Below are positions 1 through 64,000 of a stretch of 64,000 bases of DNA, piece after piece; the first letter of the stretch is position 1; each line of letters starts with the position of its first letter. Location: NCBI GenBank assembly GCA_003154195.1, contig PMCS01000005.1:9449-73448 (forward strand), written 5' to 3'. The stretch comes from Candidatus Omnitrophota bacterium. GTDB lineage: Bacteria; Omnitrophota; Gorgyraeia; Duberdicusellales; 4484-171. Position numbers and translations under genes: made by a program. The notes under the pieces were generated by a model. It was given only the letters and a program-made list of their open reading frames with translations. It was not told the DNA's origin and searched no databases.

Positions 1-3000
1 TGGCGCTAAACCAACGGGGGAACCGGCGGATTCAGGTTCAGCGGCGGTCACGGCCAGGGTGGAAAAAACATTACGGAAGGAAAGTTCTTGTGGCGACGCC
101 TTGGGGTCAGCAGAGGAATTCCATTCAACTTTTAAATCCTTGCCGTCTTTCGGCCGGGATAAAAAAACATCTACTATTATTGACTTAGCCTCGCCAACCC
201 CCGTTCTCAAGCGTAAGGCTATTTTTATTCTTTCTTTATCCTTTTTCGGCCGGCGAAATGAATTGAGCAGTTTTAACGGGTTGGTAAGGGCGCCGGAAGG
301 AACCCCAAAGATTTCGCTTAAACCCCGCTCAACGCCATCCACAACCCACTCGTCAACCGCCATGAGCGGCTGGCGCTCCTTGTCCCGGTAAAATACCCTT
401 ATCGATGATCCTTCGTCAATAAGTTCAATTTGATAATCTAGCGAAGTTCTCGCGTTAACCGCCGCGACAAAACTATCCCGCGCGGCTTGAATTTGATCCA
501 GGCTAAAATCCCGCCCCTGCAGGTCATTGATTTTTCTCCTGAAAAGTTCAAGAGTATAAGCTAGAGACGTCTTGGAGGAAAAACTTCTAAGAAGGCCGTA
601 GGTTTCCGGCCTTCCTCTTTGCCCTACTCTTTCTTTACTCAAAAAGCTTTGCAACGCTTCTTCCATCATCCCAACGCTGACCTCGGCCGGCGCCTTAACA
701 ACCGCCGGACTGGCAACAACACTTCTCCGATGAGTAACATCCGGCTCGCCTTCGGCCAGATAGAATCGCTTTGATCGACCAGGGCCTTCCGAGCCCAAAA
801 GTTCTGCCGTTATTGATAGCATGTATTTCGCTAGTCCAGTTTTTCTATTCATATACGTATCGGTGTCGAGAAAAATATTTACCCGATGACTGTCGCCGTT
901 TAAACGAAAACGCACATCCCATGAATGACGGCCAGGCCTTTCTATTTGCCCAAAAAAATTTCTGCCCACTGCAACTTCCATCCTATCGCCCAAATAAAAC
1001 GACTCGCCTTTAGCCGGGAAACGCGCTTCAGCTACCACGGCGCCGGTCTCTTTGTCATAGATTAACAACGCTTTTTCTCCTGATAGCAATTCCCGTGACG
1101 GCACAAAGGTAACCACCCCGCCGGATTGGCCTTGGCTTTGTTCCTGGATATCCGGAAGCCCGGGTATTCTTACCGGGCTGGCGCTTACCCCTAGGCCCTT
1201 TGCCCTCTGGCCTGAGTCTACTTCTCTTTTACTGCCATCGGTTGTTGCCGGGGTTGAGCCGGCCACGACATTCGGGCTGGAAGAAGAACTTTTGTTAACC
1301 TGGATACGTTGGTTGCCGGCATCATAAGTCAACCGCGCGGCGCGTGTTTCCAATCCGTTATACGCGTCAACCAGGGCCGCCGCTTCCTGGCCGGTCATTT
1401 GCTCAACTGGTTTATCAAGTAAAGCCGCGCCTTCAGCGCTGAGCCTTTCCCACGCCTCGGCCAAAGACAAAACGTTTTGGCCCGACGGTAAATCCCTGAT
1501 GACATTATCCAGCTCCTGCGCCGCGATAGGGATAACATCATAAGGCGGGATGGCGATGCGCGCCTTTTCTGCTTCGCCTTCACGAACAACAATAATGTCA
1601 TGGTCGCGCGCCACGATTAAAGTCCGCGTGATTGCCGCATCACCGCGGTCTTGTTCGGAATAAGTATAGGACGCTTGCGACATGCCGGCTAAGCCGTTAA
1701 GCATATCGAACAGTTTGCTTCCGTCGGTAGCAACCCCGGTTATTTTTATGGATTGCTTTTTCAACCGCTCAAGCAATTGGCCCTGGATAATTTGCAGCCG
1801 CGAGGCTTTAATATCCCGGAAAAGACGGCCGGTAATCTGGCGGCGCGCCTCAGGGCTAAAGCGCGGGCCGGCGCCGTCGTATTTTCGGCTTGTCCCCAGC
1901 CGGGCAATGACCTTTTGCGAAGTTTTAACCATATCGCTTTCCGGCATCGGCTTAGGCGACATTACCGTTTCTCGCTTAAGCATATTGAGATGGCCGATAA
2001 TCGCCGAACGCACGATTGTATCGATATCGCTGTTATCCAGCTCCCAGGCATGCGCGGTTTTCGAACGAAGAGTATAATCTTTAATCTTCCCCGGGCTAGC
2101 ATATAATTTAGCAGCATCGCCGGCGCGCGGGCCGACATCTTCCTCCCTATATTCTATCCCCGGCACTACTTCTTTTAGAACTCCGGCGATTTTTTTCGCC
2201 AACGGCGCTACTTCCAGCCCTTCTCCCGTAGCCAGGTTATAATGCTGGTTCATCGTGGACGTCTCGCCGGGCAAATTATCTTCGATTTCCAGGCCGGCAA
2301 TATGCGCCGTCGCCAAATCCAAAACCGAAATATAATCGCGGGAAGGAGTACCGCTATCGGTAGGATATCCTTTACCGTAAAGTTGGACCGGCTTGCCTTC
2401 CAAAAGCAAACGAATGAATCGGGGGATAGCGTGAGTTTCCGGGCTGTGCCATTCGCCCATAGACTCAAACGGCATCCCTGCCGCAGCATTAAAATAATGG
2501 ACGCAAAACGCGTCGAGATTAGAATCCTTCATCACTTCGCCCATCCAGTGCTTGGTAAAACCATAAACACTCAAGGGGTTTTTTATCGATGCTTCGGTGA
2601 GCGGCATGGGTTGGTCGCCGTCATAGACTGCCGCAGTCAGCGAAGGAATGATCCGCATCCGCTTACCGTTTATTTTTTTGTATTTTTCCGCGGCTTCGAC
2701 AAGGTTCAACGGATTGATCAGGTTATTTTCGAAATATTGCCACGGCGCCAAGGCGTCAGGGCCGATTTCGATATAAGCCGCAAAGTGGATAATATCGTCG
2801 ATTTCCGGATGCTCCCGAAACATCGTATCGATTGCCGGACGGTCGGCAAGGTCAAGTGGGACAAAGGTGAATTTACGCCCCACTTTTACCGCGAATTCCC
2901 TTAAGAAATCAACCATCTCCTCGCGGCCTTTAACGAAATTATCCACGGCCACGATATCATATCCTTGCAAAAGCGCTTCGTAAATCGTATGGCCGCCGAT

Positions 3001-4950
3001 ATAGCCGGCGCCGCCGGTAACCAGAATCGTTTTGCCTTTACCGGGTTTATCCCTATCTTCGATCGCTTTCCTGACCCGCGCTTCGTGAGCTGATCTTTTC
3101 GCCTCAAGCGGCCGGGAAAGTTCAGCGATTGCCCAGTCAATCACCTCATTATCGTTCGGCGGAAGGGTCAGGCTCAATACCTTCAGCATGTTGGCGCGTA
3201 ACGAAGCGACGACATGTTCTTTATACTGTCGGTCTTGCGCGCTCAAACCGCTTTCCACCGGGCTGGAAGTGATTGGCGCCTCTACTGTGATATAAAATGG
3301 TTTATCGCTTCCTTCTTTTCTATGGAAAGGGCGCACTCTAACCGATATTGTTCTTTCAAAAAAGTCATAGCCAATGTCTATCGCTCCTCCCCAGCCATCT
3401 TCTGTATAACCTGCTGCCAGCAGGTTAACAGCCGGTTTGTTTATCGGCGGAGGTAATGCCGCGCCCCTGATAAAACCCGGTCCCGCTATTAGATTACGCT
3501 TTCCTAAATGACTCTGCATTGTTGCTAAAGACCTGCTGGTGCCGCGGCGATAAATTTTCAATACGCTTTCTTTTCTTATCAGGCGTTCATTCAACCGCTG
3601 CGATATATTAAATCTAACCCATTTGCCATTTTTTTGATCCTCTTCTGTAACTGTACCAATCGTACCAAAGGGTGCCGGGCTCCCCGTCACCGCAAACGCG
3701 TTATCATTCGCCGCATCTCCCGATAAAATGTCCGTTGTTATTACGTTCAGCCCTTTAGATGAATCGTGGATTTGTTCGGCTCTGGACAACACCTGTGTTT
3801 GCACCACCCCCGATGAAACAAGCGGCATCACTCCCCCCGAGAAGTATCTCCTCCTCACCTGCTTATGCGTCGCTGGGTCGGATTCTTTCTTTATATAGTC
3901 ATAGATACCCTTCTTAAAGGCTTGCGTATATAGGTTATAGATCTTCTCTTTAGCTTGTGGGTCATTAGTATCAATACCTTTTATCTTCTTCTGGTTGATA
4001 TAGTGTTTATAGAAAGATTCTTTAAACTTCTCTTTAAACCATTTAGCCAGGATGAGAGAGTAGTATATCTGTCTTAAAGTAGCAAAGTTCTTACCGGAAT
4101 TGATATCGTCGGTTATTTTAGGTACTACGACTTCACGCATTACGTCCGAAGCCACCTTGTTGATTTGTCCTGCTTTTTCATCCTTCGTCCCTCGTCCCTC
4201 GTCCTTCATTGCCCCTTCGTCCCTCGCCCCTCGTCTTTCATCCTTCGTTCCTTTCTGCAATGCGAGAAAGTCTTGTTCGAGCATTGCCTTAAGAGTAGCC
4301 TGGTTGACTACCGCCGTATTCTTATATTCATAGACTTCGGCTTTATCGGGAGCGATCCATATCTTATTGAAGGTATCTATCGGTAAATTACCGGTTCCCG
4401 GTAATTTACCGATTTGAGAATAAACCGATTGCCAGTATCGATTGCCGATAGAATTTTCTGGGTGGGTAAGGCTTGAGACTAATTGCTTAAGGACATAGTC
4501 CTGGGCTAACATATCACGTCCTACGTCGGTTGAAGCCGCGGAATCATTGATTATGCGGTCTTTTTCATATACGGATAAGTTTACCCATAAGTCGTCTTCA
4601 GGGATAGTCAGGCCGGCTAAAAAATACCGGATTAATTTTTCTGATTCTTTTTTCAACGCCTCTTGGTAACGGACAGGGCTTAGCCCTGTCCCTACATATT
4701 GCGCGTCCCAATTGCCGCTATCGATGATGAATTCTATCTGCAGCGGGTTAGCCGGGTTAAGTTTTAATCCTTTTAATATCGGGAAGGAATAGGTTGCTGA
4801 TAGTCCCAGTAACTGGGTAGGTTCCGGCAGGGTCAGGGCGGCGTGGGCGTAGTTGACGCCCAGGCTGGTACCCAGAAAAGAGAATAATACCAGCACAAGA
4901 GTGATTTTCGAGAATAACTTTCGTCTGGGTTGGGAGAAAAAGAAAATCAT
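1..4950 (-). CDS. Giant secreted multidomain protein, partial (3' end lies beyond window start). It has a signal peptide, an N-terminal ~430-aa domain paralogous to the 35784-39425 protein, and an embedded GalE-like NAD-dependent epimerase domain.
   Basis: Manual reverse-complement translation in consecutive 60-nt blocks from 4950 down to 1 gives one frame with no stop codon. The ATG is at 4948-4950 and the N-terminus is MIFFFSQPRRKLFSKITLVLVLFSFLGTSLGVNYAHA. DNA is ~85% identical to 38200-39425 across the N-terminal domain. The epimerase motifs ILVTGGAGYIGG, YGFTK (YxxxK), HYFNAAAG and RDYISVLDLA are in frame around 2200-3060. It is absent from the ORF track, presumably because it has no in-window stop. 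Confidence 0.75.
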   Translation of the reverse strand, partial: MIFFFSQPRRKLFSKITLVLVLFSFLGTSLGVNYAHAALTLPEPTQLLGLSATYSFPILKGLKLNPANPLQIEFIIDSGNWDAQYVGTGLSPVRYQEALKKESEKLIRYFLAGLTIPEDDLWVNLSVYEKDRIINDSAASTDVGRDMLAQDYVLKQLVSSLTHPENSIGNRYWQSVYSQIGKLPGTGNLPIDTFNKIWIAPDKAEVYEYKNTAVVNQATLKAMLEQDFLALQKGTKDERRGARDEGAMKDEGRGTKDEKAGQINKVASDVMREVVVPKITDDINSGKNFATLRQIYYSLILAKWFKEKFKESFYKHYINQKKIKGIDTNDPQAKEKIYNLYTQAFKKGIYDYIKKESDPATHKQVRRRYFSGGVMPLVSSGVVQTQVLSRAEQIHDSSKGLNVITTDILSGDAANDNAFAVTGSPAPFGTIGTVTEEDQKNGKWVRFNISQRLNERLIRKESVLKIYRRGTSRSLATMQSHLGKRNLIAGPGFIRGAALPPPINKPAVNLLAAGYTEDGWGGAIDIGYDFFERTISVRVRPFHRKEGSDKPFYITVEAPITSSPVESGLSAQDRQYKEHVVASLRANMLKVLSLTLPPNDNEVIDWAIAELSRPLEAKRSAHEARVRKAIEDRDKPGKGKTILVTGGAGYIGGHTIYEALLQGYDIVAVDNFVKGREEMVDFLREFAVKVGRKFTFVPLDLADRPAIDTMFREHPEIDDIIHFAAYIEIGPDALAPWQYFENNLINPLNLVEAAEKYKKINGKRMRIIPSLTAAVYDGDQPMPLTEASIKNPLSVYGFTKHWMGEVMKDSNLDAFCVHYFNAAAGMPFESMGEWHSPETHAIPRFIRLLLEGKPVQLYGKGYPTDSGTPSRDYISVLDLATAHIAGLEIEDNLPGETSTMNQHYNLATGEGLEVAPLAKKIAGVLKEVVPGIEYREEDVGPRAGDAAKLYASPGKIKDYTLRSKTAHAWELDNSDIDTIVRSAIIGHLNMLKRETVMSPKPMPESDMVKTSQKVIARLGTSRKYDGAGPRFSPEARRQITGRLFRDIKASRLQIIQGQLLERLKKQSIKITGVATDGSKLFDMLNGLAGMSQASYTYSEQDRGDAAITRTLIVARDHDIIVVREGEAEKARIAIPPYDVIPIAAQELDNVIRDLPSGQNVLSLAEAWERLSAEGAALLDKPVEQMTGQEAAALVDAYNGLETRAARLTYDAGNQRIQVNKSSSSSPNVVAGSTPATTDGSKREVDSGQRAKGLGVSASPVRIPGLPDIQEQSQGQSGGVVTFVPSRELLSGEKALLIYDKETGAVVAEARFPAKGESFYLGDRMEVAVGRNFFGQIERPGRHSWDVRFRLNGDSHRVNIFLDTDTYMNRKTGLAKYMLSITAELLGSEGPGRSKRFYLAEGEPDVTHRRSVVASPAVVKAPAEVSVGMMEEALQSFLSKERVGQRGRPETYGLLRSFSSKTSLAYTLELFRRKINDLQGRDFSLDQIQAARDSFVAAVNARTSLDYQIELIDEGSSIRVFYRDKERQPLMAVDEWVVDGVERGLSEIFGVPSGALTNPLKLLNSFRRPKKDKERIKIALRLRTGVGEAKSIIVDVFLSRPKDGKDLKVEWNSSADPKASPQELSFRNVFSTLAVTAAEPESAGSPVGLAP

Positions 4951-5249
4951 TGGTTTATTTTTTATTATTTTTTTTACTCTTTCAAATACTTAATATTAAT
5001 CAACAAAATATGAGTATTAATATATAACATATTTTTTAGGGAAAAACAAGGAAACGGGATATTTCTTTTTTTTGCTGCGCAAAAAAATAAATATCGTCCA
5101 TATTTAACCCAAAAAATGCCTGCACCCCTTGGTAGGGATGACTACTTCATAACCCAAAGAAAACCAATGAGTTAGGTATAAAACATTACGCAACGAAATT
5201 TTTTGGGTTAACTGGAGGATTAAGGGTGTCGGGAAGGGCTAAATTAAAG

Positions 5250-5300
5250 AAAAAATGCCGTCACCTATTCTCTTTTTTAGAATAAGATAACGGCATTTTT
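5250..5300 (-). terminator. Putative rho-independent terminator downstream of the CsgG-like gene
   Basis: Hairpin aaatgccgt...acggcattt, followed on the minus strand by a T-run (5253-5300). Confidence 0.4.
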
Positions 5301-5334
5301 CTAGAATTGGTAAAATACGTCAGTATTTTCCCAA

Positions 5335-6072
5335 TTAGTACTTATAGTAATCCGCCGGAGTGGCCTGTGAAATATATTTCACGGCTTCAATAATGCAAAC
5401 CCGGATGGCTTTTTCCATCGGCGTGTTGGCATACATGGAAAGGCCGCCGCCTAATCCCCAACTGCCGGCGAAACCGGCCATAAACCCGGCACTGAAATCT
5501 TTAGCCTGGCCCTGAACGCGGGTCGCGGCCAAAACTTCGGAAGTCGAAGCGTCAACGATACGGATATCTAATGCCATATGCGATTTATTCATCGCACCGC
5601 TCAATAACCCACCCACTAATGCGCCGGCAATACCGCCGCCGCCGCCGATTCCCGCTCCACCGCCGCTGGCATTAGGCTCAAATTCGGTAACCGCCGCGGT
5701 AATGATTAAATCCGCGGTTTTAATCTTACCGCGCTGGGCTCCGGCGGTGCCTTGCGCTGCCGCGCCGGACGCGCCTAATTCCTGCTCCTGCATAATCGCG
5801 CTTAACACCTGGCGCTCCACCACCCGGTAACGGCTGGAATTCATCAACGCCGTTATCAACATCTCGCGCAGGCCCGTGCCGATCGCTCCTCCGGCCTTGG
5901 CGGCTTTAACTTCAAAATCCGCCACGGCGATACGCGCTTTTGGCCCGTTATACGGCGGCATCGCCTGCGTGCCGGCGTTATTATCGACCTGGGCCGTCGG
6001 CTCAAGCGTAGCGCAACCGGCTAAACCACTGATTATTAAAACGCTCATCGTCAATGCTAAAAATTTCTTCAT
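5335..6072 (-). CDS. CsgG-family lipoprotein (curli-type secretion channel homolog)
   Basis: MKKFLALTMSVLIISGLAGC lipobox. RIAVADFEVKAAKAG...GLREMLITALMNSSRYRVVERQVLSAIMQEQEL resembles the CsgG N-terminal region. Glycine-rich segment. The likely start is the internal MKKF rather than the TTG at 6099. Confidence 0.5.
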   Translation of the reverse strand: MKKFLALTMSVLIISGLAGCATLEPTAQVDNNAGTQAMPPYNGPKARIAVADFEVKAAKAGGAIGTGLREMLITALMNSSRYRVVERQVLSAIMQEQELGASGAAAQGTAGAQRGKIKTADLIITAAVTEFEPNASGGGAGIGGGGGIAGALVGGLLSGAMNKSHMALDIRIVDASTSEVLAATRVQGQAKDFSAGFMAGFAGSWGLGGGLSMYANTPMEKAIRVCIIEAVKYISQATPADYYKY

Positions 6073-6099
6073 CGTTACCCCTCCTTGAATACTGGGCAA

Positions 6100-6275
6100 A
6101 GGCTATGGCAAAGATGCCTGTATGGGTTAGGGCTTAGGTCATGGCTGTAAATTCGTATCAGCCTTAACCATTACCTTAACCCAAACCGGCTTTCCGCCTT
6201 CGCTAAAGCTTCGGCGAGACTTCTCCGAAGCTCGAAGAGCGAAGGAGAGCCTAGCCCTAACCTTAACCGATTTTA
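6100..6275. repeat. Palindromic intergenic repeat element, family 1 (GGGTTAGGG arms, central GTAAATTCGTATCAGCC), copy 1
   Basis: Shares atgcctgtatgggttagggc...ggctgtaaattcgtatcagcc...acccaaaccggctt with the copies at 23895, 26289, 27545, 29520 and 35620. Confidence 0.7.
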
Positions 6276-6866
6276 TTATTTCTGTTTATTCAACGCGTCG
6301 ATTATTTTCAATGCCAAGCTTTCCGCGGCGCGCGATAATGCTTCCCGGCCGCCGCTGATAAGGTCCGGATGGGCGGAATTTCCCGCGGCATCAAGGTAAG
6401 CGATAACCTTGCCGTCCTTAGCGCGAATAAGTTTGGCGGTAATATTTCCATAGCACGATTTCATATTCGACTGCGGAACATTGCCGCCGCTGGAAGCGAT
6501 TGCCTTGCCTAATATAACATAATCGGCGCCGGAGGAATTGCCTAATTGCGCCGATTCGCCCTGAGAAATATCCACCACGCGAAACGCCGGCTTCTGCTTG
6601 ATGACTTTCTCCGCGACAGAAGTATCGATAACATCATACCCCTCTTCAATCAGTTTTGTGGCGATTGCCGCCTCGGTCGTCGAAAGGTCAATCTCACTGG
6701 CCCACCACGCTTTCTGCGGGCCTTCGATATTCTGTTCGGCGATAAGTAAAATTACCTTAGGCTTTGCCGCAACAGGTTCCGCGCTGGTAACATTCTGGGA
6801 AAACACCGCGCCGCCGGTTAACGCAAACAAAAACAACAGTGTCCAAAAGAAAATATTTTTTTTCAT
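6276..6866 (-). CDS. Secreted hypothetical protein (signal peptide), encoded directly upstream of the CsgG-like gene
   Basis: Its position just upstream of the CsgG-like gene suggests a partner role, which is inference. N-terminal MKKNIFFWTLLFLFALTGGAVFS signal. No recognisable catalytic motif. Confidence 0.4.
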   Translation of the reverse strand: MKKNIFFWTLLFLFALTGGAVFSQNVTSAEPVAAKPKVILLIAEQNIEGPQKAWWASEIDLSTTEAAIATKLIEEGYDVIDTSVAEKVIKQKPAFRVVDISQGESAQLGNSSGADYVILGKAIASSGGNVPQSNMKSCYGNITAKLIRAKDGKVIAYLDAAGNSAHPDLISGGREALSRAAESLALKIIDALNKQK

Positions 6867-7148
6867 GGCTGCTCCTTTTGTAAAAAAATTCCTTACAGCG
6901 GCTATCCCCGCAGCAAGACTGCGGGGCGTTACGCCGCTCGTATGCCGCTTCGCGGCACCGGAATTTTTTTACATTCCATTCTCGTTCATCCCCAGGCCAG
7001 GTCAAAAACGGTTAGTTGTTTACAATGACCGTTGTCGCTTCACGCCGACCGCCAACTCATCCCTGCGACAAGACCTAAAGACGAGACATTGGCGGAAAAA
7101 CTTAAACCCCCTTCGCCGATATTTCAGGGTAATACACTAACGTCAACT

Positions 7149-7526
7149 TCAGCCGGCGACCATGATCAACTCTTTTATCTTATCCAGCAAAAGCTGAGGC
7201 TCAAACGGCTTAATAATATACGCGTCAGCCCCGACTTTTTGGCTGAATTTTATATCATCTTCCTGTGAACGCCCGGAAAAAATAATCACCGGAATGTTCT
7301 TAAAGCGCCGGTCTTTTTTAAGCAAGCCGCAAACCCAAAACCCGTCCATTTTGGGCAACATCAAATCCAAAAGAATTAAATCGGGCTTATCCTCCTTGGC
7401 TTTCCTGAGCGCGTCTTCCCCATCGTAAGCCGTCACAACCTCATACTGCTCCGCTTCCAAACGAAGCCGCACGATCCGAACCAACGACTCTTCATCGTCG
7501 ACCACTAATATTTTTTTCCTGTCCAT
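7149..7526 (-). CDS. Single-domain response regulator (CheY-like receiver)
   Basis: ILVVDDEESL...LLDLMLPKMDG...IIFSG...ADAYIIKPF matches receiver-domain signature residues. Confidence 0.8.
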   Translation of the reverse strand: MDRKKILVVDDEESLVRIVRLRLEAEQYEVVTAYDGEDALRKAKEDKPDLILLDLMLPKMDGFWVCGLLKKDRRFKNIPVIIFSGRSQEDDIKFSQKVGADAYIIKPFEPQLLLDKIKELIMVAG

Positions 7527-7529
7527 TCT

Positions 7530-7700
7530 GCGCCTTCGGCTCGCCTCTCGGCCCGTCTCGCTCGCCTCACGGCGAAGCCGTGGGCCGAAGGCTTGCCGAG
7601 GCGGACGCTCGCCTCTCGGCGAAGTGAGGGAAGCCGAGGGCTTGAAAATGAGTAAGTCTCAAACCCCTTCGCTAACGCTTCAGGGGTAATTCGCGCTATT
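7530..7700. repeat. GC-rich nested-palindrome repeat (ctcgcctctcggcgaag / gccgaggc units), related copy at 16925-16990
   Basis: Direct repetition of tcgctcgcctc(a/t)cggcgaag with paired gccgaggc segments. A similar block is at 16925-16990. Confidence 0.45.
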
Positions 7701-7741
7701 ATTTTTTCGTCATGAGTACACTAGAAAAAATAATGCGCTCA

Positions 7742-9172
7742 TTAAAAAAAACGGGCACCTTTTCGGTCACTTTCGTCTTCTTTAAGTACCTGCAAAAACG
7801 CGTCGACGACTTTTGGGTCAAACTGCTGGCCACTGCCTTTAACCAATTCCGCCATCGCCGCCTCCCGGCTCATTGCCGGCCGATAGGCGCGCGCGCTGGT
7901 CATCGCGTCATAAGCGTCGGCCACGGAAACAACCGCAGCAAAAATATGAATACCGGTACCACTTAACTTATCGGGGTAACCGGAGCCGTCGAAACGCTCG
8001 TGATGGCCCCGGATAATCGCCAGCACCTCTTCGGTAAGCTGAATCGGTTTTAAAATTTCTTCGCCGATAACCGGGTGCTCCCTGATTTTTTTCCACTCCT
8101 CATCGGTAAGCCGCCCGGTCTTATTCAGGATATTTTCGGCCACGGCGAGTTTACCGATATCATGCAAATACGCCGCGTCGCGCAATAACTCGATTTTTTC
8201 CAGAGGAAAACCCATGCGCGCGGCGATTTGAACGGCGTATTCGGCAACACGCTCCGAATGTCCGCAGGTATAAGAATCTTTGGCTTCTAAAATACGAATC
8301 AGCGATTTAATGGCATTATAGAAATAATTGTTGAGCTTGACGCGGGAACTATGAAGGCTCTCTGCCATGCGATTGAAAGAATCCGCCAGGAGGCTTAATT
8401 CGTCATCGCCGGAGATTTTAACCCGGTACTGTAAATTATCTTTAGCGATATTCTCGGTGCCTTTAACTAATTCTTCGATGGGCTTGGTGATACTGCGCGA
8501 TACCAATGTCCCCAGAAACAACGAGAAGATAACCCCGAAAAGTAACACCAGCGTAGCGCGCCCCTGAATTTCTTCCTGGGCCAAATAAACATCGCCGGCC
8601 ATAAGGTCGACTCCCAGAATAGCCGCGGCAGTTCCTTTTTTGTCGCGGATAGGAGCGTATCCGGAAACAAGCTTGCCCCACCGGTCTTCGCCTATTTTCT
8701 TATCCGCCGTCGGCCCGTTAAAAGCACGCATCATCTCGGGAAAATTCGACGGGTTATATTCATCTCCGGGGTATGAGGCCAAACCGTTATTGCCGGGTTC
8801 GCGGGATACCGGTTCAGAATCCACAATATAACATAACCGGCCGGGCCTGACGGCCCTGCTCATAATGTAGATACGGCGTATCGGCGGATTGGCGTTTTTG
8901 ATCGCGTTTATCTGTCCGGATATTTTTTTATATTCCGAAGAATTTACCGCCTCTTTATTCAGCTTGATCTGCGCCAGCATTTCGGCATCAATCGTCAAGG
9001 CCGCCGTTTGCGCGATAATCCGCAGATTATCCCGAAATTGCGCGAACTGAGAATTAAGCGAGTAGCGGTAAATGAGATAATCGCTTAAGGCCCCGGCGCA
9101 GAGCATCGCCACGATAAACACAAAGGCGATTTTCATGCGGAAAGTACTCAAGAATAATCCGGCTTTTTTCAT
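7742..9172 (-). CDS. HD-GYP domain c-di-GMP phosphodiesterase-type sensor protein with N-terminal TM, extracytoplasmic sensor region and HAMP
   Basis: HD...HDIGK...GYP motifs (CGHSERVAEYA...LHDIGKLAV...RFDGSGYPDKL). N-terminal TM MKIAFVFIVAMLCAGAL and a second TM before a HAMP-like linker. Confidence 0.8.
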   Translation of the reverse strand: MKKAGLFLSTFRMKIAFVFIVAMLCAGALSDYLIYRYSLNSQFAQFRDNLRIIAQTAALTIDAEMLAQIKLNKEAVNSSEYKKISGQINAIKNANPPIRRIYIMSRAVRPGRLCYIVDSEPVSREPGNNGLASYPGDEYNPSNFPEMMRAFNGPTADKKIGEDRWGKLVSGYAPIRDKKGTAAAILGVDLMAGDVYLAQEEIQGRATLVLLFGVIFSLFLGTLVSRSITKPIEELVKGTENIAKDNLQYRVKISGDDELSLLADSFNRMAESLHSSRVKLNNYFYNAIKSLIRILEAKDSYTCGHSERVAEYAVQIAARMGFPLEKIELLRDAAYLHDIGKLAVAENILNKTGRLTDEEWKKIREHPVIGEEILKPIQLTEEVLAIIRGHHERFDGSGYPDKLSGTGIHIFAAVVSVADAYDAMTSARAYRPAMSREAAMAELVKGSGQQFDPKVVDAFLQVLKEDESDRKGARFF

Positions 9173-9193
9173 GATTTTGCGGTTTACAAGGCG

Positions 9194-9754
9194 TCACTTC
9201 TGTTTCCAGACTTTGCCCTCTTTTTTTTGAACTTCAAACCAGCAGCCGGCCTTGGCTCTCTGATAATGGTCGATATAAAAAAATTGCTGCGCTCCCTCTA
9301 CCGCTATTTTATTATTTTCGGCGGTGGCTTTATAGATAATCTCGCGATCCCGGTTTTCCGCCTCAACCGCTTGCGTAACTTTTCCCTTGAAATCGTCGGG
9401 CACGCCATCCCTTACCTGCAAAAAAGCGTCAAGCTTTTCACCGACATAACCCTTGACGGAATAATCTTCTATCTCCGGCGCCCTGGCCTTGCGGTGCGCA
9501 ATCGCTTCGTCGACGGCGGCAACCGGCGTTTCCTGAGCATAAGCTTCCGGAACGATTACCTTCAATAAAGAGTTAAGCTGCTTTTCTTTTTTTCCGTAAA
9601 TCCGGTCTTCAATGGACGAGGCTTCTTTCTCCACATGCTGATAAATATCGATACGCATCGTCACATCTACCTTAATCGGCTTAGTCGCCTCGACGCTGAG
9701 TTTCGCGCAGCCTAATACCGCCGCTACCATTGCAATAATCACCAGCTTTTTCAT
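9194..9754 (-). CDS. YdbL-like periplasmic lipoprotein (DUF1318 family)
   Basis: MKKLVIIAMVAAVLGC lipobox. The C-terminal EAENRDREIIYKATAENNKIAVEGAQQF...AKAGCWFEVQKKEGKVWKQK resembles the DUF1318/YdbL signature. Confidence 0.5.
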   Translation of the reverse strand: MKKLVIIAMVAAVLGCAKLSVEATKPIKVDVTMRIDIYQHVEKEASSIEDRIYGKKEKQLNSLLKVIVPEAYAQETPVAAVDEAIAHRKARAPEIEDYSVKGYVGEKLDAFLQVRDGVPDDFKGKVTQAVEAENRDREIIYKATAENNKIAVEGAQQFFYIDHYQRAKAGCWFEVQKKEGKVWKQK

Positions 9755-9900
9755 AGTTAACCTCCCTATCTTACCGTAAAGCCGTAGGATGCCCGCAGCC
9801 TTCGGCTGCTTGGACGTAGGACGCAATAATGATCAAGAACGTTCCTCAAACCCCTCGTCCTTACATCCCAGCGAAGAGAACGTCCCACGTCCTACGGTAT

Positions 9901-11046
9901 TTAGTCACCGCCCGCCCGATGCACCGGAACGTCGATGTCCCGCCTTCCCTGCGCGAAAGAATCGAAAACAATCCGTGTTACCATCTCGTCATTAACCATA
10001 GTAATTTTTATGATTCCACTATTATATGCATAATTTTTAAAACCGTCAATCAGCGTATTGTATTGTGTCTCATTCAACCCGCGGCGTAAAAAACCCAGCG
10101 AATCATCTTTTTTTATATCGATAAACCCCCCGCCGATATTGCTGAAAACCGCTCCCAAGCTGCTGATTTTTCCGTCCGCAATGAATAGATTAAGGCCGGC
10201 GTCAAAAAGCCCATCAGCCCGAAAATCACCTTTGTCCACAAGAATGCCGACCACGCTGTCTAATGACATATCTTTAAGGTTAAGCCCAACCGCGATATCG
10301 CGATAACCGGAAAAAATAATCGCTCCAAAAATTTCCGCCCGGGGGCCGAAGAAGATATTCTGCGCGTCAACTAATATAATATTGCTTCCTTCGATTTTCA
10401 AAGGAACCGTTAACCCTTCGATGCTTCTTTTACCGATTTTTGCCCCGTCAATTTTTAAACTATACAGACCGCCGCCGCAAGGCAAAAGGCTCAAGCGGTT
10501 GATGATTAAATCACGGGAGGAAAAATTAAAATAATCAATCCGCGCGGCCGATATGCCGATTATCCTTTTATCGTCGACTAAACATTTCAAAAATAAAGCG
10601 GCGGCGAACTCCGCCTCGGTTCCGGTATATTTTATTTGTATATTTTTTAGTTCAAGGGGCAGAGGAAAAATATTGAAGCCGGTATTAACTTTAGCGGAAT
10701 TGGTAAATTTAGCGGCTAATCTGCGTTTAAGCCGCGCGGGATTTTTTACGGTAATTTTTGCGCCATCAATACCGACGGCGCTGATTGCCGGAGGAAAAAT
10801 ATTAAAATTTACGCTAAACCTTGATAAAATAACTTCGATATCTTCATCGATAAAACTTAAATTAACCAGGGCCGCGCCCGCCCCTGAAATCTTGGCGGCT
10901 TCGACACGACATTTTCCCCCAAACTCATTTTCGACGAAACCCGTGATATATTTTTTTAACGCCGTTTCTTTATAAAAAAATACAAATACCGCGGACAAGA
11001 CCGCAACCGCCAAAACGATATATCCAATTCTACGCACGCGTTTCAC
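9901..11046 (-). CDS. Membrane-anchored AsmA/YdbH-like protein (putative)
   Basis: N-terminal TM, beta-rich repetitive body, sited immediately upstream of the YdbL-like gene as in ydbH-ydbL arrangements. Weak assignment. Confidence 0.3.
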   Translation of the reverse strand: MKRVRRIGYIVLAVAVLSAVFVFFYKETALKKYITGFVENEFGGKCRVEAAKISGAGAALVNLSFIDEDIEVILSRFSVNFNIFPPAISAVGIDGAKITVKNPARLKRRLAAKFTNSAKVNTGFNIFPLPLELKNIQIKYTGTEAEFAAALFLKCLVDDKRIIGISAARIDYFNFSSRDLIINRLSLLPCGGGLYSLKIDGAKIGKRSIEGLTVPLKIEGSNIILVDAQNIFFGPRAEIFGAIIFSGYRDIAVGLNLKDMSLDSVVGILVDKGDFRADGLFDAGLNLFIADGKISSLGAVFSNIGGGFIDIKKDDSLGFLRRGLNETQYNTLIDGFKNYAYNSGIIKITMVNDEMVTRIVFDSFAQGRRDIDVPVHRAGGD

Positions 11047-11055
11047 GGGGTATGA

Positions 11056-11565
11056 TTAAAGTGAATTACCACCGACTGAAGCCGGATGATTTTCTTTGTT
11101 TTCGATATATTTCACGAAAACAACAAGGTCGTCGCCGTCTTCGTAAAAATCTTTTATCCTGCCCGCCTCCTTAAAATCCTGTTTGAGGTAAAAATTACGC
11201 GCGGCGGAATAGTCGACCCTCGACGACGTTTCAACCCGTAAAATTGCCTTGGGATATTTAGCGGACAAAAAATCCTGCACTTTCGTTATTAATCTTTTGC
11301 CCATGCTCCGGCGCTGGAAATGCCGGTCCACCACAAGCCAATAGATATCCCAGGCAAACTCGGTCATGGGAGTTCTGCCAAAAATGACAAACCCGACCAC
11401 GCGGTCGCCGTCTTTTTCTTCAAAAATGCGGTAAGTGGTACCGGGATTGCCGCGATAATCCTCGACGACTTCGTTTAAGGTATCGATTTCAACCGATTTG
11501 AAAACTTCAGAGTTTCTGGCGATAGTCAGATAGATATCGCCGACGGTCAATTCTTGTTCGTACAT
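11056..11565 (-). CDS. GNAT family N-acetyltransferase
   Basis: WLVVDRHFQRRSMGKRLI...LRVETSSRVDYSAARNFYLKQDF resembles the GNAT acetyl-CoA binding motif region. Confidence 0.75.
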   Translation of the reverse strand: MYEQELTVGDIYLTIARNSEVFKSVEIDTLNEVVEDYRGNPGTTYRIFEEKDGDRVVGFVIFGRTPMTEFAWDIYWLVVDRHFQRRSMGKRLITKVQDFLSAKYPKAILRVETSSRVDYSAARNFYLKQDFKEAGRIKDFYEDGDDLVVFVKYIENKENHPASVGGNSL

Positions 11566-11709
11566 AGCCCCTCCTGAATATCATTGCATTTCTTTACGCA
11601 GTAAACCCCGTTAGAGAACTCCGTTCTCTAACGGTCTGCGCTGACAGTGGCATTAGACCACCGTCAGCTTTATCGCTGGACAACCGCCGCCTAAAGTCGG
11701 CGGCTTTCT

Positions 11710-12702
11710 CTAACGGGGTAAAAATAAAGACCCGATTATTTTTCCGATCACCTGGTTATAGCCATACCCCTTAGAATAGGCTTGCTTCATAAAACCGCTG
11801 TCCCGATTGATATCGGGATTAGGGTTTACATCCAGAACAAAAAGTTCGTTATCTTTCTGGCGCAGATCTACCCGGAAATAGCTGCGGCAGTTTAAAGCTT
11901 TAGCGGCTTCCCGGGATAACGATATTATCCTATTTTTAATATTTTTATCAATATTTTCCTTAAGCGAAGGCATAATTTTTTTAAACTCCAGGGACTGCCG
12001 ATTCCACTTGGAATTATAAGTTAAAAAAGGCGGCAAGCCTTTATAACGGGAGTAATCAATAACGGAAATACCCAGCAATTCATACGGCCAATTGCCCAGA
12101 AACCCCACGCTATACTCTTTACCCCATAAGAATTCCTCTACGATAACACCGTCGGAGAATTGGCGCAGCTTGTCTTTAACGATAGCGGGCAAATGTTTTT
12201 TCGAAGCCACTAAAGAATTATCGTCAATACCGAGGCTGGCGTCTTCGCGCGCCGGCTTGACAAAAACAGGGTAACGCAAAAGCTCCGGTTTAAGATCGCC
12301 TAATGCCTTGATATGCAATCCCGCCGGCACGGCTATACCGCGGCGCGCCATAATCCGTTTAGCCGCGCTTTTATCCAGGCAAGCATTAAGCGTCCGGGAA
12401 CCGTTCCCGGAAAAAGGTATTTTTATTTCCTCTAAAATTTCGACAAAATCTACCTCTTTTTGCGCATCGCCGCTGAAACCCTCGAAAAGATTAAAAATAC
12501 AGCAGGGATTGAACACGGCGATTTTTTTCTTTATTAACCCGCGGGTTAAGAAATCTTTTTTCGTAATCCCCACGGTAACGGCGCTAAAACCATTTTTTAA
12601 AATAGCCCGGCGCACGCAGGTATAACAACGCACGATGTCCCGCATATCCTTGCGCAATAACCTTTCCCGCGGAATAATAATTACTACTTTATTACTATGC
12701 AT
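11710..12702 (-). CDS. ATP-grasp ligase, D-Ala-D-Ala ligase-like family
   Basis: LDKSAAKRIMARRGIAVPAG...YPVFVKPAREDASLGI...VIVEEFLWGKEYSVGFLGN...VDLR...LFVLDVNPNPD. The start is probably the internal ATG at 12702, which overlaps the upstream stop in a TAATG arrangement. Confidence 0.7.
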   Translation of the reverse strand: MHSNKVVIIIPRERLLRKDMRDIVRCYTCVRRAILKNGFSAVTVGITKKDFLTRGLIKKKIAVFNPCCIFNLFEGFSGDAQKEVDFVEILEEIKIPFSGNGSRTLNACLDKSAAKRIMARRGIAVPAGLHIKALGDLKPELLRYPVFVKPAREDASLGIDDNSLVASKKHLPAIVKDKLRQFSDGVIVEEFLWGKEYSVGFLGNWPYELLGISVIDYSRYKGLPPFLTYNSKWNRQSLEFKKIMPSLKENIDKNIKNRIISLSREAAKALNCRSYFRVDLRQKDNELFVLDVNPNPDINRDSGFMKQAYSKGYGYNQVIGKIIGSLFLPR

Positions 12703-14150
12703 TAAATTACCAAAAGCCTCCATGGCGCCACGTATACGGAAAAAACTTTGCCCATTAAAATTATCCGGCTGAAAATATATTCGGGATTGCCCAGGCTCCA
12801 AAGGGGAATCTTCAGAAACAATTCATTGCCCCGGGAAATCAATTCAGCCCCGGGAATACGAAATGCCTTGCGATTGGCGTAAGCGATAACCCTCTTGTTT
12901 TTCGCCCGCAAAAATAGTTTCGGCATTTCGCTGAAATTCCGGTCCTGCCGGTAACCTAAAAGATGGATATGCGCCCATATCTGCGGCGCGACATTTTTGT
13001 AAAAAGAAATCTTCAGATACAGGAAACCGGGATCGCGGCGCAAATAAATATCCGAGATAACTTTCGAGTACAATTCTCTCGGATAACGACGGTCATTTTT
13101 AGTCAAAACGAGCTGCGGCTGGGTATAAAACAGTTCGTTCTTACGCACGAAACTTAAAAGATAGGATTTTTTGAAAGATAGCTGGCTCGTATATGCGAAA
13201 AGGGCTTTATACTTATTTTTTATTTCGTTATCCGTTAAAACTAATTTAATCCAGTTTTTATCTCCTGATTCCAAATCGGGCGGTGTCTCAAGCTCTTCGC
13301 CGGGAAAATACTGCTGGCGGCTCGGCCAATTTATTTTATGAACAAGGTACAGATAAACCACGGGGTCTTTCAACGTACGCCGTAAATCGAGCAACGCGAC
13401 GTTAAGATAAACAAAAGCGCTGCGGTGATCGGGATTAGTATCCTGGGGACTGGAAACAAAAATTTTTGTCGGCTTAAACGCGCTGAGGATATTTTTAAAA
13501 TCATTCAGAATGCTCCCGCCGATGTAAGGCGCACCGTAAGATAACGCGCTTTCGTAAGGAACCTTGTTGAGATGCGTTAGGAGGCTATGGAACGGATTTT
13601 CTTTATTCCAAAAATTCAAGAGAATGGCTTCAGTAAACCGATCCGGATAACCTAAAAATATAATGTCTCCCCCCGTAATCCCCAGAGAAGCCGTGGCGCT
13701 GACAGCTTCTCTCTGCCTTATTTTTCCTATCGTCACAAATCCGCTCCGGAATAGCGCTAATTGTTTTTTGTAAAAAAGAAAAGAAATCTCATTATAATCG
13801 CCGTTGGTAAAATATGCCACCTTAACGGCGGCTTTAGCGTTCAATGCCTTCTGGATAACGCCGCCTGAAGCGATGATTTCGTCATCCGGATGAGGGGCGA
13901 TTATCAAAACCCTATCCTGCGCGGTAAAATTTAAATCAGACTGGGCAAAGCAAGCGCTAAAAATTCCAAATAACAAATTCCAAATAACAAATAAATACCA
14001 AATTCCAATTACCGAATGGCCAAAACAGCTTCTGCTCTGGATATTGGAACTTTGGTTATTGGAATTTTCCCGCCCCTTATTATTCTGGCTTAGCGGGATC
14101 CCGCAAGAGACGGGAATTTGGGATTTGGGATTTGGGATTTGGGATTTCAT
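12702..14150 (-). CDS. LmbE/PIG-L family N-acetylglucosaminyl deacetylase-like protein with N-terminal TM helix
   Basis: VLIIAPHPDDEIIASGG motif, N-terminal hydrophobic helix. The first codons are encoded by the caaatccc tandem repeat (MKSQIPNPKSQIP). Confidence 0.7.
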   Translation of the reverse strand: MKSQIPNPKSQIPVSCGIPLSQNNKGRENSNNQSSNIQSRSCFGHSVIGIWYLFVIWNLLFGIFSACFAQSDLNFTAQDRVLIIAPHPDDEIIASGGVIQKALNAKAAVKVAYFTNGDYNEISFLFYKKQLALFRSGFVTIGKIRQREAVSATASLGITGGDIIFLGYPDRFTEAILLNFWNKENPFHSLLTHLNKVPYESALSYGAPYIGGSILNDFKNILSAFKPTKIFVSSPQDTNPDHRSAFVYLNVALLDLRRTLKDPVVYLYLVHKINWPSRQQYFPGEELETPPDLESGDKNWIKLVLTDNEIKNKYKALFAYTSQLSFKKSYLLSFVRKNELFYTQPQLVLTKNDRRYPRELYSKVISDIYLRRDPGFLYLKISFYKNVAPQIWAHIHLLGYRQDRNFSEMPKLFLRAKNKRVIAYANRKAFRIPGAELISRGNELFLKIPLWSLGNPEYIFSRIILMGKVFSVYVAPWRLLVI

Positions 14151-14174
14151 AATGTTTCGATCAAATATAATTTT

Positions 14175-15194
14175 CTACTTTAACCGGACTCCATATCTCG
14201 CCAGCGCTTCTTTTAATATTATTCTCACCAGTTTTGAATAATTCCCGCCGTTAAGCCGGTAAAGAATCGGCAAATCACTGTAACACGGGCTAAGCCCGGC
14301 AAGAGGGTTGATATCGATGATACGGGGGATATTGTTTTGATCGAGCCGGAAATCAATGCGGGCTATATCGCGCAACTCCAGAGCGCGAAAAGCGCATAAA
14401 GCGTAGCGGGTGATTAATCCTCGCGCCGGAGAAGGAATAACCATCGGCGGCTCGTATTTTATTTTTTCCTTCCAGTCTCGCTTATTTTCGATGGAGTATA
14501 AAAAAAACCGCGGGGATTTTTCTTTGGGAGCAATACGCATCATCCCCAACAAACGGCTCTTGTTTGCGTTGCCGCATACTGCCGCCGTGATTTCATCTCC
14601 CGGCAAAAATTCTTCGATTACCGCCGGCTGCTTATATTTTTTTATAACAAATCCGACGCGTTTTTTCAGAGAACCGTAATCAACGGCCACGGAATTAAGA
14701 AATATCCCCTTGGAAGACCCTTCCCAGCGGGGTTTAACAATGAAATTTTTGCCTTCGTCAAAAATTTCATTGCCGAAGGGAAATAACCGGCTATCGTTTA
14801 CCAAATACATTTGAGGCACAGGAATAACATTAGCGCGTAAAATAACATTGGTGAGACATTTATCGAGAGTAATTCCCAGAGCAATCGGGTCGGAACCGGA
14901 ATAGGGCATCCTAAGACTTTCCAGAATACAAGGAACCTGAGATTCCCGGCCGCGGCCGGCTCCGATTCCTTCGGCAAGATTAAACACAAAATCAATTTTT
15001 TCACGCGCGAGTTTAGCGAAAAAATTACCGTCTTGTTCTAAGCGGACAGTCTTAAAACCATAACGCTTGATTTCGGTTTCCACCGCCCGGATGGTTTCTA
15101 TTTCGTCATACTCCTCGCAGGAATCATCCGAAGTATTTTTGCGTTTAAGATTGTAGGCAATACCGATAGTTTTGATAGATAATTTTTTAGGCAT
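14175..15194 (-). CDS. ATP-grasp ligase, D-Ala-D-Ala ligase-like family
   Basis: IDFVFNLAEGIGAGRGRESQVPCILESLRMPYSGS (Ddl-type N-domain), FIVKPRWEGSSKGI, VIEEFLPGDEITAAVCGN, IDINPLAGL. Confidence 0.7.
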   Translation of the reverse strand: MPKKLSIKTIGIAYNLKRKNTSDDSCEEYDEIETIRAVETEIKRYGFKTVRLEQDGNFFAKLAREKIDFVFNLAEGIGAGRGRESQVPCILESLRMPYSGSDPIALGITLDKCLTNVILRANVIPVPQMYLVNDSRLFPFGNEIFDEGKNFIVKPRWEGSSKGIFLNSVAVDYGSLKKRVGFVIKKYKQPAVIEEFLPGDEITAAVCGNANKSRLLGMMRIAPKEKSPRFFLYSIENKRDWKEKIKYEPPMVIPSPARGLITRYALCAFRALELRDIARIDFRLDQNNIPRIIDINPLAGLSPCYSDLPILYRLNGGNYSKLVRIILKEALARYGVRLK

Positions 15195-15437
15195 ACTATT
15201 TATAAAAAGTAGAGAGTCGACCTGCCGGCAGGGAGGGCAGAGTAAAGAGATAAATACTCGTTGATCGTTGAAAGGTTGCGTAACTCGTTACGGTATTCGG
15301 TAAAAAGACGGTAACCGTATAACGACAGCCGATTCCAGCTACGCAGCCGACAGCCGATTGACATATTTCTCTCTACTCTCTACTCTCTGACAAAGGCAGT
15401 ATTTTACCACGCCTTTTAAAAATATAAAGAGACATTT
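15195..15437 (-). promoter_or_regulatory. Structured leader or inverted-repeat region upstream of the ATP-grasp/LmbE/ATP-grasp/GNAT genes
   Basis: Inverted repeat gtagagagtcgac ... ctctctactctctactctctg ~150 bp apart. Internal palindromes cctgccggcagg and cgttacggt...accgtaacg. Direct repeats acagccgatt. Confidence 0.3.
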
Positions 15438-15484
15438 AATAAAAAAGCGCTGACTGTATCCTCGTCGGCACAATCAGCGCTTTG
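15438..15484 (-). terminator. Putative rho-independent terminator downstream of kamA-like gene
   Basis: Hairpin aaagcgctgactg...caatcagcgcttt, followed by TTTTTTATT on the minus strand. Further hairpins lie at 15545-15598. Confidence 0.45.
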
Positions 15485-15599
15485 CTTCCTAACGTATTTT
15501 ACTAACCTATGTTTTCCCGCTTCCTTCGTTCTCGCCATTTGCTACAAAACGGCAAATGGCGAAGTCTCGCCAATTTGATTAACAAATTGGCGGACTTCT

Positions 15600-16763
15600 T
15601 TACCCTTTCGGACTGTAGTAAAAAAATGTTTCGTTCTTGTAATTACGCAACGTAACCCCATCGGGAGACATAGAAACCAGATAATTAGGGCTTATGGGAA
15701 TTTTTCCTTTACCGTCAATACCATCAACGACATACGTCGGTATGCACAACCCGCCGGTATGGCCTCTCATTTTTTCTAAAATCTCGATACCGCGCCAGAC
15801 GCTGGTCCGAAAATGCCAGGCACCCACCACCGGATCGCATTGATACATATAATATGGCCTTACCCTTATCGCCTGTAACTTCCGGCACAATTCGATCATG
15901 ACCTGTGGATCGTCGTTAACGCCGCGCAACAATACCGACTGGTTACTTATCGGTATGCCGCACCTCTGAAGCTTACCGCAAGCGGCAATTGAATCGGGAT
16001 TTACCTCCCGGGGATGATTAAACTGCACATTAACCCAAAGATTATGATATTTCTCAAGGACTTTACATAGATTGTCGTCGATACGCTCAGGCATTACCAC
16101 CGGCGACCTTGTCCCGATGCGCACAACTTCCACGTTGGTACGCCGCACCACCGACGATAAAATATAATCCAGCCTTTCGGTCGGCAAGGTAAGCGGATCG
16201 CCGCCGGATATAATAACTTCCCGTATTTGCGGATTATCCTGAACATAAGTTAACGCCAAATCGATATCTTTCAATGTCGGTTCGGCAAGCTTAGTATGCC
16301 AAAGCCTCTTCCTTGTACAATGACGGCAATACATAAAGCATTTTCCCGTCACCAGAAGCAAAACTCTGTCGGGATAACGATGCACCAAGCACGGCACGGG
16401 AGAAGTTTTTTCTTCCGACAACGGGTCTATCCGTTCATGCTCTTCCTGCCTTATTTCTTCCGGCGAAGGCACACATTGCATTCGTATTGGGTCTTTAGTA
16501 TCGGCATAATCTTTGATCAGTGAAAAATAATGAGGGGTAATCCGCATATGGTATGTTTTAGCGACTTGCCTTAGGTTGGTTTTGTCTTCTTCGCTTAAAG
16601 ACAGGTAACGAGACAGGTCCTCGACACTCCTGAGGGAATTCTTATACGCGGTATGCCAATTTTGGCAAGAAGTAATCACTAAAACCGCATTGTCACTGCC
16701 GGATTCTTCGATGCTACCGCCAGGCTCCTCGTCAACCGAGCCGACATTTTTTTTATTTTCCAT
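15600..16763 (-). CDS. kamA: KamA-family radical SAM lysine 2,3-aminomutase
   Basis: CxxxCxxC cluster in LLLVTGKCFMYCRHCTRKRLW, ISGGDPLTL, and KamA-type C-terminal region. SD AAGGAGG precedes the ATG. Confidence 0.75.
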   Translation of the reverse strand: MENKKNVGSVDEEPGGSIEESGSDNAVLVITSCQNWHTAYKNSLRSVEDLSRYLSLSEEDKTNLRQVAKTYHMRITPHYFSLIKDYADTKDPIRMQCVPSPEEIRQEEHERIDPLSEEKTSPVPCLVHRYPDRVLLLVTGKCFMYCRHCTRKRLWHTKLAEPTLKDIDLALTYVQDNPQIREVIISGGDPLTLPTERLDYILSSVVRRTNVEVVRIGTRSPVVMPERIDDNLCKVLEKYHNLWVNVQFNHPREVNPDSIAACGKLQRCGIPISNQSVLLRGVNDDPQVMIELCRKLQAIRVRPYYMYQCDPVVGAWHFRTSVWRGIEILEKMRGHTGGLCIPTYVVDGIDGKGKIPISPNYLVSMSPDGVTLRNYKNETFFYYSPKG

Positions 16764-17082
16764 TTAGCTATCATCCTCCTTTATTTTTTACTTCATAAAC
16801 AATAAAACATTTTATCCGCTTCGCGGATAATAAAATGGCATGCCGATTAAAAAATATTTTTGAATAACCGATTGTTTTTTCTTTTCTCTTGATCATCCGC
16901 CTAACCGGAAAAATTGCTGCCTGCTCGCAGCGCTCAGTCCGTCTCGCTCGCCTCTCGGCGAAGCTGATGGCCTTCGCCTTGCCGAGGCTGACGCGAATCA
17001 AAACGAACCGTTAGCGCAGGCGTGACATATTTTTTCGGTTAGGGTGATTTTTATTTTTTGCTTCGCAAAAAATATAAAGCTA

Positions 17083-17613
17083 TTATTCTCCACCCAAATC
17101 AGTAGCATTCGAACCGGCATCAGCAACGTTCCCGCCTGCCGCGCCACCCGTTTTCTCGTCTACGCCGGCGCCTTCTTCCTCTTCAAAAACGTAATTATAA
17201 TTAGTCGCCTTTAACCCCGTAGCTGTTTTTTCCACGGTTATCTCGACTTTATCCCCTACTTCCAGATAGGAATCGTCTAAAAATTCCTTAGTCGCGGCGA
17301 TTTTTGTGTCATTGACCACGAGGTAACTGCCATCTTCGGCTATTTCCTTCACTGTTCCTTTTATAATATTATCCTTATTGGCCTCTTTACTCGCCGCAGG
17401 CGCCTCTTTGACCGCCACAGGAGCTTCCTTGGCCTCTTTAACTACGACAGGCGCTTCCTTCTTCGCGGGTTCCACTGCCGGAGCTGCCGCCGCGCCGCTA
17501 CCGGATGTTCCAGCGACCGGAGTTTCCGTACTAGTATTTTGCGCCGATACTAAACCACAAAAAAATGTCACCACGACTGTAAATAAAAAAAATGTCCGAA
17601 TTCTTCCTGCCAT
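17083..17613 (-). CDS. Secreted protein with KEAPV(A/V)VKEA repeats and a DUF5666-like small beta domain
   Basis: Signal peptide MAGRIRTFFLFTVVVTFFCGLVSA and tandem KEAKEAPVAVKEAP repeats. The C-terminal YLVVNDTKIAATKEFLDDSYLEVGDKVEITV motif is DUF5666-like. Confidence 0.45.
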   Translation of the reverse strand: MAGRIRTFFLFTVVVTFFCGLVSAQNTSTETPVAGTSGSGAAAAPAVEPAKKEAPVVVKEAKEAPVAVKEAPAASKEANKDNIIKGTVKEIAEDGSYLVVNDTKIAATKEFLDDSYLEVGDKVEITVEKTATGLKATNYNYVFEEEEGAGVDEKTGGAAGGNVADAGSNATDLGGE

Positions 17614-17633
17614 AACTCCTCCTTTTTTAAAAT

Positions 17634-17897
17634 CTATTCGCCGTCTTCCTCATCGGTGTCGTCCGCATCATCGTCGTCATCATCTTCTTCATCATCATAG
17701 TCTTCTTCTTCATTATCTTTTTCTTCAAGAGTCGCATCGTTGTCTTGCGAAACTTTTAATATCGGCGGATCGAGCTCAATAATCTTTAGCTCCGCGTAAC
17801 AATTAGGGCAAACGGTAGTATCGCCTATTTCCAAATCGCCCTCCAAGCCAAAACCTTCCTCACACCCGGGGCATTTGATTTTTTTCGCGCGCGCCAT
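17634..17897 (-). CDS. LysW-like amino-group carrier protein (zinc-ribbon with long polyacidic C-terminal tail ending EDGE)
   Basis: KCPGCEEGFGLEGDLEIGDTTVCPNCYAELKIIELDPPILK resembles T. thermophilus LysW (CPECGAELRLENPELGELVVCEDCGAELEVVGLDPLRLE, ending EDWGE). Here a ~40-aa D/E-rich tail ends ...DEEDGE. Confidence 0.6.
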   Translation of the reverse strand: MARAKKIKCPGCEEGFGLEGDLEIGDTTVCPNCYAELKIIELDPPILKVSQDNDATLEEKDNEEEDYDDEEDDDDDDADDTDEEDGE

Positions 17898-17909
17898 CCC
17901 ATCCTCCCT

Positions 17910-18107
17910 TTAGATGAGCCCTTCTGCTTTTAACTCCCTCTCTGCCTCGATCCAATCCTGAAACGCACTGTCGGCAGACCTCCCTTTTTGCTCCCAGATA
18001 TAATATGCCCTTTCCTTTATTTTCTCTAAATCATCGTAAGAATACAAAGACGCTATTTCCCGCGCGTTTTTGTTTTTTTCTTTTTTCTTCATCCTCGGCC
18101 CCTCCAA
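17910..18107 (-). CDS. DUF2934-family small protein
   Basis: IKERAYYIWEQKGRSADSAFQDWIEAEREL motif. Confidence 0.5.
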   Translation of the reverse strand: MEGPRMKKKEKNKNAREIASLYSYDDLEKIKERAYYIWEQKGRSADSAFQDWIEAERELKAEGLI

Positions 18108-18129
18108 ATTTGATTATATAAAAAATATA

Positions 18130-18245
18130 CCTCCTGTCAAATATTTTTTAATGAGACTTCGCCGAAATCAAGCCCAAAGGGCACAGATTGAGGCGGTAGT
18201 CGAATTACCCTGAGCGACCGAAGGGAGTCGAAGGGTAATGAGCTT
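18130..18245. repeat. Intergenic repeat element, family 2 (modules TAATTCGACTACCGCCTC and CGAAGTCTCATTA), reverse-orientation copy
   Basis: Contains aatgagacttcg and gaggcggtagtcgaatta, the reverse complements of modules seen at 41515-41671 and 62860-62990. Confidence 0.55.
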
Positions 18246-18303
18246 GGAACTTCACTGTAACGACAATCATACTCTATCACAAAAAAAATGAAAAATCCAC
18301 TTT

Positions 18304-19305
18304 TTAGAAAGAAAAAATCTTATTAAAATAACTTGTATAAAACATAACAATCCTATAGCCGATGTAAGCGGCGATGAATATATAAAGAAAAACCGGCACA
18401 ACCGTAACCATTACCGCTACGGCGACGGCATTTTCTTTTTCGCACAGGGACGCCATAGACCCAAGCATTTTATCGATACTGCCGCTCTTTTCTCCCGCCG
18501 TAATCATCCCGATCATATTCGCGCTAAACAGGCGGGTCGCGCTGAATGCTTCGCTTATGCCGCCTCCCCGCTCGATAACCGCTAACCCCCGGAGAATCGA
18601 TTTTTCCACAATACTATTGCCGCAAGCGCCGGCCGCAATCTTCCACCCCTCGATTATGGTTACCCCTGAAGCGCACAGGCATTCCAACGCGCGTACAAAA
18701 CGCGTGGCGACAAACCGGCGCGTTAACTTTCCCCATAACGGAACATTAACGCTAAACAAATCATAAATATTTTTAAACCGGGCCTGCTTAAAAACTTTGC
18801 GTATCCCGAATAACAAAAAAACTATACCATACAGCGGTAATAAAACTTTTAACAACTCGCGCAAATACCCGGCTAAGCCGCAAGTTACCAATGACGTTAT
18901 CGGCAAAACAAAAACGGCAATGTGCAGAAGCAGCACCGGATACGCCAAACCGAAAACAAGGGACTGAAACATCGAGTAGTCTTTTTCAAGATAATCGGCG
19001 ATACGGTTTAACCCATCAGCCAGCCTTCCGGCGGTTTCGCTGTAACGAACGATACTTATATGCCACGCGGGAGAAAAATCCGGCAAAGCGGAAAGCCCGT
19101 CCGCCAGAGTCCCGCCACGCGAGATATGGCGCTTAAGCCGCGCGGCAATATCCTTGATGCGTCCGTTTCCGTGGCCTTGTAAAATATCCATCGCGGCAAC
19201 GACATCAACGCCGGAAATCACCAGCGTCGCCAATTCGCGGTAAAAAACCATTAATATTTTTGTGCGGTTTAAAAACATCGCTTTTTGTTTTATCGTCAAG
19301 GGCAA
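18304..19305 (-). CDS. Type II secretion system F / PilC-family inner-membrane platform protein (two T2SSF repeats)
   Basis: Two halves each with GxTxxEG-type motif (SGVDVVAAMDIL...; ASGVTIIEGWKIAAGACGN...ERGGGISEAF) and TM segments. Confidence 0.65.
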   Translation of the reverse strand: MPLTIKQKAMFLNRTKILMVFYRELATLVISGVDVVAAMDILQGHGNGRIKDIAARLKRHISRGGTLADGLSALPDFSPAWHISIVRYSETAGRLADGLNRIADYLEKDYSMFQSLVFGLAYPVLLLHIAVFVLPITSLVTCGLAGYLRELLKVLLPLYGIVFLLFGIRKVFKQARFKNIYDLFSVNVPLWGKLTRRFVATRFVRALECLCASGVTIIEGWKIAAGACGNSIVEKSILRGLAVIERGGGISEAFSATRLFSANMIGMITAGEKSGSIDKMLGSMASLCEKENAVAVAVMVTVVPVFLYIFIAAYIGYRIVMFYTSYFNKIFSF

Positions 19306-19429
19306 GAAAATACTTATTTTCGGTATGAAATTTTTTACGCGGCAAAAAATAAATATCAGGTAAGATTCTGCGAGTTGGCGCTAAAAAAATAGTTATCCGA
19401 CAATTGGTTACACCCTGCCGCCAAACTTA

Positions 19430-20104
19430 TCAATTGCCGAGAGGGCCGAATGTTCCGCCGAAATCCGCGCCAAGGTCGTCGACGTGCGGCAAATTATTGT
19501 TCTGCAAGGACTCCCGGCAAAACTTTTGAACCAGATCCTTATCTCCCCGCGTAAGCAAAAATTCAATCCTCCCCGCGATCTTCTCCTGCTCTCTTTCGAA
19601 AACAGCATCGATAAGCAAAATAAATACCTTGCCGCAATTGCTAATCGACTTTAAGATTTCGTCTGATGAACCCACTGTTAAATCAGGAGGAGAAGGAACG
19701 ATTATCGTCCTCAAAAATACGCTTAACGCGGTTACGTAAGCGCTTAACACAATGTTGCCGATTTCCTTGAGCGCGGACATACCTAGCTCCGTAAGCGTCG
19801 TTCCTTCCGATAGATGGTAGCCGGGATAGCAGATACTCATAAACTTAGCGGCACTGTCGCTATCAAAGGTTAAAAGAAGTTTGCCGTTTAAACCGGAGAG
19901 GATATCGCACTGCACGCTTACAAAACTATCATGCTTGCCGCGATAAGCGCGTAAAAGATTATCGTCGTGAAAAGGTAAAATCGAAGGCATTAAAACCTTG
20001 ATTTCTTTATTAAGCATTTTCGTAAGCGCGTTTGTGCTGTAGTTAGCGGCAACGCTTCCTATTTCTTTCAGAATATCTAATTCCATCATGCCCCAATCTT
20101 CCAT
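19430..20104 (-). CDS. CheC-like CheY-P phosphatase family protein (CheC/CheX/FliY)
   Basis: ELDILKEIGSVAANYSTNALTKMLNKEI and second repeat LKEIGNIVLSAYVTALS. The likely start is the internal ATG at 20104, preceded by a GGGGGA SD. Confidence 0.6.
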   Translation of the reverse strand: MEDWGMMELDILKEIGSVAANYSTNALTKMLNKEIKVLMPSILPFHDDNLLRAYRGKHDSFVSVQCDILSGLNGKLLLTFDSDSAAKFMSICYPGYHLSEGTTLTELGMSALKEIGNIVLSAYVTALSVFLRTIIVPSPPDLTVGSSDEILKSISNCGKVFILLIDAVFEREQEKIAGRIEFLLTRGDKDLVQKFCRESLQNNNLPHVDDLGADFGGTFGPLGN

Positions 20105-20329
20105 CTTAATCCCCCTATATCTTGACAAAGGTTCTGTAAAAAACGAACCACAGAGTTCACAGAGAAATCGGCAAATTTACCGAATTAGAAAAACCGATTG
20201 TTTTTATTTTACCTCTATCCGGCGAAACAAACAAGCAGAAAATTTTTGCAGGAGAAAACGGTCATTAATAAAAAATGCCTCGACACAGCTGCGAGGCAAG
20301 ATTTTTTTACGATAGCTTGAAGCTAACCG

Positions 20330-20400
20330 AAAAAATGCCTGCCTGCTGCCGCACTCGACCCTGGCCAATAGCAGGCATAACGCATTTTTCCGGTTAGAAA
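20330..20400 (-). terminator. GC-rich hairpin flanked by A/T runs, probable terminator after GYD gene
   Basis: aaaaaatgcctgcctgctgccgcactcgaccctggccaatagcaggcataacgcattttt. The stems gcctgct/agcaggc and aatgc/gcatt are flanked by A and T runs. Confidence 0.4.
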
Positions 20401-20427
20401 ATATATTTTTGAACAAAAAGATTGGTT

Positions 20428-20706
20428 CTACCCGGCCATCCGGTCAAACTCTTCGATACTGATCGCCGGAGAAGTGGTAAAGCCGATACCGGTTAACCTG
20501 GTAACCGCTATTGACGCCTTCATCGCCTCTGCGGTTCCGGGAAAATCCACGATAAACGCCAGGTCATACTTTCCTAAAACAGCATACATCGCGCTGACCT
20601 TACCGCCCGCCTTTTCCATCGTCTCAACGGCCTTCTTGGTGCGGTCAGCGGCAATACCCTTAACTGCTTCTGCCGAGTATCTACCGAGCATAATAAATTT
20701 TGCCAT
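20428..20706 (-). CDS. GYD domain protein
   Basis: MAKFIMLGRYSAEAVKGI...GKYDLAFIVDFP typical GYD family. AGGAGG SD upstream. Confidence 0.7.
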   Translation of the reverse strand: MAKFIMLGRYSAEAVKGIAADRTKKAVETMEKAGGKVSAMYAVLGKYDLAFIVDFPGTAEAMKASIAVTRLTGIGFTTSPAISIEEFDRMAG

Positions 20707-20733
20707 ACCGGTTCACCTCCTTTAATGAGCAGA

Positions 20734-20765
20734 TGATTTATGAAATTTTACCAAATTTCATAAAT
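20734..20765. promoter_or_regulatory. Perfect 14-4-14 inverted repeat (GATTTATGAAATTT-TACC-AAATTTCATAAATC) in GYD gene 5' region; candidate operator
   Basis: Perfect palindrome 28-60 nt upstream of the ATG at 20706 on the coding strand. A second perfect palindrome GTTCCGCCTGCAGGCGGAAC lies at 20770-20790. Confidence 0.4.
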
Positions 20766-21026
20766 CATAGTTCCGCCTGCAGGCGGAACGTCTGCGAATT
20801 AAACCCCGCCTTTTTGGCGCTATCGGTAAATTAAACTTTTCTTTATAAGAATAACCGACCTACAATAACAGCAAACCGCTTTCCCACCTAAGCGCCCAGC
20901 CAAAAAGGCGGGGTATCTACCTCTTATGCCATTATTATAAAAATCATCCTATAATACTGCCCTTGCCACATTATTTCAAGATAAAAACCGCCGATCCCAC
21001 GCGTAAAATTTTCCGGATTTTTACGA

Positions 21027-21944
21027 TTAACGATTAATTGCCTTAAGCAGTTCAACGTTTGTCGGGTATTTCTGCAACAATTCAATCAGCCTCTGCATCG
21101 CTTCCACCGGGCTCAGTTCCGCCAGGCCGCGGCGCAAAAGCTCCAGTTTCTTAAATTCTTCCACGGAGAATAACAGCTCGGCTTTACGCGTATTACTTTT
21201 GGGTATATCAATCGCGGGAAATATCCGCCGCGCTCCCAGCTCTTTGGATAAAACAATTTCCATATTGCCCGTTCCCTTGAATTCTTCAAAGATAACTTCA
21301 TCCATGCGGCTGCCGGTATCGACCAGAATCGTCGCCAGGATGGCGATTGAACCTCCCCCCTGGATATTCCTTGCCGCGCCAAAGATCCGGCGCGGTATTT
21401 CCAACGCCCCGGCGTCCACCCCGCCGGAAAGCGTCCTGCCGCTGGCGCGGCTCTGGGAATTATGCACCCGCGCCAGGCGGGTAAGGGAATCGATTAAAAT
21501 CATCACGTCTTTTCCTTCCGCCGCTTCTTTGAAAGCTTCATTCATCGCTTTATCCGCGACCGCCACATGATTATCGTAAGCCTGGTCCATCGACGACCAA
21601 TATACTGTGGCATTAACCCCGCGCCGGAAATCAGTCACCTCTTCCGGACGTTCATCGATCAACAAACAATAAATCTTCATCTCCGGACAGCTTTTAGCCG
21701 TCGCGTGGCAGATATGCTTGAGAAAAGTCGTCTTGCCTAAGCCAGGAGAAGAAACAATCAGGCCGCGCTGGCCTTTACCAATAGGACAAATCAAATCCAT
21801 CGCGCGGACAGTTAATTCTTTGCTCCCGTTTTCAAGGATTATGCGCGGATAGGGGTCGATTGCCGTTCCGGAAAGAAATTGTTTCTCCTGGGGAGTAGCG
21901 GCGCGACGCGGCGCGTAGGAAAATAAAGGGTATTTGGAAATCAT
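21027..21944 (-). CDS. rho: Transcription termination factor Rho homolog lacking the N-terminal RNA-binding (OB/CSD) domain
   Basis: PIGKGQRGLIVSSPGLGKTT Walker A, LIDERPEEV, Q/R-loop region and DSLTRLARV. Only ~60 aa precede the P-loop, against ~180 in E. coli Rho. The upstream 320 bp are AT-rich with stops in all frames. Confidence 0.75.
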   Translation of the reverse strand: MISKYPLFSYAPRRAATPQEKQFLSGTAIDPYPRIILENGSKELTVRAMDLICPIGKGQRGLIVSSPGLGKTTFLKHICHATAKSCPEMKIYCLLIDERPEEVTDFRRGVNATVYWSSMDQAYDNHVAVADKAMNEAFKEAAEGKDVMILIDSLTRLARVHNSQSRASGRTLSGGVDAGALEIPRRIFGAARNIQGGGSIAILATILVDTGSRMDEVIFEEFKGTGNMEIVLSKELGARRIFPAIDIPKSNTRKAELLFSVEEFKKLELLRRGLAELSPVEAMQRLIELLQKYPTNVELLKAINR

Positions 21945-22265
21945 GGTTTTATTTTTGTAACGAGAGGGGAAACCGGTAAATTTCGCTATCTCGCGGCTTT
22001 TACTTTCTGCTTAAAACATTATAGCAAAATATAAGCGTCAAGGGAAAGGAAAACATAAAATATTTAAGCGCACTTTAAAAAACTATTTGCGGGGGCAAGT
22101 ATTTATGCTATAATTCTTTCGGTTTTCATATTTATTTTTGCTGCGCAGAAAATAAATATTGTCCGCTTCGCGGATAAAAAATAATAAGACTAACCCGGAA
22201 AATTTTCGCCTTTGCCTAAAAAAACCGGGACTATTAATTTAAATTGTTCTTAAAGTTGAAACTAT

Positions 22266-22342
22266 TCCCTGGTAGCTCAGTTGGTATGAGCAGCTGACTG
22301 TTAATCAGCGGGCCGCAGGTTCGAGCCCTGCCCAGGGAGCCA
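22266..22342 (+). tRNA. tRNA-Asn (anticodon GTT)
   Basis: 7-bp acceptor stem tccctgg/ccaggga, D-arm gctcagttggtatgagc, anticodon stem gctga/tcagc with loop ctGTTaa, T-arm gcaggttcgagccctgc, discriminator g, encoded CCA. Confidence 0.85.
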
Positions 22343-22349
22343 GTATTCA

Positions 22350-22385
22350 TAAAAAACCCACCATTTTATTGGTGGGTTTTTTGTT
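22350..22385 (+). terminator. Rho-independent terminator after tRNA-Asn
   Basis: aaaaacccaccattttattggtgggtttttt: a 9-bp stem followed by a T-run. Confidence 0.6.
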
Positions 22386-22427
22386 TTGGTTGATATAATT
22401 TATCGTAGATTGCCGGCGTAAAAATCG

Positions 22428-23009
22428 CTAAGCGAGAACAATCGCTTTACTTACCTTTTCCGCTTCTTTTTTCCCGCAAAGTTTTTCCACAATGCTCAGG
22501 GCGAATTCTATCGATGTCCCCGCGCCGCGGCTGGTAATAAGATTGCCGTCAACCACCACATTTCGCGCCTGGAATTTAGTTTCACTCCCGAACGCGTCCT
22601 CCATGCCGGGAAAACAAGTGGCCGTCTTTCCTTTTAATATACCGGTAGGCGCTAAAACAACTGCCGGCGAGGCGCAGATCGCCGCGATAACCTTGCCACT
22701 TTTGTTCATATCGACAATTACGGTTTTCAACGCGGATGAAGCGGCAAGATTTTTCGCGCCCGCCCCGCCTCCGGGAAGGACTAAGGCGTCAAAATTCAAA
22801 TCCGTCTCATTAAACTTCTTATCGGCAATGACATTGACGCCACGGCTGCTCTTTACTTTTATATCGGCCAATCCGGCAACCGTCACCTCAATTTGCGCCC
22901 GGCGCAGGATATCGATCGGCGCCATCGCCTCGATTTCTTCAAATCCGTCAGCAAGTATGACCAGTGCTTTTTTTGGCATAGTATTTTTAAAGTTACAAAA
23001 ATCAGTCAA
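22428..23009 (-). CDS. DJ-1/PfpI (ThiJ/YajL) family protein
   Basis: ALVLPGGGAGAKNL...VIAAICASPAVVLA (nucleophile-elbow Cys)...ITSRGAGTSIEFALSIV. Confidence 0.8.
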   Translation of the reverse strand: MTDFCNFKNTMPKKALVILADGFEEIEAMAPIDILRRAQIEVTVAGLADIKVKSSRGVNVIADKKFNETDLNFDALVLPGGGAGAKNLAASSALKTVIVDMNKSGKVIAAICASPAVVLAPTGILKGKTATCFPGMEDAFGSETKFQARNVVVDGNLITSRGAGTSIEFALSIVEKLCGKKEAEKVSKAIVLA

Positions 23010-23129
23010 TATTTCCTAAAGTTACTGGATTCTTTTGCACCATCAAAAAAAACGTTAATTAACCTCGAGCAATACCAAATAATATTAAATAAAAGCAACC
23101 CGCAAGGTGCGCTTGGAGCAGGCAAAGAG

Positions 23130-23145
23130 CGGCAAATATTTGCCG
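23130..23145. promoter_or_regulatory. Perfect 16-bp palindrome CGGCAAATATTTGCCG in intergenic region
   Basis: Seen directly. A related half-site ttgccgctatttgccgcg is at 23254-23272. Confidence 0.3.
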
Positions 23146-23294
23146 CTAAAATGATTGCAAAAAACGCAGGCATACTCAAAGAGTATGTCGAGGTTCACCT
23201 AAAGGCGAAATCTCGCCTACGGCGGACTTTTTGCAACATTTGCAGCGCAAAGAGTTGCCGCTATTTGCCGCGAGCAAGCGCATTTTGCGGGTTG

Positions 23295-23891
23295 TCACAC
23301 AAGCCTTCTCTCCACCAGCGCTTTGCCCAGAGTCACCGAATCGATATACTCGATCTGCGTGCCCAGGGGAATGCCGATGGCGATGCGATAAATTTTAACT
23401 TTATACGGCGAAATCTTCTCAATCAAGTACTGCGCGGTCAATTCGCCTTCATTATCGGGATCGGTAGAGATGATGACTTCGCTGACCTCGCCTTTTTCTA
23501 AACGGCTGATCAACTTCCCGAGATTAAGCTCTTCGCCGTAGACTCCCTCTAAAGGAGAGATGCGGCCAAGTAAAACATAATAAATACCGTTATAGGAAGA
23601 AGTTTTTTCGATTGCCATGATATCTTTCGGTTCTTCGACAATGCATACCACGTCTTTATCGCGCTTAACATCGGCGCAGATATGGCAGGCATCGCCGCTT
23701 GAAAAATTATTGCATATACGGCACGGCTTAATATGATTATGTAATTCTTCCATTTTTACCGCCAGATCCTTGACCTGCGACAGCGGCATCTTCAATAGAT
23801 AATAGGCCATCCTCTCGGCGCTGCGCCTGCCCACGCCGGGGAATTTCGTAAAGGCATTGACTAAATCGGTAAAAGCTTTGTTAAAACTCAT
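23295..23891 (-). CDS. recR: Recombination protein RecR
   Basis: Zinc finger CRICNNFSSGDACHIC, Toprim VVCIVEEPKD...STDPDNEGE, C-terminal Walker-B-like region. Confidence 0.9.
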   Translation of the reverse strand: MSFNKAFTDLVNAFTKFPGVGRRSAERMAYYLLKMPLSQVKDLAVKMEELHNHIKPCRICNNFSSGDACHICADVKRDKDVVCIVEEPKDIMAIEKTSSYNGIYYVLLGRISPLEGVYGEELNLGKLISRLEKGEVSEVIISTDPDNEGELTAQYLIEKISPYKVKIYRIAIGIPLGTQIEYIDSVTLGKALVERRLV

Positions 23892-23894
23892 GTT

Positions 23895-24025
23895 GTTAAA
23901 CTGGGTTAGGGTAAAGATGAGGAAGCCAGTATGGGTTATGGCTAAGGTTAAGGCTGAAAATTTGTATCAGCCATGGCCCTTGCCCTTACCCAAACCGGCC
24001 GCTTAACCCTGGCCATAGCCTAATC
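23895..24025. repeat. Palindromic intergenic repeat element family 1, copy 2
   Basis: ctgggttagggtaaagatgaggaagccagtatgggttatggctaaggttaaggctgaaaatttgtatcagcc...acccaaaccggccgcttaaccctggcc. Confidence 0.7.
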
Positions 24026-25780
24026 ATTTTCCACATCCAGTTTCCCGCCAAAAGTATCCAGAAGGTCGTTGATAAAATCATTACTTTTCTCATTATCGGC
24101 GCCGGAATCGGCAGATACCCCGCCGCCTTCCGAACCCTGGGTTTTATGCCCGGCGCCGGAAACCGGAATATTCGTGTTTGCCGTAGAAACCGCCAGAGCC
24201 TTATCGACCAGAATAAATTTAATCCCCGCCGGTTTATTCAAAATATGGGCGACTACCCCTTCGATAAATTTAAGATTTTTGCTGCTCTCCACGATTTCTT
24301 TATGAAAGTAATCATTCTTATGGAAAGCGATTCTTATTAAAGAACCTTGCGACGATACCGGCAGAGAATACGACAGATGCGAAGCAATCGCTGCCCTTAC
24401 TTTTTGTATATGTGAAAGAATCTCCTGCCATTTTGCCTTAACCTGACTGAACAACAAATCATCGCTTGCCCGGCTATCTTCATCTTTAGCCGGCGAAGAT
24501 GCGTCGCTTACGCCGGACGCATCATCTTCATCCGGGACAAGCGCATCAATCTCTTTGCTCAGTTGTTCTTCCGTATCCAAATTTACGGCAGCGGCCGCTT
24601 TCCCCTGGGGAACCGAAATTTTATTGGCCGGCGCCGGATTCTGCGGCTTAACCGGCGGCACGGCGGCCTGAACCGGCAAAGCATCTTTACTCTTATCGTA
24701 TAAAAATTTAATCACCGCCAACTCTAAAGGAATCCGGACGGTATTTAATTTCGCGGAATGCTCTTTTGCCTCGAGCAATAAATCAATTACCAGCAAAATC
24801 CGGCCGGCGGTAATGCCCGCGCTTATTTTGCCGAGCAATTCTTTGCTTTGCGGCGACACTTCAGCCAACTCCGTAAAAGTCCGGGGGCTTACTTTGCAAA
24901 GCAGGAGATTCCTTAAATGCTCTACGAGCGAAGATAAAAATATCGCCAGGTCTTTGCCGTCCCGGGACAATCGGTCGATAAGCGAAAGGAGCGGCGTCAA
25001 ATCTTTCTGAATGATAAAGTTAACTGCGTTATTTAAAATATCTTCATCAATGATCCCCAGAAAGGAAAAAATATCGCCCAGGGGCTTTTTTTCCATAACC
25101 AGCGGCATAAGCTGGTCCAGCAAAGACTCGGCGTCACGGATACTTCCGCCGCCGGCGCGGGCAATCGCGTAAAGCAGGTTTTCCTCGATTTTCACGTTTT
25201 CCGCTTCGGTTATTTTTTTAAGTTTAGCGGCAATCTTTTCCTGGGCAACGAGGTTGAATTGAAACTTCTGGCACCGCGACAGAATAGTCGGCAGAACTTT
25301 ATGCGGATGGGTAGTGGCAAAAATAAATTTAACGTGCGGCGGCGGCTCTTCCAGGGTTTTAAGCAGGGCGTTAAACGCCTCCTGGGTAAGCATATGGACT
25401 TCGTCAATGATGTAAATTTTGTAGCGCGAACGCGCCGGCGAAAGCTTGATGCTTTCGATTAAAACCCTTACTTCATCGATCCCGCGGTTGGAAGCGCCGT
25501 CAATCTCAATGATATCCAGCGACGACGCGCGAATAATTTCCGTACAACTCAAACACTGGCCGCAAGGCTTAACGGACGGGCCCTTCTCGCAATTTAATGA
25601 TTTCGCAAAGATCCGGGCGACGGAAGTCTTGCCGATTCCCCGCGGCCCGCTGAAAAGATAAGCATGATGCACGCGCTCTTTTAGAATAGCGTTTTTTAAC
25701 GCAGTAGTAACGTGCTCCTGGCCGACGACATCGTCGAAACATTGGGGGCGATACTTTAAGGCTAACGCTTTATATTCCAT
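24020..25780 (-). CDS. dnaX: DNA polymerase III subunit gamma/tau
   Basis: MEYKALALKYRPQCFDDVVGQEHV, GPRGIGKTS Walker A, zinc module CGQCLSC, and TLEEPP box. The start is the internal ATG at 25780, which sits immediately after the T7GC-N3-GCA8 palindrome with no SD. Confidence 0.9.
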   Translation of the reverse strand: MEYKALALKYRPQCFDDVVGQEHVTTALKNAILKERVHHAYLFSGPRGIGKTSVARIFAKSLNCEKGPSVKPCGQCLSCTEIIRASSLDIIEIDGASNRGIDEVRVLIESIKLSPARSRYKIYIIDEVHMLTQEAFNALLKTLEEPPPHVKFIFATTHPHKVLPTILSRCQKFQFNLVAQEKIAAKLKKITEAENVKIEENLLYAIARAGGGSIRDAESLLDQLMPLVMEKKPLGDIFSFLGIIDEDILNNAVNFIIQKDLTPLLSLIDRLSRDGKDLAIFLSSLVEHLRNLLLCKVSPRTFTELAEVSPQSKELLGKISAGITAGRILLVIDLLLEAKEHSAKLNTVRIPLELAVIKFLYDKSKDALPVQAAVPPVKPQNPAPANKISVPQGKAAAAVNLDTEEQLSKEIDALVPDEDDASGVSDASSPAKDEDSRASDDLLFSQVKAKWQEILSHIQKVRAAIASHLSYSLPVSSQGSLIRIAFHKNDYFHKEIVESSKNLKFIEGVVAHILNKPAGIKFILVDKALAVSTANTNIPVSGAGHKTQGSEGGGVSADSGADNEKSNDFINDLLDTFGGKLDVEND

Positions 25781-25979
25781 ATATTTTTTTGCTCCGCAAA
25801 AAAAATATCCGTTATCCGCTTCGCGGATGAAAAACAAAATTCCGGTATTTCTTGCGCAATATTTTGCTTAACCGGATAAACCAAAATTCTGGGGATAATC
25901 CAATTAAAAGTTTTTATTGTTTTATTGCTTCCCTCTCCCTTCATCATTCGGTCTTCGGTCATCGGTTATTCTAATGCGG

Positions 25980-26288
25980 CTACATCGACCGCAGCCTCAT
26001 CGCCCAATCAAATAAAGTCCGGATTAAAAAATCTTTTAAAAACCAAATCGCTAAAAACGCGATTATCGGCGATATGTCAATACCCATCTTAAGGCTAAAG
26101 GGCAGAATCCGCCTTATCGGTTCCAGAATCGGCTCCGTCACCTGGTATAAGAATTTTACGATTGGATTGTACGGATCAGGACTGACCCAGCTCAGCAGGG
26201 CGCGGATTAGAATAATCCAGTAGAATACCGTTAATACCGTGTTTAGTATACTCGCCAGCGCTGAGATGAAATTTGCCAAAATAAACAT
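25980..26288 (-). CDS. YggT family membrane protein
   Basis: ~100 aa with two TM segments. YWIILIRALLSWVSPDPYNPI matches YGGT-family signature. Confidence 0.65.
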   Translation of the reverse strand: MFILANFISALASILNTVLTVFYWIILIRALLSWVSPDPYNPIVKFLYQVTEPILEPIRRILPFSLKMGIDISPIIAFLAIWFLKDFLIRTLFDWAMRLRSM

Positions 26289-26425
26289 ATTATTAAACTG
26301 GGTCAGGGTAATGGCAAGGATGCCAGTATGGGTTATGGCTAAGGTTAAGGCTGTAAATTCGTATCAGCCCTAGCCTTTACCTTCACCCAAACCGGCTTCG
26401 TAACCTTAACCGTAACCATATATTT
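26289..26425. repeat. Palindromic intergenic repeat element family 1, copy 3
   Basis: ~85% identical to copy 2 over ~125 bp. Confidence 0.7.
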
Positions 26426-26427
26426 TA

Positions 26428-27333
26428 TCAGGAACTCTGCCGGTACAACTTATAAACCGCATAAGAAATATAAGCGATGAACTTTTTTGCTTTCCCATAG
26501 TTTCTTACGTCTTTGGTCAAAACGCAGATGATAAAATCTCCCCGGCCGGAAAAAATAATCCCGGCGTCATGGACAACCCCCCGCTCCAGGCCGGTTTTAT
26601 GCGCCACGATAACTCCGTAAGGCAGATAACGCGGGATGCGGTCTTTCATCGTTTGTCTTTTTAACAGCGCGAGCATAAACATGGAAGACTTCTTATCGAT
26701 AAGGTTAAAACTATAAATCTTTTCTAAAAGAGATGCTATCTCGTAAGTCGTGGTAAAATTATCGAACCCTTTTTTTCTTTGAGAAAAGTCCATCATCGGA
26801 CGGACAAGCGCCGTTTTATTTAACCCCAACCCCTTAAAGACGCCGTTGATGTAATCGTAGCCTAAAATATCGATGACTTTGTTAGCCGCGGTATTATCGC
26901 TCTCGGTAATCATCAAATATAGTAATTTCTTGAAGGTTATGCTGATGGGAAGGCGCAGGCGCTTAAGCAAACCGGAACCGCCGGCGATATCACCCCGGCG
27001 GATGACTATCACGTCATTCAGCTTTACCTTGCCTTCCCTGACTGCGTTCATGCTGACGGCCAGAATGGGAAGTTTTATTAAACTCGCCGCGGGAAATAAT
27101 TCATTATCGTTATGGACTACTTCCAAAGACGGCCGTCTCAAGTCCCGGATTACAATCGAATAATTGCCGCGGAAACGGCGGGAAAGATAAGACAATTGGA
27201 CCCTTAAGCGCTGGTATAGCTTCGCGCTCTGGCCATAAGAAGATGCTTCGGCGGCCTTAAAATAAATCCCGCCGGCAAGCGAAACAATCAAGAGCGAAAC
27301 AAGCGGAATAAAAATATATCGTCTTTTCATCAT
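26428..27333 (-). CDS. Class A beta-lactamase-like serine hydrolase (secreted)
   Basis: Signal peptide. SxxK (ASLIK), SDN (ITESDNTAAN) and KTG (HKTGLER) motifs in canonical order. Confidence 0.65.
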   Translation of the reverse strand: MMKRRYIFIPLVSLLIVSLAGGIYFKAAEASSYGQSAKLYQRLRVQLSYLSRRFRGNYSIVIRDLRRPSLEVVHNDNELFPAASLIKLPILAVSMNAVREGKVKLNDVIVIRRGDIAGGSGLLKRLRLPISITFKKLLYLMITESDNTAANKVIDILGYDYINGVFKGLGLNKTALVRPMMDFSQRKKGFDNFTTTYEIASLLEKIYSFNLIDKKSSMFMLALLKRQTMKDRIPRYLPYGVIVAHKTGLERGVVHDAGIIFSGRGDFIICVLTKDVRNYGKAKKFIAYISYAVYKLYRQSS

Positions 27334-27544
27334 TAGAGATCTTTATACGGCTCTTTCAATACCTTTATCACACAAAAAAGACAAAGGCCGACGATTAAAC
27401 CCCAGGAAAAAATTAAAAATATCCAACCAGAAATGGTCATATTATTAAAAACTAGTGCACTGTCAAATTAATTTTTACTGGTATCACTTCAGGAAAAATT
27501 AATTTCTACATGCACTTGTACCGCGCACCACTATTAAAAATTAA

Positions 27545-27712
27545 GTTGACGCGGTGCTAGGTTAGGGCAATGGTAAAGAAGCCTGTATAGACTATGGCCA
27601 AGTAAAGGCTAAAAAATTGTTTTAAGCCCTTACCTTTACTCATACCGGCTTCCTCACCCTAACCTTAACCGATTACTATTACCGGCTTCCTAACCCTGAC
27701 CTTAGCCTCTTA
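27545..27712. repeat. Palindromic intergenic repeat element family 1, divergent copy 4
   Basis: ggttagggcaatggtaaagaagcctgtatagactatggcc...accggcttcctcaccctaaccttaacc...accggcttcctaaccctgacc. Confidence 0.55.
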
Positions 27713-29228
27713 TCTTCGCACGGTGCGCCCGGCGCACCAATATCGCCACTAAAATAAAGATGCCGGCCATCGCCAGGCGCGTCCCCCAAACAAAAGGAAC
27801 GTTTTTTGCCTCTACCCCTTTTAGCATGAACGTCGGCACGGCCTGCTGAAAAAACCAAAATCCTAAGACAAAAATCAAAAACGCCGGAGTGATGTATTTA
27901 ATAACAAATCTATAAAAACGCGGAATCGCCAGTTCCGCGCCGTGATGCATCTCTTCCCAGGCGTTATTTATCCCAAAAATCCACACGAAAAGAATGCATT
28001 CAATCAAGGCGAAAATAATCAGAAAAAATGAGCCAGCCCAGAAATCTAATTCATCCATCACCCCGCGGCTTAAAAAAAATATGGGGAATTGGCAAAGGAT
28101 AAAACTGACAACGCCTAATATCCCGATACTTTTTTTACGCGAAATCGCCAGGTCGTCGCTTAAAAAAGCCACTGCCGGCTCTAATAAAGAAATACTGGAA
28201 GTTATACCGGCTAAAAACAGGAGAAAAAACCATAAAAACGCGAAAATCATGCCGCCGGCCATCTGAGAAAAAATCAAAGGCATCGTAACGAAACCGATAT
28301 TAAAACTTCCGCTCTTTGCCGCCGCTAAACTGCCCGCCCCGCCGAAAAACATAAAACTAAGAGGGATAACGATCGTCCCGCCTAAAATAACTTCGGCGAA
28401 TTCATTCAGGGAAGCCGCGGTCAACCCGGATAAAACAATATCATCACCCTTAGAAAGGTAACTGGCGTAAGTGATGATTACGCCGATACCCACGCTTAAA
28501 GTAAAAAGGATCTGCCCGCAAGCCGCGAGCCATACCTTGGCGTCCCCTAAGGCTCTAAAATCCGGGTTCCACATAAACCCCAGGCCGCCGAGGACATTCC
28601 AATCGGGATGTAATTTGTTCGGCGCGCCTAAAGTCAAGACCCGGACGACGATGATAAAAGCAGCGACAAATAAAAGCGGCATGGCAATTTTACAAAGCTT
28701 TTCGATACCGCCCTTCACTCCTTTGTAGATAACCAAAAAATTTAAGAAAAAAGTAATGACAAAAAATAAATACGATAAAGGAAAAATCTTCGATGAACCG
28801 ACCCCCTGATATTCCTGCAAAAAGGCAAGCGCCTGTTCTTTGGTCGTCATCCCCAGAAACGCGCCTTTCAGCGAATAATAGCAATAGCCCATCAGCCAGC
28901 TTTCGATATAGGTATAGTAGATAAAAATCATCAGCGGGCCGAATACGCCGATGGCGCCTAAATATTTAGCGGCGCGGTTACGCGACAGGCGGCTAAAAAT
29001 CAACGGCGCGGTCCCGTGGCCGAAGAGGCCGCCGTAACGGCCGATCGCCCACTCGATCCACATCAAGGGGATCCCTAAAAAAATAAAGGCGATGAAATAG
29101 GGGATTAAAAACGCGCCACTGCCGTTTTGCACCGCCTGAGAGGGAAAACGCAAAAAATTCCCCAGCCCGACGGCCGAACCGGCCACGGCTAAAATTATCC
29201 CGATTTTATTCGTCCACTTCTCTCTCAT
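27702..29228 (-). CDS. Sodium-dependent transporter, NSS/SNF family
   Basis: WTNKIGIILAVAGSAVGLGNFLRFP NSS signature, ~12 TM helices. The start is the internal ATG at 29228 (MREKW), which immediately follows a perfect TAAATATTTTTGC-TTT-GCAAAAATATTTA palindrome. Confidence 0.8.
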   Translation of the reverse strand: MREKWTNKIGIILAVAGSAVGLGNFLRFPSQAVQNGSGAFLIPYFIAFIFLGIPLMWIEWAIGRYGGLFGHGTAPLIFSRLSRNRAAKYLGAIGVFGPLMIFIYYTYIESWLMGYCYYSLKGAFLGMTTKEQALAFLQEYQGVGSSKIFPLSYLFFVITFFLNFLVIYKGVKGGIEKLCKIAMPLLFVAAFIIVVRVLTLGAPNKLHPDWNVLGGLGFMWNPDFRALGDAKVWLAACGQILFTLSVGIGVIITYASYLSKGDDIVLSGLTAASLNEFAEVILGGTIVIPLSFMFFGGAGSLAAAKSGSFNIGFVTMPLIFSQMAGGMIFAFLWFFLLFLAGITSSISLLEPAVAFLSDDLAISRKKSIGILGVVSFILCQFPIFFLSRGVMDELDFWAGSFFLIIFALIECILFVWIFGINNAWEEMHHGAELAIPRFYRFVIKYITPAFLIFVLGFWFFQQAVPTFMLKGVEAKNVPFVWGTRLAMAGIFILVAILVRRAHRAKIRG

Positions 29229-29519
29229 AATAAATATTTTTGCTTTGCAAAAATATTTATCTGGCAAAAAATGCTTTTCCCTAACGCATTTTTTGGGATA
29301 ATTTAGTATATCACCTATCGGTTTTTTATACAATATTTTTTGCGGTAGATTTAAGGAAGGGCTGAAAATATTTGGAAGAAAAATACTCTCATGACGCCGC
29401 CCCAGTTCGAAAAGAACGCTGAAAGCGCTCTTTTCGAACTCGCAGGGGAGGCAGTATCAATGAACCGCCATGGGAGAAATACAAAACTAAGGTTATGAAG
29501 ACGATATTGAAATCGGCTA

Positions 29520-29722
29520 AGGATAGGGTTAGGAAGCCGGTTTGATAAATACTGGGCTAAGGTAAGGGTTACGAGGCCGGTTTGGGCTAAGGTTATGGTT
29601 CGGGTTTAAATCAATATTTTTAGCCCTTGCCTTAACCCTAACCCATACTGGCATCATGGCCCTTGCCCTAACCGTTTTTTAATCCATACCGGCATCGTAA
29701 CCCTTACCTTAACCCGGTATTT
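29520..29722. repeat. Palindromic intergenic repeat element family 1, compound/inverted copy 5
   Basis: Contains arms in both orientations (gggttaggaagccggtttg and gcccttgccttaaccctaacccatactggcatcatggcccttgccctaacc). Confidence 0.6.
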
Positions 29723-29723
29723 A

Positions 29724-31640
29724 CTACTCGTTCTTTTTGCCGGTTTTTCGCACAACCGCGATTACCACAATCAACAACACGACGAACACAACCAATCCGA
29801 TGCCGGATAAAATTATCGCGGGTATGGCGTTGACCGCGCTGCCCAGCATATTGGCGAACATCTCGATCATTCGTTCTCTGGCCTTGTGCAGGTTTTCGCG
29901 CCACAACGCCTTCCATTCTGGGACATACAAATCGAGCGAGATACTGGCGCTGCCGGTAAGGTTCTTACCAGCCAAATCCAACGCCGGGTCTTTCGAATCA
30001 ACGCTGAACCCTTTCACACTGCCTATTTTTTTAAGCGCCGCAATAGCCTCCTCCGCTTTATTCAACGGCACGCGCAAAGCGACTTGCGCGTAATTGCTCG
30101 ACGCCGACTCCTGATTAAACCCACCGGAAATAATTCGGCCGGATTTTTCTTTCGCTAATCCGGCTACCGTGTCGTAAGCTTTTTGCAGGTCGTCGATTTC
30201 TATCTTCAGGTAAGCGCCGTATTTAGCCGCCGGCGCGAATAAATCGACGGTTACCGTGGACATGCTGATAAGGTTGTCCAGTTCCGCCATCCGCGCCTTG
30301 AACATTTCCATCCTGCGCTCATAAGGGGTGAGTTCATTTTCTACGCGGATCGCCTCATCGACGCTATTGGACTTATTTTCGTATTTCTTGCGCAGTTTGT
30401 CGTAAACAACTTTAGTAAGATTAAATTCGGAAAGCAAATTCTTGTACTCTTTAGAGACGTCGCTGCTCTGGAGGTCAAATCCTTTCACACTGCCTAATTT
30501 CTTGATCTCCTCAAGCGCTTCTTCGAGTTTGTTTTTAGGGATACGTAAAATTAATTTCGCCGCTATCTTCGCGGTCAAGCCTTCATCTGTTTTTTCTTCG
30601 CGAAAATTGGCCTGCGCCAGATAGCCGCCTTTAGCTTTAGAAATTTTAGCGGTTTCGCCATAGGCGCTTTGGACATCCGGAACCTCCACGCTGACATTGG
30701 CATTACGGATAACATATTCTTCCTGGCCGGTCGCCGGTAAAGTTATGTCCTGGATAATAATCGGGCCGGTTTCGCCTTCTGCTGCCTGTTCCGCCACAGC
30801 CATGGGGACGATTTTATCGGCAAGCATCCGCTGGGAAAGCTGCATCGCCGAAGCCTTACCGGCAGACTCCCCTATCCAGCCCAATGTTTCCGCTTCCACG
30901 GATGAAGCAGTGCCGGATGCATGATTAAAAAACTTCTCTTCGTGGTCGCCGTGGTACATAGTCTTGCCGTACTGCTGGTCATATATAGGTTTCGCGGAAC
31001 CGACTATTACATTAGCTTTCCCGCTTGCCGCCAGGGCATTGTGCCCGCCACGGGCAAAAAAACTCTTCATGCCCTCTGAAAAACCGGCATCTGAACTCAT
31101 ACCCGTGCTATTCCCAACGTGTGCCTCCCACAAAGCGGAAAGGGCTTTTACATTATTGGATAAAGTTCTCTCTAGGTCCGCGCGATACTCTTGATTGTTG
31201 AAATCGGAGTTGGGCACGGACGTAACCTTTTTGGCGGCTGACAGGCTAAATTCCTCTCCCATCCTGTCCGATGAATCCTTCAGCCGGCCTTGAAACCCGG
31301 CTTTAACAAACACCTGTCCCACCAAAACAAAAATTATAATAGTCGCTAATGCTCCTGAACCGATCCCTACGCCGATCAGTGTTTTCTTATTCATCTTCGA
31401 CACCCCCTTGTATTTTTCGCCCAAAAAATCCGTTCGGATTTTTTGTTCTAAGTCAGGAGTCAACTCCTGCTCTGGCCATTGTTTGAGAACGGACGATAAT
31501 TTTCCTAAATCTCCCAGGTATTTTTTACAACTCTCACAGGTTTGAAGATGTTTTTCAACAAACTCTCTTTCCCGGGGCGAGAGTTCATTGTCCATGTACG
31601 CGCTGATCAATCTTTTTATTCTAAAATGGATAAACATCAT
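29724..31640 (-). CDS. Anti-sigma factor (zf-HC2 type) with single TM, two extracytoplasmic DUF4349-like repeats, and a C-terminal TM anchor
   Basis: N-terminal ISAYMDNELSPREREFVEKHLQTCESCKK (HxxxCxxC) and TM LIGVGIGSGALATIIIFVLVG. Two repeats with KxGxVKGF...DVSKEY...L pattern, and a C-terminal hydrophobic helix. The start overlaps the sigma-factor stop. Confidence 0.6.
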   Translation of the reverse strand: MMFIHFRIKRLISAYMDNELSPREREFVEKHLQTCESCKKYLGDLGKLSSVLKQWPEQELTPDLEQKIRTDFLGEKYKGVSKMNKKTLIGVGIGSGALATIIIFVLVGQVFVKAGFQGRLKDSSDRMGEEFSLSAAKKVTSVPNSDFNNQEYRADLERTLSNNVKALSALWEAHVGNSTGMSSDAGFSEGMKSFFARGGHNALAASGKANVIVGSAKPIYDQQYGKTMYHGDHEEKFFNHASGTASSVEAETLGWIGESAGKASAMQLSQRMLADKIVPMAVAEQAAEGETGPIIIQDITLPATGQEEYVIRNANVSVEVPDVQSAYGETAKISKAKGGYLAQANFREEKTDEGLTAKIAAKLILRIPKNKLEEALEEIKKLGSVKGFDLQSSDVSKEYKNLLSEFNLTKVVYDKLRKKYENKSNSVDEAIRVENELTPYERRMEMFKARMAELDNLISMSTVTVDLFAPAAKYGAYLKIEIDDLQKAYDTVAGLAKEKSGRIISGGFNQESASSNYAQVALRVPLNKAEEAIAALKKIGSVKGFSVDSKDPALDLAGKNLTGSASISLDLYVPEWKALWRENLHKARERMIEMFANMLGSAVNAIPAIILSGIGLVVFVVLLIVVIAVVRKTGKKNE

Positions 31641-32272
31641 CTCAACTCTCCCATCACCAGCATCAGTTCTTTTCTTAATTTTTCGCGGCCGCGAAAAATT
31701 AATACTTTCACCTTTGCCAGCGAACAATTTAAAATACCGGCGATTTCTTCATAGTTCAACTGCTGGTATTCCCTTAAGATTACCGCCTCGCGATATTCAT
31801 AGGGGAGTTTTTCTATCGCCTTCTTGACGATCGCGGCGCGCTCGTTATCCTGCGCTTCCGCGTCAGGGGAATATTTAGTATCCGGTATCTCCAGCTCTTC
31901 ATATTCACTGTCTTCCGCTTCTTTTTTAAACCACAAAAAAACGATTTTCCGGCGTTTCCGTATCCGGTCGACGCAGGAATTATGAGCAATCGTATACAGC
32001 CAGGTAGAAAATTTCGCTCTTACTTCATATTTATCCTTTTGCGCCGTTACGGCGTAAAACGCCTCGCCCACCACGTCTTCGGCGTCGGCAAGATTGCCCA
32101 ACAGCCTTAACGCGTAGTTTAAGAGGCGCTTTTTATAGCGTTGGAAGAGTTCTTCCAAAGCGTCAATATTTCCCATCCGATAGTCGGTCATAAGTTCTTC
32201 GTCCGGTTTGGTCATATTGTTTGAGTTTTCGCGATTTCTTTCTTCCATAAGATTAAACGCGCGAAGCGCCAA
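31637..32272 (-). CDS. ECF-type RNA polymerase sigma-70 family factor
   Basis: Region 2 (YALRLLGNLADAEDVVGEAFYAV...FSTWLYTIAHNSCVDRIR) and region 4 (EAVILREYQQLNYEEIAGILNCSLAKVKVLIFRGREKLR). Confidence 0.8.
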   Translation of the reverse strand: MALRAFNLMEERNRENSNNMTKPDEELMTDYRMGNIDALEELFQRYKKRLLNYALRLLGNLADAEDVVGEAFYAVTAQKDKYEVRAKFSTWLYTIAHNSCVDRIRKRRKIVFLWFKKEAEDSEYEELEIPDTKYSPDAEAQDNERAAIVKKAIEKLPYEYREAVILREYQQLNYEEIAGILNCSLAKVKVLIFRGREKLRKELMLVMGELR

Positions 32273-32603
32273 AAAGTTACACTTTTTTTACTACAAAGAC
32301 GCTAAGATTATAAATACATACCTGCATTTTAAATTGCTCATTGAACATTGGTTATTTTAAATTTTTTAAAAAGAAAAACAAATTAATACAGGGAAAATGG
32401 AAGACCGAGAAGAAAAGCTTAAAACCCAAACCTTACCACAAAGGCACCAAGCGCACGAAAAGAAAGCACAAATTCATCAAAAATGTTAATCTTAGTGGAC
32501 TTAGTGTCTTGGTGGTAAGGTTTTACGGTTTTAATCTTTTTTGTGCCTTGGTGGTAAATCTTTTGGTTTTTCTTTAATAGAATTATCCGCCCAATGGGTA
32601 GTT

Positions 32604-33035
32604 CTATTTTTTAATCCCTTTAATCAAGGTGTCAATCTCGGATTGGGAAAGGATGCGGTCGCCGGAAAAACGGGCAAGCAGGTCTTTTACGGGAAATACC
32701 TTTATTTTTTCGCCGTTTTGTATCGTTTTAAGCTCCTGGGGCAAAGATAAGACCGCGCCCAGATAAATCATCGAGGAGGGAACCGGCCCGAACTCGAACG
32801 ATTCATAAAAGATATAAAATCGGTTATGGGTAAGCGAATAAGCCACATCGCCCGCGGCCACGCTGTGCATCGCCGGCCCGCCCAGGGATGTTTGCGCGGG
32901 GGCAGCGAAAAAAACCGAGCGATCCCCCTGATTCAATACCGTCTCAATCGGCAATAGCGCGGCGACTTTTGTCCCCACGGCGCCGGAAAACCGCGCCTGG
33001 AAACTGACATGCGGGGTTTCGAAAGTAATATCCAT
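32604..33035 (-). CDS. Hypothetical protein (likely start at internal MDITFETPHV)
   Basis: ORF only. The N-terminal extension in the track reads through the intergenic palindrome. No recognisable motif. Confidence 0.3.
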   Translation of the reverse strand: MDITFETPHVSFQARFSGAVGTKVAALLPIETVLNQGDRSVFFAAPAQTSLGGPAMHSVAAGDVAYSLTHNRFYIFYESFEFGPVPSSMIYLGAVLSLPQELKTIQNGEKIKVFPVKDLLARFSGDRILSQSEIDTLIKGIKK

Positions 33036-33039
33036 AGTG

Positions 33040-33185
33040 AAACGACCTAGGCTAATGGCTGAAAAAGGATATCGGGGCATCAGGAAACTAGGATTTGGGT
33101 ATTGGGGAAGCAGGGAATTAGGAAATATACCCAATATCCCAGTTTCCTGATATCCAAATCCCGATATCCCGGTATCCTAATGCCC
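33040..33185. repeat. GGATTTGGG-unit palindromic element
   Basis: aggaaactaggatttgggtattggg ... cccaatatcccagtttcct inverted repeat plus gatatccaaatcccgatatccc. The same ggatttggg units recur at 14040-14150. Confidence 0.5.
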
Positions 33186-33845
33186 TTATTTGTTACGGTC
33201 CTTAGCCCTGAACGTAAACTCCTCCATATCCCTAGGCAATCTGACCTTTAAATTAACTTCGTCATGGCTCACCGGATGGACAAATTGCAAGAAACAAGCA
33301 TGCAGGGCGAGCCGCCGGAATTTAACGGCAAAATCTTTGCCGAACGCGTATTGTCGTTCGCCCAAAATAGGATTGCCTAACCCCGCCAGCTGTATCCTTA
33401 ACTGGTTTGTCCTTCCCGTAAAAGGAATCAGCTCCACAATACTGTACTCCGGAAAATCACGCAATACCTTATAATAGGTTTTCGCTAATTTAGGTTTTTC
33501 GCCGAACCGGCTGCCTTCGTTATCGATAATTTTCCCCTCGATAAACCCGCGATACTTACGCATTCTTCCGCGGACAAAAGCGATATATTTTTTCTTGATT
33601 ATACCGTCGCGAAACTGGTTCATAATTTTTTCCTGGACCTCGGGGCTTTTAGCGTAGATGATTAAACCGGTAGTCTCACGGTCAAGGCGATGGCAGGGAT
33701 AGACCTTTTCCCTAAGCCGTTCCTGCAAAAGCGAGGTCAAGGTATTCCTTTCGCCTTTCGGTGACGGCTCGACCAGAAGTTTGGCGATCTTGTTTACCAC
33801 CACCACGTACTCGTCGTTAAAAACAATGTCGAAAGGATTGTCCAT
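33186..33845 (-). CDS. RluA-family pseudouridine synthase
   Basis: HRLDRETTGLIIYAK catalytic Asp motif, and VVVNKIAKLLVEPSPK N-terminal region. Confidence 0.8.
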   Translation of the reverse strand: MDNPFDIVFNDEYVVVVNKIAKLLVEPSPKGERNTLTSLLQERLREKVYPCHRLDRETTGLIIYAKSPEVQEKIMNQFRDGIIKKKYIAFVRGRMRKYRGFIEGKIIDNEGSRFGEKPKLAKTYYKVLRDFPEYSIVELIPFTGRTNQLRIQLAGLGNPILGERQYAFGKDFAVKFRRLALHACFLQFVHPVSHDEVNLKVRLPRDMEEFTFRAKDRNK

Positions 33846-33960
33846 AAAATAGATAGACAGATGTCAGATGGTCAGATATCAGATGGTCAGATATCAGATG
33901 GTCAGATGCCAGGCAAACAGACAGTAGAGCGCATCTTGTTTCTTATCTGTCTATCTGTTT
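33846..33960. repeat. Tandem CAGATGGTCAGATAT x3 plus inverted repeat atagatagacagat/atctgtctatct
   Basis: Seen directly. Reverse-complement related units (atctgatatctg) occur on the other side of the adjacent gene at 34340-34390. Confidence 0.6.
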
Positions 33961-34349
33961 ATCTGATTATGCCCTTCAAAAACTGAAACAATAAATTGAT
34001 AAAGCATTCTACTCAATTCGTCTATTGTATCCCTTAATTGCACATAAAGCAATTTGTCGCCTAACGATTTTGTTTCAAAAAGCAAATCCAAATGCTCCTT
34101 TGTCTCCTGGTTCGATGCATAAGAACGATGCAAATAATGCAAATATTCATTTTTATAATTCCTCAAAGCGAACCCTTCCACAATCTGTGCTGATACAGAT
34201 TTTGACGATCTTCTTATTTGAGAGCCTTCTTCATATAATTCGAATTGCGGTAGAGTTAAAGACATTTTGTGAATATCGACTGCCAACTTATGCGCTTTTC
34301 CATAGATCTTCAGATCTTCCAACTTCATGCATTTCACCTCCCATCCCAA
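33951..34349 (-). CDS. Four-helix-bundle protein (23S rRNA intervening-sequence protein family, TIGR02436-like)
   Basis: LKIYGKAHKLAVDIHKMSLTLPQFELYEEGSQIRRSSKSVSAQIVEGFA...EHLDLL matches the characteristic helix 1-2 pattern of this family. Confidence 0.65.
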   Translation of the reverse strand: MGWEVKCMKLEDLKIYGKAHKLAVDIHKMSLTLPQFELYEEGSQIRRSSKSVSAQIVEGFALRNYKNEYLHYLHRSYASNQETKEHLDLLFETKSLGDKLLYVQLRDTIDELSRMLYQFIVSVFEGHNQINR

Positions 34350-34390
34350 TCTGTCATCTGTTTATCTGATATCTGCCTATCTGATATCTG
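34340..34390. repeat. ATCTGATATCTG-unit repeat, inverted partner of 33846-33960 repeats
   Basis: catctgtttatctgatatctgcctatctgatatctg. Confidence 0.55.
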
Positions 34391-34774
34391 TTAATCCGCC
34401 GCCTTATTCTTTCTAATTATTATAAACAAACCGGCAAAGGCGCCGAAAGAATTAGCCGCCTGGTCGAGCAGTTCGAAACTCCGGTAAGGAAGAAAATACT
34501 GGATGCATTCGATCGCGAAACCGAAGAAAAAACAGTAAAAAAAGGTAAACCAACGGGGGTATTTTTTGTAACTTCTTAAACGGGTATTGACTAAAATAAA
34601 CGATAACAGAAAATACATCGCGAAATGGACGATTTTGTCGGCATTAGGAAAGGAAACGGCCTTAGGGGTATGGACGGGAATGACCGATACCGTAAAGATA
34701 AAACAACTGTAGATCGCTACGGTAATCCGGGAAAACAAATATGACATAAGCCAACCAAATTTTGCATTGAACAT
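34391..34774 (-). CDS. VanZ-like family membrane protein
   Basis: Four TM segments, KIVHFAMYFLLSFIL and FGFAIECIQYFLPYRSFELLD motifs. Confidence 0.6.
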   Translation of the reverse strand: MFNAKFGWLMSYLFSRITVAIYSCFIFTVSVIPVHTPKAVSFPNADKIVHFAMYFLLSFILVNTRLRSYKKYPRWFTFFYCFFFGFAIECIQYFLPYRSFELLDQAANSFGAFAGLFIIIRKNKAAD

Positions 34775-34863
34775 TTATCATTAGACAATGATCATTGGAA
34801 AATATTATTTTCCCTCATTTTAAAATGAAGATTGATCAATGTTAAATTTAAAATTGTTTCAAA

Positions 34864-35052
34864 TCAGGTCTTTTTATCGCCGCCAGCGCCGTAACGCGCC
34901 AGCGCTTTCCTTATCCGAGCAGGCACGCATAGACATCTAAGCTCATTTATCTCCTTAAGCCAGATAAGTTTATTTCTGGGAGAAATCAACATCCCCCGGC
35001 GAATTCTTTCCTCCCGGCTTTCCCAGCCAAAATCTATATTTTTTCCCTTCAT
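34864..35052 (-). CDS. Small hypothetical protein, translationally coupled to upstream nucleotidyltransferase-like gene
   Basis: 4-bp overlap with 35049-35549. Basic. No motif recognised. Confidence 0.3.
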   Translation of the reverse strand: MKGKNIDFGWESREERIRRGMLISPRNKLIWLKEINELRCLCVPARIRKALARYGAGGDKKT

Positions 35053-35549
35053 CTCTTACCTAACTTCTTAATTATTTTTAGTTCTTGCACATCAAGCAAA
35101 TCTTTCTCCCGGCCGGCAGCACGCTTCATCGCGATAAGCGCATCAATCGATGCCACCGGAATGCAACACTGCCCCGCTTCTATCTTCTTCGCGCCCCTTA
35201 ATACGGCGGTAAAACTTACCGGCGTATCCACGATAATATCAACTTCTTCATAACCGGCAGTATCTTTATAAAAATTAAACGCCTTCAAATTTTTCTCTTT
35301 TACCCAAGTATCCCTTATTTTTTTATCGGCAAAATCCAAAGGATTCACCGGCTGCTTAACATGATAACCTTTTTTTATTAATATTTTTATCGCTTTCTTC
35401 AGGTTATCCTCGTCCATCGCCAATAAAATATCTAAATCGCCGGTAGCCCGATAGCCGCCAAGCAGATTAAACGCCACGCCGCCGACCACGACAAACCTTA
35501 CCTTAGCCTTGTTGAACGCGCGCAGTATCGTTTGATAAATCATCGTCAA
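35049..35549 (-). CDS. Nucleotidyltransferase-fold protein (AbiEii/MNT-like)
   Basis: VVVGGVAFNLLGGYRATGDLDILL resembles the GG...S/T.D.D nucleotidyltransferase motif of DUF1814/AbiEii-like proteins. Confidence 0.4.
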   Translation of the reverse strand: MTMIYQTILRAFNKAKVRFVVVGGVAFNLLGGYRATGDLDILLAMDEDNLKKAIKILIKKGYHVKQPVNPLDFADKKIRDTWVKEKNLKAFNFYKDTAGYEEVDIIVDTPVSFTAVLRGAKKIEAGQCCIPVASIDALIAMKRAAGREKDLLDVQELKIIKKLGKR

Positions 35550-35619
35550 TCAGTATACCAAAAGCCGTTGCCTTGTCAAAATAAAAACCCCCGGCATTTA
35601 CGCCGGGGGATAATTAAAA

Positions 35620-35785
35620 CTTGGTTAGGGCAAGGGTAATGATGCCGGTATGGGCTAAAGACTTGGCTAGGCAAGGGCCATGATGCCAGTATGGGTTAGG
35701 GTTAGGGCTGTAAATTTGTATTAGCCCTGACCTTTGCCTTTACCCAAACGGGCTTCTTAACCCTGGCCTTTACCAATCTTTTTTC
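35620..35785. repeat. Palindromic intergenic repeat element family 1, copy 6 (with duplicated left arm)
   Basis: ggttagggcaagggtaatgatgccggtatgggctaaag + ggcaagggccatgatgccagtatgggttagggttagggctgtaaatttgtattagccctgacctttgcctttacccaaacgggcttcttaaccctggcc. Confidence 0.7.
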
Positions 35786-38700
35786 ACGGCAACGCCGCGA
35801 ACTCCGCCAGGGAGTCCATTTTCCGCAATGAAACAATATTGAAGGTTAAGTGATCAAAAAAATCCGGGCCGATTTTTCCCAGCTCGATTTTACTCGACGC
35901 CGGGCTGGAAGTAACCGGGATATTGGACATTTTGATACCGCCAGGGGAAGATGTGACACCGCCCCCCTGCAATACCCCTATCCGTTCACCAATCATACCT
36001 CTTAATTGTCCATATCTAGCCTCCATCATTGGCCTACTATGCTCACTCCAGCTTCCCTGTCTTGAAGCCATCAACATAGTACCAATCGCTGTAAGCGTAC
36101 CAACATCATTTGCGTTTGTGATCAGCCCTGCTAATACATCTAAAGATCTCTGCACCTGCCCAGCGCTTGCGTCAGGATTACCGTTTGGCTCAGGCAGAGC
36201 TTTCAGATTATTTTGAAGAAGCATGATCTGTTCCTTCGCTCTCGATATTTGACTGGAAGCCGCCGTGGGAGAAGAAACATCCGGCGCAAGGGTGATAGCT
36301 GCCGACTGCACTTGTCCTCCTGTATCCTGTACAAAACCTCTTACCAGCTCGCTCAACATCCTTTCCTCCTGCCGCTGCCGTTCCCCAGTCTCAACCTCTC
36401 TAACCAAATTAGCTAACATGAGCCTTTCCCTCTCGCCCCGCGCCGCCGTTGGCTGCACAGGCGCCCCCATCTGCTGCTCGATCATTCTGTCCGCCCACTG
36501 TGGCCTTACTGCTTCAGCTCTCTTGGCCATCTCCATAGCCTCTCTCGCCCGTTCCTCCATCATCTGGATATCTGACAACTCATTTTTTGCCGCCGCCACC
36601 AATGCCTGAGTAATCTGCTCCTCCAATCGCCCCTTCTCAGCTTCCAATTCTATCACTCTTTTCTGCAGACTCAGCTGTTCTATCGCTGAAAAATTTCTCG
36701 TAGAGAAATTTTCCTCTTGCCTCCGCGCTATTTCTGCCAATTCTGCCTGCAGCCGCGCTATTTCTGCCCGCTGCCGCGCTGTGTACGCTCTTGCAGTTCT
36801 TAACATCTGTGCCCGGCGTAAATCCCCCCATAGCCCCATGGTTTGTTCATCCAGCCTATTCTGCACCGCGCGCAATCTTCTTTGCTCACTTACCCGTTCG
36901 CGTTGTGAGATTTGCTTCGAGAGCTGATCCGTCCGCTGCTGTGTTATTTCCGCCTGCTGCCGCGCTTTTTCCGCCAGATCCCCCGCTATTCTCGCGGCCC
37001 GCTCCTCTCTAGCTACGAAAGCTGACCATACGGCCTCTACTTGTTGCTGCCGCGCTTCTTCTCTAGTCATCACATCGGTAACCCACCGGGCTAGCATTTT
37101 TTCTTCTCTTTCTATTTTATTATCCGCCCTCTGCCGGGCGCTAGTTGCTATTTGCCGGACTGGAAAAATTATCGCCCGGTTTAAACCTTCAATGTGACTT
37201 TCGAGTATTTGTGCGAACTCTGCATCATTAATATCTTGCCCCTCGGTTTGCCTCACCGTAACTTCAATATTTAATTCTGTATTTCCGTCGGCGAGACGTT
37301 GAAGATGAAATACATCCTGTAATTTTTCTTTGCCAATAAAATTAATAAGTGCGACATCCCTGCCGTTAACCCGGATGCTCTCGATATTAGCCATATCGGC
37401 GTAAGCCGCCAACGCTTGCAATAGGTCCCTCACCCGCTTCGATTCTACATTTGCCCAAGGGAATCGCATTGGCAGCAACGCGACAGATTGTCGTAGTTGA
37501 AGCCTCAAAAGCTCTTGCGCCCAATATCGCTGCGCATCAGGAATCTCCTCTTCATATGTTCTTATATTTGCTAAACTGTTCCGCGAATCCCTGTTTTCAA
37601 ACCATCTTAACACCATAGCGCGCGCCGCAAATGCCAGAGTAACAGCGGCCAACCCAAAATCGAACATTGCCATGCGCGAAATCGTAGCCTTTGGAGCATC
37701 GGGAGCCGATGGGCTGCCCGGAACGCTTTCGTAAGCCTTAGTCCCTTGACTTTCAGCTTCCCTATTTCTCGCTACTTTAGCTTTCGCCTCCGTTATCTTT
37801 GCCGTCAACTTGGCTGCTTCATCTTTCAGATAGTTATCTAAATAAGCTGTTCTGGTCTCTTTAACAGTCGCAGCGACTTTTTCGCTTGTTGTAAGGGGAG
37901 TCCCGTCCTTATGAATCAAAGCCCTATTACTCAAAGCCCTCTCGCCGGCATACTGTACCACAGTAGCAGCTCCTGATTCAGATAGCCATCCCTCAAGAGA
38001 AATCTCCTTCGGCGATCCCCCTTCGATAACGGATCGAACCATTTTTCTAATCGCCGCCATTGTTTCCGTTCTTTGCTCCTGTGCTTGAAGGTCGACCAAT
38101 CTCGCTGCATCTACCCAATCTTGCCTTGCCAACGCCTCCTCCAGATCTTTTGCCGGCGGGATGGGGTTTTCCGCAGATAAATACCTGACATTACTTACTG
38201 TCCACCCACCCACCACATTACCACGCACCATATTACCATCCACGATAATGGTATTCCCCTGCATCGGAGAAGAAGCGATAGCGGAAGAAGAAACTGGAGA
38301 AACCACATTGCTATTACCTAGCGTAACCATCGTAACCCCACCCGAAAAGTATCTTCTTCTTACCTGTTTATGGGTAGCTACGTCCGATTCTTTTTTGATG
38401 TAATCATAGATACCTTTTTTGAAAGCTTCGGTATAAAGGTTATAGATCTTCTCTTTCGCTTGCGGGTCATTGATATCGATGCCTTTGATTTTTTTCTGGT
38501 TGATGTAGTGCTTATAGAATGATTCCTTGAACTTCTCTTTAAACCATTTGGCTAAGATAAGAGAGTAATATATTTGCCGCAGGGTCGCGAAGTTCTTACC
38601 GTGATTGACATCGTCAGTAACCTTCGGTACAACCACCTCGCGCATGACGTCGGAAGCGACCTTGTTGACCGCCTGCGCGTTACGTTCGTTGAGCCCGTTA

Positions 38701-39425
38701 ATACCTTTGGAAGATTTTAACCCTGCAACCGGCCCAACCGGCTTAACCGACTCAACGCTTTTATTCAGCGCCAAGAAATCCTCTTCTAACATCGCCTTCA
38801 ACGTCGCCTGATTGACTACGGCGATATTGTTGTGCTCATAGACCTCGGCTTTATCCGGGGTAATCCATATCTTGTTAAAGGTATTGACCGGTATCCTGGT
38901 AGTGCCGAAGTTCTTCGCCGCGGCCTGATAAGTCTTCTGCCAATAGTTCCTACCGGTTTCATTCTCCGGATAGGTCAGGCTTGAGACTAATTGTTTCAGC
39001 ACGTAGTCCTGGGCCAGCATGTCCCGGCCCACGTCGGTCTGAATCGCGGCTTCGTTTACGATGCGGTCTTTTTCATAGACCGAGAGGTTTACCCATAAGT
39101 CATCTTCAGGGATGGTAAGGCCGGCTAAAAAGTAACGGATCAGCCTGGAGACTTCTACCCTATCCACGGTATCCTGGCTGGCGGTGTCAATGACAAATTG
39201 TATCTGCAGAGGATTGTCCGGGTTGATTTTTATCCCTTTTAATATAGGAAAGGAATAGTTGGCGGAAAGGTTTAATAACTGCGTCGGCGAAGGCAAAGCC
39301 AGCGAAGAAGCGCAATAACCCGGCGGGCAAAGGCTTGTGCCGGCAAAGAAAAATAAAACCAACAACGAAATCAATTTAATAAAGATCTTACGTTTAGGCG
39401 AGTTAAGAGAGGTTACCATAAGCAC
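35784..39425 (-). CDS. Giant secreted protein (1213 aa): conserved N-terminal domain shared with the 1-4950 ORF, hydrophobic mid-segment, long R/Q/E-rich coiled-coil region
   Basis: Signal-like N-terminus KIFIKLISLLVLFFFAGTSL. Paralogy to the 1-4950 ORF at protein and DNA level. ~400 aa of heptad-like ERAARIAGDLAEKARQQAEITQQRTDQLSKQ repeats. Confidence 0.7.
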   Translation of the reverse strand: MLMVTSLNSPKRKIFIKLISLLVLFFFAGTSLCPPGYCASSLALPSPTQLLNLSANYSFPILKGIKINPDNPLQIQFVIDTASQDTVDRVEVSRLIRYFLAGLTIPEDDLWVNLSVYEKDRIVNEAAIQTDVGRDMLAQDYVLKQLVSSLTYPENETGRNYWQKTYQAAAKNFGTTRIPVNTFNKIWITPDKAEVYEHNNIAVVNQATLKAMLEEDFLALNKSVESVKPVGPVAGLKSSKGINGLNERNAQAVNKVASDVMREVVVPKVTDDVNHGKNFATLRQIYYSLILAKWFKEKFKESFYKHYINQKKIKGIDINDPQAKEKIYNLYTEAFKKGIYDYIKKESDVATHKQVRRRYFSGGVTMVTLGNSNVVSPVSSSAIASSPMQGNTIIVDGNMVRGNVVGGWTVSNVRYLSAENPIPPAKDLEEALARQDWVDAARLVDLQAQEQRTETMAAIRKMVRSVIEGGSPKEISLEGWLSESGAATVVQYAGERALSNRALIHKDGTPLTTSEKVAATVKETRTAYLDNYLKDEAAKLTAKITEAKAKVARNREAESQGTKAYESVPGSPSAPDAPKATISRMAMFDFGLAAVTLAFAARAMVLRWFENRDSRNSLANIRTYEEEIPDAQRYWAQELLRLQLRQSVALLPMRFPWANVESKRVRDLLQALAAYADMANIESIRVNGRDVALINFIGKEKLQDVFHLQRLADGNTELNIEVTVRQTEGQDINDAEFAQILESHIEGLNRAIIFPVRQIATSARQRADNKIEREEKMLARWVTDVMTREEARQQQVEAVWSAFVAREERAARIAGDLAEKARQQAEITQQRTDQLSKQISQRERVSEQRRLRAVQNRLDEQTMGLWGDLRRAQMLRTARAYTARQRAEIARLQAELAEIARRQEENFSTRNFSAIEQLSLQKRVIELEAEKGRLEEQITQALVAAAKNELSDIQMMEERAREAMEMAKRAEAVRPQWADRMIEQQMGAPVQPTAARGERERLMLANLVREVETGERQRQEERMLSELVRGFVQDTGGQVQSAAITLAPDVSSPTAASSQISRAKEQIMLLQNNLKALPEPNGNPDASAGQVQRSLDVLAGLITNANDVGTLTAIGTMLMASRQGSWSEHSRPMMEARYGQLRGMIGERIGVLQGGGVTSSPGGIKMSNIPVTSSPASSKIELGKIGPDFFDHLTFNIVSLRKMDSLAEFAALP

Positions 39426-39620
39426 CTCCGTTTTAAGTTAAATTCTTGATTATAATAAGAACAGTTTTAATTGTCACCAAGGAAGTTATACCATATTTCC
39501 GCGAAAAATACCGCTCAAACCAGCCTGTTTTTCGCGTTTCCTGAAAGCGCTTACTCATCCTCAAATAAACAATATTTTTGTTCCCTATCTTATATTTTTA
39601 GTTAAAATATCGGTAACCAC

Positions 39621-40334
39621 ATGATACAGCGTTTGATAAAAATATATAAGAATGCCAGGAATATCCTCATCCCAGAGCTCTGCTTTTCCTGCGGACGGAA
39701 AATTGCGGGCGAAATGCTTTGCTCGGCCTGCCGGGAAAAAATAGAATTTCTCTATCCTCCCCGCTGTAGGTTCTGCGCTAAACCGGTAAACGATAACACC
39801 ACCGGGCTTTGCCGGAAATGCCGCGGCAAGCAATACCCTTACGACCGGCTGGTCTGCGCCGCCGCCTATAAAGAACCGCTGGCAGGCCTGATCCACCTGT
39901 TAAAATACAAAGATTACGATTACCTCGGCGATTTTCTCGGGGCCCTGCTGGCGGAACATCTTTCGCGGATTAATTTTTCCGGCGGCGGTTATGATTTTAT
40001 TATCGGCGTGCCCCTCCATCCCCTGAAATTAAAAGAACGCGGGTTTAACCAAACCTCTTTCCTGGCAAAAAAAATCGCAAATCATTTTAAAATAGAGTTC
40101 AAAGATGATATAATCTATGGGGTTAAAGATAAGCTTTCGCAAACAAAATTATCCGGGCAAGACCGCCTGGCCAATATCCATGGCACATTCGCCGTTCCCG
40201 GCGGCTTAACCGGCAAACAAATCATCCTGGTCGACGATATCTTTACCACCGGGGCGACGATTCGCGAATGCGCTTTCGCGTTAAAAGAAAAAGGCGCGAA
40301 AACCGTTACGGCGATAACCCTGGCGAAAACATAA
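39621..40334 (+). CDS. comF: ComF family protein (phosphoribosyltransferase domain, N-terminal zinc-finger)
   Basis: CxxC x4 at N-terminus, C-terminal PRTase motif IILVDDIFTTGATIRE. Confidence 0.75.
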   Translation: MIQRLIKIYKNARNILIPELCFSCGRKIAGEMLCSACREKIEFLYPPRCRFCAKPVNDNTTGLCRKCRGKQYPYDRLVCAAAYKEPLAGLIHLLKYKDYDYLGDFLGALLAEHLSRINFSGGGYDFIIGVPLHPLKLKERGFNQTSFLAKKIANHFKIEFKDDIIYGVKDKLSQTKLSGQDRLANIHGTFAVPGGLTGKQIILVDDIFTTGATIRECAFALKEKGAKTVTAITLAKT

Positions 40335-40396
40335 AAACTAAAACCATTGTCCACAGATTGCTCTGAACCGATTATTCCTTACACAGTAAAAATAAT

Positions 40397-41476
40397 ATGC
40401 GAATATTACGAAATTACATTCTGAAAGACTTCTCCGGCGCGTTTATTTTCGCGCTTTTATTCCTGGCAATGATCATGATGCTGGGAAACCTGATGAAATT
40501 AGGCGACATGATCATCAGAAAAGGCGTCAACCCCATCGACGCCCTAAAAATATTTTCCTTTGCCGTGCCCTATCTTCTGGGATTTATCCTGCCCCTGTCT
40601 TTTCTCCTGGGAATCCTGCTGGTCATGGGCCGGCTGATCAGCGATAACGAGATGACAGCAATATCCGCCACGGGAATATCGCCGCTGCGGATATTGAATA
40701 TTTTTTTAATCCTTGCCGCGATCCTTGCTTTATTTATTTTTCTGTTAAACAACCGGTTCATCCCGACCGCGCATTATAATTATCGCAACTACACCAGCGG
40801 CGTTTGCTCGCAAAGCATGGCCAACGTTATCGAGCCGGGGGTATTCCTGGAAAACTTCGCCGATTACGTCATCTATGTCTCCGACAAAGAAGACAACAAA
40901 TTAAAAAATGTCTTTATTTACGAAACCGACCGGGTTAAAGGGGTGAATAAAGTAACTTTTGCCAAGCGGGGAGAATTCGCGGTTGACGGCGACTGGATGA
41001 GGATAAAGCTTGAAGAAGGTTTCCGGGACGAACCAAACCCGAAAAATAAAAGGGAATTATACCGGTTGAATTTCAAAGTATCGTTTGTCGATATTCACAT
41101 CGAAAAGAAAAACTCGATTGTAAAAAAACCCAGCGATATGGTTTCGCAAGAACTGAAAGATGAGATAAAACGTTTAAAAAGAAAAGGCATAAAACCGGTA
41201 GAACTGGAAACGGAATTCCATAAACGGATAAGTTTCTCCTTTTCTCCGATTATTTTCGCGTTTCTCGCCTACGGCGCGTCATTTTCCATAAAACACCGGG
41301 AAAAATCAATCAATTTCGGCATCGCCTTTTTGACCGCCGGGATTTACTACATGCTGATGATGCTGGGCCAATCCCTGGCGGAATCATGTAAAATCACGCC
41401 GGCGCTGGGTATGTGGCTGCCCAATATAATCATCGGCGCCGTCGGCGCGTTTTTAATGCGGAAGAACATCGGGTAG
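40397..41476 (+). CDS. LptF/LptG family LPS export permease (YjgP/YjgQ)
   Basis: MRILRNYILKDFSGAFIFALLFL N-terminus typical of the family, periplasmic beta-jellyroll segment, and 6 TM topology. Confidence 0.75.
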   Translation: MRILRNYILKDFSGAFIFALLFLAMIMMLGNLMKLGDMIIRKGVNPIDALKIFSFAVPYLLGFILPLSFLLGILLVMGRLISDNEMTAISATGISPLRILNIFLILAAILALFIFLLNNRFIPTAHYNYRNYTSGVCSQSMANVIEPGVFLENFADYVIYVSDKEDNKLKNVFIYETDRVKGVNKVTFAKRGEFAVDGDWMRIKLEEGFRDEPNPKNKRELYRLNFKVSFVDIHIEKKNSIVKKPSDMVSQELKDEIKRLKRKGIKPVELETEFHKRISFSFSPIIFAFLAYGASFSIKHREKSINFGIAFLTAGIYYMLMMLGQSLAESCKITPALGMWLPNIIIGAVGAFLMRKNIG

Positions 41477-41514
41477 TCATTTTGCGCAGGAAAAGTGAAT
41501 TATAACCAATTGAG

Positions 41515-41671
41515 CTTTACGGTTTAGGTATATCCAGCACTAATTTTGCCGCGGCAAAATTAGTGCTGGATAATTCGACTACCGCCTCGCGCGGCGCCTT
41601 TCAGGCTTGCTAATTCAACTACGTCCCACCACAATACGGCGGGACAAGTTTCATTACGACGAAGTCTCATT
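41515..41671. repeat. Intergenic repeat element family 2 (17-bp-stem hairpin + TAATTCGACTACCGCCTC + CGAAGTCTCATTA), copy abutting lptG ATG
   Basis: ccagcactaattttgccgcggcaaaattagtgctgg hairpin, then ataattcgactaccgcctc ... cgaagtctcattATG. Confidence 0.6.
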
Positions 41672-42760
41672 ATGCGTATATTAGATAAATATATCCTGAA
41701 AAGCATCACCCGGGCATACCTGTTCGTGCTGGCAGTAACGATCGGGCTCTATTTTATTGCCGATGCCTTTTCCAATCTCTCCGATATCCTGCAGGCGAAA
41801 CCTCCCATCGGAGCAGTAGTTAAATACTACCTTTTTATGCTTCCCTTAATAATCATGCAGACAAGCCCCTACGCCCTGCTGATCGGCGTCTTATACTCCT
41901 TCGGCGAACTGAATAGAAATAACGAGGTTTTAACCATACGCGCTTCGGGGATAAGCCTGGTCAAACTTGCCTTACCCGTATTTTTCTTAGCGTTTACCGT
42001 CTCGGCGGCCGCCCTCTTCGCCCAGGAAACATTACTCGCCGGCTCGCAGAAAGGCGCGGAAGAGCTGAAAATGAAATTTATTAAAAGAGATATTTCCCAT
42101 TCGCGCGATGAAAACAAATTAGCCTTTCATTCCGGCGATACGATATTTTTCGTAGAGAGATTTTCGCCCAAGGACAAAACTCTTTACGAAAGTATAATTT
42201 TTAATGAAAACGATAAAAAAAATATCTCCCGGAGAATGATGTGCAAAAAAATAGTCTACCGGGGTAAAAAATGGGTAGGTGAAGATATCTATGAGTATAA
42301 GCTGGACAGCGACGGCAACATGCTGGGAGTCCCCTCGCAGTATAAAGAGAAAATCATCGAACTGGATGAAAAGCCCGACGAATTGATTTTTAAAAAAAGT
42401 ATCTACGCGCAGTTCTCTTCGTTAAGGAATCTTAAAAAAGAAATGCGCCGCCTGAAAAAAATGAAAGCAACCAACCTGTTTTCCGATATGCTCGTTGATT
42501 TCAACTATAAAATATCGCAGCCGTTCGCGCATTTATTTCTTATTATCGGGGCCATACCCCTGGCGCTGGAAATAAAAAAACGCAAAGCATCCCTCTCTTC
42601 ACTGGGGGTGGGATTTCTTTGCGGATTCTTATATTACTTCGTAAATACCGTCAGCGTCAACCTCGCCAAAACCGGAGTAATCCTGCCCATTCTCGGCGCG
42701 TGGACTGCGCCTTTATTTTTTACCGGCGCGGGAATCACCGCGTTGCTGCTTATTAAATAA
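41672..42760 (+). CDS. LptF/LptG family LPS export permease
   Basis: MRILDKYILKSITRAYLFVLAV, the same architecture as the 40397 gene, C-terminal TMs. Confidence 0.75.
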   Translation: MRILDKYILKSITRAYLFVLAVTIGLYFIADAFSNLSDILQAKPPIGAVVKYYLFMLPLIIMQTSPYALLIGVLYSFGELNRNNEVLTIRASGISLVKLALPVFFLAFTVSAAALFAQETLLAGSQKGAEELKMKFIKRDISHSRDENKLAFHSGDTIFFVERFSPKDKTLYESIIFNENDKKNISRRMMCKKIVYRGKKWVGEDIYEYKLDSDGNMLGVPSQYKEKIIELDEKPDELIFKKSIYAQFSSLRNLKKEMRRLKKMKATNLFSDMLVDFNYKISQPFAHLFLIIGAIPLALEIKKRKASLSSLGVGFLCGFLYYFVNTVSVNLAKTGVILPILGAWTAPLFFTGAGITALLLIK

Positions 42761-42764
42761 TTTT

Positions 42765-42835
42765 CGCTTCAGCGAAAATTATTTAATGCGATTTAACCGG
42801 AAAAATATCTTCAGATATTTTTCCGGTTAAGGCTG
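42765..42835. terminator. Bidirectional terminator hairpins between convergent lptG-like and smpB
   Basis: aattttcgcttcagcgaaaatt and perfect aaccggaaaaatatcttcagatatttttccggtt palindromes. Confidence 0.5.
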
Positions 42836-43263
42836 AATTTGATTTCCTTGCGGGTGATTTCCTCATGCAGTTTTTTGCGTTTGTCGTAAATTTTACGCCC
42901 CTTGGCTAAGGCTATTTCCATCTTGGCGAATCCCTTATCGTTAAAATAGGCCCGAAGCGGAATTATGGTTAAGCCCTTCTGCATCGTTAAACCATTGATA
43001 CGTTTTATTTCTTTTTTATTCAACAGAAGCTTACGTTTACGCGTAGGTTCGGCTTTAAAATAAGAGGCCTTTTCGAACTCAGGGATATGCATATTATAAA
43101 GGACAACTTCGCCGTTCTCCACGAGGGCAAAGCTTTCCTCAATCGAGCAATTCTTCGTCCTTAAAGATTTGACTTCGCTCCCTTTAAGGACCAGTCCCGC
43201 TTCGAAAATATCCAGGATCTCGTAATCATGCCGCGCCTTGCGGTTCGTAGCGACAAGCTTCAT
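42811..43263 (-). CDS. smpB: SsrA-binding protein SmpB
   Basis: ATNRKARHDYEILDIFEAGLVLKGSEVKSLR...NMHIPE...KRKLLLNKKEI canonical SmpB. Confidence 0.9.
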   Translation of the reverse strand: MKLVATNRKARHDYEILDIFEAGLVLKGSEVKSLRTKNCSIEESFALVENGEVVLYNMHIPEFEKASYFKAEPTRKRKLLLNKKEIKRINGLTMQKGLTIIPLRAYFNDKGFAKMEIALAKGRKIYDKRKKLHEEITRKEIKFSLNRKNI

Positions 43264-43290
43264 AATATCCCAGCCGGCTCTCCTATTCCG

Positions 43291-44016
43291 TCAGTTTCGC
43301 GGCTCAATCTTTTTAATCCGGAAAAACAGCTTAAGATAACTGAAAAGAGTATCGAGCTTTTTCATTTTGGAAAACCCGCGCTTTCGGTTAATAAAGGTAA
43401 TCGGCACCTCGCGCATGGCATACCCCAGCCAATGGGCGCGCGCCAGAAATTCGACATAAAAATCAAATTTTTTCGCGGCCAGTAAAGGCGTAATTTTCTC
43501 CACAACGCCGCGCCTGATCAATCGGTACCCGGAAGTTTTATCGCGGACCCGCAACGCCGCAAAAACAGTTAAGAAGTCGTTAACCCGCTTGCTCAAGAAA
43601 AGTTTCCACGCCGGCATGCCGTAAATCCTGGCGCCCTTTACATAGCGGGAGCCGATTACGATATCCGCCCCGGTGCCTTTCAATGCATCGAAAAAATATC
43701 CCAACTCCTCCGGCTGGTGGTTGAGGTCGGCGTCCATCATGAGAACGCAATCGCAATCTTTTGATATATTTTCCAAACCGGTCCGGCAAGCGCGGCCGGC
43801 GCCGGCCGGAACTTCTGAATAAATAATACGCAAATCCTTGATATCCTCCCGGCGGGCGGTTTCTTCGAGAACCTCAACCCCCCTATGATTTCCATCAACA
43901 ACAAACAAAAATTTCGCCGTAACGCCGAGTTTACGAAGCGCAGCGTTCAAGCGGCTAAACAATTCTCCCAAATTTTCTTCTTCATTATAAGCGGTGATAA
44001 CAGCTTCGACAATCAT
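43291..44016 (-). CDS. GT2 family polyprenyl-phosphate glycosyltransferase (DPM1/ArnC-like)
   Basis: VVDGNHRG...DADLNHQPEEL (DxD)...GADIVIGSRY. Confidence 0.75.
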   Translation of the reverse strand: MIVEAVITAYNEEENLGELFSRLNAALRKLGVTAKFLFVVDGNHRGVEVLEETARREDIKDLRIIYSEVPAGAGRACRTGLENISKDCDCVLMMDADLNHQPEELGYFFDALKGTGADIVIGSRYVKGARIYGMPAWKLFLSKRVNDFLTVFAALRVRDKTSGYRLIRRGVVEKITPLLAAKKFDFYVEFLARAHWLGYAMREVPITFINRKRGFSKMKKLDTLFSYLKLFFRIKKIEPRN

Positions 44017-44060
44017 CGTATATTTTTCCGTAGTGAATCACCGCCACCTTCGTTGGTGAT

Positions 44061-45707
44061 TTAGTCATCCCTGAACGCTTGATAAAGCACTCTTAAGTCA
44101 AAAGCGCGATACTCTTTCTCCAATACCGGAGACCTATCTTTAATAAAGGCCTGATAATCATACGCCCCACCTTTTTGCAAAATCAGCACTATCGGTTCAT
44201 CTTGCAGATTATAATATTTACTCCGGGAGTCTCTATACAGGATTATAAAACCTACATATACGACATGGTAATGGTCGTTTATATATTTTTTGATATCCTG
44301 AGGGGTATTTTCGTTATAATATGCCTTGGGATAAAACACCGCGAAGCGTATATTAAATAGTTTTTCTTTTTCTTTGAATTCTTCCAGAGTCTTTACCCAG
44401 CCGCACTTCCGATCGGCATAGGTAGAAATACCCACGTGCTGGCACCAGGTATTCAAAAAAAAGCGTTCTTCCGGCCGGGTATGATTACGGATAAAAGATC
44501 CGGCAGCGTCCATGCCGCTAAAAATGGTGCAATAATGCTCCCATAACGAAATATAAATCGCCGGTATGGCAGAAACAAAAAATAAGATTACCAGCGCGGT
44601 TCCCAGATGGGATATTAGACGATTAACGCCCCGGCCGAGATAATATAACGCGTAGGCGCTTGAAAATGCCGGAATAAACATAAACGGCATCTGGTAATAA
44701 CTATGCTGATTTATATAATCAGAAAGCCCCATGCAATAGACAACCAGCGCGGCCAACCAGCCAAAAAGAAAACGCCGCAATAAAACATTTTGACGGTTGC
44801 GTACGGCCATATAATAACCTAAAAGGCCGGCCATGGTAAAAAAAACCGTATAACTTTCTTTAACCGTATATAAAAAAATTTTCACGCCGTAATTATGCCA
44901 ATAGGAGGCGGAAAAGATTTCCAGCAGATTTATCCGGCCTTCCGATATCCGGAAACTCAACTCCTTGCCAAACCAAAAAATCGCCGCCACGGCGATCAAG
45001 GGAGTTAAGGTTAGAAAAATATTCCGCGCCAGCCCCAGCAAATGGTATTTATCCCAAAGCCGGCGATAGGGGATTATAAACAGCAGAGGGATAAAACAGA
45101 TGAGGAAAGATAACTTACAAACAAAAACAAAAACCGCGCAAAGAATCGAAAAAAACAGATATCGGAATTCAAGAACGGTCGCAAAGCGTAAATAAAAATA
45201 GACGCAGGCAAGCATTCCCGTAAAAGCCGGGCATTCCGGCTGTAAATTACGCGCGAAAAATATACTCAGCGGAAAAATACTCAAAACAAACGCGGTTAAT
45301 AACCCTAATGGTTTTGATTGGGTTAAAAGAACGGTGATCTTAAACGCCAGGACGATACCGACAAGAAAAAATAAGACGTTAATCGTCCGCGCGGCAGCCA
45401 GAAAGTTATTTTCGCCGAATAATTTAAGGCAAAGAGCAGTCTGCCACATCGTAATGTGGCCGCCGGGAAATAAATCGATTTTTTTGGGATTAACCTCCAG
45501 GCCGTAATGAAAATCCGCGTACCGCGAAAAAAAATCGCCGCGCTTGAGCATGTTTTTAGCAACGCTGATCATCTCATGCTCTTTGACATTATGATAACCG
45601 ATGGCGGGAAAAGTGATATTATAAAGCCGGATAAAAAACGCGAAAACGATTATCGCGGCTAAAATAAATGTATAATATTTGTCAGTGCTGGAATTGATAC
45701 GGCGCAT
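44061..45707 (-). CDS. GT-C family integral-membrane glycosyltransferase (ArnT/PMT-like)
   Basis: ~13 TM helices. The N-terminal loop EHEMISVAKNMLKRGDFF...GHITMWQTAL resembles the ArnT/PMT_2 first periplasmic loop. Paired with the ArnC-like GT2. Confidence 0.6.
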   Translation of the reverse strand: MRRINSSTDKYYTFILAAIIVFAFFIRLYNITFPAIGYHNVKEHEMISVAKNMLKRGDFFSRYADFHYGLEVNPKKIDLFPGGHITMWQTALCLKLFGENNFLAAARTINVLFFLVGIVLAFKITVLLTQSKPLGLLTAFVLSIFPLSIFFARNLQPECPAFTGMLACVYFYLRFATVLEFRYLFFSILCAVFVFVCKLSFLICFIPLLFIIPYRRLWDKYHLLGLARNIFLTLTPLIAVAAIFWFGKELSFRISEGRINLLEIFSASYWHNYGVKIFLYTVKESYTVFFTMAGLLGYYMAVRNRQNVLLRRFLFGWLAALVVYCMGLSDYINQHSYYQMPFMFIPAFSSAYALYYLGRGVNRLISHLGTALVILFFVSAIPAIYISLWEHYCTIFSGMDAAGSFIRNHTRPEERFFLNTWCQHVGISTYADRKCGWVKTLEEFKEKEKLFNIRFAVFYPKAYYNENTPQDIKKYINDHYHVVYVGFIILYRDSRSKYYNLQDEPIVLILQKGGAYDYQAFIKDRSPVLEKEYRAFDLRVLYQAFRDD

Positions 45708-45733
45708 TGATCGACCCGCCCATGGATATTTAT

Positions 45734-46723
45734 CTAAAACCCGCTTACCTTAAGATACTTGCCATACCATTCGATTGTTCTTTTCAAGCCGTCGTTTAAA
45801 CTATACCGCGGTTCCCACTTTAAAACGTTTCTCGCTTTCCCGGATGACAGGTACTGATGCTTTATTTCGTATCTTGCTTTACCCAGAATTTTATAAGCGG
45901 GAACCGTACCACAAGCGCGGTAAATGGTTTTTACCAAATCGATTACGGTAAGGGGATTCTCATCGCTGAAGTTAAACGCCTCGCCGGCCAACCTTTTTAT
46001 CCGCAACTGCTGCCCTAAAAGCAAATACCCTTCCACGATATCGTCGACGTAAATATAATCGCGGGTAAATTTACCGTCGCTGCGGATATTAAAAGTCTTG
46101 CCCAGGATAGCGCACCTCACCGCGTCCGGCACCACCCGGGAAAAATTAAAATCGCCCGGGCCGTAGATATTGCCGCACCGGGTAACCGCAGCCGGCACGC
46201 CATAGGTATTATAATACGCGCCGGCGATTAAATCCGCGCAGCTCTTAGACACATCATAAGGGTGATTGCCGGCCAAAGGAGCATTTTCTTTATAAGGAAG
46301 TTTTTTATGGCTTCCGTAAGCCTTATCGCTGGAAGCGACGACAAGCGCTTTTACTCCCGGCGTGCCCCTTGCCGCTTCAAGAATATTCCATGTCCCTTCG
46401 ATATTGGCGGAAAAACATTCCCGGGGGCTTTTAAGACAATCATTGACCAGCGCTTTAGCCGCGAGATGAAAAATAATCTCAATATTATCATTCGTCATAA
46501 CCTTTTTCATAAACGCGAAGTCGGCAACGCTCCCTTGATAAACCTTGATCATCCGTAAATCGCCGGCGGAAAGGATTGTTTCTTTGCGATGCGTTAAAAT
46601 ATCCACGCCGGCCACGCGCGCGCCGCCGGCGATAAGCGCTTTCGTCAGGTGAGAGCCCAAAAAACCTTCATAACCGGTTATTAAAACATTTTTATTGCGC
46701 CAAAATCTTTTATCCATTATCAT
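45734..46723 (-). CDS. rfbG: CDP-glucose 4,6-dehydratase-like extended SDR (RfbG-type)
   Basis: NVLITGYEGFLGSHL (RfbG-type Rossmann), YDVSK (YxxxK), C-terminal LKWEPRYSLNDGLKRTIEWY. Confidence 0.6.
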   Translation of the reverse strand: MIMDKRFWRNKNVLITGYEGFLGSHLTKALIAGGARVAGVDILTHRKETILSAGDLRMIKVYQGSVADFAFMKKVMTNDNIEIIFHLAAKALVNDCLKSPRECFSANIEGTWNILEAARGTPGVKALVVASSDKAYGSHKKLPYKENAPLAGNHPYDVSKSCADLIAGAYYNTYGVPAAVTRCGNIYGPGDFNFSRVVPDAVRCAILGKTFNIRSDGKFTRDYIYVDDIVEGYLLLGQQLRIKRLAGEAFNFSDENPLTVIDLVKTIYRACGTVPAYKILGKARYEIKHQYLSSGKARNVLKWEPRYSLNDGLKRTIEWYGKYLKVSGF

Positions 46724-46762
46724 TCACCTCAAATGATATTTTACTGCCCGTTGACACTCTGG

Positions 46763-48598
46763 CTACCGCCGCTCAAGAACAACATAATCATCAATAAGAT
46801 GAACAGCTTTGTAATTACTAAAAATATACCGGTCGATGCCGGAATACAATTTAAGCGTATCTCGTATCTTAGCATCGTAGAAAAAAGGGTAAAAAAACAA
46901 CTCCGCGATGGATTTTCCCGTCATCCCCCATGCCATATTGGCAACGCCGTCATCCCATACGCCACGGCTTATTAAAATAACATAATGAGACGCATCTTTC
47001 AACTGCTCGATTTTTCTATTTATCTCTGCTTTCGTGCCGACGCCGGTAAGGCCGCAAAAATATTCGGGTACATATTTATCGCGAAGATATAAATAATCGG
47101 ATAGCTCCTCCGAAACAGTAAAAGGCGTTGCGACTTTTTTATATTTCTTAAGCACCTTGTCAAAATCCCGATAGGTGTCCGCCAGTTCTTTCATCGAATA
47201 CGCCTTTGATCTTAAATAATAGAAAATCGCCGGACGGCTATAATTAAGGCCGCTTTCCAGCATGGCGACGCAAAAAATTATGCCGAATGATAACGCGTAA
47301 ATCTGGAACGCTTTTCGCGATATATGGTAAACCATGATAAGCGCCGTCAAAAATAGTCCGGAGCCGTAGAAAAAAATATGGCCGGGGTCGCACCGGCCTA
47401 ACGCGGCCGGCATCAAGGAAAAACTCAAAAAAACCAGGGCGCAAGAAAAAATGTTTTTCCGGTATTTTATGAAATTAGACAGCTGTACCGCCACAACATA
47501 AAAAAGACTCGCCAGATATATTAAAATCGACGGCGAAGGAATGATAGGGAAAGCGCCTATGCCAGCTGCATGCGCTATCATTCGAGAAAAATAATTTGTT
47601 TTCGCAAAGGCAAAAAACAACAATGCGCCGGATACAATCAAAACGATAAGCGGATAAAGAAATTTTCGATCGCGAAAAAACGACAAGAGAACAAAATAAA
47701 AAACGAGGGAAACAAAGAATGCCGCGCCGATCTCCGGCGAGATTAGAATATTCAATAATCCTAAGACAAAGGCGTAAACCGCGATTACAGTTGTTTTCAA
47801 TTTATTTTTGTCGCCGGCGGCAATAAAACGGTCCAGAAAAACCAAGCTTGCGTAAGAAAATAAAAATCTAACAAACGTATACTGTATCCCCAAAGATAAG
47901 GGAAGCGCCGCTAAGGAAAATAAATAAAAGATAAGAGTTTTCTCTTTTTTTCCGGCGGCAAGGGCATTAACTAAGAAAAACAAGAGGTATAAACCAAAAA
48001 AACAAAACAGCAAATAAGCCAGATAACATGTTGTTTTTAAATCAACGCCGAATATTTTTAAAGCATTGAATAAATACGCGGGCGCATATAAAAAAATTGC
48101 GCCGTGCTCATATGTAAAATCGCGATAGGGAATGTAGTTGGCCAGCGTTAATCTAACGCGATCGAAAAGATAAGCCATTTCTCCATAACCTATCCTCCCG
48201 CCGGTTAAATAGTAGAGCAGCGCTACGCAGAAAAAATATATCAAGCCTATATATACAAAATGCCGAAAAGAAATATTCTCGCCGTGTTCGCCCGGCGTTA
48301 AAAGAACGGGCCGGTCTTTTATCTCAAACAAAAGCCAAACCACCAGCGTTATCAACAAAATAAATATTGCCGTGGAAAAAACTGCCGCCTGATTGTTGAA
48401 CCCATAGTCAAGAGCGTCGGAAACAACAATAGCAGACGGCGGGATATAACGAGGCAAGTTAAAAATAGCGACACATGCTAAAGCAATATATACCTCTAAA
48501 AACGCTATTTTTTTATACATAAGATACTGATGGCGCTCAAACTGTTTCGCAAAAACCGCGAAACAGTTTGCCGGCAAAAAAAGCATCAAAAACATCAA
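46763..48598 (-). CDS. Large polytopic membrane protein (~15 TM) with ~190-aa C-terminal soluble domain; possible glycan polymerase/GT-C-like
   Basis: Hydrophobicity pattern only. Located inside the glycan locus. Confidence 0.35.
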   Translation of the reverse strand: MMFLMLFLPANCFAVFAKQFERHQYLMYKKIAFLEVYIALACVAIFNLPRYIPPSAIVVSDALDYGFNNQAAVFSTAIFILLITLVVWLLFEIKDRPVLLTPGEHGENISFRHFVYIGLIYFFCVALLYYLTGGRIGYGEMAYLFDRVRLTLANYIPYRDFTYEHGAIFLYAPAYLFNALKIFGVDLKTTCYLAYLLFCFFGLYLLFFLVNALAAGKKEKTLIFYLFSLAALPLSLGIQYTFVRFLFSYASLVFLDRFIAAGDKNKLKTTVIAVYAFVLGLLNILISPEIGAAFFVSLVFYFVLLSFFRDRKFLYPLIVLIVSGALLFFAFAKTNYFSRMIAHAAGIGAFPIIPSPSILIYLASLFYVVAVQLSNFIKYRKNIFSCALVFLSFSLMPAALGRCDPGHIFFYGSGLFLTALIMVYHISRKAFQIYALSFGIIFCVAMLESGLNYSRPAIFYYLRSKAYSMKELADTYRDFDKVLKKYKKVATPFTVSEELSDYLYLRDKYVPEYFCGLTGVGTKAEINRKIEQLKDASHYVILISRGVWDDGVANMAWGMTGKSIAELFFYPFFYDAKIRDTLKLYSGIDRYIFSNYKAVHLIDDYVVLERR

Positions 48599-49874
48599 CG
48601 ATATACTTCCTTTTCTCTCCCGTTATCCCGGGATAAACCCCGATCCAGAATAAATTATTCATTACTAAATCGGTATTATTTAATTTACCGGCGGCGCGGT
48701 ATTTTATATTTTGGTATGCCGGCTGCCGGAGCAAATTACCGCCAAAAAGCATGCGCGTGGCGATTTTATTGCTTTCTAAATAGCCGACGATATCGGCGCG
48801 GGAAAACGGCGCGGCCTCGCGCACCAGAATAGGAAAACCAAACCAGCTCGGCCCAGCTTCCTTAAGCCGGCGCGGTAAAATAAAATATTTTTCATACTTT
48901 TTTAAATGGATATATAAATAGGCGTAATTATTTTTTCGCGCGGCGATGAATTTTGGTAGTTTCTCAAGCTGGGCGCAGCCGATTGCCGCCTGCATATCGG
49001 TAACTTTTAAGTTATAGCCTATATGGGAATAAACATATTTATGGTCGTAGCCGTAAGGAAGACTGCCTAATTTTTGGGCGAAGCGCTTGCCGCAAGTATT
49101 GTCACAACCGGTTTCACACCAGCAATCCCTGCCCCAATCGCGAAAAGAAAGAATAATTTTACGCAATAGCGGATTGCTGGTTAATACCGCGCCGCCCTCT
49201 CCCATAGTTAAATGATGTGCCGGGAAAAAACTGCAGGTAGAAATATCCCCAAAAGCCCCCGTATATCTTCCCCGGTATTTTGAGCCGAGACTGTCGGAAT
49301 TATCCTCGATCAACCATATTTTATATTTCTTTGCGATTTTCTTAACCGCGGTTAAATCGAAAGGATTGCCTAATGTATGCGCTAAAAAAATAGCTCTTGT
49401 TTTCTTGCTTATTGCCGCCTCTATCTTTGCCGCATCGGTATTATACGTTCCCAGCTCAATATCAACAAAAACAGGAATCAGGTTATTTTGCAATATCGGA
49501 TTTAAAGTCGTGGGAAAACCGCAAGCGGTAGTAATGACCTCGTCCCCAGGTTTAAGCTGCCTGCTTTTTAACAACGGTGATGTTAAAGCCGAAACCGCCA
49601 ATAAATTAGCGGAGGAACCGGAATTACACAGCAAGCAATATTCGACACCCAGGAAATTGCTGAGCTTTTTTTCAAATTCCCGCGCGTATCTGCCGGCAGT
49701 AAGCCAGAAGTCCAGAGACGAATCTACCAGGGCGGTTAACTCTTTTTTGTCGTAAACCCTGCCGGCGTAGTTGATGTAAGTTTTGCCGGGAATAAATTTT
49801 TCTTCGGGCTTGGCTGAATAATATTTTTTTACCAATTTTAGTATCTTCTCGCGAAAAATATTTTCTTGGTTCAT
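48537..49874 (-). CDS. rfbH: CDP-6-deoxy-D-xylo-4-hexulose-3-dehydrase-like (RfbH/DdhC, DegT family PMP enzyme)
   Basis: LDFWLTAGRYAREFEKKLSNFLGV, PGDEVITTACGFPTTLNPILQNNLIPVFVDIE and LAHTLGNPFDL closely match the RfbH family. The likely start is the internal MNQEN. Confidence 0.7.
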   Translation of the reverse strand: MNQENIFREKILKLVKKYYSAKPEEKFIPGKTYINYAGRVYDKKELTALVDSSLDFWLTAGRYAREFEKKLSNFLGVEYCLLCNSGSSANLLAVSALTSPLLKSRQLKPGDEVITTACGFPTTLNPILQNNLIPVFVDIELGTYNTDAAKIEAAISKKTRAIFLAHTLGNPFDLTAVKKIAKKYKIWLIEDNSDSLGSKYRGRYTGAFGDISTCSFFPAHHLTMGEGGAVLTSNPLLRKIILSFRDWGRDCWCETGCDNTCGKRFAQKLGSLPYGYDHKYVYSHIGYNLKVTDMQAAIGCAQLEKLPKFIAARKNNYAYLYIHLKKYEKYFILPRRLKEAGPSWFGFPILVREAAPFSRADIVGYLESNKIATRMLFGGNLLRQPAYQNIKYRAAGKLNNTDLVMNNLFWIGVYPGITGEKRKYIVDVFDAFFAGKLFRGFCETV

Positions 49875-49893
49875 AGAATTAATAAGGTAATAT

Positions 49894-50961
49894 TTACTCA
49901 AAAACAAAATCTGCCAAGGCTGCGCTAACTTCATCAAACCCTGCATCATTAACCTTGACAAGCTTATAGCCGTCTCGCAGCATAACGACCGATAGTTTAT
50001 CCCCCACTCGTTTTTTATCGTTCCTCATGGCACCGATAATCGCGTCCGCTTGAAGATATCCTGCCTTAACCTTAACAACTAACGCGGGACGCAACAACTC
50101 ATCCATTACAAACGTGTGAAATTTTTGAGACATAATTCCTCTTCGATAGGAGATAATGTTCGCCAGCATCATGCCGGCGACGACTGCTTGCCCATGCGGA
50201 ATTTCAAATCTTGAAACACTTTCAATCGCATGGCCAAAACAATGTCCATAATTTAAAAGGTTCCGTAAACCTGAATCGAATTCATCTCTTTCGATATAAC
50301 TTTTCTTGATTGCTAACGTTTTCTTAATCATAACCGCCATAACTTTATTGTCGCGTTTTATCATCTCAGGCAAACATTCTATCAAACCCCTAGTCGCCTT
50401 CTCGCCGCCCATAATATCAAGTTTAACCACTTCGCCTAACCCGCTGAAATAATCAATCTTTTTTTGCGTTGTCAAAAAGGAGATATCGATAAAAACTTCA
50501 ATCGGCGGATAAAATGTACCGACAATATTCTTAAAGCGCTTATAATTAAGGGAAGTTTTACCGCCGATGCAACTATCACACTGAGCCAAAAGAGTTGTCG
50601 GCAAAAATATCCATTCAATACCCCGGTATAGCGTCGAAGCGGCGAATCCGCTTATATCCTGCGCAATCCCACCGCCTATCGTAACCATGGTCATATTCCG
50701 CTTTGCCGACCGAGCGATCAAGGCATCATAAATACGCAAAACACTATCCAGGATTTTCTTATCCTCGCCAATCGACAGGACCATAACATCGCACCGCGGT
50801 AAACATTTTAAAACTGAATCCTTGTATAGCTTCCAAACAGCATTATCAACAATAAAAAAACTAGGCTGACGATTCCTAATAGTTTTTGATAAATACCCGG
50901 CCGCGCTGCCAAAATCAACTCTGTAATCACGAATATTCGAATGAATCGTAATCACAGACAT
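49894..50961 (-). CDS. 3-dehydroquinate synthase-like sugar-phosphate cyclase superfamily protein
   Basis: TIGGGIAQDISGFAAS (GGG nucleotide loop) and metal-binding His pair NYGHCFGHAIE...HGQAVVAGM. Confidence 0.55.
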   Translation of the reverse strand: MSVITIHSNIRDYRVDFGSAAGYLSKTIRNRQPSFFIVDNAVWKLYKDSVLKCLPRCDVMVLSIGEDKKILDSVLRIYDALIARSAKRNMTMVTIGGGIAQDISGFAASTLYRGIEWIFLPTTLLAQCDSCIGGKTSLNYKRFKNIVGTFYPPIEVFIDISFLTTQKKIDYFSGLGEVVKLDIMGGEKATRGLIECLPEMIKRDNKVMAVMIKKTLAIKKSYIERDEFDSGLRNLLNYGHCFGHAIESVSRFEIPHGQAVVAGMMLANIISYRRGIMSQKFHTFVMDELLRPALVVKVKAGYLQADAIIGAMRNDKKRVGDKLSVVMLRDGYKLVKVNDAGFDEVSAALADFVFE

Positions 50962-51629
50962 ACAAATCCTCCATCGACCATGATGACTTGCCCTGTAATA
51001 TAGGTATTTTTTTCTGAAACTAAAAACCCGGCAACCTCAGCTATCTCAGCCGGCTCAGCCAAACGGCCGACCGGAATGGTCTTCCTGATCGCCTCTATCT
51101 CTTGTGATGAATTATTCTGCCTGGTCAATTCAGTATTCACATATCCCGGAGCCAAAGCATTGACTAAAACATTTTTTGCCGCTAACTCCACTGCCAATGT
51201 GCGCGTCAGCCCATTGATACCGGATTTAGTCATTGAATACGTGACACGGCGGGGCTTGGTGACCATACTCCAAATCGAACTAATATTTAAAATCCGCCCA
51301 TATCCGCGCCTAGCCATCGCCGGCGCCAGGCCACGGATTAATTCAAGCGGCGCCAGCAAATTGACTTGCATCATCCGGCTTATAGCTTTATCGCTTAATT
51401 CTTCGATGCCGCCAAGCACATTAATACCGGCATTATTGACTAAAATATCCACCGGCTTCTTTAAACCCGTCAAAAACTTCCTAATCGCACGCGTACTGGA
51501 AATATCGAGTTGTTGGTGGGTAGGCGCGAGAACGCAAATACCGTTTCGCGACAATCGTTGGGCAATAGCCGCGCCGATTCCGCGTGAAGCCCCTGTAATC
51601 AAAGCGACTCGTTTTATTTTTTTTTGCAT
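50952..51629 (-). CDS. SDR family oxidoreductase (FabG-like)
   Basis: ALITGASRGIGAAIA (TGxxxGxG), NNAG, S...YSMTK (YxxxK). Confidence 0.75.
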   Translation of the reverse strand: MQKKIKRVALITGASRGIGAAIAQRLSRNGICVLAPTHQQLDISSTRAIRKFLTGLKKPVDILVNNAGINVLGGIEELSDKAISRMMQVNLLAPLELIRGLAPAMARRGYGRILNISSIWSMVTKPRRVTYSMTKSGINGLTRTLAVELAAKNVLVNALAPGYVNTELTRQNNSSQEIEAIRKTIPVGRLAEPAEIAEVAGFLVSEKNTYITGQVIMVDGGFVCL

Positions 51630-51657
51630 TCTCGCCTCCGCTCTATTTTGTAGGCCC

Positions 51658-52443
51658 CTATACATGGCTGAAGCGTTCTTCCAGCATTGCAATACGCTTC
51701 TCGTCTTCTTCCGCAATAGTCTTATAATAACTGCGTTTGTTCTTTAGCCATAACAATTCAAACCACACTGCTTTTAAAATACCCTTATCCGCGTCGGGAC
51801 CAAGCGCGCCGGGACAGTTAAAGCAGACTTTGCGCGTCTCATAGCGATCGGCCAATACGCCAAGATCGCGTAAAAACGGCAAAGAATCGACCGCAATCGC
51901 ACCGCCGACCACGCAAGTCAATCCTTTCGATTTTGCTTTTGTCAAAAGGGCTTTAGTATCGTTAAAAACACGCTCGCTATCGACAGCCTTACGGTCAAGA
52001 TTCATCGAACCGGTATAATCGACACGCCCCATGACTACCCCGCCAAGCATGGAAAACTCAGGGATATTCATCATCTCATCAAAATTTTTAGCCGCAGTCT
52101 CAGTCTCGATATTCACCAAAAAATCTACCCGCGCCTGCTCGTCTTCGGGAAAAACATTCGCTACTGCCCGCAAGTATTTACGCAATGAGAACGCCGTTTC
52201 TACCATAGGCGCCACCAAAACGTCCACGCCGATCGAACGCGCATCATACATATCCCGCAAAGCTTCGCAACCGCCGATTTTAAGCGTCACCTTAGCTCCC
52301 GCCGCCAGACAAATCTCCTTCAACCGCATCATTTCTTCAATGCGGGTACCTTCTGCTTCAAACTCAGCCTTTACGCCTTCTACGTGATACGTTGCGATCA
52401 ACTCCCGTAATGCAAGCACCATATCTTTTTCTGTCGCGTTCAT
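51658..52443 (-). CDS. HpcH/HpaI aldolase / citrate-lyase family protein (paralog 1)
   Basis: VDVLVAPMVETA and VNIETETAAKN motifs. Tandem with a paralog. Confidence 0.5.
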   Translation of the reverse strand: MNATEKDMVLALRELIATYHVEGVKAEFEAEGTRIEEMMRLKEICLAAGAKVTLKIGGCEALRDMYDARSIGVDVLVAPMVETAFSLRKYLRAVANVFPEDEQARVDFLVNIETETAAKNFDEMMNIPEFSMLGGVVMGRVDYTGSMNLDRKAVDSERVFNDTKALLTKAKSKGLTCVVGGAIAVDSLPFLRDLGVLADRYETRKVCFNCPGALGPDADKGILKAVWFELLWLKNKRSYYKTIAEEDEKRIAMLEERFSHV

Positions 52444-52461
52444 AGTATCCTCCGGGCTACA

Positions 52462-53259
52462 TCAAATCAGCTCATCGATAGCCTTGCGATAACTTTGTTC
52501 AAGAGTATTCATTCTCGCCACATCGGTAGCTTGAATGCCATTATTAAAATTTAATTTATTTTTTATCCAAAGAAGTTCAAAACCAAGCGCCTTTAAAATG
52601 CCCTTTTCCGCATCGGTTTTAAAAGCTGCTCTAGCATCAAAACAAACCTTGCGGGTTTCATAAAAATCCAGGCACTCTATCGTTTTAAATAAAGAGATAT
52701 GCTGAGCCGAGACGCCGCCGCCGACATAGCACGCTAAATTCATTTTTTTGGCTAACGAACAAACACTGCCGACGATTTCATTCAATTCTTTGCTATCAAG
52801 ATAATCCTCCCCCCTACCCATTGAACTAAAAAGATCGTACCGTTCGATCACTATGCCCTTAAGCAGATGAATTTCGGGTATTGCCAGCATCGCTTTGAAA
52901 TTTTCAATCGCCGTAGCAGTTTCTATGTTGGTAAGTATGGCTAGATCTTTAATCTCTTCGGCTGAAAAAACTTTCGCCACAGCCTGCAAATATTTACGTA
53001 AAGCATACGCGGTTTCCACCATAGGCGCCACCAAGACATCCACGCCTACCACCTTTGATTCCAGTATATCCCGCAATGATTCGCAACCGCCGATTTTTAA
53101 GGCCACCTTCACCCCGGCGCTCATGCAGATCTCCTTTAAACGCAACAATTCTTCTAACCGGGTACCCTCAGCTTCAAATTCTGCCTTGACGCTGACTGCC
53201 CCATATTTGCCCTTCAATTCCTTTAACGACTCAACCATTTGAATTTCTAAATTATTCAT
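52462..53259 (-). CDS. HpcH/HpaI aldolase / citrate-lyase family protein (paralog 2)
   Basis: VDVLVAPMVETA, TNIETATAIEN. ~45% identical to paralog 1 by eye. Confidence 0.5.
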   Translation of the reverse strand: MNNLEIQMVESLKELKGKYGAVSVKAEFEAEGTRLEELLRLKEICMSAGVKVALKIGGCESLRDILESKVVGVDVLVAPMVETAYALRKYLQAVAKVFSAEEIKDLAILTNIETATAIENFKAMLAIPEIHLLKGIVIERYDLFSSMGRGEDYLDSKELNEIVGSVCSLAKKMNLACYVGGGVSAQHISLFKTIECLDFYETRKVCFDARAAFKTDAEKGILKALGFELLWIKNKLNFNNGIQATDVARMNTLEQSYRKAIDELI

Positions 53260-53308
53260 GACGATCTCCCTTTATCGGGCATCCCCGCACCATTGATTGC
53301 AACATTTT

Positions 53309-55111
53309 TTATCCTATGTTTCCCTGTATCTTATTCGACAAAAATTCTTTTCGTTCAAGAAACGGATACATATCATCCAAAGAACTCGACACTATCCTGC
53401 CATCGGAAAGCTTTTTAGAAGAAGTTTTTGGGCTAAAGATATATCCTGGAGTCAATACTATCTCACAAACCCCCGGCCCCTTTTCCGCTAAAAACATTGT
53501 GATAGTACGTTCCAGACCCTTATGAGAATGCAGCCGTAACGCACGAAGGCCATAGGCCTTTGCCACAGCAACAATATCCGGAAAACTGACGCCGGTCTTA
53601 GGGCAACAGGCTACGCGATTACCGTCAAAAAACGCGTCCTGAGTCTGTTGTATAGAGACATACCCCTGGTTGTTTAAAACAAATAATTTCAAGGGCAGTT
53701 TATGATGGACGATAGTCTGAAATTCCTGGATATTCATCTGTAGACTGCCGTCTCCGGCAAGGCAGATCACCCGCTTGCCTTTGCCGGAAAAACAGGCTCC
53801 TATAGCCGCAGGTAAATCATACCCCATAGAAGCGCAGCCTGAATTCCAAAATATTTTCTGCCCTTTTTTTACGATGCCGGCTTGAAAAAGAGTTATACAA
53901 GCGGTGCCGTTTCCGGCAACAACCACATCGTCGCGATCCAAGATACGAGTCAGCGTACGGGCAAAATAATACGGTTGTATAAATTTTTTTACCTTGGCAT
54001 AATCCGGCAAAACAACATCATAGTTGAGCTTACGTTTTATACACCAGCGTAACCATTTTTGACGGTCAATGACAGCCAGCGCGTTAAAGCCACGCTGAAG
54101 TTCATGTATAAACACCGCAGCATCACAATTAACAGCCATATCCGGTTTAACTGTGGGTTTTTGCAGTTCCGCCGCATCGACATCCACAATGACCTTAAAG
54201 GCTTCCTTAGCAAAAGAATCCCAGTTATAACTTATCTGCCGTATATTATTTCGTGTACCGATTTCTAAAACCACATCCGCGTTTTGCAGAGCAAAATTAC
54301 CGGCCCGGGTTCCCAGCGTGCCTATTCGTCCAATAAACAAAGGATCGTCGGAAGCCATAATATCAAAACCGTTAAACGTCGTCACAACCGGAACCTTTAA
54401 CTTTTTTATTAATTTATTAAAGGCATATACCGCACCGGCAAGCTTTATTCCATGCCCCGCTACGATCAAAGGCCGTTGAGCAAAGTTTAATTTTTTAACC
54501 ACAAAAGATATATCTTTTTCGCTTACGGTTAACTTCGTACTGTTTACCGCATCCACATATCCTTCGAGTTCTCGTTCATGAACCATCGCTGATTGAATAT
54601 TAAGCGGTACCTCAAGCCATACCGGCCCGGGCCGCCCGCTCATAGCCATAAAAAAAGCTTTTTCCAGATGAAACCTCACATCGCCGGGCTTTGAAATTAT
54701 TGCCGCGTACTTGATGACCGGGCGTACAATATCGACAATATTTATTTCCTGATCCCCTAACTGGCGCAAACCAAGCTCCCGACAAGATTCTATAGTAGTT
54801 TCCTGCTTAACCTGGCCGCTAATATATATTACCGGGATAGAATCAAGCCACTGGCCGATCACCCCGGTTAAACAATTTGTGCCGCCCGGGCCGCTGGTAA
54901 CAACTACCGCAGCCATTTTGTTACTGGCTCTAAAATATCCTTCAGCGGCAATCGCACAGGCCTGCTCATGATGGTTGCAAATATAACGCAGGCCCTTTTG
55001 CCTGCCAATAGAATCAACCAGATGCATAGCGCCGCCGCCGGATATCATAAAAACATCTTTTATCCCAAACTCGACCAACCGTTTTGTTATATAATCGGAA
55101 AGTTTAATCAT
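53309..55111 (-). CDS. Thiamine-diphosphate-dependent enzyme, acetolactate-synthase-like (YerE-like candidate)
   Basis: N-terminal PYR domain FMISGGGAMHLVD...VTSGPGGTNCLTGV and C-terminal PP domain LAGDGSLQMNIQE (GDG...N). Confidence 0.75.
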   Translation of the reverse strand: MIKLSDYITKRLVEFGIKDVFMISGGGAMHLVDSIGRQKGLRYICNHHEQACAIAAEGYFRASNKMAAVVVTSGPGGTNCLTGVIGQWLDSIPVIYISGQVKQETTIESCRELGLRQLGDQEINIVDIVRPVIKYAAIISKPGDVRFHLEKAFFMAMSGRPGPVWLEVPLNIQSAMVHERELEGYVDAVNSTKLTVSEKDISFVVKKLNFAQRPLIVAGHGIKLAGAVYAFNKLIKKLKVPVVTTFNGFDIMASDDPLFIGRIGTLGTRAGNFALQNADVVLEIGTRNNIRQISYNWDSFAKEAFKVIVDVDAAELQKPTVKPDMAVNCDAAVFIHELQRGFNALAVIDRQKWLRWCIKRKLNYDVVLPDYAKVKKFIQPYYFARTLTRILDRDDVVVAGNGTACITLFQAGIVKKGQKIFWNSGCASMGYDLPAAIGACFSGKGKRVICLAGDGSLQMNIQEFQTIVHHKLPLKLFVLNNQGYVSIQQTQDAFFDGNRVACCPKTGVSFPDIVAVAKAYGLRALRLHSHKGLERTITMFLAEKGPGVCEIVLTPGYIFSPKTSSKKLSDGRIVSSSLDDMYPFLERKEFLSNKIQGNIG

Positions 55112-55159
55112 CGATTATTTATTTTCCATTAATTTTTCTATATAATAAAGCAAATGGTT

Positions 55160-56263
55160 TCATTTCAAAAGCGCACAAAATGTACGACAGACAAAATCAA
55201 CATCTTTTTCAGTGATATCCGCAGCTGAAGCCAGCGAAATACCTCTTTTCTCAACCTTTTCCGCCACGGGATTAGGGAAGCGCCGCGTATACATGGGGAA
55301 TGAACTCATCCGGGGAAAAGCAGGACGGCAATGTATATTATGCTCCCTGAAATGTTTTAATATTTCGTCACGTTGCACTGAAATACCATCCTCCAAAAGA
55401 ATCGAAGGATAGCAGTAATTACTTTTACAATCCTTTTTTTCTTTGATGATCTTTATCCCCGGCACATCCTTAAGCCGCGCGTAATACCACGAGAATATCT
55501 CTCGTTTCTTAGCGACTAATTCCTCGATACGCTCCACCTGCGCAAGAGCAAGCGCCGCAGTCAGGTTAGCAATCGTATATTGATACCCCAGCATATCCGA
55601 CCAAAAAACAGCTTTTGAATCTGTGCGGCCCATATTACTAAGCAGGACTGCTTTCTGATATAACTCTTTATTATTGGTGACGAAAATTCCGCCCTCGCCG
55701 CTGACCGCTATTTTTGCGCCCTGAAAGCTAAAACACCCGATATCGCCGAATGTCCCCGTCTTTTGCCCCTTAAACTCGGAACCCAAAGAAGGGGCCGCGT
55801 CCTCAATGACACGCAGATTATATTTTTTTGCTATATTCATAATTTCATCCATCTGTGCCGGATGGCCAAAACAATGCACCAGCATAATAGCCTTCGTCTT
55901 ATCTGTTATGGCTTTTTCTATCGCGCGCGGTTCTATGCACCATGAATCCGGATCGATATCGACAAACACCGGAACTGCGCCGGTATAAAGAATTGCATGA
56001 GCGGTAGCAACCCAGCTAAAATCAGTGCAGATAACCTCATCGCCCGGCTTTAACCCTATAGAGGCTGTAGCCAAATGAAGCGCCACCGTACAGCAATGTG
56101 TCGCGAGAGTGTACTGAACGCCCAAATACTCAGCAACCGCGCGCTCCAGTTTCTTTATATGCATATCAAATGTTTGATACCACCCGTTTTTAACTGCCTC
56201 GAGCACATAGTCAATTTCTTTTTGCGTTATCCATGGGCCCGCAAAACTTATTTTCTTGTTCAT
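55160..56263 (-). CDS. DegT/DnrJ/EryC1/StrS family sugar aminotransferase
   Basis: GDEVICTDFSWVATA, FHPAQM-type region, FSFQGAKIAVSGEGG (the PLP Lys in this motif). The start is the internal MNKKISF, preceded by an AAGGGGGA SD. Confidence 0.8.
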   Translation of the reverse strand: MNKKISFAGPWITQKEIDYVLEAVKNGWYQTFDMHIKKLERAVAEYLGVQYTLATHCCTVALHLATASIGLKPGDEVICTDFSWVATAHAILYTGAVPVFVDIDPDSWCIEPRAIEKAITDKTKAIMLVHCFGHPAQMDEIMNIAKKYNLRVIEDAAPSLGSEFKGQKTGTFGDIGCFSFQGAKIAVSGEGGIFVTNNKELYQKAVLLSNMGRTDSKAVFWSDMLGYQYTIANLTAALALAQVERIEELVAKKREIFSWYYARLKDVPGIKIIKEKKDCKSNYCYPSILLEDGISVQRDEILKHFREHNIHCRPAFPRMSSFPMYTRRFPNPVAEKVEKRGISLASAADITEKDVDFVCRTFCALLK

Positions 56264-56279
56264 ATACAATCCCCCTTTG

Positions 56280-57434
56280 TTATAGCCTAAGCTTCTGCAG
56301 TCTCCGACATGCCTCATCAAGCTGCGCATCTTTTTTGGCAAAAACAAATCGCACCAGATCATCGCCGGCACAATCATGATAAAATGCAGAACCGGGTACC
56401 GACGCAACCCCTACGGTGTTAAGTATATACCTTGCCTTCTCTTTACTGGTTTTCCCCGGAACAGCGCCGACATCGGCAAGCACATAATACGCTCCCCGAG
56501 GAATAAACGGCGTAAGGTTTATTTTATGCAACACATCACATATTTTATTTCGTTTACGCGCATACTCAACGCATAAATTCGCATAAAAATCATCCGATAG
56601 CCCCTCTATACCCCTGGCAACGCCCATTTGAAGAGGGGCAGGGCTGCAGACATACACCAAATCATTTATATACCCTATAGACTGAGCCCATTTCTCATGG
56701 CATACACAATACCCGATACGCCACCCCGTGATACTAAACACTTTTGAATAACCCGAGATGGTTATCACTCTATCCTGGATACCGGACAGCGAACCCGGAC
56801 TTATATGAGAAAAACCATCATACACAAAATACTCATATATTTCATCAGTAAAAATAAACATGTCGCGTGCAACGGCAAACTGCACAAGCGCCTGCAATTC
56901 ATTTTGCGAAAATATCTTGCCGGAAGGATTTCCTGGAGTATTGATCATGATCCCTTTTGTCCTTGGCGTAACCAGCTTTTCCAACGAACTCATATCGAAT
57001 GTCCAATCCGGCGGCATAGTGCGGACATACACCGGCTTTGCGCCGACCGCCAAAAGCGTGTTGACGTGATATCCATAGTAAGGCTCAAAAATAATCACTT
57101 CATCGCCGGGGTTAAGAAGCGCAAGACAGGCAGAATAAAAAGCACCGGTCGCACCGCATGAAACAACGATATTCTTTTCCGGATCGGCATTAATCTTATT
57201 ATATTTTTTCAATTTTACCGCGATAGCTTTTCGTAATTCAAAAATACCATCATAGCGCGTATATTGATTAATCCCCGCGTCGATAGCGTCTTTAGCACCC
57301 TCCCGCACAAGCCGCGGCAACGCTAAATCGCAAATGCCCTGTGATAAATTGATACCACCCACTTTATCACATTCAATGGACATCGCCCGTATCTCTGATT
57401 GAACAATCTCGTCTATACGTGCATTAACCTGCAT
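56280..57434 (-). CDS. Class I/II PLP-dependent aminotransferase
   Basis: INLSQGICDL..., NPGNPSGK, SGYSKVFSITGWRIGY (Lys motif), and TRYDG. Confidence 0.75.
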   Translation of the reverse strand: MQVNARIDEIVQSEIRAMSIECDKVGGINLSQGICDLALPRLVREGAKDAIDAGINQYTRYDGIFELRKAIAVKLKKYNKINADPEKNIVVSCGATGAFYSACLALLNPGDEVIIFEPYYGYHVNTLLAVGAKPVYVRTMPPDWTFDMSSLEKLVTPRTKGIMINTPGNPSGKIFSQNELQALVQFAVARDMFIFTDEIYEYFVYDGFSHISPGSLSGIQDRVITISGYSKVFSITGWRIGYCVCHEKWAQSIGYINDLVYVCSPAPLQMGVARGIEGLSDDFYANLCVEYARKRNKICDVLHKINLTPFIPRGAYYVLADVGAVPGKTSKEKARYILNTVGVASVPGSAFYHDCAGDDLVRFVFAKKDAQLDEACRRLQKLRL

Positions 57435-57462
57435 ATATCCTCTCTTGATATCCTACCCGCGG

Positions 57463-58167
57463 TTACCGGCTGCTTCGTTTCATATGCATATCATACCGCT
57501 TGATTTTTTTAGTATATCCCTTCGGCGCGTCTACCCATTCCAAACCATCTTTGCCCGCTATTTGAATTAAAGGAATACGCTTATACTCAACAAAACCCAA
57601 CCGCCCATAAAGACGGCATGCCCGTTTATTATCAGAAGCAACACGAAGAGTATAAGCAACCAGGCCCAACTGTTTTTTACCCCAATCAATCATATGCAGA
57701 ATAGCGTTACCCATAATACCGGGGTATCCCGGTTTACCACGTAATATATTGTCGATTTGGCACATTTTTTGACGAAAATCAAACCTGAAAAGCCCTACGT
57801 GGCCGATATACCGATTACGAACTTTGATTAGAAACAAAAGCCGGTCAGGCGCTCCGATGACTTTTTCTTTAAACCATTTGGTAGTCCTTAGTGTAGTAAT
57901 CTTAAACTTAGCAGGAAACCACTCTTCGTTCTCTTTACGCCATCGCCCTAGCTCATGCATTAAATTTTTCCGATGCCTGCACTCCGCAGTAAGAAGAATA
58001 AGTTTATACCGCAGGCCATCAAAAACACATGGTACAACAATCTTTCCAAACGGCTCATGCTTGAGCGTTCGCAATGCACGCAATACTTTGGTCTCATACA
58101 AATGAGTTTTATATTTAGTGTTTGGCATATGATTACCTCCATGATCAAACACGAGCTTGACGATCAT
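57463..58167 (-). CDS. GNAT-type acetyltransferase, probable sugar N-acetyltransferase
   Basis: C-terminal GNAT core IGHVGLFR...GYPGIMGNAIL...RACRLYGRLGFVEY. Sits inside the sugar locus. Confidence 0.5.
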   Translation of the reverse strand: MIVKLVFDHGGNHMPNTKYKTHLYETKVLRALRTLKHEPFGKIVVPCVFDGLRYKLILLTAECRHRKNLMHELGRWRKENEEWFPAKFKITTLRTTKWFKEKVIGAPDRLLFLIKVRNRYIGHVGLFRFDFRQKMCQIDNILRGKPGYPGIMGNAILHMIDWGKKQLGLVAYTLRVASDNKRACRLYGRLGFVEYKRIPLIQIAGKDGLEWVDAPKGYTKKIKRYDMHMKRSSR

Positions 58168-58219
58168 ACTTTTAAAAAAATTTTCATTATCTAAAAACGG
58201 ATAGATTCCTTCCCCAAAC

Positions 58220-58456
58220 TTAGATATGCTCCCGATAACACTGTATCGTTTTATCTAAGCCTTGCCGCAAGGTATACTTTGGTTTCCAACCCAGTATGGT
58301 CCGGGTTTTAGCGGTAATCCGCGATTTGCTAATAGCCTTATCAATACCGGCAGCATCAGCCTCTCGGTCAATCAAAGCTTTTGTCGACCAAGACCCTAAA
58401 AACCCGTCATAGCCGGTTATTAAAATACGTTTATTAGTCCAAAAATGTTTATCCAT
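58220..58456 (-). pseudogene. Internally deleted remnant of a CDP-glucose 4,6-dehydratase (rfbG) gene
   Basis: The 78-aa product joins an RfbG N-terminus (MDKHFWTNKRILITGYDGFLGSW) directly to an RfbG C-terminus (ILGWKPKYTLRQGLDKTIQCYRE). Compare the intact paralog at 45734-46723. Confidence 0.6.
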
Positions 58457-58465
58457 GCGTATCGA

Positions 58466-59251
58466 TTATTTCCACACCTTCCATGGCGGATTGCCGCTCT
58501 GCCATAATTTCTCAAGCTCATTTTTGTCTCTTAACGTATCCATGGGTTTCCAAAAACCATGATGGCGGTACGCAGTTAACTGGCCGTCTGCCGCTATATG
58601 TTCGATCGGCCCTTTTTCCCATAGGATGTTATCATCGCCTAAATATCGGAATATTTCCGGCTCCAGCACAAAAAAACCGCCGTTTATCCAGCTGCCGTCG
58701 CTTTTCGGTTTTTCCTGAAAAGAAGAAACAGCGTCATCCTTGCGTAACGCCAATGTTCCAAACCTTCCGGGAAGCTGGACTGCGGTTACGGTCGCATATT
58801 TTCCGCTTTTTTTATGAAACCGCAGTAATTGCCGTACATCGATGTCACCCACGCCGTCGCCATAAGTAAGCATAAACGTTTTATCGCCGACATACTCTTT
58901 GACTTTTTTAATTCTTAAAGCGGTAAACGTATCGATACCGGTATCAATCAGGGTAACCTTCCACGGCTCAAGCTTACGGCGATGGACCTCAATCTTATTA
59001 TTCTCTATATCAACCGTAATATCCGACTGATGGGTGAAATAATTAACAAAATATTCCTTAATAATATACCCCTTGTAACCCAGGCAAAGCACAAAATCGT
59101 TAAACCCGTAAGCCGAATAGATCTTCATGATGTGCCAGAGAATCGGCTTCTCTCCTATCTCTACCATAGGCTTAGGCTTTAATTCGGTCTCTTCGCTTAA
59201 CCGCGTGCCAAAACCGCCGCATAAAATAACAATCTTGCATTTTTCTTCCAT
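58466..59251 (-). CDS. rfbF: Glucose-1-phosphate cytidylyltransferase
   Basis: IVILCGGFGTRLSEETELKPKPMVEIGEKPILWHIMKIYSAYGFNDFVLCLGYKGYIIKEYFVNYF is near-canonical RfbF. Confidence 0.85.
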   Translation of the reverse strand: MEEKCKIVILCGGFGTRLSEETELKPKPMVEIGEKPILWHIMKIYSAYGFNDFVLCLGYKGYIIKEYFVNYFTHQSDITVDIENNKIEVHRRKLEPWKVTLIDTGIDTFTALRIKKVKEYVGDKTFMLTYGDGVGDIDVRQLLRFHKKSGKYATVTAVQLPGRFGTLALRKDDAVSSFQEKPKSDGSWINGGFFVLEPEIFRYLGDDNILWEKGPIEHIAADGQLTAYRHHGFWKPMDTLRDKNELEKLWQSGNPPWKVWK

Positions 59252-59263
59252 AATCCACCTCGC

Positions 59264-60331
59264 TTATTCCACTATCGGCAATAATTTAAAAATATTGACA
59301 ACCTTAGCCTGCAATCCCACGAGAAATGAACAACGCATCAATGCATACAATACTAATTTACCAAAATTTCTTAAATTAGCAAACCCCGTAAAAAATATTC
59401 TCCAGGAAAATATCCGCCGCAAAAGGCCGCGCCCTTCTTTATCGCGGTTTTGCCGAATCATATTTTTTACGATTTTTACATCATCCCAAAATATATTATA
59501 TTCATATTGAAGGATAAGTTTTTTTTCTATCGGCCGCGTAAGCGCCGAAGATTTCATAAAATCCGCAAGAACTGTATAAAAATATGACCGCGTAACGCGA
59601 TTATTTTCGTATGAAGTCGAACCCTGGCCGCTGCTGATACGCCTTCTTAAAAGACGTTCCTTTAAAATAGCAACTGAAAAATGTTTTGCGGTTTGTAAAA
59701 TAAACGCGACATCGCCCGCGCCGCCCAAGCCGCCAACAGTATATTCATCATTAAATTCACCGGCAACATCAAAAACCTGCTTGCGCGCCATAAGTGCCGG
59801 CCACACAAAAAAACTCCCGCAACGTTCAAGCAACCCCTTTAACACATCGGCGAAAGTGAATACCTCTCTATTACGCAAACATCTTGGTAAACTCACTCCC
59901 AGCGAAATAACACGATCGCGTTCATCAATAAGTATATCGCGCGCGAATACTACGCCAACCTCCGGACGATTAAGCAAAAATGATAGCTCAGATTCAACGA
60001 TGCGCGGATCATAGATATCGTCGGAATGATAAAAAGCAATATATTCATAACGCGCAAACATACGCGCTTTAATGGAGTTTTTTGCCGGCCCAAGATTAGT
60101 TTGATTACGGTAATATTTTATCCGCGAATCGGAAAAAGACTCAACCACTTCCCGGGTATTATCCGTAGAAGCGTTATCGCAAACAATAATCTCGATATTC
60201 TTATAGGTCTGGTTTACAATCGATTGTAACGTTTTTCCGATATACCGCCCATGGTTGTAAGTCGGGATACAAACACTGACAAAAGGAAACGATTGAACTC
60301 CCGACGTAGCTTTAAAGCCGCTATTGGACAT
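59264..60331 (-). CDS. GT2 family glycosyltransferase
   Basis: VSVCIPTYNHGRYIGKTLQSIVNQTYKNIEIIVCDNASTD GT2 N-terminal signature. Confidence 0.75.
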   Translation of the reverse strand: MSNSGFKATSGVQSFPFVSVCIPTYNHGRYIGKTLQSIVNQTYKNIEIIVCDNASTDNTREVVESFSDSRIKYYRNQTNLGPAKNSIKARMFARYEYIAFYHSDDIYDPRIVESELSFLLNRPEVGVVFARDILIDERDRVISLGVSLPRCLRNREVFTFADVLKGLLERCGSFFVWPALMARKQVFDVAGEFNDEYTVGGLGGAGDVAFILQTAKHFSVAILKERLLRRRISSGQGSTSYENNRVTRSYFYTVLADFMKSSALTRPIEKKLILQYEYNIFWDDVKIVKNMIRQNRDKEGRGLLRRIFSWRIFFTGFANLRNFGKLVLYALMRCSFLVGLQAKVVNIFKLLPIVE

Positions 60332-61622
60332 GGCTTAGCATCACCTTTTTGCTATTAATAAAAATAATGCTTAGATAAATAACGTAAGAGATGATCGCCG
60401 AACCGACGGCGCCCGGCATCCCTGCGGCCGGTATCAGCAGAATGTTAAAAAAAATGTTCAGCAAAACCGCGATTATGTTAGCGAAGGCGGTAAGTTTTAC
60501 CCCTTCCTTGCCGCAAGACATCGCAAGCGCGCCGTACCCGCTGTTGACAAACAGCATAATCGAAGCAACGGCAAACATCAGCGCTAATTTTATATCAAAA
60601 TGATAAGCGCTGCCGTAACATTTAAAAATTACAAACTCGATCGCCGCCAGGCAGGGAATCCCCCCAAGAAACGCGTACGGCACGATATGGTTGATTTTTG
60701 TAAATAAAAATGACTTATCCTTTAAGCGCGATGCCATGGGGAAAAAAACGCTGTTAAACACCAGAAACGCCATGACTACCATTATATTTACCGAACCCAC
60801 GTAATATACGCTATAGGTGCCCACGTCGCTGATGGTAAGATATTTATTGATCAGCACCTTATCTAAATTTGTACAAACGCTGAAAGAAATAGTACCAACC
60901 GCCGCGTACGCGCTATATTGAAATAATTGTTTAAGCCGGGAACGGTCGAGCGTAAAGCCAAGGTAATTACGGGTTAAAAATATAATTATACAAATAACTG
61001 TAATATACGCAAGGCATATTGATGCAATCGCGGAAACGGCGGATACGCGGCCGGCAGCGATAAATACCAAAAAAATCATTAAAGCCATTATAGCGCATAA
61101 AGGCTGTATAACGGCATAGGCCTTCATTTTGAACAAACTACGCAGAGCATCCATCATCAGAGTATACAAGCTGAACAAAAAAGCAAAGATAATGGCCATC
61201 CCCAGGATACCCCGGCCTGCATGGATCAAACGCGTTAAATACCCGAAAAACCATAAATAAAGGCATATTGAAACAATACAAAAAAAGACGGTCAGCAAGA
61301 ACGCGCTGGAGATGATCACTCTTTGACACGCCGGGTCGTCTTTCTCCGCGGCATATTTTACCATTGCCACATTAAATCCCTGAAGCATGGGAATATATAA
61401 AAACATGGCGATCGACTGGGTAAGCATAAAACTTCCGTACGCCGACGGCCCAAGCGCTCTTCCCGCCGCTACGTTGAAGATATACAAAAAAACCGTCGCC
61501 AACAACATGCCTCCGCCGATCCGGTAGAGACTGTCAAAAAAATTTTCTTCCCCGGCGCTCATTTTGCTACCGAATGTATATTCGTAACCACGACGGATAA
61601 GGTATTTAAAAAGCTTTTGCAA
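60321..61622 (-). CDS. Wzx-type polysaccharide flippase (MOP superfamily)
   Basis: 12-14 TM helices, 433 aa, position in the glycan locus. Confidence 0.6.
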   Translation of the reverse strand: MQKLFKYLIRRGYEYTFGSKMSAGEENFFDSLYRIGGGMLLATVFLYIFNVAAGRALGPSAYGSFMLTQSIAMFLYIPMLQGFNVAMVKYAAEKDDPACQRVIISSAFLLTVFFCIVSICLYLWFFGYLTRLIHAGRGILGMAIIFAFLFSLYTLMMDALRSLFKMKAYAVIQPLCAIMALMIFLVFIAAGRVSAVSAIASICLAYITVICIIIFLTRNYLGFTLDRSRLKQLFQYSAYAAVGTISFSVCTNLDKVLINKYLTISDVGTYSVYYVGSVNIMVVMAFLVFNSVFFPMASRLKDKSFLFTKINHIVPYAFLGGIPCLAAIEFVIFKCYGSAYHFDIKLALMFAVASIMLFVNSGYGALAMSCGKEGVKLTAFANIIAVLLNIFFNILLIPAAGMPGAVGSAIISYVIYLSIIFINSKKVMLSHVQ

Positions 61623-61667
61623 GTTTTCTACCCTAGAACTCGAAAAATGCTACCTTCCTAACGGCAG

Positions 61668-62807
61668 TCAGGCATTTTCCGGGTTAAGCAAAGTAATATA
61701 TTTCAACTCTAATTGTTTGGCAACAGCAGGCCAGCTATAGCGTTCGGCAGCCAATTTTCTTCCTGAAACGCCGAGATTTTCGCGTAAAACGCTGTTTTCC
61801 GCTGCCTGCGCCATCGCCTTAGCCAACGCCCCTTCGTCTCGAAAGGGAACAAACATGATGTTATCACCGTCTTTTCCTATATGGGAAAGCATGCCGATCC
61901 TGGTAGAAATAACCGCCAATCCCGCGGCCCAGGCCTCCAGGACGGTCAACGGCAGACCTTCCAAAAGCGACGGCAGCACAAATACGTCAGCCAGACAATA
62001 CGTTTGTATTAATTTGCCGCGCTCATCGACGGCGCCAAAAAACTTCACGTATCCTTCCAGGCCGAGGCGACACGACAACTCTTCCAAATCTTTTCTCGAG
62101 GGCCCGTCCCCCACTATCCATAATTCAAATTTTAAATTGCGCTCTTTTAATACCGTAACCGCTCTAAGTAAATAATCCAGCCCCTTCAGAGGTTCGATTC
62201 TTCCCACATAGATAAATTTTACGCCCCCGTTTTTACTTAAGCAAAGATTATTTTTTGCCTCTCCGAACTGTTCATAATCAACCCCCGCGATGTTAAAATA
62301 TTCGAAATTGCGCAGTTTATATTTTTTAAATAAAGGCAGAAGATTATAATCAATGGTGATGATTTTATCAAATAACCCAAACCTTAAAAAAAACCATTCC
62401 GAATAACGTTTAACAACCGCCAAGTGGGGATGAGGAAAAGTGATGCTGTGACATGTCTGGATTACAGGGATGCGCCAAATCTTCGCCCACAAAGCAATAA
62501 AAAAACCCAGGTCGCAGGCGTGGCTGTGTATGATATCGGGCTTCAGTTTTTTTAAAATAAAAAAAGACTTGAAAAAAAATAAGGCCAGCGACAATACTCT
62601 TTTCAGGTTAACCCCATCCCAATCGAAAGATGAGGTCAACAACCCGAATTTATAAATATTTTCCTTAGATATTGCTTCTCTGCTGTTAGCGGTAAGCACA
62701 AACACATCATGGCCGGCCGCTGCCTGCTGGATCTGAAGATTATAAACACAAACCGCGTCGCCGCCGATAGCGTTGGGATATTTTTTCGTAACATGCAATA
62801 TGCGCAT
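61668..62807 (-). CDS. GT4 (GT-B fold) glycosyltransferase
   Basis: The C-terminal PSLLEGLPLTVLEAWAAGLAVISTRIG contains the EX7E-type motif. Confidence 0.75.
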   Translation of the reverse strand: MRILHVTKKYPNAIGGDAVCVYNLQIQQAAAGHDVFVLTANSREAISKENIYKFGLLTSSFDWDGVNLKRVLSLALFFFKSFFILKKLKPDIIHSHACDLGFFIALWAKIWRIPVIQTCHSITFPHPHLAVVKRYSEWFFLRFGLFDKIITIDYNLLPLFKKYKLRNFEYFNIAGVDYEQFGEAKNNLCLSKNGGVKFIYVGRIEPLKGLDYLLRAVTVLKERNLKFELWIVGDGPSRKDLEELSCRLGLEGYVKFFGAVDERGKLIQTYCLADVFVLPSLLEGLPLTVLEAWAAGLAVISTRIGMLSHIGKDGDNIMFVPFRDEGALAKAMAQAAENSVLRENLGVSGRKLAAERYSWPAVAKQLELKYITLLNPENA

Positions 62808-62859
62808 AAGCTTCTGAAAATATTAACCAGCCGGAAAAAGTTGGCTTGCCACCGGCTGA

Positions 62860-62990
62860 AGTCAGTGGATTTGGTATAGCCAGCGCTAATTTTGACGCAG
62901 CAAAATTAGCGCTGGCTAATTCGACTGCTGCCTCACTGAGCGCGCGTAGCGCGCTCGTTCGGCGAAGTCTCATTATTAAAAATCAGCCGT
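62860..62990. repeat. Intergenic repeat element family 2, copy with covarying hairpin
   Basis: ccagcgctaattttgacgcagcaaaattagcgctgg + ctaattcgactgctgcctc + ggcgaagtctcattatt. Confidence 0.6.
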
Positions 62991-63752
62991 TTGAATAAAC
63001 TCCCTGAATTCCCGCACCCGAAGCGCATCGCGGCGGGAAAATAAAAACGGCTCGACATCTTTTGCTAAAAGTTCAAAGCTATAGCCGGCGCACTGCGCAA
63101 TAAGCCGTTCCTTAAGCGCACCCGCGTCCGCGATGCCTAATTTTTCCGAAAGATACCGCATGTCAGGCCTGGTTTTTCCCATAAGAAACACGATATCAAA
63201 ATAGTCGCGTCCCATTTGCCGTTTTCGCGTAAATACACAGGAAATTTTCTGCGCGAGCATAACCGGCGCCGGAACCACGCCGATTTTCATAAACACATCG
63301 AATTTATTTAACAGTATAATATCCGGGTTATAATCAAACTGCTGCGGTTCGGCATCGATACGAATAACCATTTTTTCCTGCGCCTGCGCCGATAATCCCT
63401 GCTTATAAAGCATCCCGGGAAAAGTTAAATATATGTGGCACGCGCCGCGGCAGGCCGTTTTAACTTCAACCGATATCCCTTCACGCTCAAGCGCCTGCTT
63501 AAGATGCCCCGCTACGGACGGAAAATCTTTTTGCGGGATACCTCGGTTATCAAAATCAAGGTCTTCGGAAAAACGAGTATTGCCGTGCACCATGTGCACA
63601 GCCGTACCGCCCATAAAACACAATTGCCCTCCCCACGGCGAATCAAAAATATTTTGCAGTATTTTATACTGCAGATATTCCCGCAGGATATGCCGGCCGA
63701 ATACCGCTATGGGCGCCGGAAAAAATGACGCGATCTGCGCTAGATCAATCAT
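62976..63752 (-). CDS. AbiEii-like nucleotidyltransferase (DUF1814; type IV TA toxin family)
   Basis: LCFMGGTAVHMVHGNTRFSEDLDFD matches the AbiEii GG-T-A-xxx-G-x-R-x-S-E-D-L-D-F motif. Confidence 0.6.
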   Translation of the reverse strand: MIDLAQIASFFPAPIAVFGRHILREYLQYKILQNIFDSPWGGQLCFMGGTAVHMVHGNTRFSEDLDFDNRGIPQKDFPSVAGHLKQALEREGISVEVKTACRGACHIYLTFPGMLYKQGLSAQAQEKMVIRIDAEPQQFDYNPDIILLNKFDVFMKIGVVPAPVMLAQKISCVFTRKRQMGRDYFDIVFLMGKTRPDMRYLSEKLGIADAGALKERLIAQCAGYSFELLAKDVEPFLFSRRDALRVREFREFIQTADF

Positions 63753-64000
63753 ATCCCATCACCTTCATAAACAGGCGCGCGCGGCGCGCAAGCGCCGCGC
63801 AGGCAAACCGCTCAATAAAATTTTCAAACGTACTACGCTTTACTGCCGCCGTAAACGCCGCCGTATTCAAACGCACACTCTCAATATCCGCAGGCGTATT
63901 AAGATACGGATTCAAATACAAATAATCGAGTACGGCTTTTTCCGGCGCTGCCATCCTCACCGGGCGGCCATATAAATAAATAACCGTATAGCCAAAAAAA
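63745..64000 (-). CDS. AbiEi-like antitoxin, C-terminal part (5' end beyond window)
   Basis: APEKAVLDYLYLNPYL resembles the AbiEi C-terminal region. The reading frame continues without a stop to position 64000. Overlaps the AbiEii-like start. Confidence 0.4.
   Translation of the reverse strand, partial: FFGYTVIYLYGRPVRMAAPEKAVLDYLYLNPYLNTPADIESVRLNTAAFTAAVKRSTFENFIERFACAALARRARLFMKVMGYD

Follow-up and report, generated by a model that had tools for sequence, protein, structure and literature searches.

A 3,210-codon Omnitrophota gene places a GalE-like epimerase domain behind a predicted signal peptide and belongs to a family with conserved ends and a variable middle

Positions 1–4950, read on the minus strand, contain the 5′ half of a 3,210-codon gene that is genuine and comes from an uncultivated member of the Omnitrophota; positions are those of the window, by which we mean the whole 64,000-nucleotide stretch of DNA analysed. 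A first-pass annotation had described an uninterrupted frame running from an ATG at 4948–4950 down to position 1, and re-translation without the requirement for an in-window stop recovered these 1,650 open codons. Because the frame continues past the edge of the window, the ORF lister leaves the gene out. With 1,650 sense codons at about 50% GC, a chance origin of the frame is ruled out. The total length was obtained from an ENA assembly that extends past the window, reached via the entries of neighbouring complete genes: the full gene measures 9.6 kb, and the product called for it on ENA contig k141_1147481 is 3,210 aa long. On one ENA contig (L005), 3,205 of the 3,210 residues are present and read without a stop. 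The frame in assembly ERZ27250262 (L003) is 100% identical to the window protein across 1,650 aa, and that in ERZ27256921 (L001/L005), where the gene is called as 3,210 aa, is 99.2% identical; the sole difference is 39 nt (13 codons) of repeat sequence, in frame, present in the window and L003 and lacking in L001/L005. Neither a scan of genome contigs with aa 1001–1650 nor a scan of metagenome contigs with the C-terminal 400 aa returned a match. The features discussed below are as follows.

1–4950, minus strand: 5′ part of the gene, first 1,650 of 3,210 codons; no in-frame stop, counterparts in ENA
4840–4950, minus strand: predicted signal peptide, aa 1–37, MIFFFSQPRRKLFSKITLVLVLFSFLGTSLGVNYAHA followed by A; the only hydrophobic segment in the protein
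3832–4839, minus strand: family-defining N-terminal domain (NTD), aa 38–373, ending RRRYFSGG; 64% identity to the paralog, profile match
4181–4235, minus strand: GA-rich heptamer repeat in an NTD loop (Tandem Repeats Finder: period 7, 7.3 copies), coding for KDE/RG low-complexity sequence
3031–3831, minus strand: orphan spacer, aa 374–640, with two (A/G/S)SP(V/A) linker motifs; no homologue, no Pfam match
1996–3030, minus strand: GalE-type extended-SDR epimerase domain, aa 641–985 (PF01370, TIGR01179, 8wxk_A)
1–1995, minus strand: orphan region, aa 986–1650, of modules split by (A/S)SP(V/L/A), continuing past the window; no homologue, no Pfam match
4951–5334, minus strand: intergenic region upstream of the gene, with a hairpin and an AT-rich promoter-like stretch
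35784–39425, minus strand: complete paralog of 1,213 aa (BLASTP E 2e-165)

The genes adjoining this long gene encode a CsgG-like protein, a GNA1162-like lipoprotein, a response regulator and an HD-GYP protein. After the CsgG-like gene, a terminator-like hairpin at about 5256–5295 (−26 kcal/mol, z −7.1 against shuffles) is followed by a T-run, and a promoter-like site, TTGAAA-17-AAAAAT, lies at 4985–4957. Together, these two elements suggest that the long gene forms its own transcription unit. The CsgG-like gene was considered as a dedicated secretion channel and rejected, given the strong hairpin between the two genes and the absence of such a gene at the paralog, at loci L013 and L014, and within 2 kb upstream of 53 other family loci. 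A conserved neighbouring transporter, sortase or protease was likewise not found in 53 family loci.

The N-terminal sequence is built like a Sec signal peptide, as the first-pass annotation had claimed: RRK..K, a 19-aa hydrophobic stretch and AHA|A, with cleavage predicted after aa 37. Signal peptides and topology were judged here by hydropathy scan and residue counts, and the scan of 3,205 aa found no further TM-like segment. Across 112 family members, the residues before the hydrophobic core include a median of four K/R and zero D/E, and A-x-A-like residues precede the conserved LPxP start of the NTD. No other TM-like segment occurs in 80 of 120 members, and about 13 of 120 have one directly after the NTD. 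Tat export was also considered. Tat substrates carry a conserved S/T-R-R-x-F-L-K ahead of a weakly hydrophobic core. We rejected this route, as the protein reads RRKLF here but QQKLF in its closest relative (P0001), no more than 18 of the 112 members contain RR, and the cores are strongly hydrophobic (median KD 2.65).

The paralog is built in the order signal peptide, NTD (about 38334–39305), orphan middle and C-terminal module (about 35787–35960). The proposed N-terminal paralogy stands, at 64% amino acid identity over aa 1–407, but the DNA identity, put at about 85%, is 73–74%. The paralogous stretch is also shorter than the roughly 430 aa suggested, with conservation stopping near aa 373 at RRRYFSGG. 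By tblastn, the window holds exactly two NTD copies. The tail of the paralog, GGIKMSNIPVTSSPASSKIELGKIGPDFFDHLTFNIVSLRKMDSLAEFAALP, can be aligned both to the C-terminal module of the family and to the end of the full long gene; searched with this module included, the paralog matched no Pfam or NCBIfam model at E ≤ 0.01.

The four epimerase motifs quoted in the first-pass annotation are all in frame: ILVTGGAGYIGG at aa 642 (window 3027–2992), YGFTK at 796, HYFNAAAG at 818 and RDYISVLDLA at 871. An HMM search placed Pfam Epimerase (PF01370) at aa 642–894 with E 1e-34 and 120.5 bits, above the cut-off of 20.9. The top PDB match is the UDP-glucose 4-epimerase 8wxk_A (E 2e-46), and its alignment retains GGAGYIGG, VDN, T772, Y796xxxK800, YFNAA, YPTDSGTPSRDYISV and RAGD. 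The Rossmann NAD-binding GxxGxxG is present as TGGAGYIGGH at aa 645–654, aligned to the 8wxk_A motif, and the catalytic set comprises T772 in SLTAAVYDG, four residues before Tyr as is the 8wxk_A Thr, together with Y796-G-F-T-K800. Like GalE, then, this is a full-length domain with GxxGxxG, T/S-Y-x3-K, YFN, YPTxxGTxxRDYI(H/S)V and RxGD motifs; it differs in being embedded at aa 641–985 of a 3,210-aa signal-peptide protein, whereas the free enzyme has about 330 aa. The closest relatives are free-standing GalE proteins of 381–404 aa (37–40% identity), one of them from Ca. Tantalella remota, an Omnitrophota species by taxonomy. Because the TIGR01179 galE score (200.4 bits) falls below the curated cut-off of 262.3, the substrate is uncertain, and the domain is best called a GalE-like extended SDR. 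A standalone SDR at 45737–46723 was rejected as the source of the fused domain (23% identity, different subfamily).

The middle of the full gene consists of the GalE-type domain, an HD phosphohydrolase domain with an intact HD motif, and about 2,000 aa of orphan sequence. More than 900 aa had been reported to follow the epimerase; the figure is 665 aa in the window and about 2,220 aa in the full gene. For the spacer and the post-GalE region, no homologue was found among 5.8 billion proteins or by phmmer against 120 family members. The (A/S)SP(V/L/A) motif recurs through the protein: its loose pattern occurs 11 times (1.1 expected) and its strict pattern 7 times (0.13 expected). An NDK-like reading of aa 2800–3100, made by eye, found no support in Pfam or PDB sequences and was dropped.

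The NTD defines a large family. We built a profile from a 31-sequence alignment (A1) with the long protein as its first row and 40 invariant columns, and the search returned 8,238 clusters at 50% identity, of which 6,719 scored E ≤ 1e-30. Among the best 150 matches listed, no domain start lies beyond residue 78, and the proteins are 422–4,134 aa long. Among the best 120 of 677 matches to the long protein itself, the shared part covers only the first 20–30% of the query, and every match with an organism name is from Omnitrophota, the taxonomy of the named genera having been checked; on these grounds the window is assigned to the same phylum. At least 572 NTD loci occur in GTDB species representatives, often several per genome; the best 80 of these are in Omnitrophota MAGs or in environmental bins labelled "uncultured Planctomycetales/Planctomycetia." Searches of Pfam, NCBIfam, PHROGs and the PDB, the last by both sequence and fold, gave no match for the NTD, and a PADLOC DndF match (E 0.0022, 14.9 bits) was taken as chance. 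An AlphaFold2 model of the domain (pLDDT 78.7, pTM 0.79) is mixed α/β with long helices. Compared with the PDB by Foldseek, it gave a best E of 0.37, with colicin Ia, NheA and MakA/B in the top rows at noise level.

The opposite end is also conserved. A C-terminal domain (CTD) of about 60 aa, GGI(D/K)L ... G(F/L)(T/S)(F/P)xI(I/V), lies in the last 130 aa of 114 of 122 proteins and matched no Pfam or NCBIfam model. The CTD of the long gene is outside the window, at aa 3159–3205 in L005 (GGIKMSNIPVISSAASQKMEFAAIGPDFFDRLTFRIVSMKHIASLAQ). Divergence in the NTD correlates with divergence in the CTD (Spearman 0.42; permutation maximum 0.08). The predicted proteins of the family thus follow a fixed plan: a Sec-type signal peptide, then the NTD (about 335 aa), a middle that varies freely, and the CTD. 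The linker motif also belongs to the family as a whole, with 56 occurrences across 120 proteins against 2.8 expected, and stands just before the CTD in 31 of 112 members against a background of 1.7%.

Pfam domains were found in 58 of the best 120 of 677 matches. The cargo in these 120 includes PPDK/PEP synthase (8), phosphoglucomutase (7), HEAT repeats (6), TIM (4), PGK (4), enolase (3) and epimerase (3), and further iPGM, PGI, GAPDH, hexokinase, FBP aldolase/phosphatase and UDP-glucose pyrophosphorylase. Guanylate kinase, ankyrin and TPR repeats also occur in the family, as do radical SAM domains (P0076 and P0090), and locus L013 holds tandem members with a GatZ-like domain, TIM plus enolase, and PGK plus PPDK. 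A cytoplasmic-type GalE domain inside a signal-peptide protein had been described as very unusual. Within Omnitrophota, this view is not upheld, as predicted signal-peptide proteins with cytoplasmic-type enzymes number in the thousands there. The N-terminal paralogy, which the first-pass annotation mentioned only in passing, is the defining feature of the gene, and the epimerase is one of many interchangeable cargo domains.

Enzyme domains in signal-peptide proteins of this phylum have been published for its giant proteins. These were named "Archaeovorins" (West-Roberts et al. 2023, 10.1101/2023.11.21.568195), and a "multi-enzyme metabolic cluster" class of at least 10 kAA was described later (10.64898/2026.06.07.730766). 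Reported domains include TIM, PGI, FBPase, PGM, aldolase, PPDK, HEAT repeats and epimerase (10.1101/2023.11.21.568195; 10.64898/2026.06.07.730766), with the glycolytic ones predicted to be extracellular (10.1101/2023.11.21.568195). Signal peptides and/or TM helices are carried by 94% of Omnitrophota proteins of at least 10 kAA (10.64898/2026.06.07.730766). The long gene shares with the giants its phylum, an N-terminal signal peptide, mostly unannotated sequence broken by cytoplasm-type enzyme domains, several unrelated enzyme Pfams (Epimerase, HD) on one polypeptide, and the question of whether the enzymes are extracellular. At 3,210 aa and 9.6 kb, however, it lies below the length limits used for giants (at least 10,000 aa, or a gene of more than 20–30 kb; Seymour 2023; West-Roberts 2023), and it lacks the internal TM helices that number from tens to over 100 in the giants. 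A term search of these accounts of Omnitrophota giants found no mention of the NTD/CTD bracket, so that the bracketed mid-size family appears, by that search, to be absent from them.

Given these features, we consider it rather probable that the long gene, as a real member of this family, is exported by Sec and that the NTD and CTD act as handling modules, which would put the enzymes outside the cytoplasm. The signal peptide would direct the polypeptide through the Sec translocon. The NTD and CTD would then serve as common modules for sorting, anchoring or assembling the protein at the envelope or contact face of a cell seen as ultra-small and host-attached, and cytoplasm-type enzymes would thereby be located outside the cytoplasm of the producer. 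In that location, the epimerase and HD modules might act on nucleotide sugars or nucleotides from a partner or prey cell. Since the NTD has no fold match and the NTD+CTD model of the minimal member P0225, built from a paired natural alignment, reached a pLDDT of 52 (CTD below 50), the sorting or anchoring role is without structural support.

Several properties of the cargo count against export. The GalE domain would have to fold and gain NAD+ outside the cytoplasm; PGK, hexokinase, PPDK and guanylate kinase need ATP; and radical SAM domains need SAM, Fe-S and B12. ATP, SAM, Fe-S and B12 are unexpected in the periplasm or outside the cell. In the roughly 13 of 120 members with a TM-like segment after the NTD, that segment would keep the cargo cytoplasmic. 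The absence of a conserved transporter, sortase or protease next to the gene in 53 loci also speaks against export.

A more far-reaching form of the export reading, which we hold only tentatively, is that NTD and CTD are the ends of an undescribed Omnitrophota-wide sorting or translocation system for metabolic enzymes, with the (A/S)SP(V/L/A) motifs as processing sites that release the modules. An equally tentative corollary is that the enzymes, which include much of glycolysis/gluconeogenesis, sugar-nucleotide enzymes, kinases and radical SAM proteins, end on the surface or in a host or prey, placing part of central metabolism outside the cell body. T9SS is a Bacteroidota system. Its cargo resembles the family in combining a Sec signal at the N-terminus with a large, variable payload and a short C-terminal domain (about 80 aa in T9SS) that is conserved among hundreds of proteins not otherwise related, but the complete paralog, C-terminal module included, matches no T9SS CTD model in Pfam or NCBIfam, and the conserved NTD seen here is absent from T9SS cargo.

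Omnitrophota are widespread, uncultivated and ultra-small, and are thought to live on or prey on other cells. The long-protein puzzle of the phylum, posed by genes that encode from 10,000 to over 100,000 aa, extends to smaller sizes: thousands of proteins of 1–4 kAA share the NTD and CTD and differ only in the middle, which is very often a glycolysis or sugar-activation enzyme. Two conserved domains absent from Pfam and NCBIfam, together with a recurrent linker motif, offer a handle on where these enzymes act. Should the signal peptides work, at least part of the phylum's central carbon metabolism would be extracytoplasmic or host-delivered, a situation that would be without close precedent in bacteria.

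Export has to be weighed against a membrane-tethered cytoplasmic scaffold, which we regard as possible though unlikely. Here, an uncleaved N-terminal anchor would hold the cargo on the cytoplasmic face, or, in some members, the cargo would be brought back inside by a TM helix that follows an external NTD, giving membrane-bound metabolons for glycolysis and sugar-nucleotide metabolism. The cofactors that the cargo needs (NAD+, ATP, SAM and Fe-S) are cytoplasmic, the TM-like segment right behind the NTD in about 13 of 120 members fits this topology, and so does the metabolic and regulatory content of TM-only giants, which agrees with a cytoplasmic-face reading (10.64898/2026.06.07.730766). However, the positive-inside rule and the A-x-A-like c-regions put everything past the first hydrophobic segment outside, and 80 of 120 members, the long gene included, have no second TM-like segment to return the cargo. 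A conserved 335-aa domain right behind the signal peptide is, moreover, typical of exported proteins.

Delivery of effectors is a less probable alternative and seems to us rather doubtful. NTD and CTD would form, or dock to, a translocation device through which the enzymes enter an attached host or prey cell, use host cofactors and redirect host metabolism, on a plan like that of TpsA/CdiA or of MARTX, whose linkers are cleaved. This would reconcile a Sec signal with cofactor-dependent cargo, and it agrees with the conserved ends, the freely variable middle, the enriched linker motifs and the life of Omnitrophota as ultra-small epibionts or predators (PMC10066038). Like this family, TpsA/FHA/CdiA proteins begin with a signal peptide and an N-terminal domain (about 300 aa) conserved in all members, continue into a long variable remainder and follow the logic of one N-terminal handle for many payloads. 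The differences are that the family protein has no TPS/Haemagg_act (PF05860) match, no β-helix (the NTD being modelled as mixed α/β) and no adjoining TpsB/Omp85 gene, and that its C-terminus is conserved, the part that varies in CdiA. MARTX toxins, in turn, have conserved ends around a mosaic of interchangeable enzyme modules, with short recurrent motifs in the linkers, but Pfam and NCBIfam searches of the window protein, its L005 continuation and the paralog found no RTX repeats or cysteine protease domain, the signal is Sec-type here rather than a T1SS C-terminal signal, and the cargo is of housekeeping metabolic enzymes, not toxins. Against delivery in general, no RTX, CPD, TPS or other translocator domain was detected with Pfam or NCBIfam, a conserved partner gene was not found in 53 loci, the likeness to pore-forming toxins is at noise (Foldseek probability ≤0.05, TM about 0.1), and housekeeping glycolytic enzymes would be odd effectors.

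It is very improbable that the protein is a non-catalytic surface coat or adhesin in which enzyme folds are reused as binding modules or spacers and the epimerase is inactive. Orphan sequence makes up most of the protein (about 2,000 aa), some family members carry HEAT, ankyrin and TPR repeats, the galE equivalog score is under its cut-off, and a role as coat or adhesin has been suggested for giant proteins of the phylum (PMC10066038). Yet all GalE NAD-binding, catalytic and substrate-binding motifs are kept at 34–40% identity to working enzymes, a conservation that implies selection on catalysis; the HD motif is intact; and the cargo is skewed to one coherent pathway, glycolysis/gluconeogenesis plus sugar activation.

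The remaining alternative, an assembly chimera or frameshift artefact that mis-joined a separate epimerase gene to an unrelated signal-peptide gene, would draw on the multi-copy, near-repeat nature of the NTD (73% DNA identity between the two window copies), on the short-read contigs that often break in it (L004 and L006–L011 end within the first 77–282 codons) and on a GA-rich repeat whose length varies between assemblies, but we give it almost no weight: the window, ERZ27250262 and ERZ27256921 agree across the NTD/spacer, spacer/GalE and GalE/orphan junctions with only the 39-nt in-frame indel separating them, 3,205 codons are stop-free, no separate start, stop or spacer marks off the GalE segment, and epimerase domains sit at other internal positions in family members P0003, P0067 and P0071. 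Of the two possibilities raised in the first-pass annotation, an artefact is thus excluded for 1–4950 by independent assemblies with the same frame, and the same agreement, in a lineage that is indeed Omnitrophota and known for giant genes, bears out a genuine fusion. The repeated NTD does break short-read assemblies. Family genes are also mis-annotated and may enter metabolic reconstructions as if they were ordinary pathway genes; a 2,618-aa relative, for instance, carries the NCBI name "UDP-glucose 4-epimerase GalE."

Translation of the minus strand from the ATG at 4948-4950 bore out the open frame described in the first-pass annotation: 1,650 sense codons without a single stop run from window position 4950 to 1, and the frame is missing from the ORF track solely because it runs off the window edge. 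That annotation had hesitated between a genuine fusion and an assembly or frameshift artefact. Using two complete upstream genes (window 6279-6866 and 5338-6072), we found the locus in public assemblies from several independent samples, and the fusion reading proved right. On ENA contig k141_10273186 (locus L003), the product is 100% identical across all 1,650 window codons and continues for 55 codons more, while ENA contig k141_1147481 (L001/L005), whose DNA is 99.6-99.9% identical to the window, can be read for 3,205 of 3,210 codons without a stop. The full length that had been sought beyond the window is thus available, being called on the latter contig as a 3,210-aa product. Structurally, the window departs from L001/L005 only in a GA-rich heptamer repeat, where an in-frame indel makes the window and L003 longer by 39 nt. 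Because several independent assemblies give the same frame and differ in structure only by this indel, a chimeric or frameshifted assembly of window 1-4950 is excluded.

Features of the giant-gene protein, all minus strand (residues numbered on the window up to aa 1650, on L005 thereafter)
aa 1-37: predicted signal peptide (hydropathy and residue counts)
aa 38-373: N-terminal domain, NTD (paralog match and alignment A1 of 31 NTDs)
window 4181-4235: GA-rich heptamer repeat in an NTD loop, 7.3 copies of the reverse complement of TCCCTCG, encoding KDE/RG low complexity
aa 374-640: orphan spacer (homology search)
aa 641-985: GalE-type domain (Pfam, NCBIfam and alignment to 8wxk_A)
~1,400 aa after the GalE-type domain: orphan sequence (homology and Pfam searches)
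~aa 2369-2459: HD phosphohydrolase domain (29 bits with PF01966, whose cut-off is 22; LLFHDIGK at aa 2396)
~700 aa after the HD domain: orphan sequence (Pfam search)
from aa 3159 (to 3205 in L005): C-terminal tail GGIKMSNIPVISSAASQKMEFAAIGPDFFDRLTFRIVSMKHIASLAQ (L005 translation)
L005 gene aa 410-3130, window aa 423, 562, 1257, 1413 and 1643: (A/S)SP(V/L/A) motif between modules

The predicted signal peptide (MIFFFSQPRRKLFSKITLVLVLFSFLGTSLGVNYAHA/A) contains a TM-like hydrophobic stretch, and no other was seen in the 3,205 aa scanned. The N-terminal kinship with the complete 1,213-aa paralog at 35787-39425 (-) was upheld (E 2e-165, 64% identity over the first ~400 aa), but the identity of ~85% claimed at the DNA level is in fact 73-74%, and the shared block ends near aa 373 instead of extending over ~430 aa. 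Similarly, 665 aa follow the epimerase domain within the window, and not more than 900. Other members carry unrelated low-complexity inserts in the repeat-bearing NTD loop; the paralog, for instance, has VESVKPVGPVAGLKSSKGINGLNERN, and 'GARSPRPGQ...' is seen elsewhere in the family. A word-indexed search of 5.8 billion proteins gave, within its limits, no homologues for the orphan parts of the giant protein, and these have no Pfam matches. A short motif, (A/G/S/T)SP(V/L/I/A/M), occurs 11 times against 1.1 expected, and its stricter (A/S)SP(V/L/A)-type form 7 times against 0.13, an enrichment of ~10- to 50-fold over shuffles; its recurrences cut the protein into modules of ~140-700 aa. Both family genes are GC-richer (0.49-0.52; window 1-4000 and 36001-38000) than most of the window (0.42-0.47), the exception outside them being window 6-10 kb at 0.49-0.50.

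The embedded epimerase was recovered by HMM as a member of the Pfam NAD-dependent epimerase/dehydratase family (aa 642-894, E 1e-34), and the four motifs quoted for it all lie in frame (ILVTGGAGYIGG at aa 642, YGFTK at aa 796, HYFNAAAG at aa 818 and RDYISVLDLA at aa 871). The NCBIfam galE model (TIGR01179) spans aa 642-983 with a score of 200 bits, below its equivalog cut-off of 262 bits. Alignment to a solved UDP-glucose 4-epimerase (8wxk_A, E 2e-46) places Thr at the catalytic Ser/Thr position and shows that GGAGYIGG, the VDN motif, Y796xxxK800, YFNAA, RAGD and the substrate loop YPTDSGTPSRDYISV are kept. We call the domain a GalE-like extended SDR with an apparently intact active site. It is closest to free-standing GalE proteins (381-404 aa), at only 37-40% identity, one of them from Candidatus Tantalella remota, an Omnitrophota species. 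The free-standing SDR at window 45737-46723 was rejected as close kin (23% identity, another subfamily). Three other family members bear an epimerase at differing positions and with 25-32% identity, from which it follows that this cargo is old or was acquired more than once.

The giant gene and its paralog belong to a large, lineage-restricted family that is absent from curated domain libraries. The whole 1,650-aa query returned 677 proteins, the best 120 of which match only its first 20-30%, have lengths of 921-2,814 aa and, wherever an organism is named, come from Omnitrophota. With A1 as a profile (40 invariant columns, mean column identity 46%), 8,238 clusters were matched among 1.84 billion cluster representatives, and for 6,719 the match reached E<=1e-30. 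In all of the best 150 listed, the NTD starts within the first 78 residues, and these proteins range from 422 to 4,134 aa. GTDB species representatives hold at least 572 family loci, often several per genome, and the best 80 all come from MAGs that carry an Omnitrophota label or from environmental bins named 'uncultured Planctomycetales/Planctomycetia'.

At the opposite end, a C-terminal module (CTD) of ~60 aa, GGI(D/K)(L/F/M) followed after 25-35 residues by G(F/L)(T/S)(F/P)xI(I/V), is present in 114 of 122 proteins, including the paralog (window 35787-35960 (-)) and the full giant gene (L005 aa 3159-3205). It comes in at least two flavours, 'GFTFxI' and 'GFxPVIINIxP..LLG'; some of the eight proteins without it are annotated as partial or derive from contigs barely longer than the gene. 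In 102 proteins, the further the NTD has diverged, the further the CTD tends to have done so (Spearman 0.42; permutation maximum 0.08). Neither end matches Pfam or NCBIfam, and the NTD has no significant match in PHROGs, PADLOC or PDB sequences. An AlphaFold2 model of the NTD (pLDDT 78.7, pTM 0.79) displays three beta-hairpins packed with long helices. The family plan is fixed: behind a signal peptide come the NTD, then variable cargo, then the CTD. In P0225 (518 aa), a complete but minimal member, 130 aa separate the two domains.

The middle contains Pfam domains in 58 of the best 120 of the 677 matches.

Recurrent cargo among these 120 members
PPDK/PEP synthase: 8 members
phosphoglucomutase: 7 members
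HEAT repeats: 6 members
TIM: 4 members
PGK: 4 members
HATPase: 4 members
enolase: 3 members
SDR epimerase: 3 members

Further cargo includes iPGM, PGI, GAPDH, hexokinase, FBP aldolase/phosphatase and UDP-glucose pyrophosphorylase, as well as kinases (GHMP, guanylate and CoaE), methyltransferases, peptidases and radical SAM/B12. From its sequence, the cargo looks catalytically competent. A contig from Hainich groundwater (L013, ENA ERZ1292635) has three members in tandem, with a GatZ/KbaZ-like domain (973 aa), TIM and enolase (1,383 aa), and PGK and PPDK (2,498 aa); the second and third are separated by a small PilZ gene. Across 53 family loci, another member lies directly upstream in at least seven, and no other neighbouring gene recurs. 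One 2,618-aa member with epimerase and URO-D domains (P0003, locus L014, NCBI GCA_015233405.1) is named by NCBI simply 'UDP-glucose 4-epimerase GalE', which illustrates how a metabolic reconstruction may take family genes for ordinary pathway enzymes.

The family bears directly on the question of where these enzymes act. In 112 members, the N-terminus has a median of four K/R and no D/E before a strongly hydrophobic core, and then a c-region of ~15 aa whose A-x-A-like residues directly precede the conserved LPxP with which the NTD begins. Tat export was considered and is unlikely, because twin arginines occur in only 18 of the 112 and are absent even in the closest relative of the giant gene. 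Of 120 members, 80 show no further TM-like segment, nor does the giant gene over 3,205 aa. On a plain reading, a Sec-type signal peptide would take the whole polypeptide across the cytoplasmic membrane, and the NTD and CTD would act as handling modules common to the family, with a part in sorting, anchoring or assembly, since two conserved, co-diverging ends flank unrelated cargo. That they take part in the chemistry of each enzyme is unlikely. Modules are separated by an (A/S)S(S/A)(P/A)-hydrophobic motif, which is also seen 10-30 aa ahead of the CTD, there in 31 of 112 members versus 1.7% of background windows. (A/S)SP(V/L/A) occurs 56 times in 120 relatives versus 2.8 expected; the recurrent motif may be either a simple linker or a site of processing.

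We lean, with some reserve, towards enzymes that act at the surface or in the periplasm. Against this stand the needs of the cargo: GalE requires tightly bound NAD+, and other cargo requires ATP, or SAM and Fe-S clusters, none of which, to our knowledge, is expected outside a cytoplasm. Furthermore, ~13 of 120 members have a TM-like segment right after the NTD, which would put their cargo back in the cytoplasm. Given these cofactor needs and TM-like segments, two other locations have to be weighed: a membrane-tethered cytoplasmic scaffold, which we regard as rather unlikely, and delivery of the cargo into an attached cell, which seems to us quite improbable.

Enzyme-bearing, exported-type proteins of Omnitrophota are already known as a general phenomenon from publications on giant proteins, and the giant gene is a further example of that kind. 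Giant ORFs of Omnitrophota have been described (PMC10066038), and the 'Archaeovorins' of West-Roberts et al. contain TIM, PGI, FBPase, PGM, aldolase and PPDK domains that were predicted to be extracellular, with proteolytic processing suggested (10.1101/2023.11.21.568195). In a 2026 preprint on proteins of >=10 kAA, one class is defined as 'multi-enzyme metabolic cluster', and 94% of the proteins of that size have a signal peptide and/or TM helices (10.64898/2026.06.07.730766). A term search of these three sources found no mention of a mid-size (1-4 kAA) family with shared NTD and CTD. The conserved N-terminal secretion domain of TpsA/CdiA, the conserved C-terminal domain of T9SS cargo, and the conserved ends and modular central enzymes of MARTX toxins are formal likenesses only, without membership; the defining domains of all three systems were absent in Pfam and NCBIfam searches.

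Seven independent short-read contigs (L004, L006-L011) stop within the first 77-282 codons of the giant gene, as expected if the NTD is a multi-copy near-repeat that breaks assemblies. It appears to do so, and family genes are therefore probably under-represented or truncated in MAGs.

Genes and signals directly upstream of the giant gene
~5256-5295: strong terminator-like hairpin 3' of the CsgG-like gene (-26 kcal/mol, z -7.1)
5335-7526 (-): genes for a CsgG-like lipoprotein (PF03783, E 3e-40), a weakly GNA1162-like lipoprotein and a response regulator

Owing to this hairpin and an AT-rich promoter-like stretch preceding its ATG, the giant gene is probably its own transcription unit. The hairpin parts it from the lipoprotein and response-regulator group, before which lie a HAMP-HD-GYP protein (7742-9172) and a DUF1318 protein. 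Genes for SmpB, a ComF-like phosphoribosyltransferase and an AbiEii-like nucleotidyltransferase (35049-35549) adjoin the paralog.

Elsewhere in the window, a cluster at 11056-16763 (-) encodes a GNAT acetyltransferase, two D-Ala-D-Ala-ligase-like ATP-grasp enzymes, a PIG-L-family deacetylase and a lysine-2,3-aminomutase-like radical SAM enzyme, and may represent a small-molecule or peptide-modification pathway. Another cluster, at 43291-57434 (-), is one of sugar modification and glycans and comprises a GT2 glycosyltransferase, a PMT_2-like protein, the free-standing SDR epimerase/dehydratase, two DegT aminotransferases, a class I/II aminotransferase, a DHQ-synthase-like enzyme, two HpcH/HpaI aldolases and a TPP enzyme. 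For RNA genes, tRNA-Asn at 22266-22342 was the sole one detected in the window. The regions 29724-32272 (-) and 39621-43263 hold an ECF sigma factor with a zf-HC2/DUF4349 anti-sigma-like protein, and LptF and LptG permeases, which imply a diderm, LPS-bearing envelope.

Follow-up and report, generated by a model that had tools for sequence, protein, structure and literature searches.

The window analysed, a stretch of 64,000 nucleotides (64 kb) from an uncultured Candidatus Omnitrophota bacterium with ordinary TTGACA/TATAAT promoters, contains six copies of a short AT-rich palindrome (w1 to w6, Table 1). Copy w1 is located ~120 nt upstream of a giant ORF (ATG ~4949), w2 begins 5 nt past the stop codon of a 176-aa gene and ~285 nt ahead of a kamA-like gene (ATG 16763), and w3 lies 52 nt upstream of an SD-less gene of the T2SSF family (ATG 19278). 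Copy w4, ~185 nt from the next start codon, is placed between the divergent promoters of tRNA-Asn and an ATPase gene. The last two abut start codons: the stem base of w5 takes in two bases, A and U, of the start codon of dnaX (ATG 25780), and the w6 stem ends on the base preceding the ATG of the SNF/NSS transporter gene (29228). All six instances were found at the positions given in the preliminary description. Their extents had been set too short there, as the paired regions (21-38 nt) reach beyond the cores; likewise, the palindrome reported as perfect over 29 bp actually covers 31 bp (29230-29260, with perfect 14-bp arms).

Table 1. Palindrome copies and neighbouring features (limits of the paired regions w1 to w6 are approximate)
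Feature	Position	Strand	Core	Description
Palindrome w1	5058..5095	-	5069-5085	sense GATATTTA-T7-GC GCA GC-A8-G-AAATATC; DNA fold -10.8 kcal/mol, z -4.9
Palindrome w2	17048..17078	-	17055-17071	loop GAA, core GCGAAGC; DNA fold z -3.65
Palindrome w3	19330..19350	-	19332-19348 (1 mismatch)	weakest copy; one G.U pair in sense strand; RNA fold sense -3.7, antisense -0.4 kcal/mol
Palindrome w4	22128..22159	-	22135-22151 (1 mismatch)	loop GCA, one bulged C
Palindrome w5	25779..25808	-	25786-25802	loop GGA, core GCGGAGC; DNA fold z -5.3
Palindrome w6	29229..29261	-	29237-29253	perfect 14-bp arms, loop AAA; DNA fold z -6.3
Companion hairpin ATCCGCGAAGCGGAT	25814..25828	-		5' of w5
Hairpin A (first SNF 5'UTR hairpin)	29263..29297	-		CCCAAAAAATGC...GCATTTTTTGCC, mirror polarity (A-run, then T-run)
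Putative SNF promoter	29305..29333	-		TTGTAT-17-TATACT, TG at -15/-14; matches the orthologues' TTTACA-16-TG(A/G)TATAAT

The recurrence of the six palindromes is genuine and well beyond chance expectation. With up to one mismatch allowed, T5GC-N3-GCA5 has six matches in the window, whereas dinucleotide shuffles of the whole window gave 0.17 +/- 0.38 matches and none of 100 reached six. Shuffling of the intergenic DNA alone (7.0 kb, 40.7% GC) lowered the mean to 0.03, with a maximum of one match and none of 1000 shuffles at six. All six palindromes are in intergenic DNA, which makes up only 11% of the window. Control motifs were at chance level: swapping the arms (A5GC-N3-GCT5) or the clamp (T5CG-N3-CGA5) left no match in the window, and a 4-nt loop gave two, both within coding sequence. 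A nhmmer profile built from the palindrome sites retrieved no additional copy in the window.

The arms, which extend to 9-19 bp, vary in a concerted manner. The lengths of the T-run and of the A-run covary (5/5, 6/6, 6/6, 7/7, 7/8 and 8/7), and arm complementarity was 12.1 within a site versus 8.4 between sites. For the lineage set (11 sites from one lineage, four of them found by a loop-constrained search), none of 20000 permutations reached the observed within-site complementarity (p<5e-5); for the window sites alone, 4 of 720 did. The loop is GNA or TNC in five of the seven sites found without loop constraint, against an expected 12.5%. The apex reads GCGCAGC (twice), GCGAAGC or GCGGAGC in four of the six window sites, that is, the mini-hairpin DNA motif GCGNAGC, and GCAAAGC or GCCGCGT (loops AAA and CGC) in the remaining two. 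GCGNAGC is known as a mini-hairpin cap, and GNA triloops are far more stable as DNA than as RNA (PMC13037366). Five of the six sites folded much better than their shuffles, as DNA (z -3.7 to -6.3) and also as RNA. Sense and antisense fold energies were nearly equal, and the orientation of the GNA loop relative to the gene showed no bias, with six GNA versus three UNC on the sense strand. The sense consensus can be written (CGGAYR)ATATTTA-T5-8-GC-GNA-GC-A5-8-TAAATAT(YRTCCG).

Arm covariation together with the GNA/TNC centre indicates a hairpin rather than a fixed dimer operator. The site for a dimeric DNA-binding protein favoured by the preliminary description is not supported, given this covariation, the asymmetric centre, the unrelated genes served and the absence from relatives. 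In this scheme, a lineage-specific protein acting as global repressor or activator would recognise a 7-3-7 core (TTTTTGC-N3-GCAAAAA), whose 17-bp dyad shares the geometry of classical HTH operators, is almost invariant between copies and occurs in promoter or leader regions, including between two divergent promoters at w4. However, arm sequence and length change jointly from site to site (runs of 5 to 8) without a single consensus, and the 3-bp centre is conserved although asymmetric (GNA on one strand). The targets (dnaX, the NSS transporter, T2SSF, the ATPase, the kamA-like gene and the giant secreted protein) are unrelated, and one copy sits within the spc ribosomal-protein operon. Furthermore, the element is missing at orthologous SNF promoters and in ~120 kb of nine Omnitrophota loci, and many unrelated metagenomic hairpins have only the cap in common, their outer stems being quite different. 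An operator is consequently quite improbable.

Abutment to a start codon lacking an SD, as first described, holds for two of the six sites, dnaX and SNF/NSS, whose start codons are confirmed by N-termini of homologues (MEYKALALKYRPQ vs MSYLAFALKYRPQ and MREKWTNKIGII vs MRQKWTSKIGII), but not for the other four. The SD is indeed absent at both genes; this is not exceptional, ~60% of the genes having no obvious SD (in a crude scan, 15 of 38 starts had an SD-like motif, or ~14 real ones, as dnaX is a false positive). The loop of the dnaX palindrome itself reads GGAG, 11 nt ahead of the ATG, and only at this gene are AUG bases (two) found in the stem foot. Among the 11 lineage sites, in spacers of 80-580 nt, about half (five or six) end 0-10 nt from an SD or ATG, where a rough estimate predicts ~0.7 (p ~1e-3). 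In the related contigs, L116 has copies directly ahead of GGGAGGG-ATG and AAGGAGA-ATG and a further one abutting an SD-less ATG; in L146, TTGATT-17-TGATATAAT is followed 17 nt later by the palindrome and then by SD-ATG; and L121 carries the palindrome between rplF and rplR, within the spc operon. Of the alternative first proposed, a lineage-specific element tied to cistron starts can be retained. As most SD-less genes of the window have no palindrome, the element does not serve SD-less initiation in general. An RNA thermometer of FourU/ROSE type was also considered and rejected: the U-run pairs with the A-run, and the SD, if any, is 3' of the stem (L116, L146).

A candidate SNF promoter is located ~45 nt upstream of w6, which would place w6 inside the 5'UTR. 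The order before the SNF ATG would then be promoter, hairpin A and w6, hairpin A being directly 5' of w6 (two-hairpin fold -24.2 kcal/mol, z -4.4). Among five SNF orthologues (71-76% aa identity), an extended -10 promoter was clear in four (L208, L209, L210 and L215), with TTTACA-16-TGnTATAAT 28-105 nt ahead of an SD-less ATG. From these conserved promoters and from operon context, the palindrome is probably transcribed, as 5'UTR or intercistronic spacer; w4, between divergent promoters, may not be. An intrinsic (Rho-independent) terminator was dismissed, since the U-tract precedes the stem and the A-tract follows it on both strands, whereas real terminators of this organism have the opposite polarity (e.g. 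AAAAAACCCACC...GGTGGGTTTTTT). An Rfam search of the 16.7-29.8 kb region returned nothing relevant at E<=1, tRNA-Asn alone reaching the gathering score.

The promoter alternative raised in the preliminary description was not supported either, as no -35/-10 pair was found by promoter scan at any of the six sites and the SNF promoter, kept in relatives, is upstream of the palindrome. A sigma-70 promoter was accordingly discarded: only a -10-like TATTTT is visible by eye, with no consistent -35, and the SNF and L146 promoters are separate and upstream. A more compact promoter is conceivable, in which TA and the T-run (TATTTT) would serve as -10 and GCNNNGC as a GC-rich discriminator, with transcription beginning in the loop or at the first A to give short A-rich or near-leaderless mRNAs. 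Every site carries TATTTT or TAATTT 1-4 nt ahead of the GC clamp, which would put a start 7 nt downstream within the loop or clamp. No sigma-70 promoter can be recognised in the 200 nt preceding dnaX, and at w5, w6 and L116b the ATG is separated from an upstream hairpin by hardly more than the palindrome. Nevertheless, the A preceding the T-run is automatic given AT-only flanks, good extended -10 promoters precede the palindrome at SNF and in L146, and the ATPase gene has its canonical one (TTGACG-17-TATAAT) downstream of w4. The dyad symmetry would also be left unexplained and would yield face-to-face -10 elements, so that this possibility appears very doubtful.

The distribution of the palindrome is patchy among the Omnitrophota loci compared. 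No copy was present in ~120 kb from nine other Omnitrophota loci; it was absent upstream of all five SNF orthologues fetched and from the dnaX neighbourhoods of relatives. Other repeats accompany it. The companion hairpin 5' of w5 recurs at 22162-22174, 5' of w4, and at 16812-16830, and the w4 and w5 modules have ~65 nt in common, this hairpin included; a CCGCGAAGCGG hairpin lies directly 5' of w4. A second repeat, a hairpin of 110-140 nt, occupies other intercistronic spacers of the window and of L116 and extends to the recR and yggT ATGs. In other metagenome contigs, another multi-copy family carries GTAG at the stem foot.

Such a pattern raises the possibility of a DNA repeat of MITE, REP or PATE type that is purely selfish or neutral, whose hairpin would matter only as single-stranded DNA during mobilisation, for instance by a HUH/Y1 transposase, or which would arise through template switching. 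In that case, proximity to start codons would result from preferential targeting of AT-rich DNA and from the tolerance of an A-rich arm before SD-less genes. This explanation agrees with the lineage-restricted distribution, with flanks common to several copies beyond the stem (GGACRATATTTA in w1/w4, ACGGATAT in w5/L146), with several further repeat families in the same intergenic regions, with an SNF leader element resembling an insertion relative to orthologues, and with a GNA cap that is the optimum for DNA hairpins and free of gene-strand bias. It accounts less well for five to six of 11 sites ending so near an SD or ATG, and for copies that are all fixed in six strain-level contigs. Scans of 20 window proteins and of the genes called in L001-L004 detected neither a transposase nor a RAYT, and the copies have no GTAG-type flank and no recognisable target-site duplication. 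On balance, a purely selfish repeat is possible but rather unlikely.

A cruciform or extruded mini-hairpin acting on duplex DNA, as a switch that responds to supercoiling at gene starts, or as a promoter or priming signal of the N4-early-promoter/G4/ssi kind, is highly improbable. AT-rich arms with a GCGNAGC cap are near ideal for easy extrusion, no strand bias relative to genes exists and w4 is in probably untranscribed DNA, but arms of 9-14 bp lie at the lower limit for stable cruciform extrusion. Moreover, nothing ties extrusion to an SD or ATG, and no N4-like RNA polymerase or dedicated primase was detected among the proteins scanned. The N4 promoter hairpin is capped by GCGGAGC, which is also the loop of w5 (PMC13037366).

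The best explanation, to which we give an even chance, is that of a lineage-specific family of REP-like hairpin repeats acting at the 5' boundaries of cistrons. Recurrence beyond chance, strictly intergenic placement, hairpin-type covariation, absence from relatives and co-occurrence with a second hairpin repeat family all characterise these elements. In this explanation, the six sites would be copies of a small AT-rich extragenic palindrome (~21-45 bp) that are functionally equivalent to REP elements and act via the hairpin instead of a sequence-specific dimeric protein. In RNA, the U-tract arm would pair with the A-tract arm into a stem of 9-19 bp closed by two G-C pairs and a triloop. The stem would stand at the downstream cistron's 5' boundary, in many cases ending on the SD or AUG. 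Its most likely role would be to mark and protect an mRNA boundary: a 5' stem-loop or intercistronic hairpin could limit exonucleolytic or 5'-end-dependent decay, or could alternatively serve as a processing site. The 3' arm would provide an A-rich SD-less leader whose accessibility would be set by the hairpin. Effects on mRNA stability, processing or translation are envisaged by analogy. Some points temper this proposal, among them the near-equal sense and antisense fold energies, the place of w4 between divergent promoters and a sample of only 11 sites, all from a single lineage. Moreover, initiation should be impeded rather than favoured by a stable stem that reaches an SD-less AUG, and the lack of GNA strand bias and the stability of GNA in DNA fit a DNA-level hairpin equally well or better. 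A bolder variant, distinctly unlikely, is that in this sublineage cistron boundaries are assembled from spreading repeat modules, which would amount to a mobile structure-based expression cassette and not a passive REP. If so, the modules (the T/A palindrome and the 110-140-nt hairpin) would each supply a hairpin and its own SD-less, A-rich pre-AUG context, and processing (e.g. by RNase III) or extrusion of the hairpin would yield a short or nearly leaderless downstream mRNA.

Several known systems share part of these features. The w4 and w5 modules recall putative mobile promoters, the propagation of which was reportedly described by Matus-Garcia, Nijveen and van Passel in 2012, in that near-identical upstream segments precede unrelated genes, but no promoter is recognisable within the repeated segment. 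Mini-hairpin DNA GCGNAGC (Hirao; PMC13037366) has the same C-G closing pair and G..A loop ends; it is however a 7-mer structural unit and not a genetic element, and here it caps a longer AT stem. Promoters of the N4 virion RNA polymerase and G4/ssiA hairpins also have a 3-nt GGA/GAA loop on a short GC-clamped stem, located where nucleic-acid synthesis starts. Those hairpins depend on single-stranded or extruded DNA and on a dedicated enzyme (polymerase or primase), whereas the present elements belong to a cellular chromosome and lie downstream of ordinary promoters; no N4-type virion RNA polymerase was found among the window proteins scanned, ORFs of 1213 aa and >1660 aa being unassigned in Pfam or left out. 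The stabilising 5' stem-loops of ompA/aprE type and the T7 RNase III sites have the same layout (promoter or cistron, hairpin, SD/AUG) as L146, the SNF leader and the rplF-rplR spacer. They are individual sequences and not a repeated family, and stabilisation in our case would be by analogy. The REP/BIME elements of enterobacteria and pseudomonads are likewise short imperfect palindromes in many copies, strictly extragenic and forming lineage-specific families, as are the six intergenic copies with their 9-19 bp arms. REP/BIME are often transcribed as part of operons, and the hairpin then influences how stable the mRNA is or how a neighbouring cistron is expressed. The present elements differ from REPs in that the GTAG-type tetranucleotide is absent from the stem foot of the six window sites and of the L116 sites, and no RAYT was found in the protein sets mentioned above. 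Apart from a 2-bp GC clamp, their arms consist almost entirely of T/A runs, and the copies tend to lie at the downstream cistron's 5' boundary instead of following the upstream stop.

The preliminary description had listed six copies of the AT-rich palindrome, and a search of the window with TTTTTGCNNNGCAAAAA, allowing at most one mismatch, recovered exactly those six. All six were intergenic, in a window of which intergenic DNA makes up 11%. Whole-window shuffles led to an expectation of 0.17 copies. Because intergenic DNA is more AT-rich (40.7% vs 46% GC) and rich in T- and A-runs, an intergenic-only null was also run, and when these 7.0 kb were dinucleotide-shuffled 1000 times, the mean was 0.03 copies and the maximum 1. 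At the scale of the window, the palindrome was thus more frequent than expected for AT-rich intergenic DNA. The pattern was also specific, since neither an arm-swapped (A5GC-N3-GCT5) nor a clamp-swapped control (T5CG-N3-CGA5) had any match in the window, and the two matches of a 4-nt-loop control were both within genes. A profile derived from the sites retrieved no additional copy from the window, the right end of which could be extended by 2.3 kb only.

Positions of the palindromes, other repeats and features discussed in the text
Feature	Contig	Position	Strand
Palindrome w1	window	5058-5095	(-)
Palindrome w2	window	17048-17078	(-)
Palindrome w3	window	19330-19350	(-)
Palindrome w4	window	22128-22159	(-)
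Palindrome w5 (dnaX)	window	25779-25808	(-)
Palindrome w6 (SNF)	window	29229-29261	(-)
Likely SNF promoter, TTGTAT-17-TGATATACT, matching orthologue promoters	window	29333-29305	(-)
SNF start call, 508 aa	L002	5617-7143	
SNF start call, 521 aa	L003	6514-8079	
Long-hairpin repeat	window	6089-6193; 23886-24030; 26277-26435; 27555-27675; 29547-29677; 35665-35785	
Long-hairpin repeat	L116	4514-4651	
GC hairpin, (AT)CCGC-GAA-GCGG(AT), GNA triloop	window	6953-6965; 16812-16830; 22162-22174; 25814-25828	
GC hairpin, same type	L116	~11125-11140	
Terminator-like hairpins, common sequence AAAAATGC(C)GTTA...GCATTTTTT	window	5250-5300; 20330-20395; 29263-29297; 5105-5205	
GC-rich repeated segments	window	7550-7650; 16900-16995; 6200-6260	
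Leader of 196-aa lipoprotein-like gene	window	6866-6975	(-)
Giant ORF	window	1-4949	(-)
1213-aa ORF	window	35784-39425	(-)
AbiEii-family toxin gene	window; L211	62976-63752 and upstream; L211 1696-3082	
GTAG-footed element	L096, L112, L115, L128, L132, L145, L150, L155, L164, L185, L191, L196		

In gene orientation, the consensus was (CGGAYR)ATATTTA-T5-8-GC-NNN-GC-A5-8-TAAATAT. The core initially described was present, but the paired region extends beyond it, its arms being 9-14 bp long for the window sites and reaching 16 and 19 bp in related contigs. The site of a dimeric DNA-binding protein, proposed in the preliminary description, is an unlikely explanation for these arms, which on average matched their own partners better than the arms of other sites: stem scores averaged 12.1 for own-site arms vs 8.4 for arms of different sites, and the observed total of arm complementarity was reached by none of 20000 permutations of 11 sites and by 4 of 720 for the window sites alone. 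The lengths of the T- and A-runs covaried (5/5, 6/6, 6/6, 7/7, 7/8, 8/7), and the 3-nt centre was asymmetric yet constrained: one strand read G-N-A at 4 of 6 window sites, or at 5 of 7 once the single L116 site found without loop constraint is counted, vs 12.5% expected. Per-site compensation, covariation and the asymmetric centre point to a hairpin rather than to an operator. GC-GNA-GC corresponds to the GCGNAGC mini-hairpin, much more stable in DNA than in RNA (PMC13037366). Folding was considerably more stable than that of shuffled sequence for five of the six window sites (DNA z -3.7 to -6.3), w3 being a weak copy. Sense and antisense fold energies and G.U counts offered few informative positions for RNA vs DNA, and an Rfam search returned no match for the palindromes.

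The palindrome had alternatively been considered as a promoter, a reading made unlikely by a promoter scan that found none at any palindrome site and by the separate promoters of the NSS-family transporter gene (SNF) and of the ATPase gene, upstream of w6 and downstream of w4, respectively. Three other models were set aside: a Bacteroidota-type -33/-7 promoter (TAnnTTTG) fitted one site, in an organism belonging to Omnitrophota with TTGACA-17-TATAAT promoters and Shine-Dalgarno sequences (SDs); the sigma-54 spacing (GG-N10-GC), judged by eye, fitted no palindrome site; and leaderless mRNAs with a -10 element at -12 to -7 from the ATG fitted neither dnaX nor SNF. Five SNF orthologues were compared (L208, L209, L210, L214 and L215; 71-76% identity). 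The palindrome was missing from all five loci (8-21 kb each), and four of them displayed a promoter TTTACA-16-TG(A/G)TATAAT, 28-105 nt upstream of an SD-less ATG. Between the matching likely promoter of the window and the SNF start codon are two adjacent hairpins, A6TGC...GCAT6 followed by w6, which fold together at -24.2 kcal/mol (z -4.4). From this arrangement we infer that w6 is part of the SNF 5'UTR, probably as a lineage-specific addition to the leader; the terminator-like hairpin at SNF, downstream of the likely promoter, has the layout of an attenuator. The ATPase promoter is canonical. With this promoter and that of tRNA-Asn diverging on either side of it, w4 may be free of transcripts and is the main observation outside an RNA-level reading.

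The DnaX and SNF proteins place the organism, on sequence relationships, in Candidatus Omnitrophota, a phylum of uncultured bacteria that are very small and may depend on a host. The best DnaX match in GTDB was 50% identical, so that this collection lacks the species, and the nearest database proteins were 58-60% identical, and all source-named matches were labelled Omnitrophota or Omnitrophica. Nothing on gene-expression signals in Omnitrophota was found in the literature searched. Nearly all window genes are on the minus strand, with ordinary sigma-70 promoters (TTGACA-16-TATAAT at ~18140; TTGACG-17-TATAAT before the ATPase gene) and canonical terminators (A-run, GC stem, T-run). Some genes have strong SDs, as previously noted, but their absence from dnaX and SNF is unexceptional, since a crude scan found an SD-like motif at just 15 of 38 starts, including one false positive (dnaX). 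Both start codons were confirmed by homologue N-termini. The SNF start calls differ between L002 and L003, two contigs of the same strain, the longer one beginning 13 codons earlier at a TTG just upstream of the palindrome; homologues favour the shorter, with its ATG at window position 29228. The window also holds a 1213-aa ORF that matches nothing in Pfam at E<=0.001, and an AbiEii-family toxin gene bordering a polysaccharide-synthesis cluster, with an overlapping 205-aa gene upstream that is likely its AbiEi antitoxin. The leftmost part looked non-coding because its giant ORF (>1640 codons, signal peptide MIFFFSQPRRKLFSKITLVLVLFSFLGTSLGVNYAHA at the start) runs off the left end and was therefore unlisted by the ORF tool.

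Abutment on an SD-less ATG held for two window sites only, the other four being 52, ~120, ~185 and ~285 nt away. Copies in other contigs had the layout seen at SNF. The L146 palindrome has the extended arms of the window copies (ACGGATAT-T7-GC..GC-A7-ATATCCGT) and is 17 nt downstream of TTGATT-17-TGATATAAT, before an SD-ATG; that of L121 separates rplF from rplR within the ribosomal spc operon, 13-18 nt upstream of the SD-less rplR start; those of L116 immediately precede GGGAGGG-ATG and AAGGAGA-ATG, with a further one adjoining an SD-less ATG. Five or six of the 11 lineage sites ended 0-10 nt from an SD or ATG, in spacers of 80-580 nt, when uniform placement would yield ~0.7 (p ~1e-3; both are rough estimates of our own). 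Footprinting with L001-L006, which encode identical DnaX, was uninformative because these contigs are from the same strain (99.9-100% identical), and comparison upstream of dnaX was ruled out since in relatives no spacer separates this gene from the Na/Ca exchanger gene immediately before it.

A metagenome scan with a GNA-constrained core gave >119 loci (28-67% GC). These were heterogeneous, unrelated hairpins with the cap alone in common, so no cross-phylum element is claimed; they included a GTAG-flanked multi-copy family and hairpins 3' of tRNA ends. Their start proximity was no greater than short intergenic spacers yield, and several 'starts' were spurious ORFs in high-GC DNA. Being loop-constrained, unrelated and in short spacers, this set adds no support for start proximity, and the downstream genes were too diverse in function to suggest a regulon. 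Viral contigs gave 34 distinct matches, mostly without extended stem and with a GNA/TNC loop in 29%, and thus no apparent phage link. The GTAG-footed element, GTAGGTCGGGTTAG-T7-GCGCAGC-A7-CGTAACCCGAC, is multi-copy in other metagenomes, is unrelated to the palindrome and has the same mini-hairpin apex; such a foot is typical of RAYT-associated REPs. In other unrelated contigs (L119, L156, L120, L130, L171, L184), a T-run/GCGNAGC/A-run hairpin was observed, in several directly 3' of a tRNA end or tRNA-like GGTTCGAATCC arm, and four high-GC contigs among them have the flanks CTGnTCGArTCC...TGGTyGAGTTGCGCA in common.

Other hairpin repeats populate the same genome. A second family, a long imperfect hairpin of 110-140 nt (GGTTAAGG...GGCTGATACGAATTTACAGCC...CCTTAACC...CCCAGTTTAAYAAY-ATG; RNA folds of -36 to -58 kcal/mol), has six copies in the window and one in L116, which thus has both families in common with the window. 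It terminates in CCCAGTTTAAYAAY, directly on an SD-less ATG, and occupies the entire dnaX-recR and beta-lactamase-yggT spacers. L001, collinear with the window over 6.5 kb, diverges at the edge of one copy (window 27555 / L001 7952), beyond which it has RNR and His_Phos genes in place of SNF and no repeat; the cause may be a rearrangement between strains or a join made at a repeat during assembly. A third unit, ATCCGCGAAGCGGAT, is directly 5' of two window palindromes and one in L116. This GC hairpin is found 14-17 nt 5' of the T/A palindrome in three places, and in L116 its apex GCGGAGC exactly complements the palindrome apex GCUCCGC, the two being paired in the MFE fold (-14.8 kcal/mol). The palindrome, long hairpin and third unit were all missing from the other Omnitrophota loci examined. 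The terminator-like hairpins also look like a repeat family, given their common sequence and the position of two of them immediately 5' of w1 and w6. GC-rich repeated segments (CTTCGCCGAGAGGCGAGCGAGACGG and variants) were observed in long leaders, including the ~290-nt region upstream of the kamA-like radical-SAM gene. For the 196-aa gene, the leader comprises a likely TTGACC-16-GAGAAT promoter and, 3' of it, a multi-hairpin fold closed by A7TTCC...GGAAT7 that extends to just before the SD. Structured leaders that run up to the start of translation seem to be frequent in this organism.

The best reading of the palindromes is a REP-like family of small hairpin repeats, specific to this lineage and placed at the 5' borders of cistrons. 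The hairpins would be transcribed into leaders and intercistronic spacers, where they might protect mRNA ends, direct processing or tune access to the A-rich leader. The main rival, a purely selfish DNA repeat, is favoured by a GNA cap optimal for DNA hairpins, by a patchy distribution and by the absence of strand bias (sense strand, 6 GNA vs 3 UNC); if it holds, the finding would be ordinary. If the REP-like hairpins are functional, those at the starts of SD-less genes (dnaX, the NSS transporter, rplR) are worth following, as a direct route to mRNA-boundary definition and SD-less translation starts in such genomes. For annotation, palindromes and long hairpins account for odd start-codon calls such as the extended SNF, and annotators and assemblers may note that repeats also mark the collinearity breakpoint with L001. 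The absence of a GTAG flank, together with no RAYT having been seen among the 20 window proteins scanned or the called genes of L001-L004, distinguishes the palindromes from RAYT-associated REPs as defined, a family to which they are nevertheless alike in kind.

Follow-up and report, generated by a model that had tools for sequence, protein, structure and literature searches.

What kind of element are the long palindromic repeats that lie between genes in a 64-kb stretch of DNA (referred to below as the window) from a Candidatus Omnitrophota bacterium, whose RecR and CsgG homologues are all from Omnitrophota? They could be RNA structures kept by the host for the regulation of adjacent genes, miniature transposons, or members of some other class of mobile hairpin.

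Six copies of a modular hairpin repeat

A profile built from the copies (nhmmer) matched exactly six loci, at 100-131 bits, and nothing else in the 64 kb. A covariance model, one of the checks proposed in the initial annotation, recovered the same six loci, and a two-arm pattern gave five matches in the window versus 0.00 expected in shuffles. The six copies that had been described are homologous far beyond their GGGTTAGGG runs, with boundaries that had been placed a few bases off, and the density first given, about one per 10 kb, holds as an average (6 per 64 kb), although all six are confined to 6-36 kb. Units measure 113-133 nt and compound copies up to 222 nt, without an ORF. Together with five copies from peat metagenomes (L007, L008, L009, L010 and L012), the six make up 11 distinct sites, and the family is short, non-coding, dispersed and multicopy in the manner of MITEs. 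The copies, their settings and three associated features are as follows:

6088..6275, plus strand: copy 1, with left module, core and right module (nhmmer 111.5 bits; covariance model 108 bits); fills the spacer from the stop codon (6276-6278) of a GNA1162-like lipoprotein gene to the SD/ATG (6070-6072) of a CsgG-family gene, as assigned by Pfam
6195..6249, no strand assigned: GC-rich nested hairpin of 55 nt, inserted in the right arm of copy 1 and outside the family consensus
23892..24022, plus strand: copy 2, simple left-core-right unit (nhmmer 125.4 bits); fits exactly between the dnaX stop codon TAG (24020-24022), whose G is the element's first base, and the recR ATG (23889-23891)
26289..26427, plus strand: copy 3, simple unit (nhmmer 130.6 bits; covariance model 144.7 bits); reaches, by the junction sequence, from the stop codon (26428-26430) of a class-A beta-lactamase-like gene to the ATG (26286-26288) of a YggT-like gene
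27553..27712, plus strand: copy 4, left-core-right-right, with a duplicated 37-nt right module; the outermost hexamer, GGCTAA, provides with its TAA the stop codon (27702-27704) of an SNF-family transporter gene
29505..29726, minus strand: copy 5, inverted compound of left-left-core-right-right, also detected as a repeat pair; directly after the stop codon (29724-29726) of an anti-sigma factor gene
33851..34396, minus strand: related kind of element, a PF05635 (23S rRNA IVS protein) gene cassette with the gene at 33951-34349 (Pfam 3.7e-24)
35588..35609, minus strand: canonical intrinsic terminator with a 9-bp GC stem and a T-run, just downstream of copy 6 on the transcribed strand
35611..35783, plus strand: copy 6, left-left-core-right, with a duplicated 41-nt left module; after the stop codon (35784-35786) of a 1213-aa ORF and ahead of the separate terminator

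All copies follow one plan, in which a short core hairpin separates a left from a right module and either module can be duplicated in tandem. The left module comprises three GGNNAN hexamers, a GAWGCC-N-GTATGGG box and three or four further hexamers, while the right module is its imperfect reverse complement, with CCCAAACCGGC facing GCCNGTATGGG. The compound, inverted build described earlier for copy 5 is borne out (two left modules, core and two right modules on the minus strand), as is the duplicated left arm of copy 6. The 55-nt insert of copy 1 corresponds to an alignment gap in the other copies and folds independently at -29.4 kcal/mol.

The borders are complementary and form an extended stem, as in 23S rRNA IVSs. 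Whichever strand is folded, every copy yields a long hairpin with imperfect pairing (z = -4 to -11 versus shuffles; for example, -82.7 kcal/mol for copy 1 on the minus strand and -97.9 kcal/mol, z about -10, for copy 5), in agreement with the shared hairpin first described. The hexamer (GGNNAN) and box positions are invariant; most of the variable ones do not pair, and at hexamer positions 4 and 6 mismatches occur in 6-11 of 11 copies. The proposed check for compensatory changes proved negative: the terminal inverted repeats pair in 73.8% of cells across 55 mirror positions (11-copy alignment, full mirror structure), versus 75.2% in shuffles, with no covariation above shuffles. Conservation of the fold stems from invariant sequence and not from compensatory changes. 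Fold stability likewise had no strand preference (Wilcoxon p = 0.49), with mixed G-U counts, and nothing therefore shows selection on RNA structure.

Two other readings of the arms were rejected. The GGG runs of the window copies recall G-quadruplexes or telomere-like (TTAGGG) repeats, yet the homologous arms of L026, L028 and L029 use GGTNAC hexamers with GG only, and G-quadruplex potential is thus not a family feature. The GGY-WAN periodicity is not that of a coding sequence, as one frame carries TAA/TAG in-frame and no ORF results. Among Rfam families, only tRNA-Asn passed the gathering threshold in the window, and a permissive scan returned sub-threshold miRNA-precursor noise on the hairpins.

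Placement at gene junctions and evidence for insertion

All 11 sites lie between co-directional genes and run from one gene's stop codon up to the SD/ATG of the gene that follows. In the window, each copy starts 0-12 nt past a stop codon or overlaps it, as expected from their reported position 3' of minus-strand gene stops, and at 5/11 sites the element's first hexamers (GGY-TAR) contain the end of the upstream ORF or have a base in common with it. Copies of this kind explain 130-220-nt 'spacers' in Omnitrophota operons and ORFs that end in GGY-TAR, which is of use for annotation. Orientation relative to transcription is uniform in 10/11 sites (binomial p = 0.012), a bias that is inseparable from replication direction, as almost every gene points the same way and the GC skew tracks gene direction. 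The co-orientation of five copies in the window, noted initially, is clear from profile scores that differ by 30-65 bits between the forward and reverse strands of each copy; only copy 5 is on the minus strand (109.6 bits versus 77.5 on the plus strand).

At two junctions, comparison with relatives reveals insertion. In L014 dnaX and recR share an ATGA overlap and in L017 2 nt separate them, versus 128 nt of element in the window, and the gap between the lipoprotein gene and csgG is 1 nt in the relative L034 versus 203 nt in the window. Copies 2 and 1 are therefore insertions. The same two junctions hold elements of other arm types in further loci, namely an IVP cassette at dnaX-recR in L016 and a CACAGAT-repeat hairpin at the lipoprotein-csgG junction in L033. 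A strain-variant contig, L002, departs from the window exactly at the left edge of copy 4 (27555); it was considered as an empty site and set aside, being a rearrangement with a different upstream gene that is unusable for exact termini. TA or TAA occurs near most element ends, where it belongs to GGYTAR hexamers or AT-rich flanks, and no target-site duplication is therefore demonstrable; the junction sequences of the copies define neither an unambiguous duplication nor exact termini.

Termination, one of the roles first proposed for the elements, is unlikely to be their general function, given that copy 2 lies within dnaX-recR, copy 6 has its own terminator and the terminator scan flags none of them. 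The terminator downstream of copy 6 is a separate structure, and copy 6 is thus not itself the terminator there. The elements do not have the short GC-rich stem and U-tract at the unit end that characterise intrinsic terminators, and promoter scans were equally unproductive, with a weak -35/-10 match at the end of copy 3 as the sole signal. The elements may instead stabilise mRNA 3' ends or act as processing sites.

Arms shared with PF05635 gene cassettes

A search pattern of 22 invariant left-arm bases, for which we estimate about 0.07 chance matches, picked out 7 loci from 185,579 species genomes, a collection in which the first two-arm pattern had 0 matches; viral contigs also had 0 matches, and blastn against plasmids and phages found none. 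Between such arms, L020 has a 128-aa ORF that matches PF05635 (3.4e-15), the four-helix-bundle family of 23S rRNA intervening-sequence (IVS) proteins, or IVPs, and TIGR02436, with weak bAvd/DivGenRetAVD matches besides, and in L024 a frameshifted homologue of this ORF lies between the same arms. Homologues of the L020 protein were fetched independently by protein identity (L026/L027/L036-L038, L028, L029-L032 and L035), and the flanks of all of them match the window-derived HMM/CM, which across about 415 kb of loci otherwise matches only ORF-less hairpins and solo arms. At least six independent loci (L020, L024, L026, L028, L029 and L035) combine these arms with an ORF; the arms enclose or adjoin the PF05635 ORF in each of them, and the ORF belongs to the same IVP clade in all. 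In the arm alignment, GG..A. and GCC.GTAT.GG are invariant in both the window hairpins and the IVP-flanking arms, and the GTAT/GTTT asymmetry between arms recurs in the L029 cassette. GGNNAN/GCCNGTATGG arms are the arm type seen beside the L020-type IVP clade. What appears to be new here is this tie, drawn from sequence comparison, between window-type arms and PF05635 gene cassettes of other MAGs.

The elements that bear these arms occur in MAGs labelled, by their record titles, as several phyla. In the cassettes the IVP-sense strand usually coincides with the host-sense strand, while most window hairpins are in the opposite orientation. An L020-type IVP gene was not found by tblastn in the window or in five same-population loci, and a trans-acting IVP partner in the window's genome is assumed. 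The PF05635 gene that the window does contain is bracketed by inverted arrays of CAGATNN repeats, an arm type unlike that of the six copies, and its protein is only 26% identical to the L020-type IVP. Its cassette too occupies a whole gene junction, between the stop codon of a VanZ-like gene upstream and the ATG of a pseudouridine synthase gene downstream. In total, three IVP clades with three arm types were observed.

These associations bear directly on the alternative explanations. The repeats could be host-selected cis-regulatory RNAs, that is, intercistronic stabilisers, attenuators, partial terminators or processing sites that tune adjacent genes and were recruited repeatedly as useful, and such roles are documented for the comparable ERIC, REP and Correia elements. 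Consistent with this, they always occupy transcribed spacers right behind stop codons, their orientation is non-random, and a short U-run (AAGUUUUUAA) follows the hairpin in the mRNA sense. However, the regulatory explanation is unlikely, as neither covariation nor strand asymmetry of folding is seen, the flanking genes are functionally unrelated, relatives run the same junctions with overlapping genes and without the element, the terminator scan is negative with copy 6 needing a terminator of its own, and in other phyla arms homologous to these accompany a gene that looks selfish.

Transposase-driven readings fare no better. Of the initial description as REP/BIME- or MITE-like, the part that stands is a dispersed, non-coding, hairpin-forming intergenic family of MITE type; REP/BIME does not, as there are no GTAG-headed REP units. 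Small size, lack of coding capacity, multiple copies, inverted ends, TA or TAA beside many ends and presence in MAGs labelled as several phyla, as mobile DNA would predict, are all in keeping with a classical MITE, a deletion derivative of an IS that a DDE or other transposase mobilises in trans via the terminal inverted repeats, with the IVP link secondary (for example, as cargo). We nevertheless regard that origin as quite improbable: Pfam finds no transposase among 39 window ORFs, precomputed Pfam annotations and ORFs beside the fetched copies hold none either, and no IS with these ends was recovered in four scans, two of genome collections, one of metagenomes and one of viruses. Moreover, the terminal TA/TAA belongs to hexamers and AT-rich flanks without a demonstrable duplication, and the same-arm partners that were found, at no fewer than the six loci listed above, encode PF05635/TIGR02436 proteins of one clade where a MITE's autonomous partner would encode a transposase. 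It is still harder to credit mobilisation as REP/REPIN elements by a RAYT (Y1, IS200/IS605-like) acting on single-stranded replication-fork hairpins, which would explain the orientation bias, since 10/11 copies are co-oriented and this coincides with leading/lagging strand polarity. The long hairpins of two inverted units are REPIN-like, and a related Omnitrophota contig (L016) has a Y1_Tnp gene; that gene, however, is about 6 kb from the L016 IVP cassette and without such arms, there is no PF01797 (RAYT) gene in the window, and no fetched copy or cassette flanks a Y1 gene. The consensus, moreover, consists of GGNNAN arrays and GAWGCC-N-GTATGGG in place of 20-40-nt units with a conserved GTAG head. 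The suggested link to IS200/IS605 TnpA thus fails, as the window has no Y1 or other transposase and the partner with the same arms encodes a PF05635 protein.

We therefore favour, as the probable explanation, that the window copies are non-coding, MITE-like miniature relatives of hairpin cassettes that carry a PF05635/TIGR02436 Avd-family gene, selfish elements that are tolerated at operon junctions, probably cut by RNase III and perhaps spread with the aid of an IVP. Tolerance at these junctions would arise because the self-contained stem holds the stop codon close to the next start and itself supplies a stop codon. In the co-transcribed mRNA, the stem would probably be cut by RNase III, by analogy with rRNA IVS stems. 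More speculatively, a cognate IVP encoded elsewhere in the genome may aid the spread by recognising the invariant hexamer and box positions, with no known transposase involved. The direction of evolution could be either loss of the ORF from a cassette or acquisition of an ORF by a hairpin.

A broader and more tentative proposal, which we consider possible but doubtful, is that PF05635 genes with hairpin arms are widespread cross-phylum mobile cassettes that home to harmless stem-loop sites (operon stop/start junctions and rRNA helix loops, the latter giving rise to the classical 23S IVSs), with each IVP clade recognising its own arms of short tandem units and RNase III removing or neutralising the insertions at the RNA level; the six window copies would then be non-autonomous members amplified in trans. 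If true, this would assign the long-unexplained S23p/IVP family a role in moving or maintaining its own hairpin and would account for where rRNA IVSs come from. The locus suggests that rRNA IVSs may be one corner of a larger family that also occupies protein-gene junctions and has both gene-bearing and miniature forms, with periodically conserved arm positions that resemble a recognition code. Binding of an Avd-like protein to its own arms, trimming of the hairpins from mRNAs by RNase III, and the way in which an element settles precisely after a stop codon and before the following start with tightly coupled genes left unharmed can now all be tested.

Comparison with known systems

ERIC/IRU and Correia (NEMIS) elements are imperfect palindromes of about 100-160 bp, MITE-like and non-coding, that lie in transcribed spacers or UTRs and form long RNA hairpins. 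The window repeats resemble ERIC/IRU and the Correia elements of Neisseria in being non-coding imperfect palindromes in transcribed spacers that give long RNA hairpins, but differ in the lack of a demonstrated TA duplication, in a partner that encodes an Avd-like protein and not a transposase, in their strict 6-nt periodic conservation with regularly mismatched positions, and in the taxa that carry them. With REP, BIME and REPIN elements they share hairpin-forming doublets of inverted units, intergenic placement and biased orientation, and with BIMEs in particular a modular, mosaic build with duplicated modules. REP/REPINs are defined by 20-40-nt units with a GTAG head, inverted doublets and RAYT transposases (in part PMC3116915). 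In contrast, the window units are larger, at about 40 nt per arm plus the core, no GTAG-headed unit or RAYT gene was found in the window or beside any fetched copy or cassette, and the arms are associated with PF05635 genes.

The arm-borne gene connects the family with diversity-generating retroelements, as PF05635 resembles Avd and shares its fold and family (PMC10053308). Avd is a nucleic-acid- and RT-binding cofactor; unlike in Avd systems, the gene tables list no reverse transcriptase, template or variable repeats near any cassette, and the window copies are gene-less.

The closest parallels are with 23S rRNA IVSs. These insertions and the ORF conserved among them have been on record since the early 1990s, yet no account of their origin or mobility, or of the protein's function, has gained acceptance (PMC4990558). 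RNase III cuts these selfish stem-loops, which carry an S23p ORF in some cases and not in others (PMC4990558); the S23p (PF05635) ORF is found in the Leptospira/Coxiella type and is absent from that of Salmonella/Yersinia/Campylobacter. The window copies differ from IVSs in lying between protein-coding genes, from a stop codon to the next start, and not in helix 9, 25 or 45 of 23S rRNA (Rfam finds no rRNA in the window), in having arms made of short units repeated in tandem (GGNNAN) around a conserved box, and in being multi-copy in one genome; furthermore, excision from the primary transcript by RNase III without religation, a trait of IVSs, is a prediction for the window repeats. They also do not have the S23p/PF05635 ORF of the Leptospira/Coxiella type, and membership of the ORF-bearing IVS type holds only for the wider element family. 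In both systems, however, selfish stem-loops with complementary arms (PMC4990558) are inserted where the host transcript tolerates an extra hairpin, short ORF-less versions exist, and the arms of the full-length relatives enclose a PF05635 gene.

The hairpin family in the window

The six repeats belong to a dispersed, oriented and non-coding family of hairpins inserted at gene junctions. The motifs by which the initial annotation had recognised six copies are, on reading the sequence, common to all six regions:

6088-6275, plus strand: copy 1, lipoprotein-csgG junction; its right arm holds an unrelated 55-nt GC-rich hairpin
23892-24022, plus strand: copy 2, dnaX-recR junction
26289-26427, plus strand: copy 3
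27553-27712, plus strand: copy 4, built left-core-right-right
29505-29726, minus strand: copy 5, built left-left-core-right-right
35611-35783, plus strand: copy 6, built left-left-core-right

A repeat finder grouped the same copies (families D2, D3, D5 and D7 and inverted pairs I1-I11), a profile from alignment A1 returned exactly these six loci at 100-131 bits with the rest of the 64-kb window at noise level, and a covariance model, a check the annotation had called for, recovered them again. The two-arm pattern GTATGGGYTA-N30-60-CCYTNNCCCAAACSGGC matched five times in the window versus 0.00 expected in shuffles. Every copy scored 30-65 bits higher in the forward than in the reverse direction, so the elements are oriented, and the profile agrees with the annotation in placing five on one strand and copy 5 on the other.

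The simple unit spans ~125 nt in three parts:

Left module: ~41 nt, AAAACTTGGTTAGGGTAAGGGTAATGATGCCAGTATGGGTTA
Core hairpin: further hexamers around a 9-13-nt loop
Right module: ~37 nt, TTACCCAAACCGGCTTCCTAACCCTAGCCTTAACCGA

Modules can be duplicated in tandem, and the annotated duplicated left arm of copy 6 and compound nature of copy 5 were both recovered. The build of copy 6 recurs in L008 and that of copy 4 in L007 and L010, all three being loci from metagenomes. In an 11-copy alignment (A2), invariant columns recur strictly every 6 nt (GG..A. on the left,.T..CC on the right) and enclose an invariant box (left G.GCC.GTAT.G versus right CA.AC.GGC).

As annotated, all copies share an imperfect long hairpin, which folds on either strand (MFE -44 to -98 kcal/mol, z -4 to -11) with no stability difference between the two. 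The search for compensatory changes, also called for, gave no evidence of compensatory evolution when the full mirror structure was counted: covariation fell below shuffles, and pairing (73.8% of cells versus a shuffle mean of 75.2%) was not above them. Variable hexamer positions are mismatched in the majority of copies, and GTATGGG/CCCAAAC contains a conserved A-A (or U-U) mismatch. The hairpin is therefore real and maintained through conservation of its sequence, which includes conserved mismatches at regular intervals.

Other repeats also occur in the window. Positions 3830-4836 match 38335-39302 over ~1 kb (72-80% identity), within the 5' part of a 1213-aa ORF (35784-39425) lacking a Pfam hit; 3457-5334 holds no ORF of at least 80 aa, and the stretch at 3830-4836 may be a decayed paralogue. 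A small-hairpin pair, TTATCCGCGAAGCGGATAA with AT-rich ATATTTATTTTTTGCGCAGCAAAAAAATAAATAT, recurs upstream of minus-strand genes (5069-5095, 16781-16837, 17050-17080, 19331-19357, 22128-22184, 25781-25837 and 29237-29263) and may represent a common motif of promoter regions or of terminators. GC-rich nested hairpins at 7547-7608 and 16933-16994 (82% mutual identity), in 5' leader or intergenic regions and similar in style to that within copy 1 (6195-6249), may represent another small family of repeats. A 42-nt perfect-type palindrome, TATCCAGCACTAATTTTGCCGCGGCAAAATTAGTGCTGGATA, is common with its flanks to 41521-41597, 62867-62943 and 18141-18215; one of these loci adjoins an AbiEii-like nucleotidyltransferase gene (62976-63752), and another AbiEii-like gene lies at 35049-35549.

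Insertion and placement at gene junctions

Comparison of two junctions with relatives indicates that the copies are insertions. In relatives L014 and L017, the dnaX and recR genes either overlap (CAATGA) or lie 2 nt from each other; the DnaX C-termini align residue for residue, and in the window 128 nt of element separate TAG from ATG. Similarly, 1 nt separates the lipoprotein gene from csgG in relative L034, versus 203 nt in the window, mostly copy 1. Both junctions are occupied in other relatives by other elements of the same general kind: at dnaX-recR, L016 carries a PF05635 gene between inverted CGTATATAG-type repeats, and at lipoprotein-csgG, a 232-nt spacer in L033 (the closest CsgG relative, 87% identity) contains an ORF-less hairpin of ATCTGTG/CACAGAT repeats (L033:130-210), for which the evidence is weaker (z = -2.5). 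The L033 repeats resemble the arm type of the window's own PF05635 cassette.

A strain-variant contig, L002, matches the window at 99.9% identity as far as the precise left edge of copy 4 (L002:6337, window 27555) and then carries different genes (ribonucleotide reductase, His_Phos_1), placing a rearrangement breakpoint at the copy's boundary.

Across the six window and five metagenome sites, genes on both sides of the element are co-directional (11/11), and the element occupies the spacer at most sites. On the transcribed strand, ten of the 11 read stop codon, reverse-complemented right module, core and reverse-complemented left module ending in ...CCCTAACCAAGTTTTTAA, then SD and ATG; in copies 2 and 3 and L009 the ATG directly follows the element, 7-8 nt later. 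This shared orientation (two-sided binomial p = 0.012) may be referred equally to transcription or replication, which are inseparable here, since almost every gene runs in one direction and GC skew follows the genes. At five sites (copies 2 and 4, L007, L009 and L010) the element supplies the stop codon, its first GGY-TAR hexamers containing the end of the upstream ORF or having a base in common with it. A terminator scan did not flag the elements, and a separate canonical terminator follows copy 6. A complete family hairpin without an ORF (L019:1205-1322), from a MAG labelled Planctomycetia, separates convergent genes whose stop codons both fall at its edges, so placement is wider than co-directional junctions.

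Further copies and PF05635 cassettes

A protein 100% identical to the window RecR is encoded on peat metagenome contigs and in MAG GCA_003154645.1, on contigs 99.2-100% identical to the window. RecR and CsgG homologues all come from Candidatus Omnitrophota, the nearest relatives at ~73% and 87% identity, respectively. The two-arm pattern had no match in 185,579 species-representative genomes and matched seven metagenome stretches, of which L013 is window copy 6 and L007 and L011 are one site, giving five new sites (L007, L008, L009, L010 and L012). Viral contigs, plasmids and phages gave no match to the family. On an NCBI MAG contig, 31 nt (L001:2160-2192) correspond to 191 nt within an ECF sigma factor gene (window 31700-31892); the sigma ORF there is truncated and without a Pfam hit, reflecting either a deletion or an assembly difference.

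A left-arm pattern of invariant positions only (22 specified bases; an estimated ~0.07 chance matches) hit seven loci among the species genomes, their MAGs being recorded as Omnitrophota, Planctomycetia, Bacteroidales and a deltaproteobacterium. L019 and L023 are complete hairpins without an ORF. In L020, the left arm leads directly into a 128-aa ORF followed by the right arm; its product, a 'four helix bundle protein', matches PF05635 (3.4e-15) and TIGR02436, the 23S rRNA intervening-sequence (IVS) protein, or IVP. L024 carries a frameshifted homologue (~65% identity) flanked by arms of this kind, the element beginning directly at an ABC ATPase gene's stop codon. Homologues of the L020 protein were then chosen by protein identity alone (2,567 with E <= 1e-10), and all four whose contexts were examined lie between co-directional genes with flanks matching the window-derived HMM and covariance model:

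L029: upstream arm, E = 2e-5
L035: hairpin, 47 bits
L036: 36 bits
L026: solo arms

There were no further matches in ~415 kb of fetched DNA. In alignment A3, invariant positions are identical between window hairpins and IVP-flanking arms, a sequence comparison showing the arms of the window copies to be homologous to those found with a single clade of PF05635 genes. The PF05635 gene in the window itself (33951-34349) shares only 26% identity with the L020 type. It sits in a cassette (33851-34396) with a different arm type, inverted arrays of 7-8-nt CAGATNN repeats, which likewise fills the stop-to-ATG space between a VanZ-like gene and a pseudouridine synthase gene. Three IVP clades with three arm types, a small sample, are consistent with arms co-varying with the protein.

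Just upstream of the L026 cassette, a tRNA-like sequence is followed ~100 nt on by a duplicate of its 3' end (L026:9633-9835), resembling an att site duplicated during integration. Small stand-alone GIY-YIG genes (90-105 aa; L016:7829-8101, L026:381-668, L036:277-594) recur on Omnitrophota contigs that also have IVP cassettes, and L016 further carries a Y1_Tnp gene (10580-11578) whose tail is DnaA_C-like.

Relationship to known hairpin elements

The REP/BIME reading of the initial annotation is not supported, as the element has no GTAG unit and no RAYT was found among the 39 window ORFs scanned or beside the fetched copies and cassettes. Its MITE-like reading fits in so far as these are dispersed non-coding hairpin repeats and fails for a classical MITE, no transposase-bearing partner having been found in the genome, metagenome and viral scans. 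In the DNA examined from the host organism, neither an IVP gene of the matching type nor a transposase or target duplication was found. The IVSs of 23S rRNA are selfish stem-loop insertions that RNase III cuts from the transcript, some with a PF05635 ORF and some ORF-less (PMC4990558), and PF05635 has the Avd fold (PMC10053308). The window copies appear to be miniature, gene-less relatives of an IVS-like cassette and, by analogy, are probably RNase III substrates. We propose that they are tolerated because the stem would fold out of the mRNA, hold stop and start adjacent and supply a stop codon; more speculatively, the invariant hexamer and box positions could be a putative recognition code of a cognate IVP protein promoting spread. 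The literature searched contained no account of PF05635 cassettes outside rRNA or of such Omnitrophota repeats, and an earlier description may exist elsewhere. Like ERIC, Correia and REPIN elements, the element behaves as a co-transcribed intergenic hairpin; unlike a 23S rRNA IVS in the strict sense, it lies outside rRNA. The best description is of a family of IVS-like hairpin cassettes acting at protein-gene junctions, here in ORF-less form.
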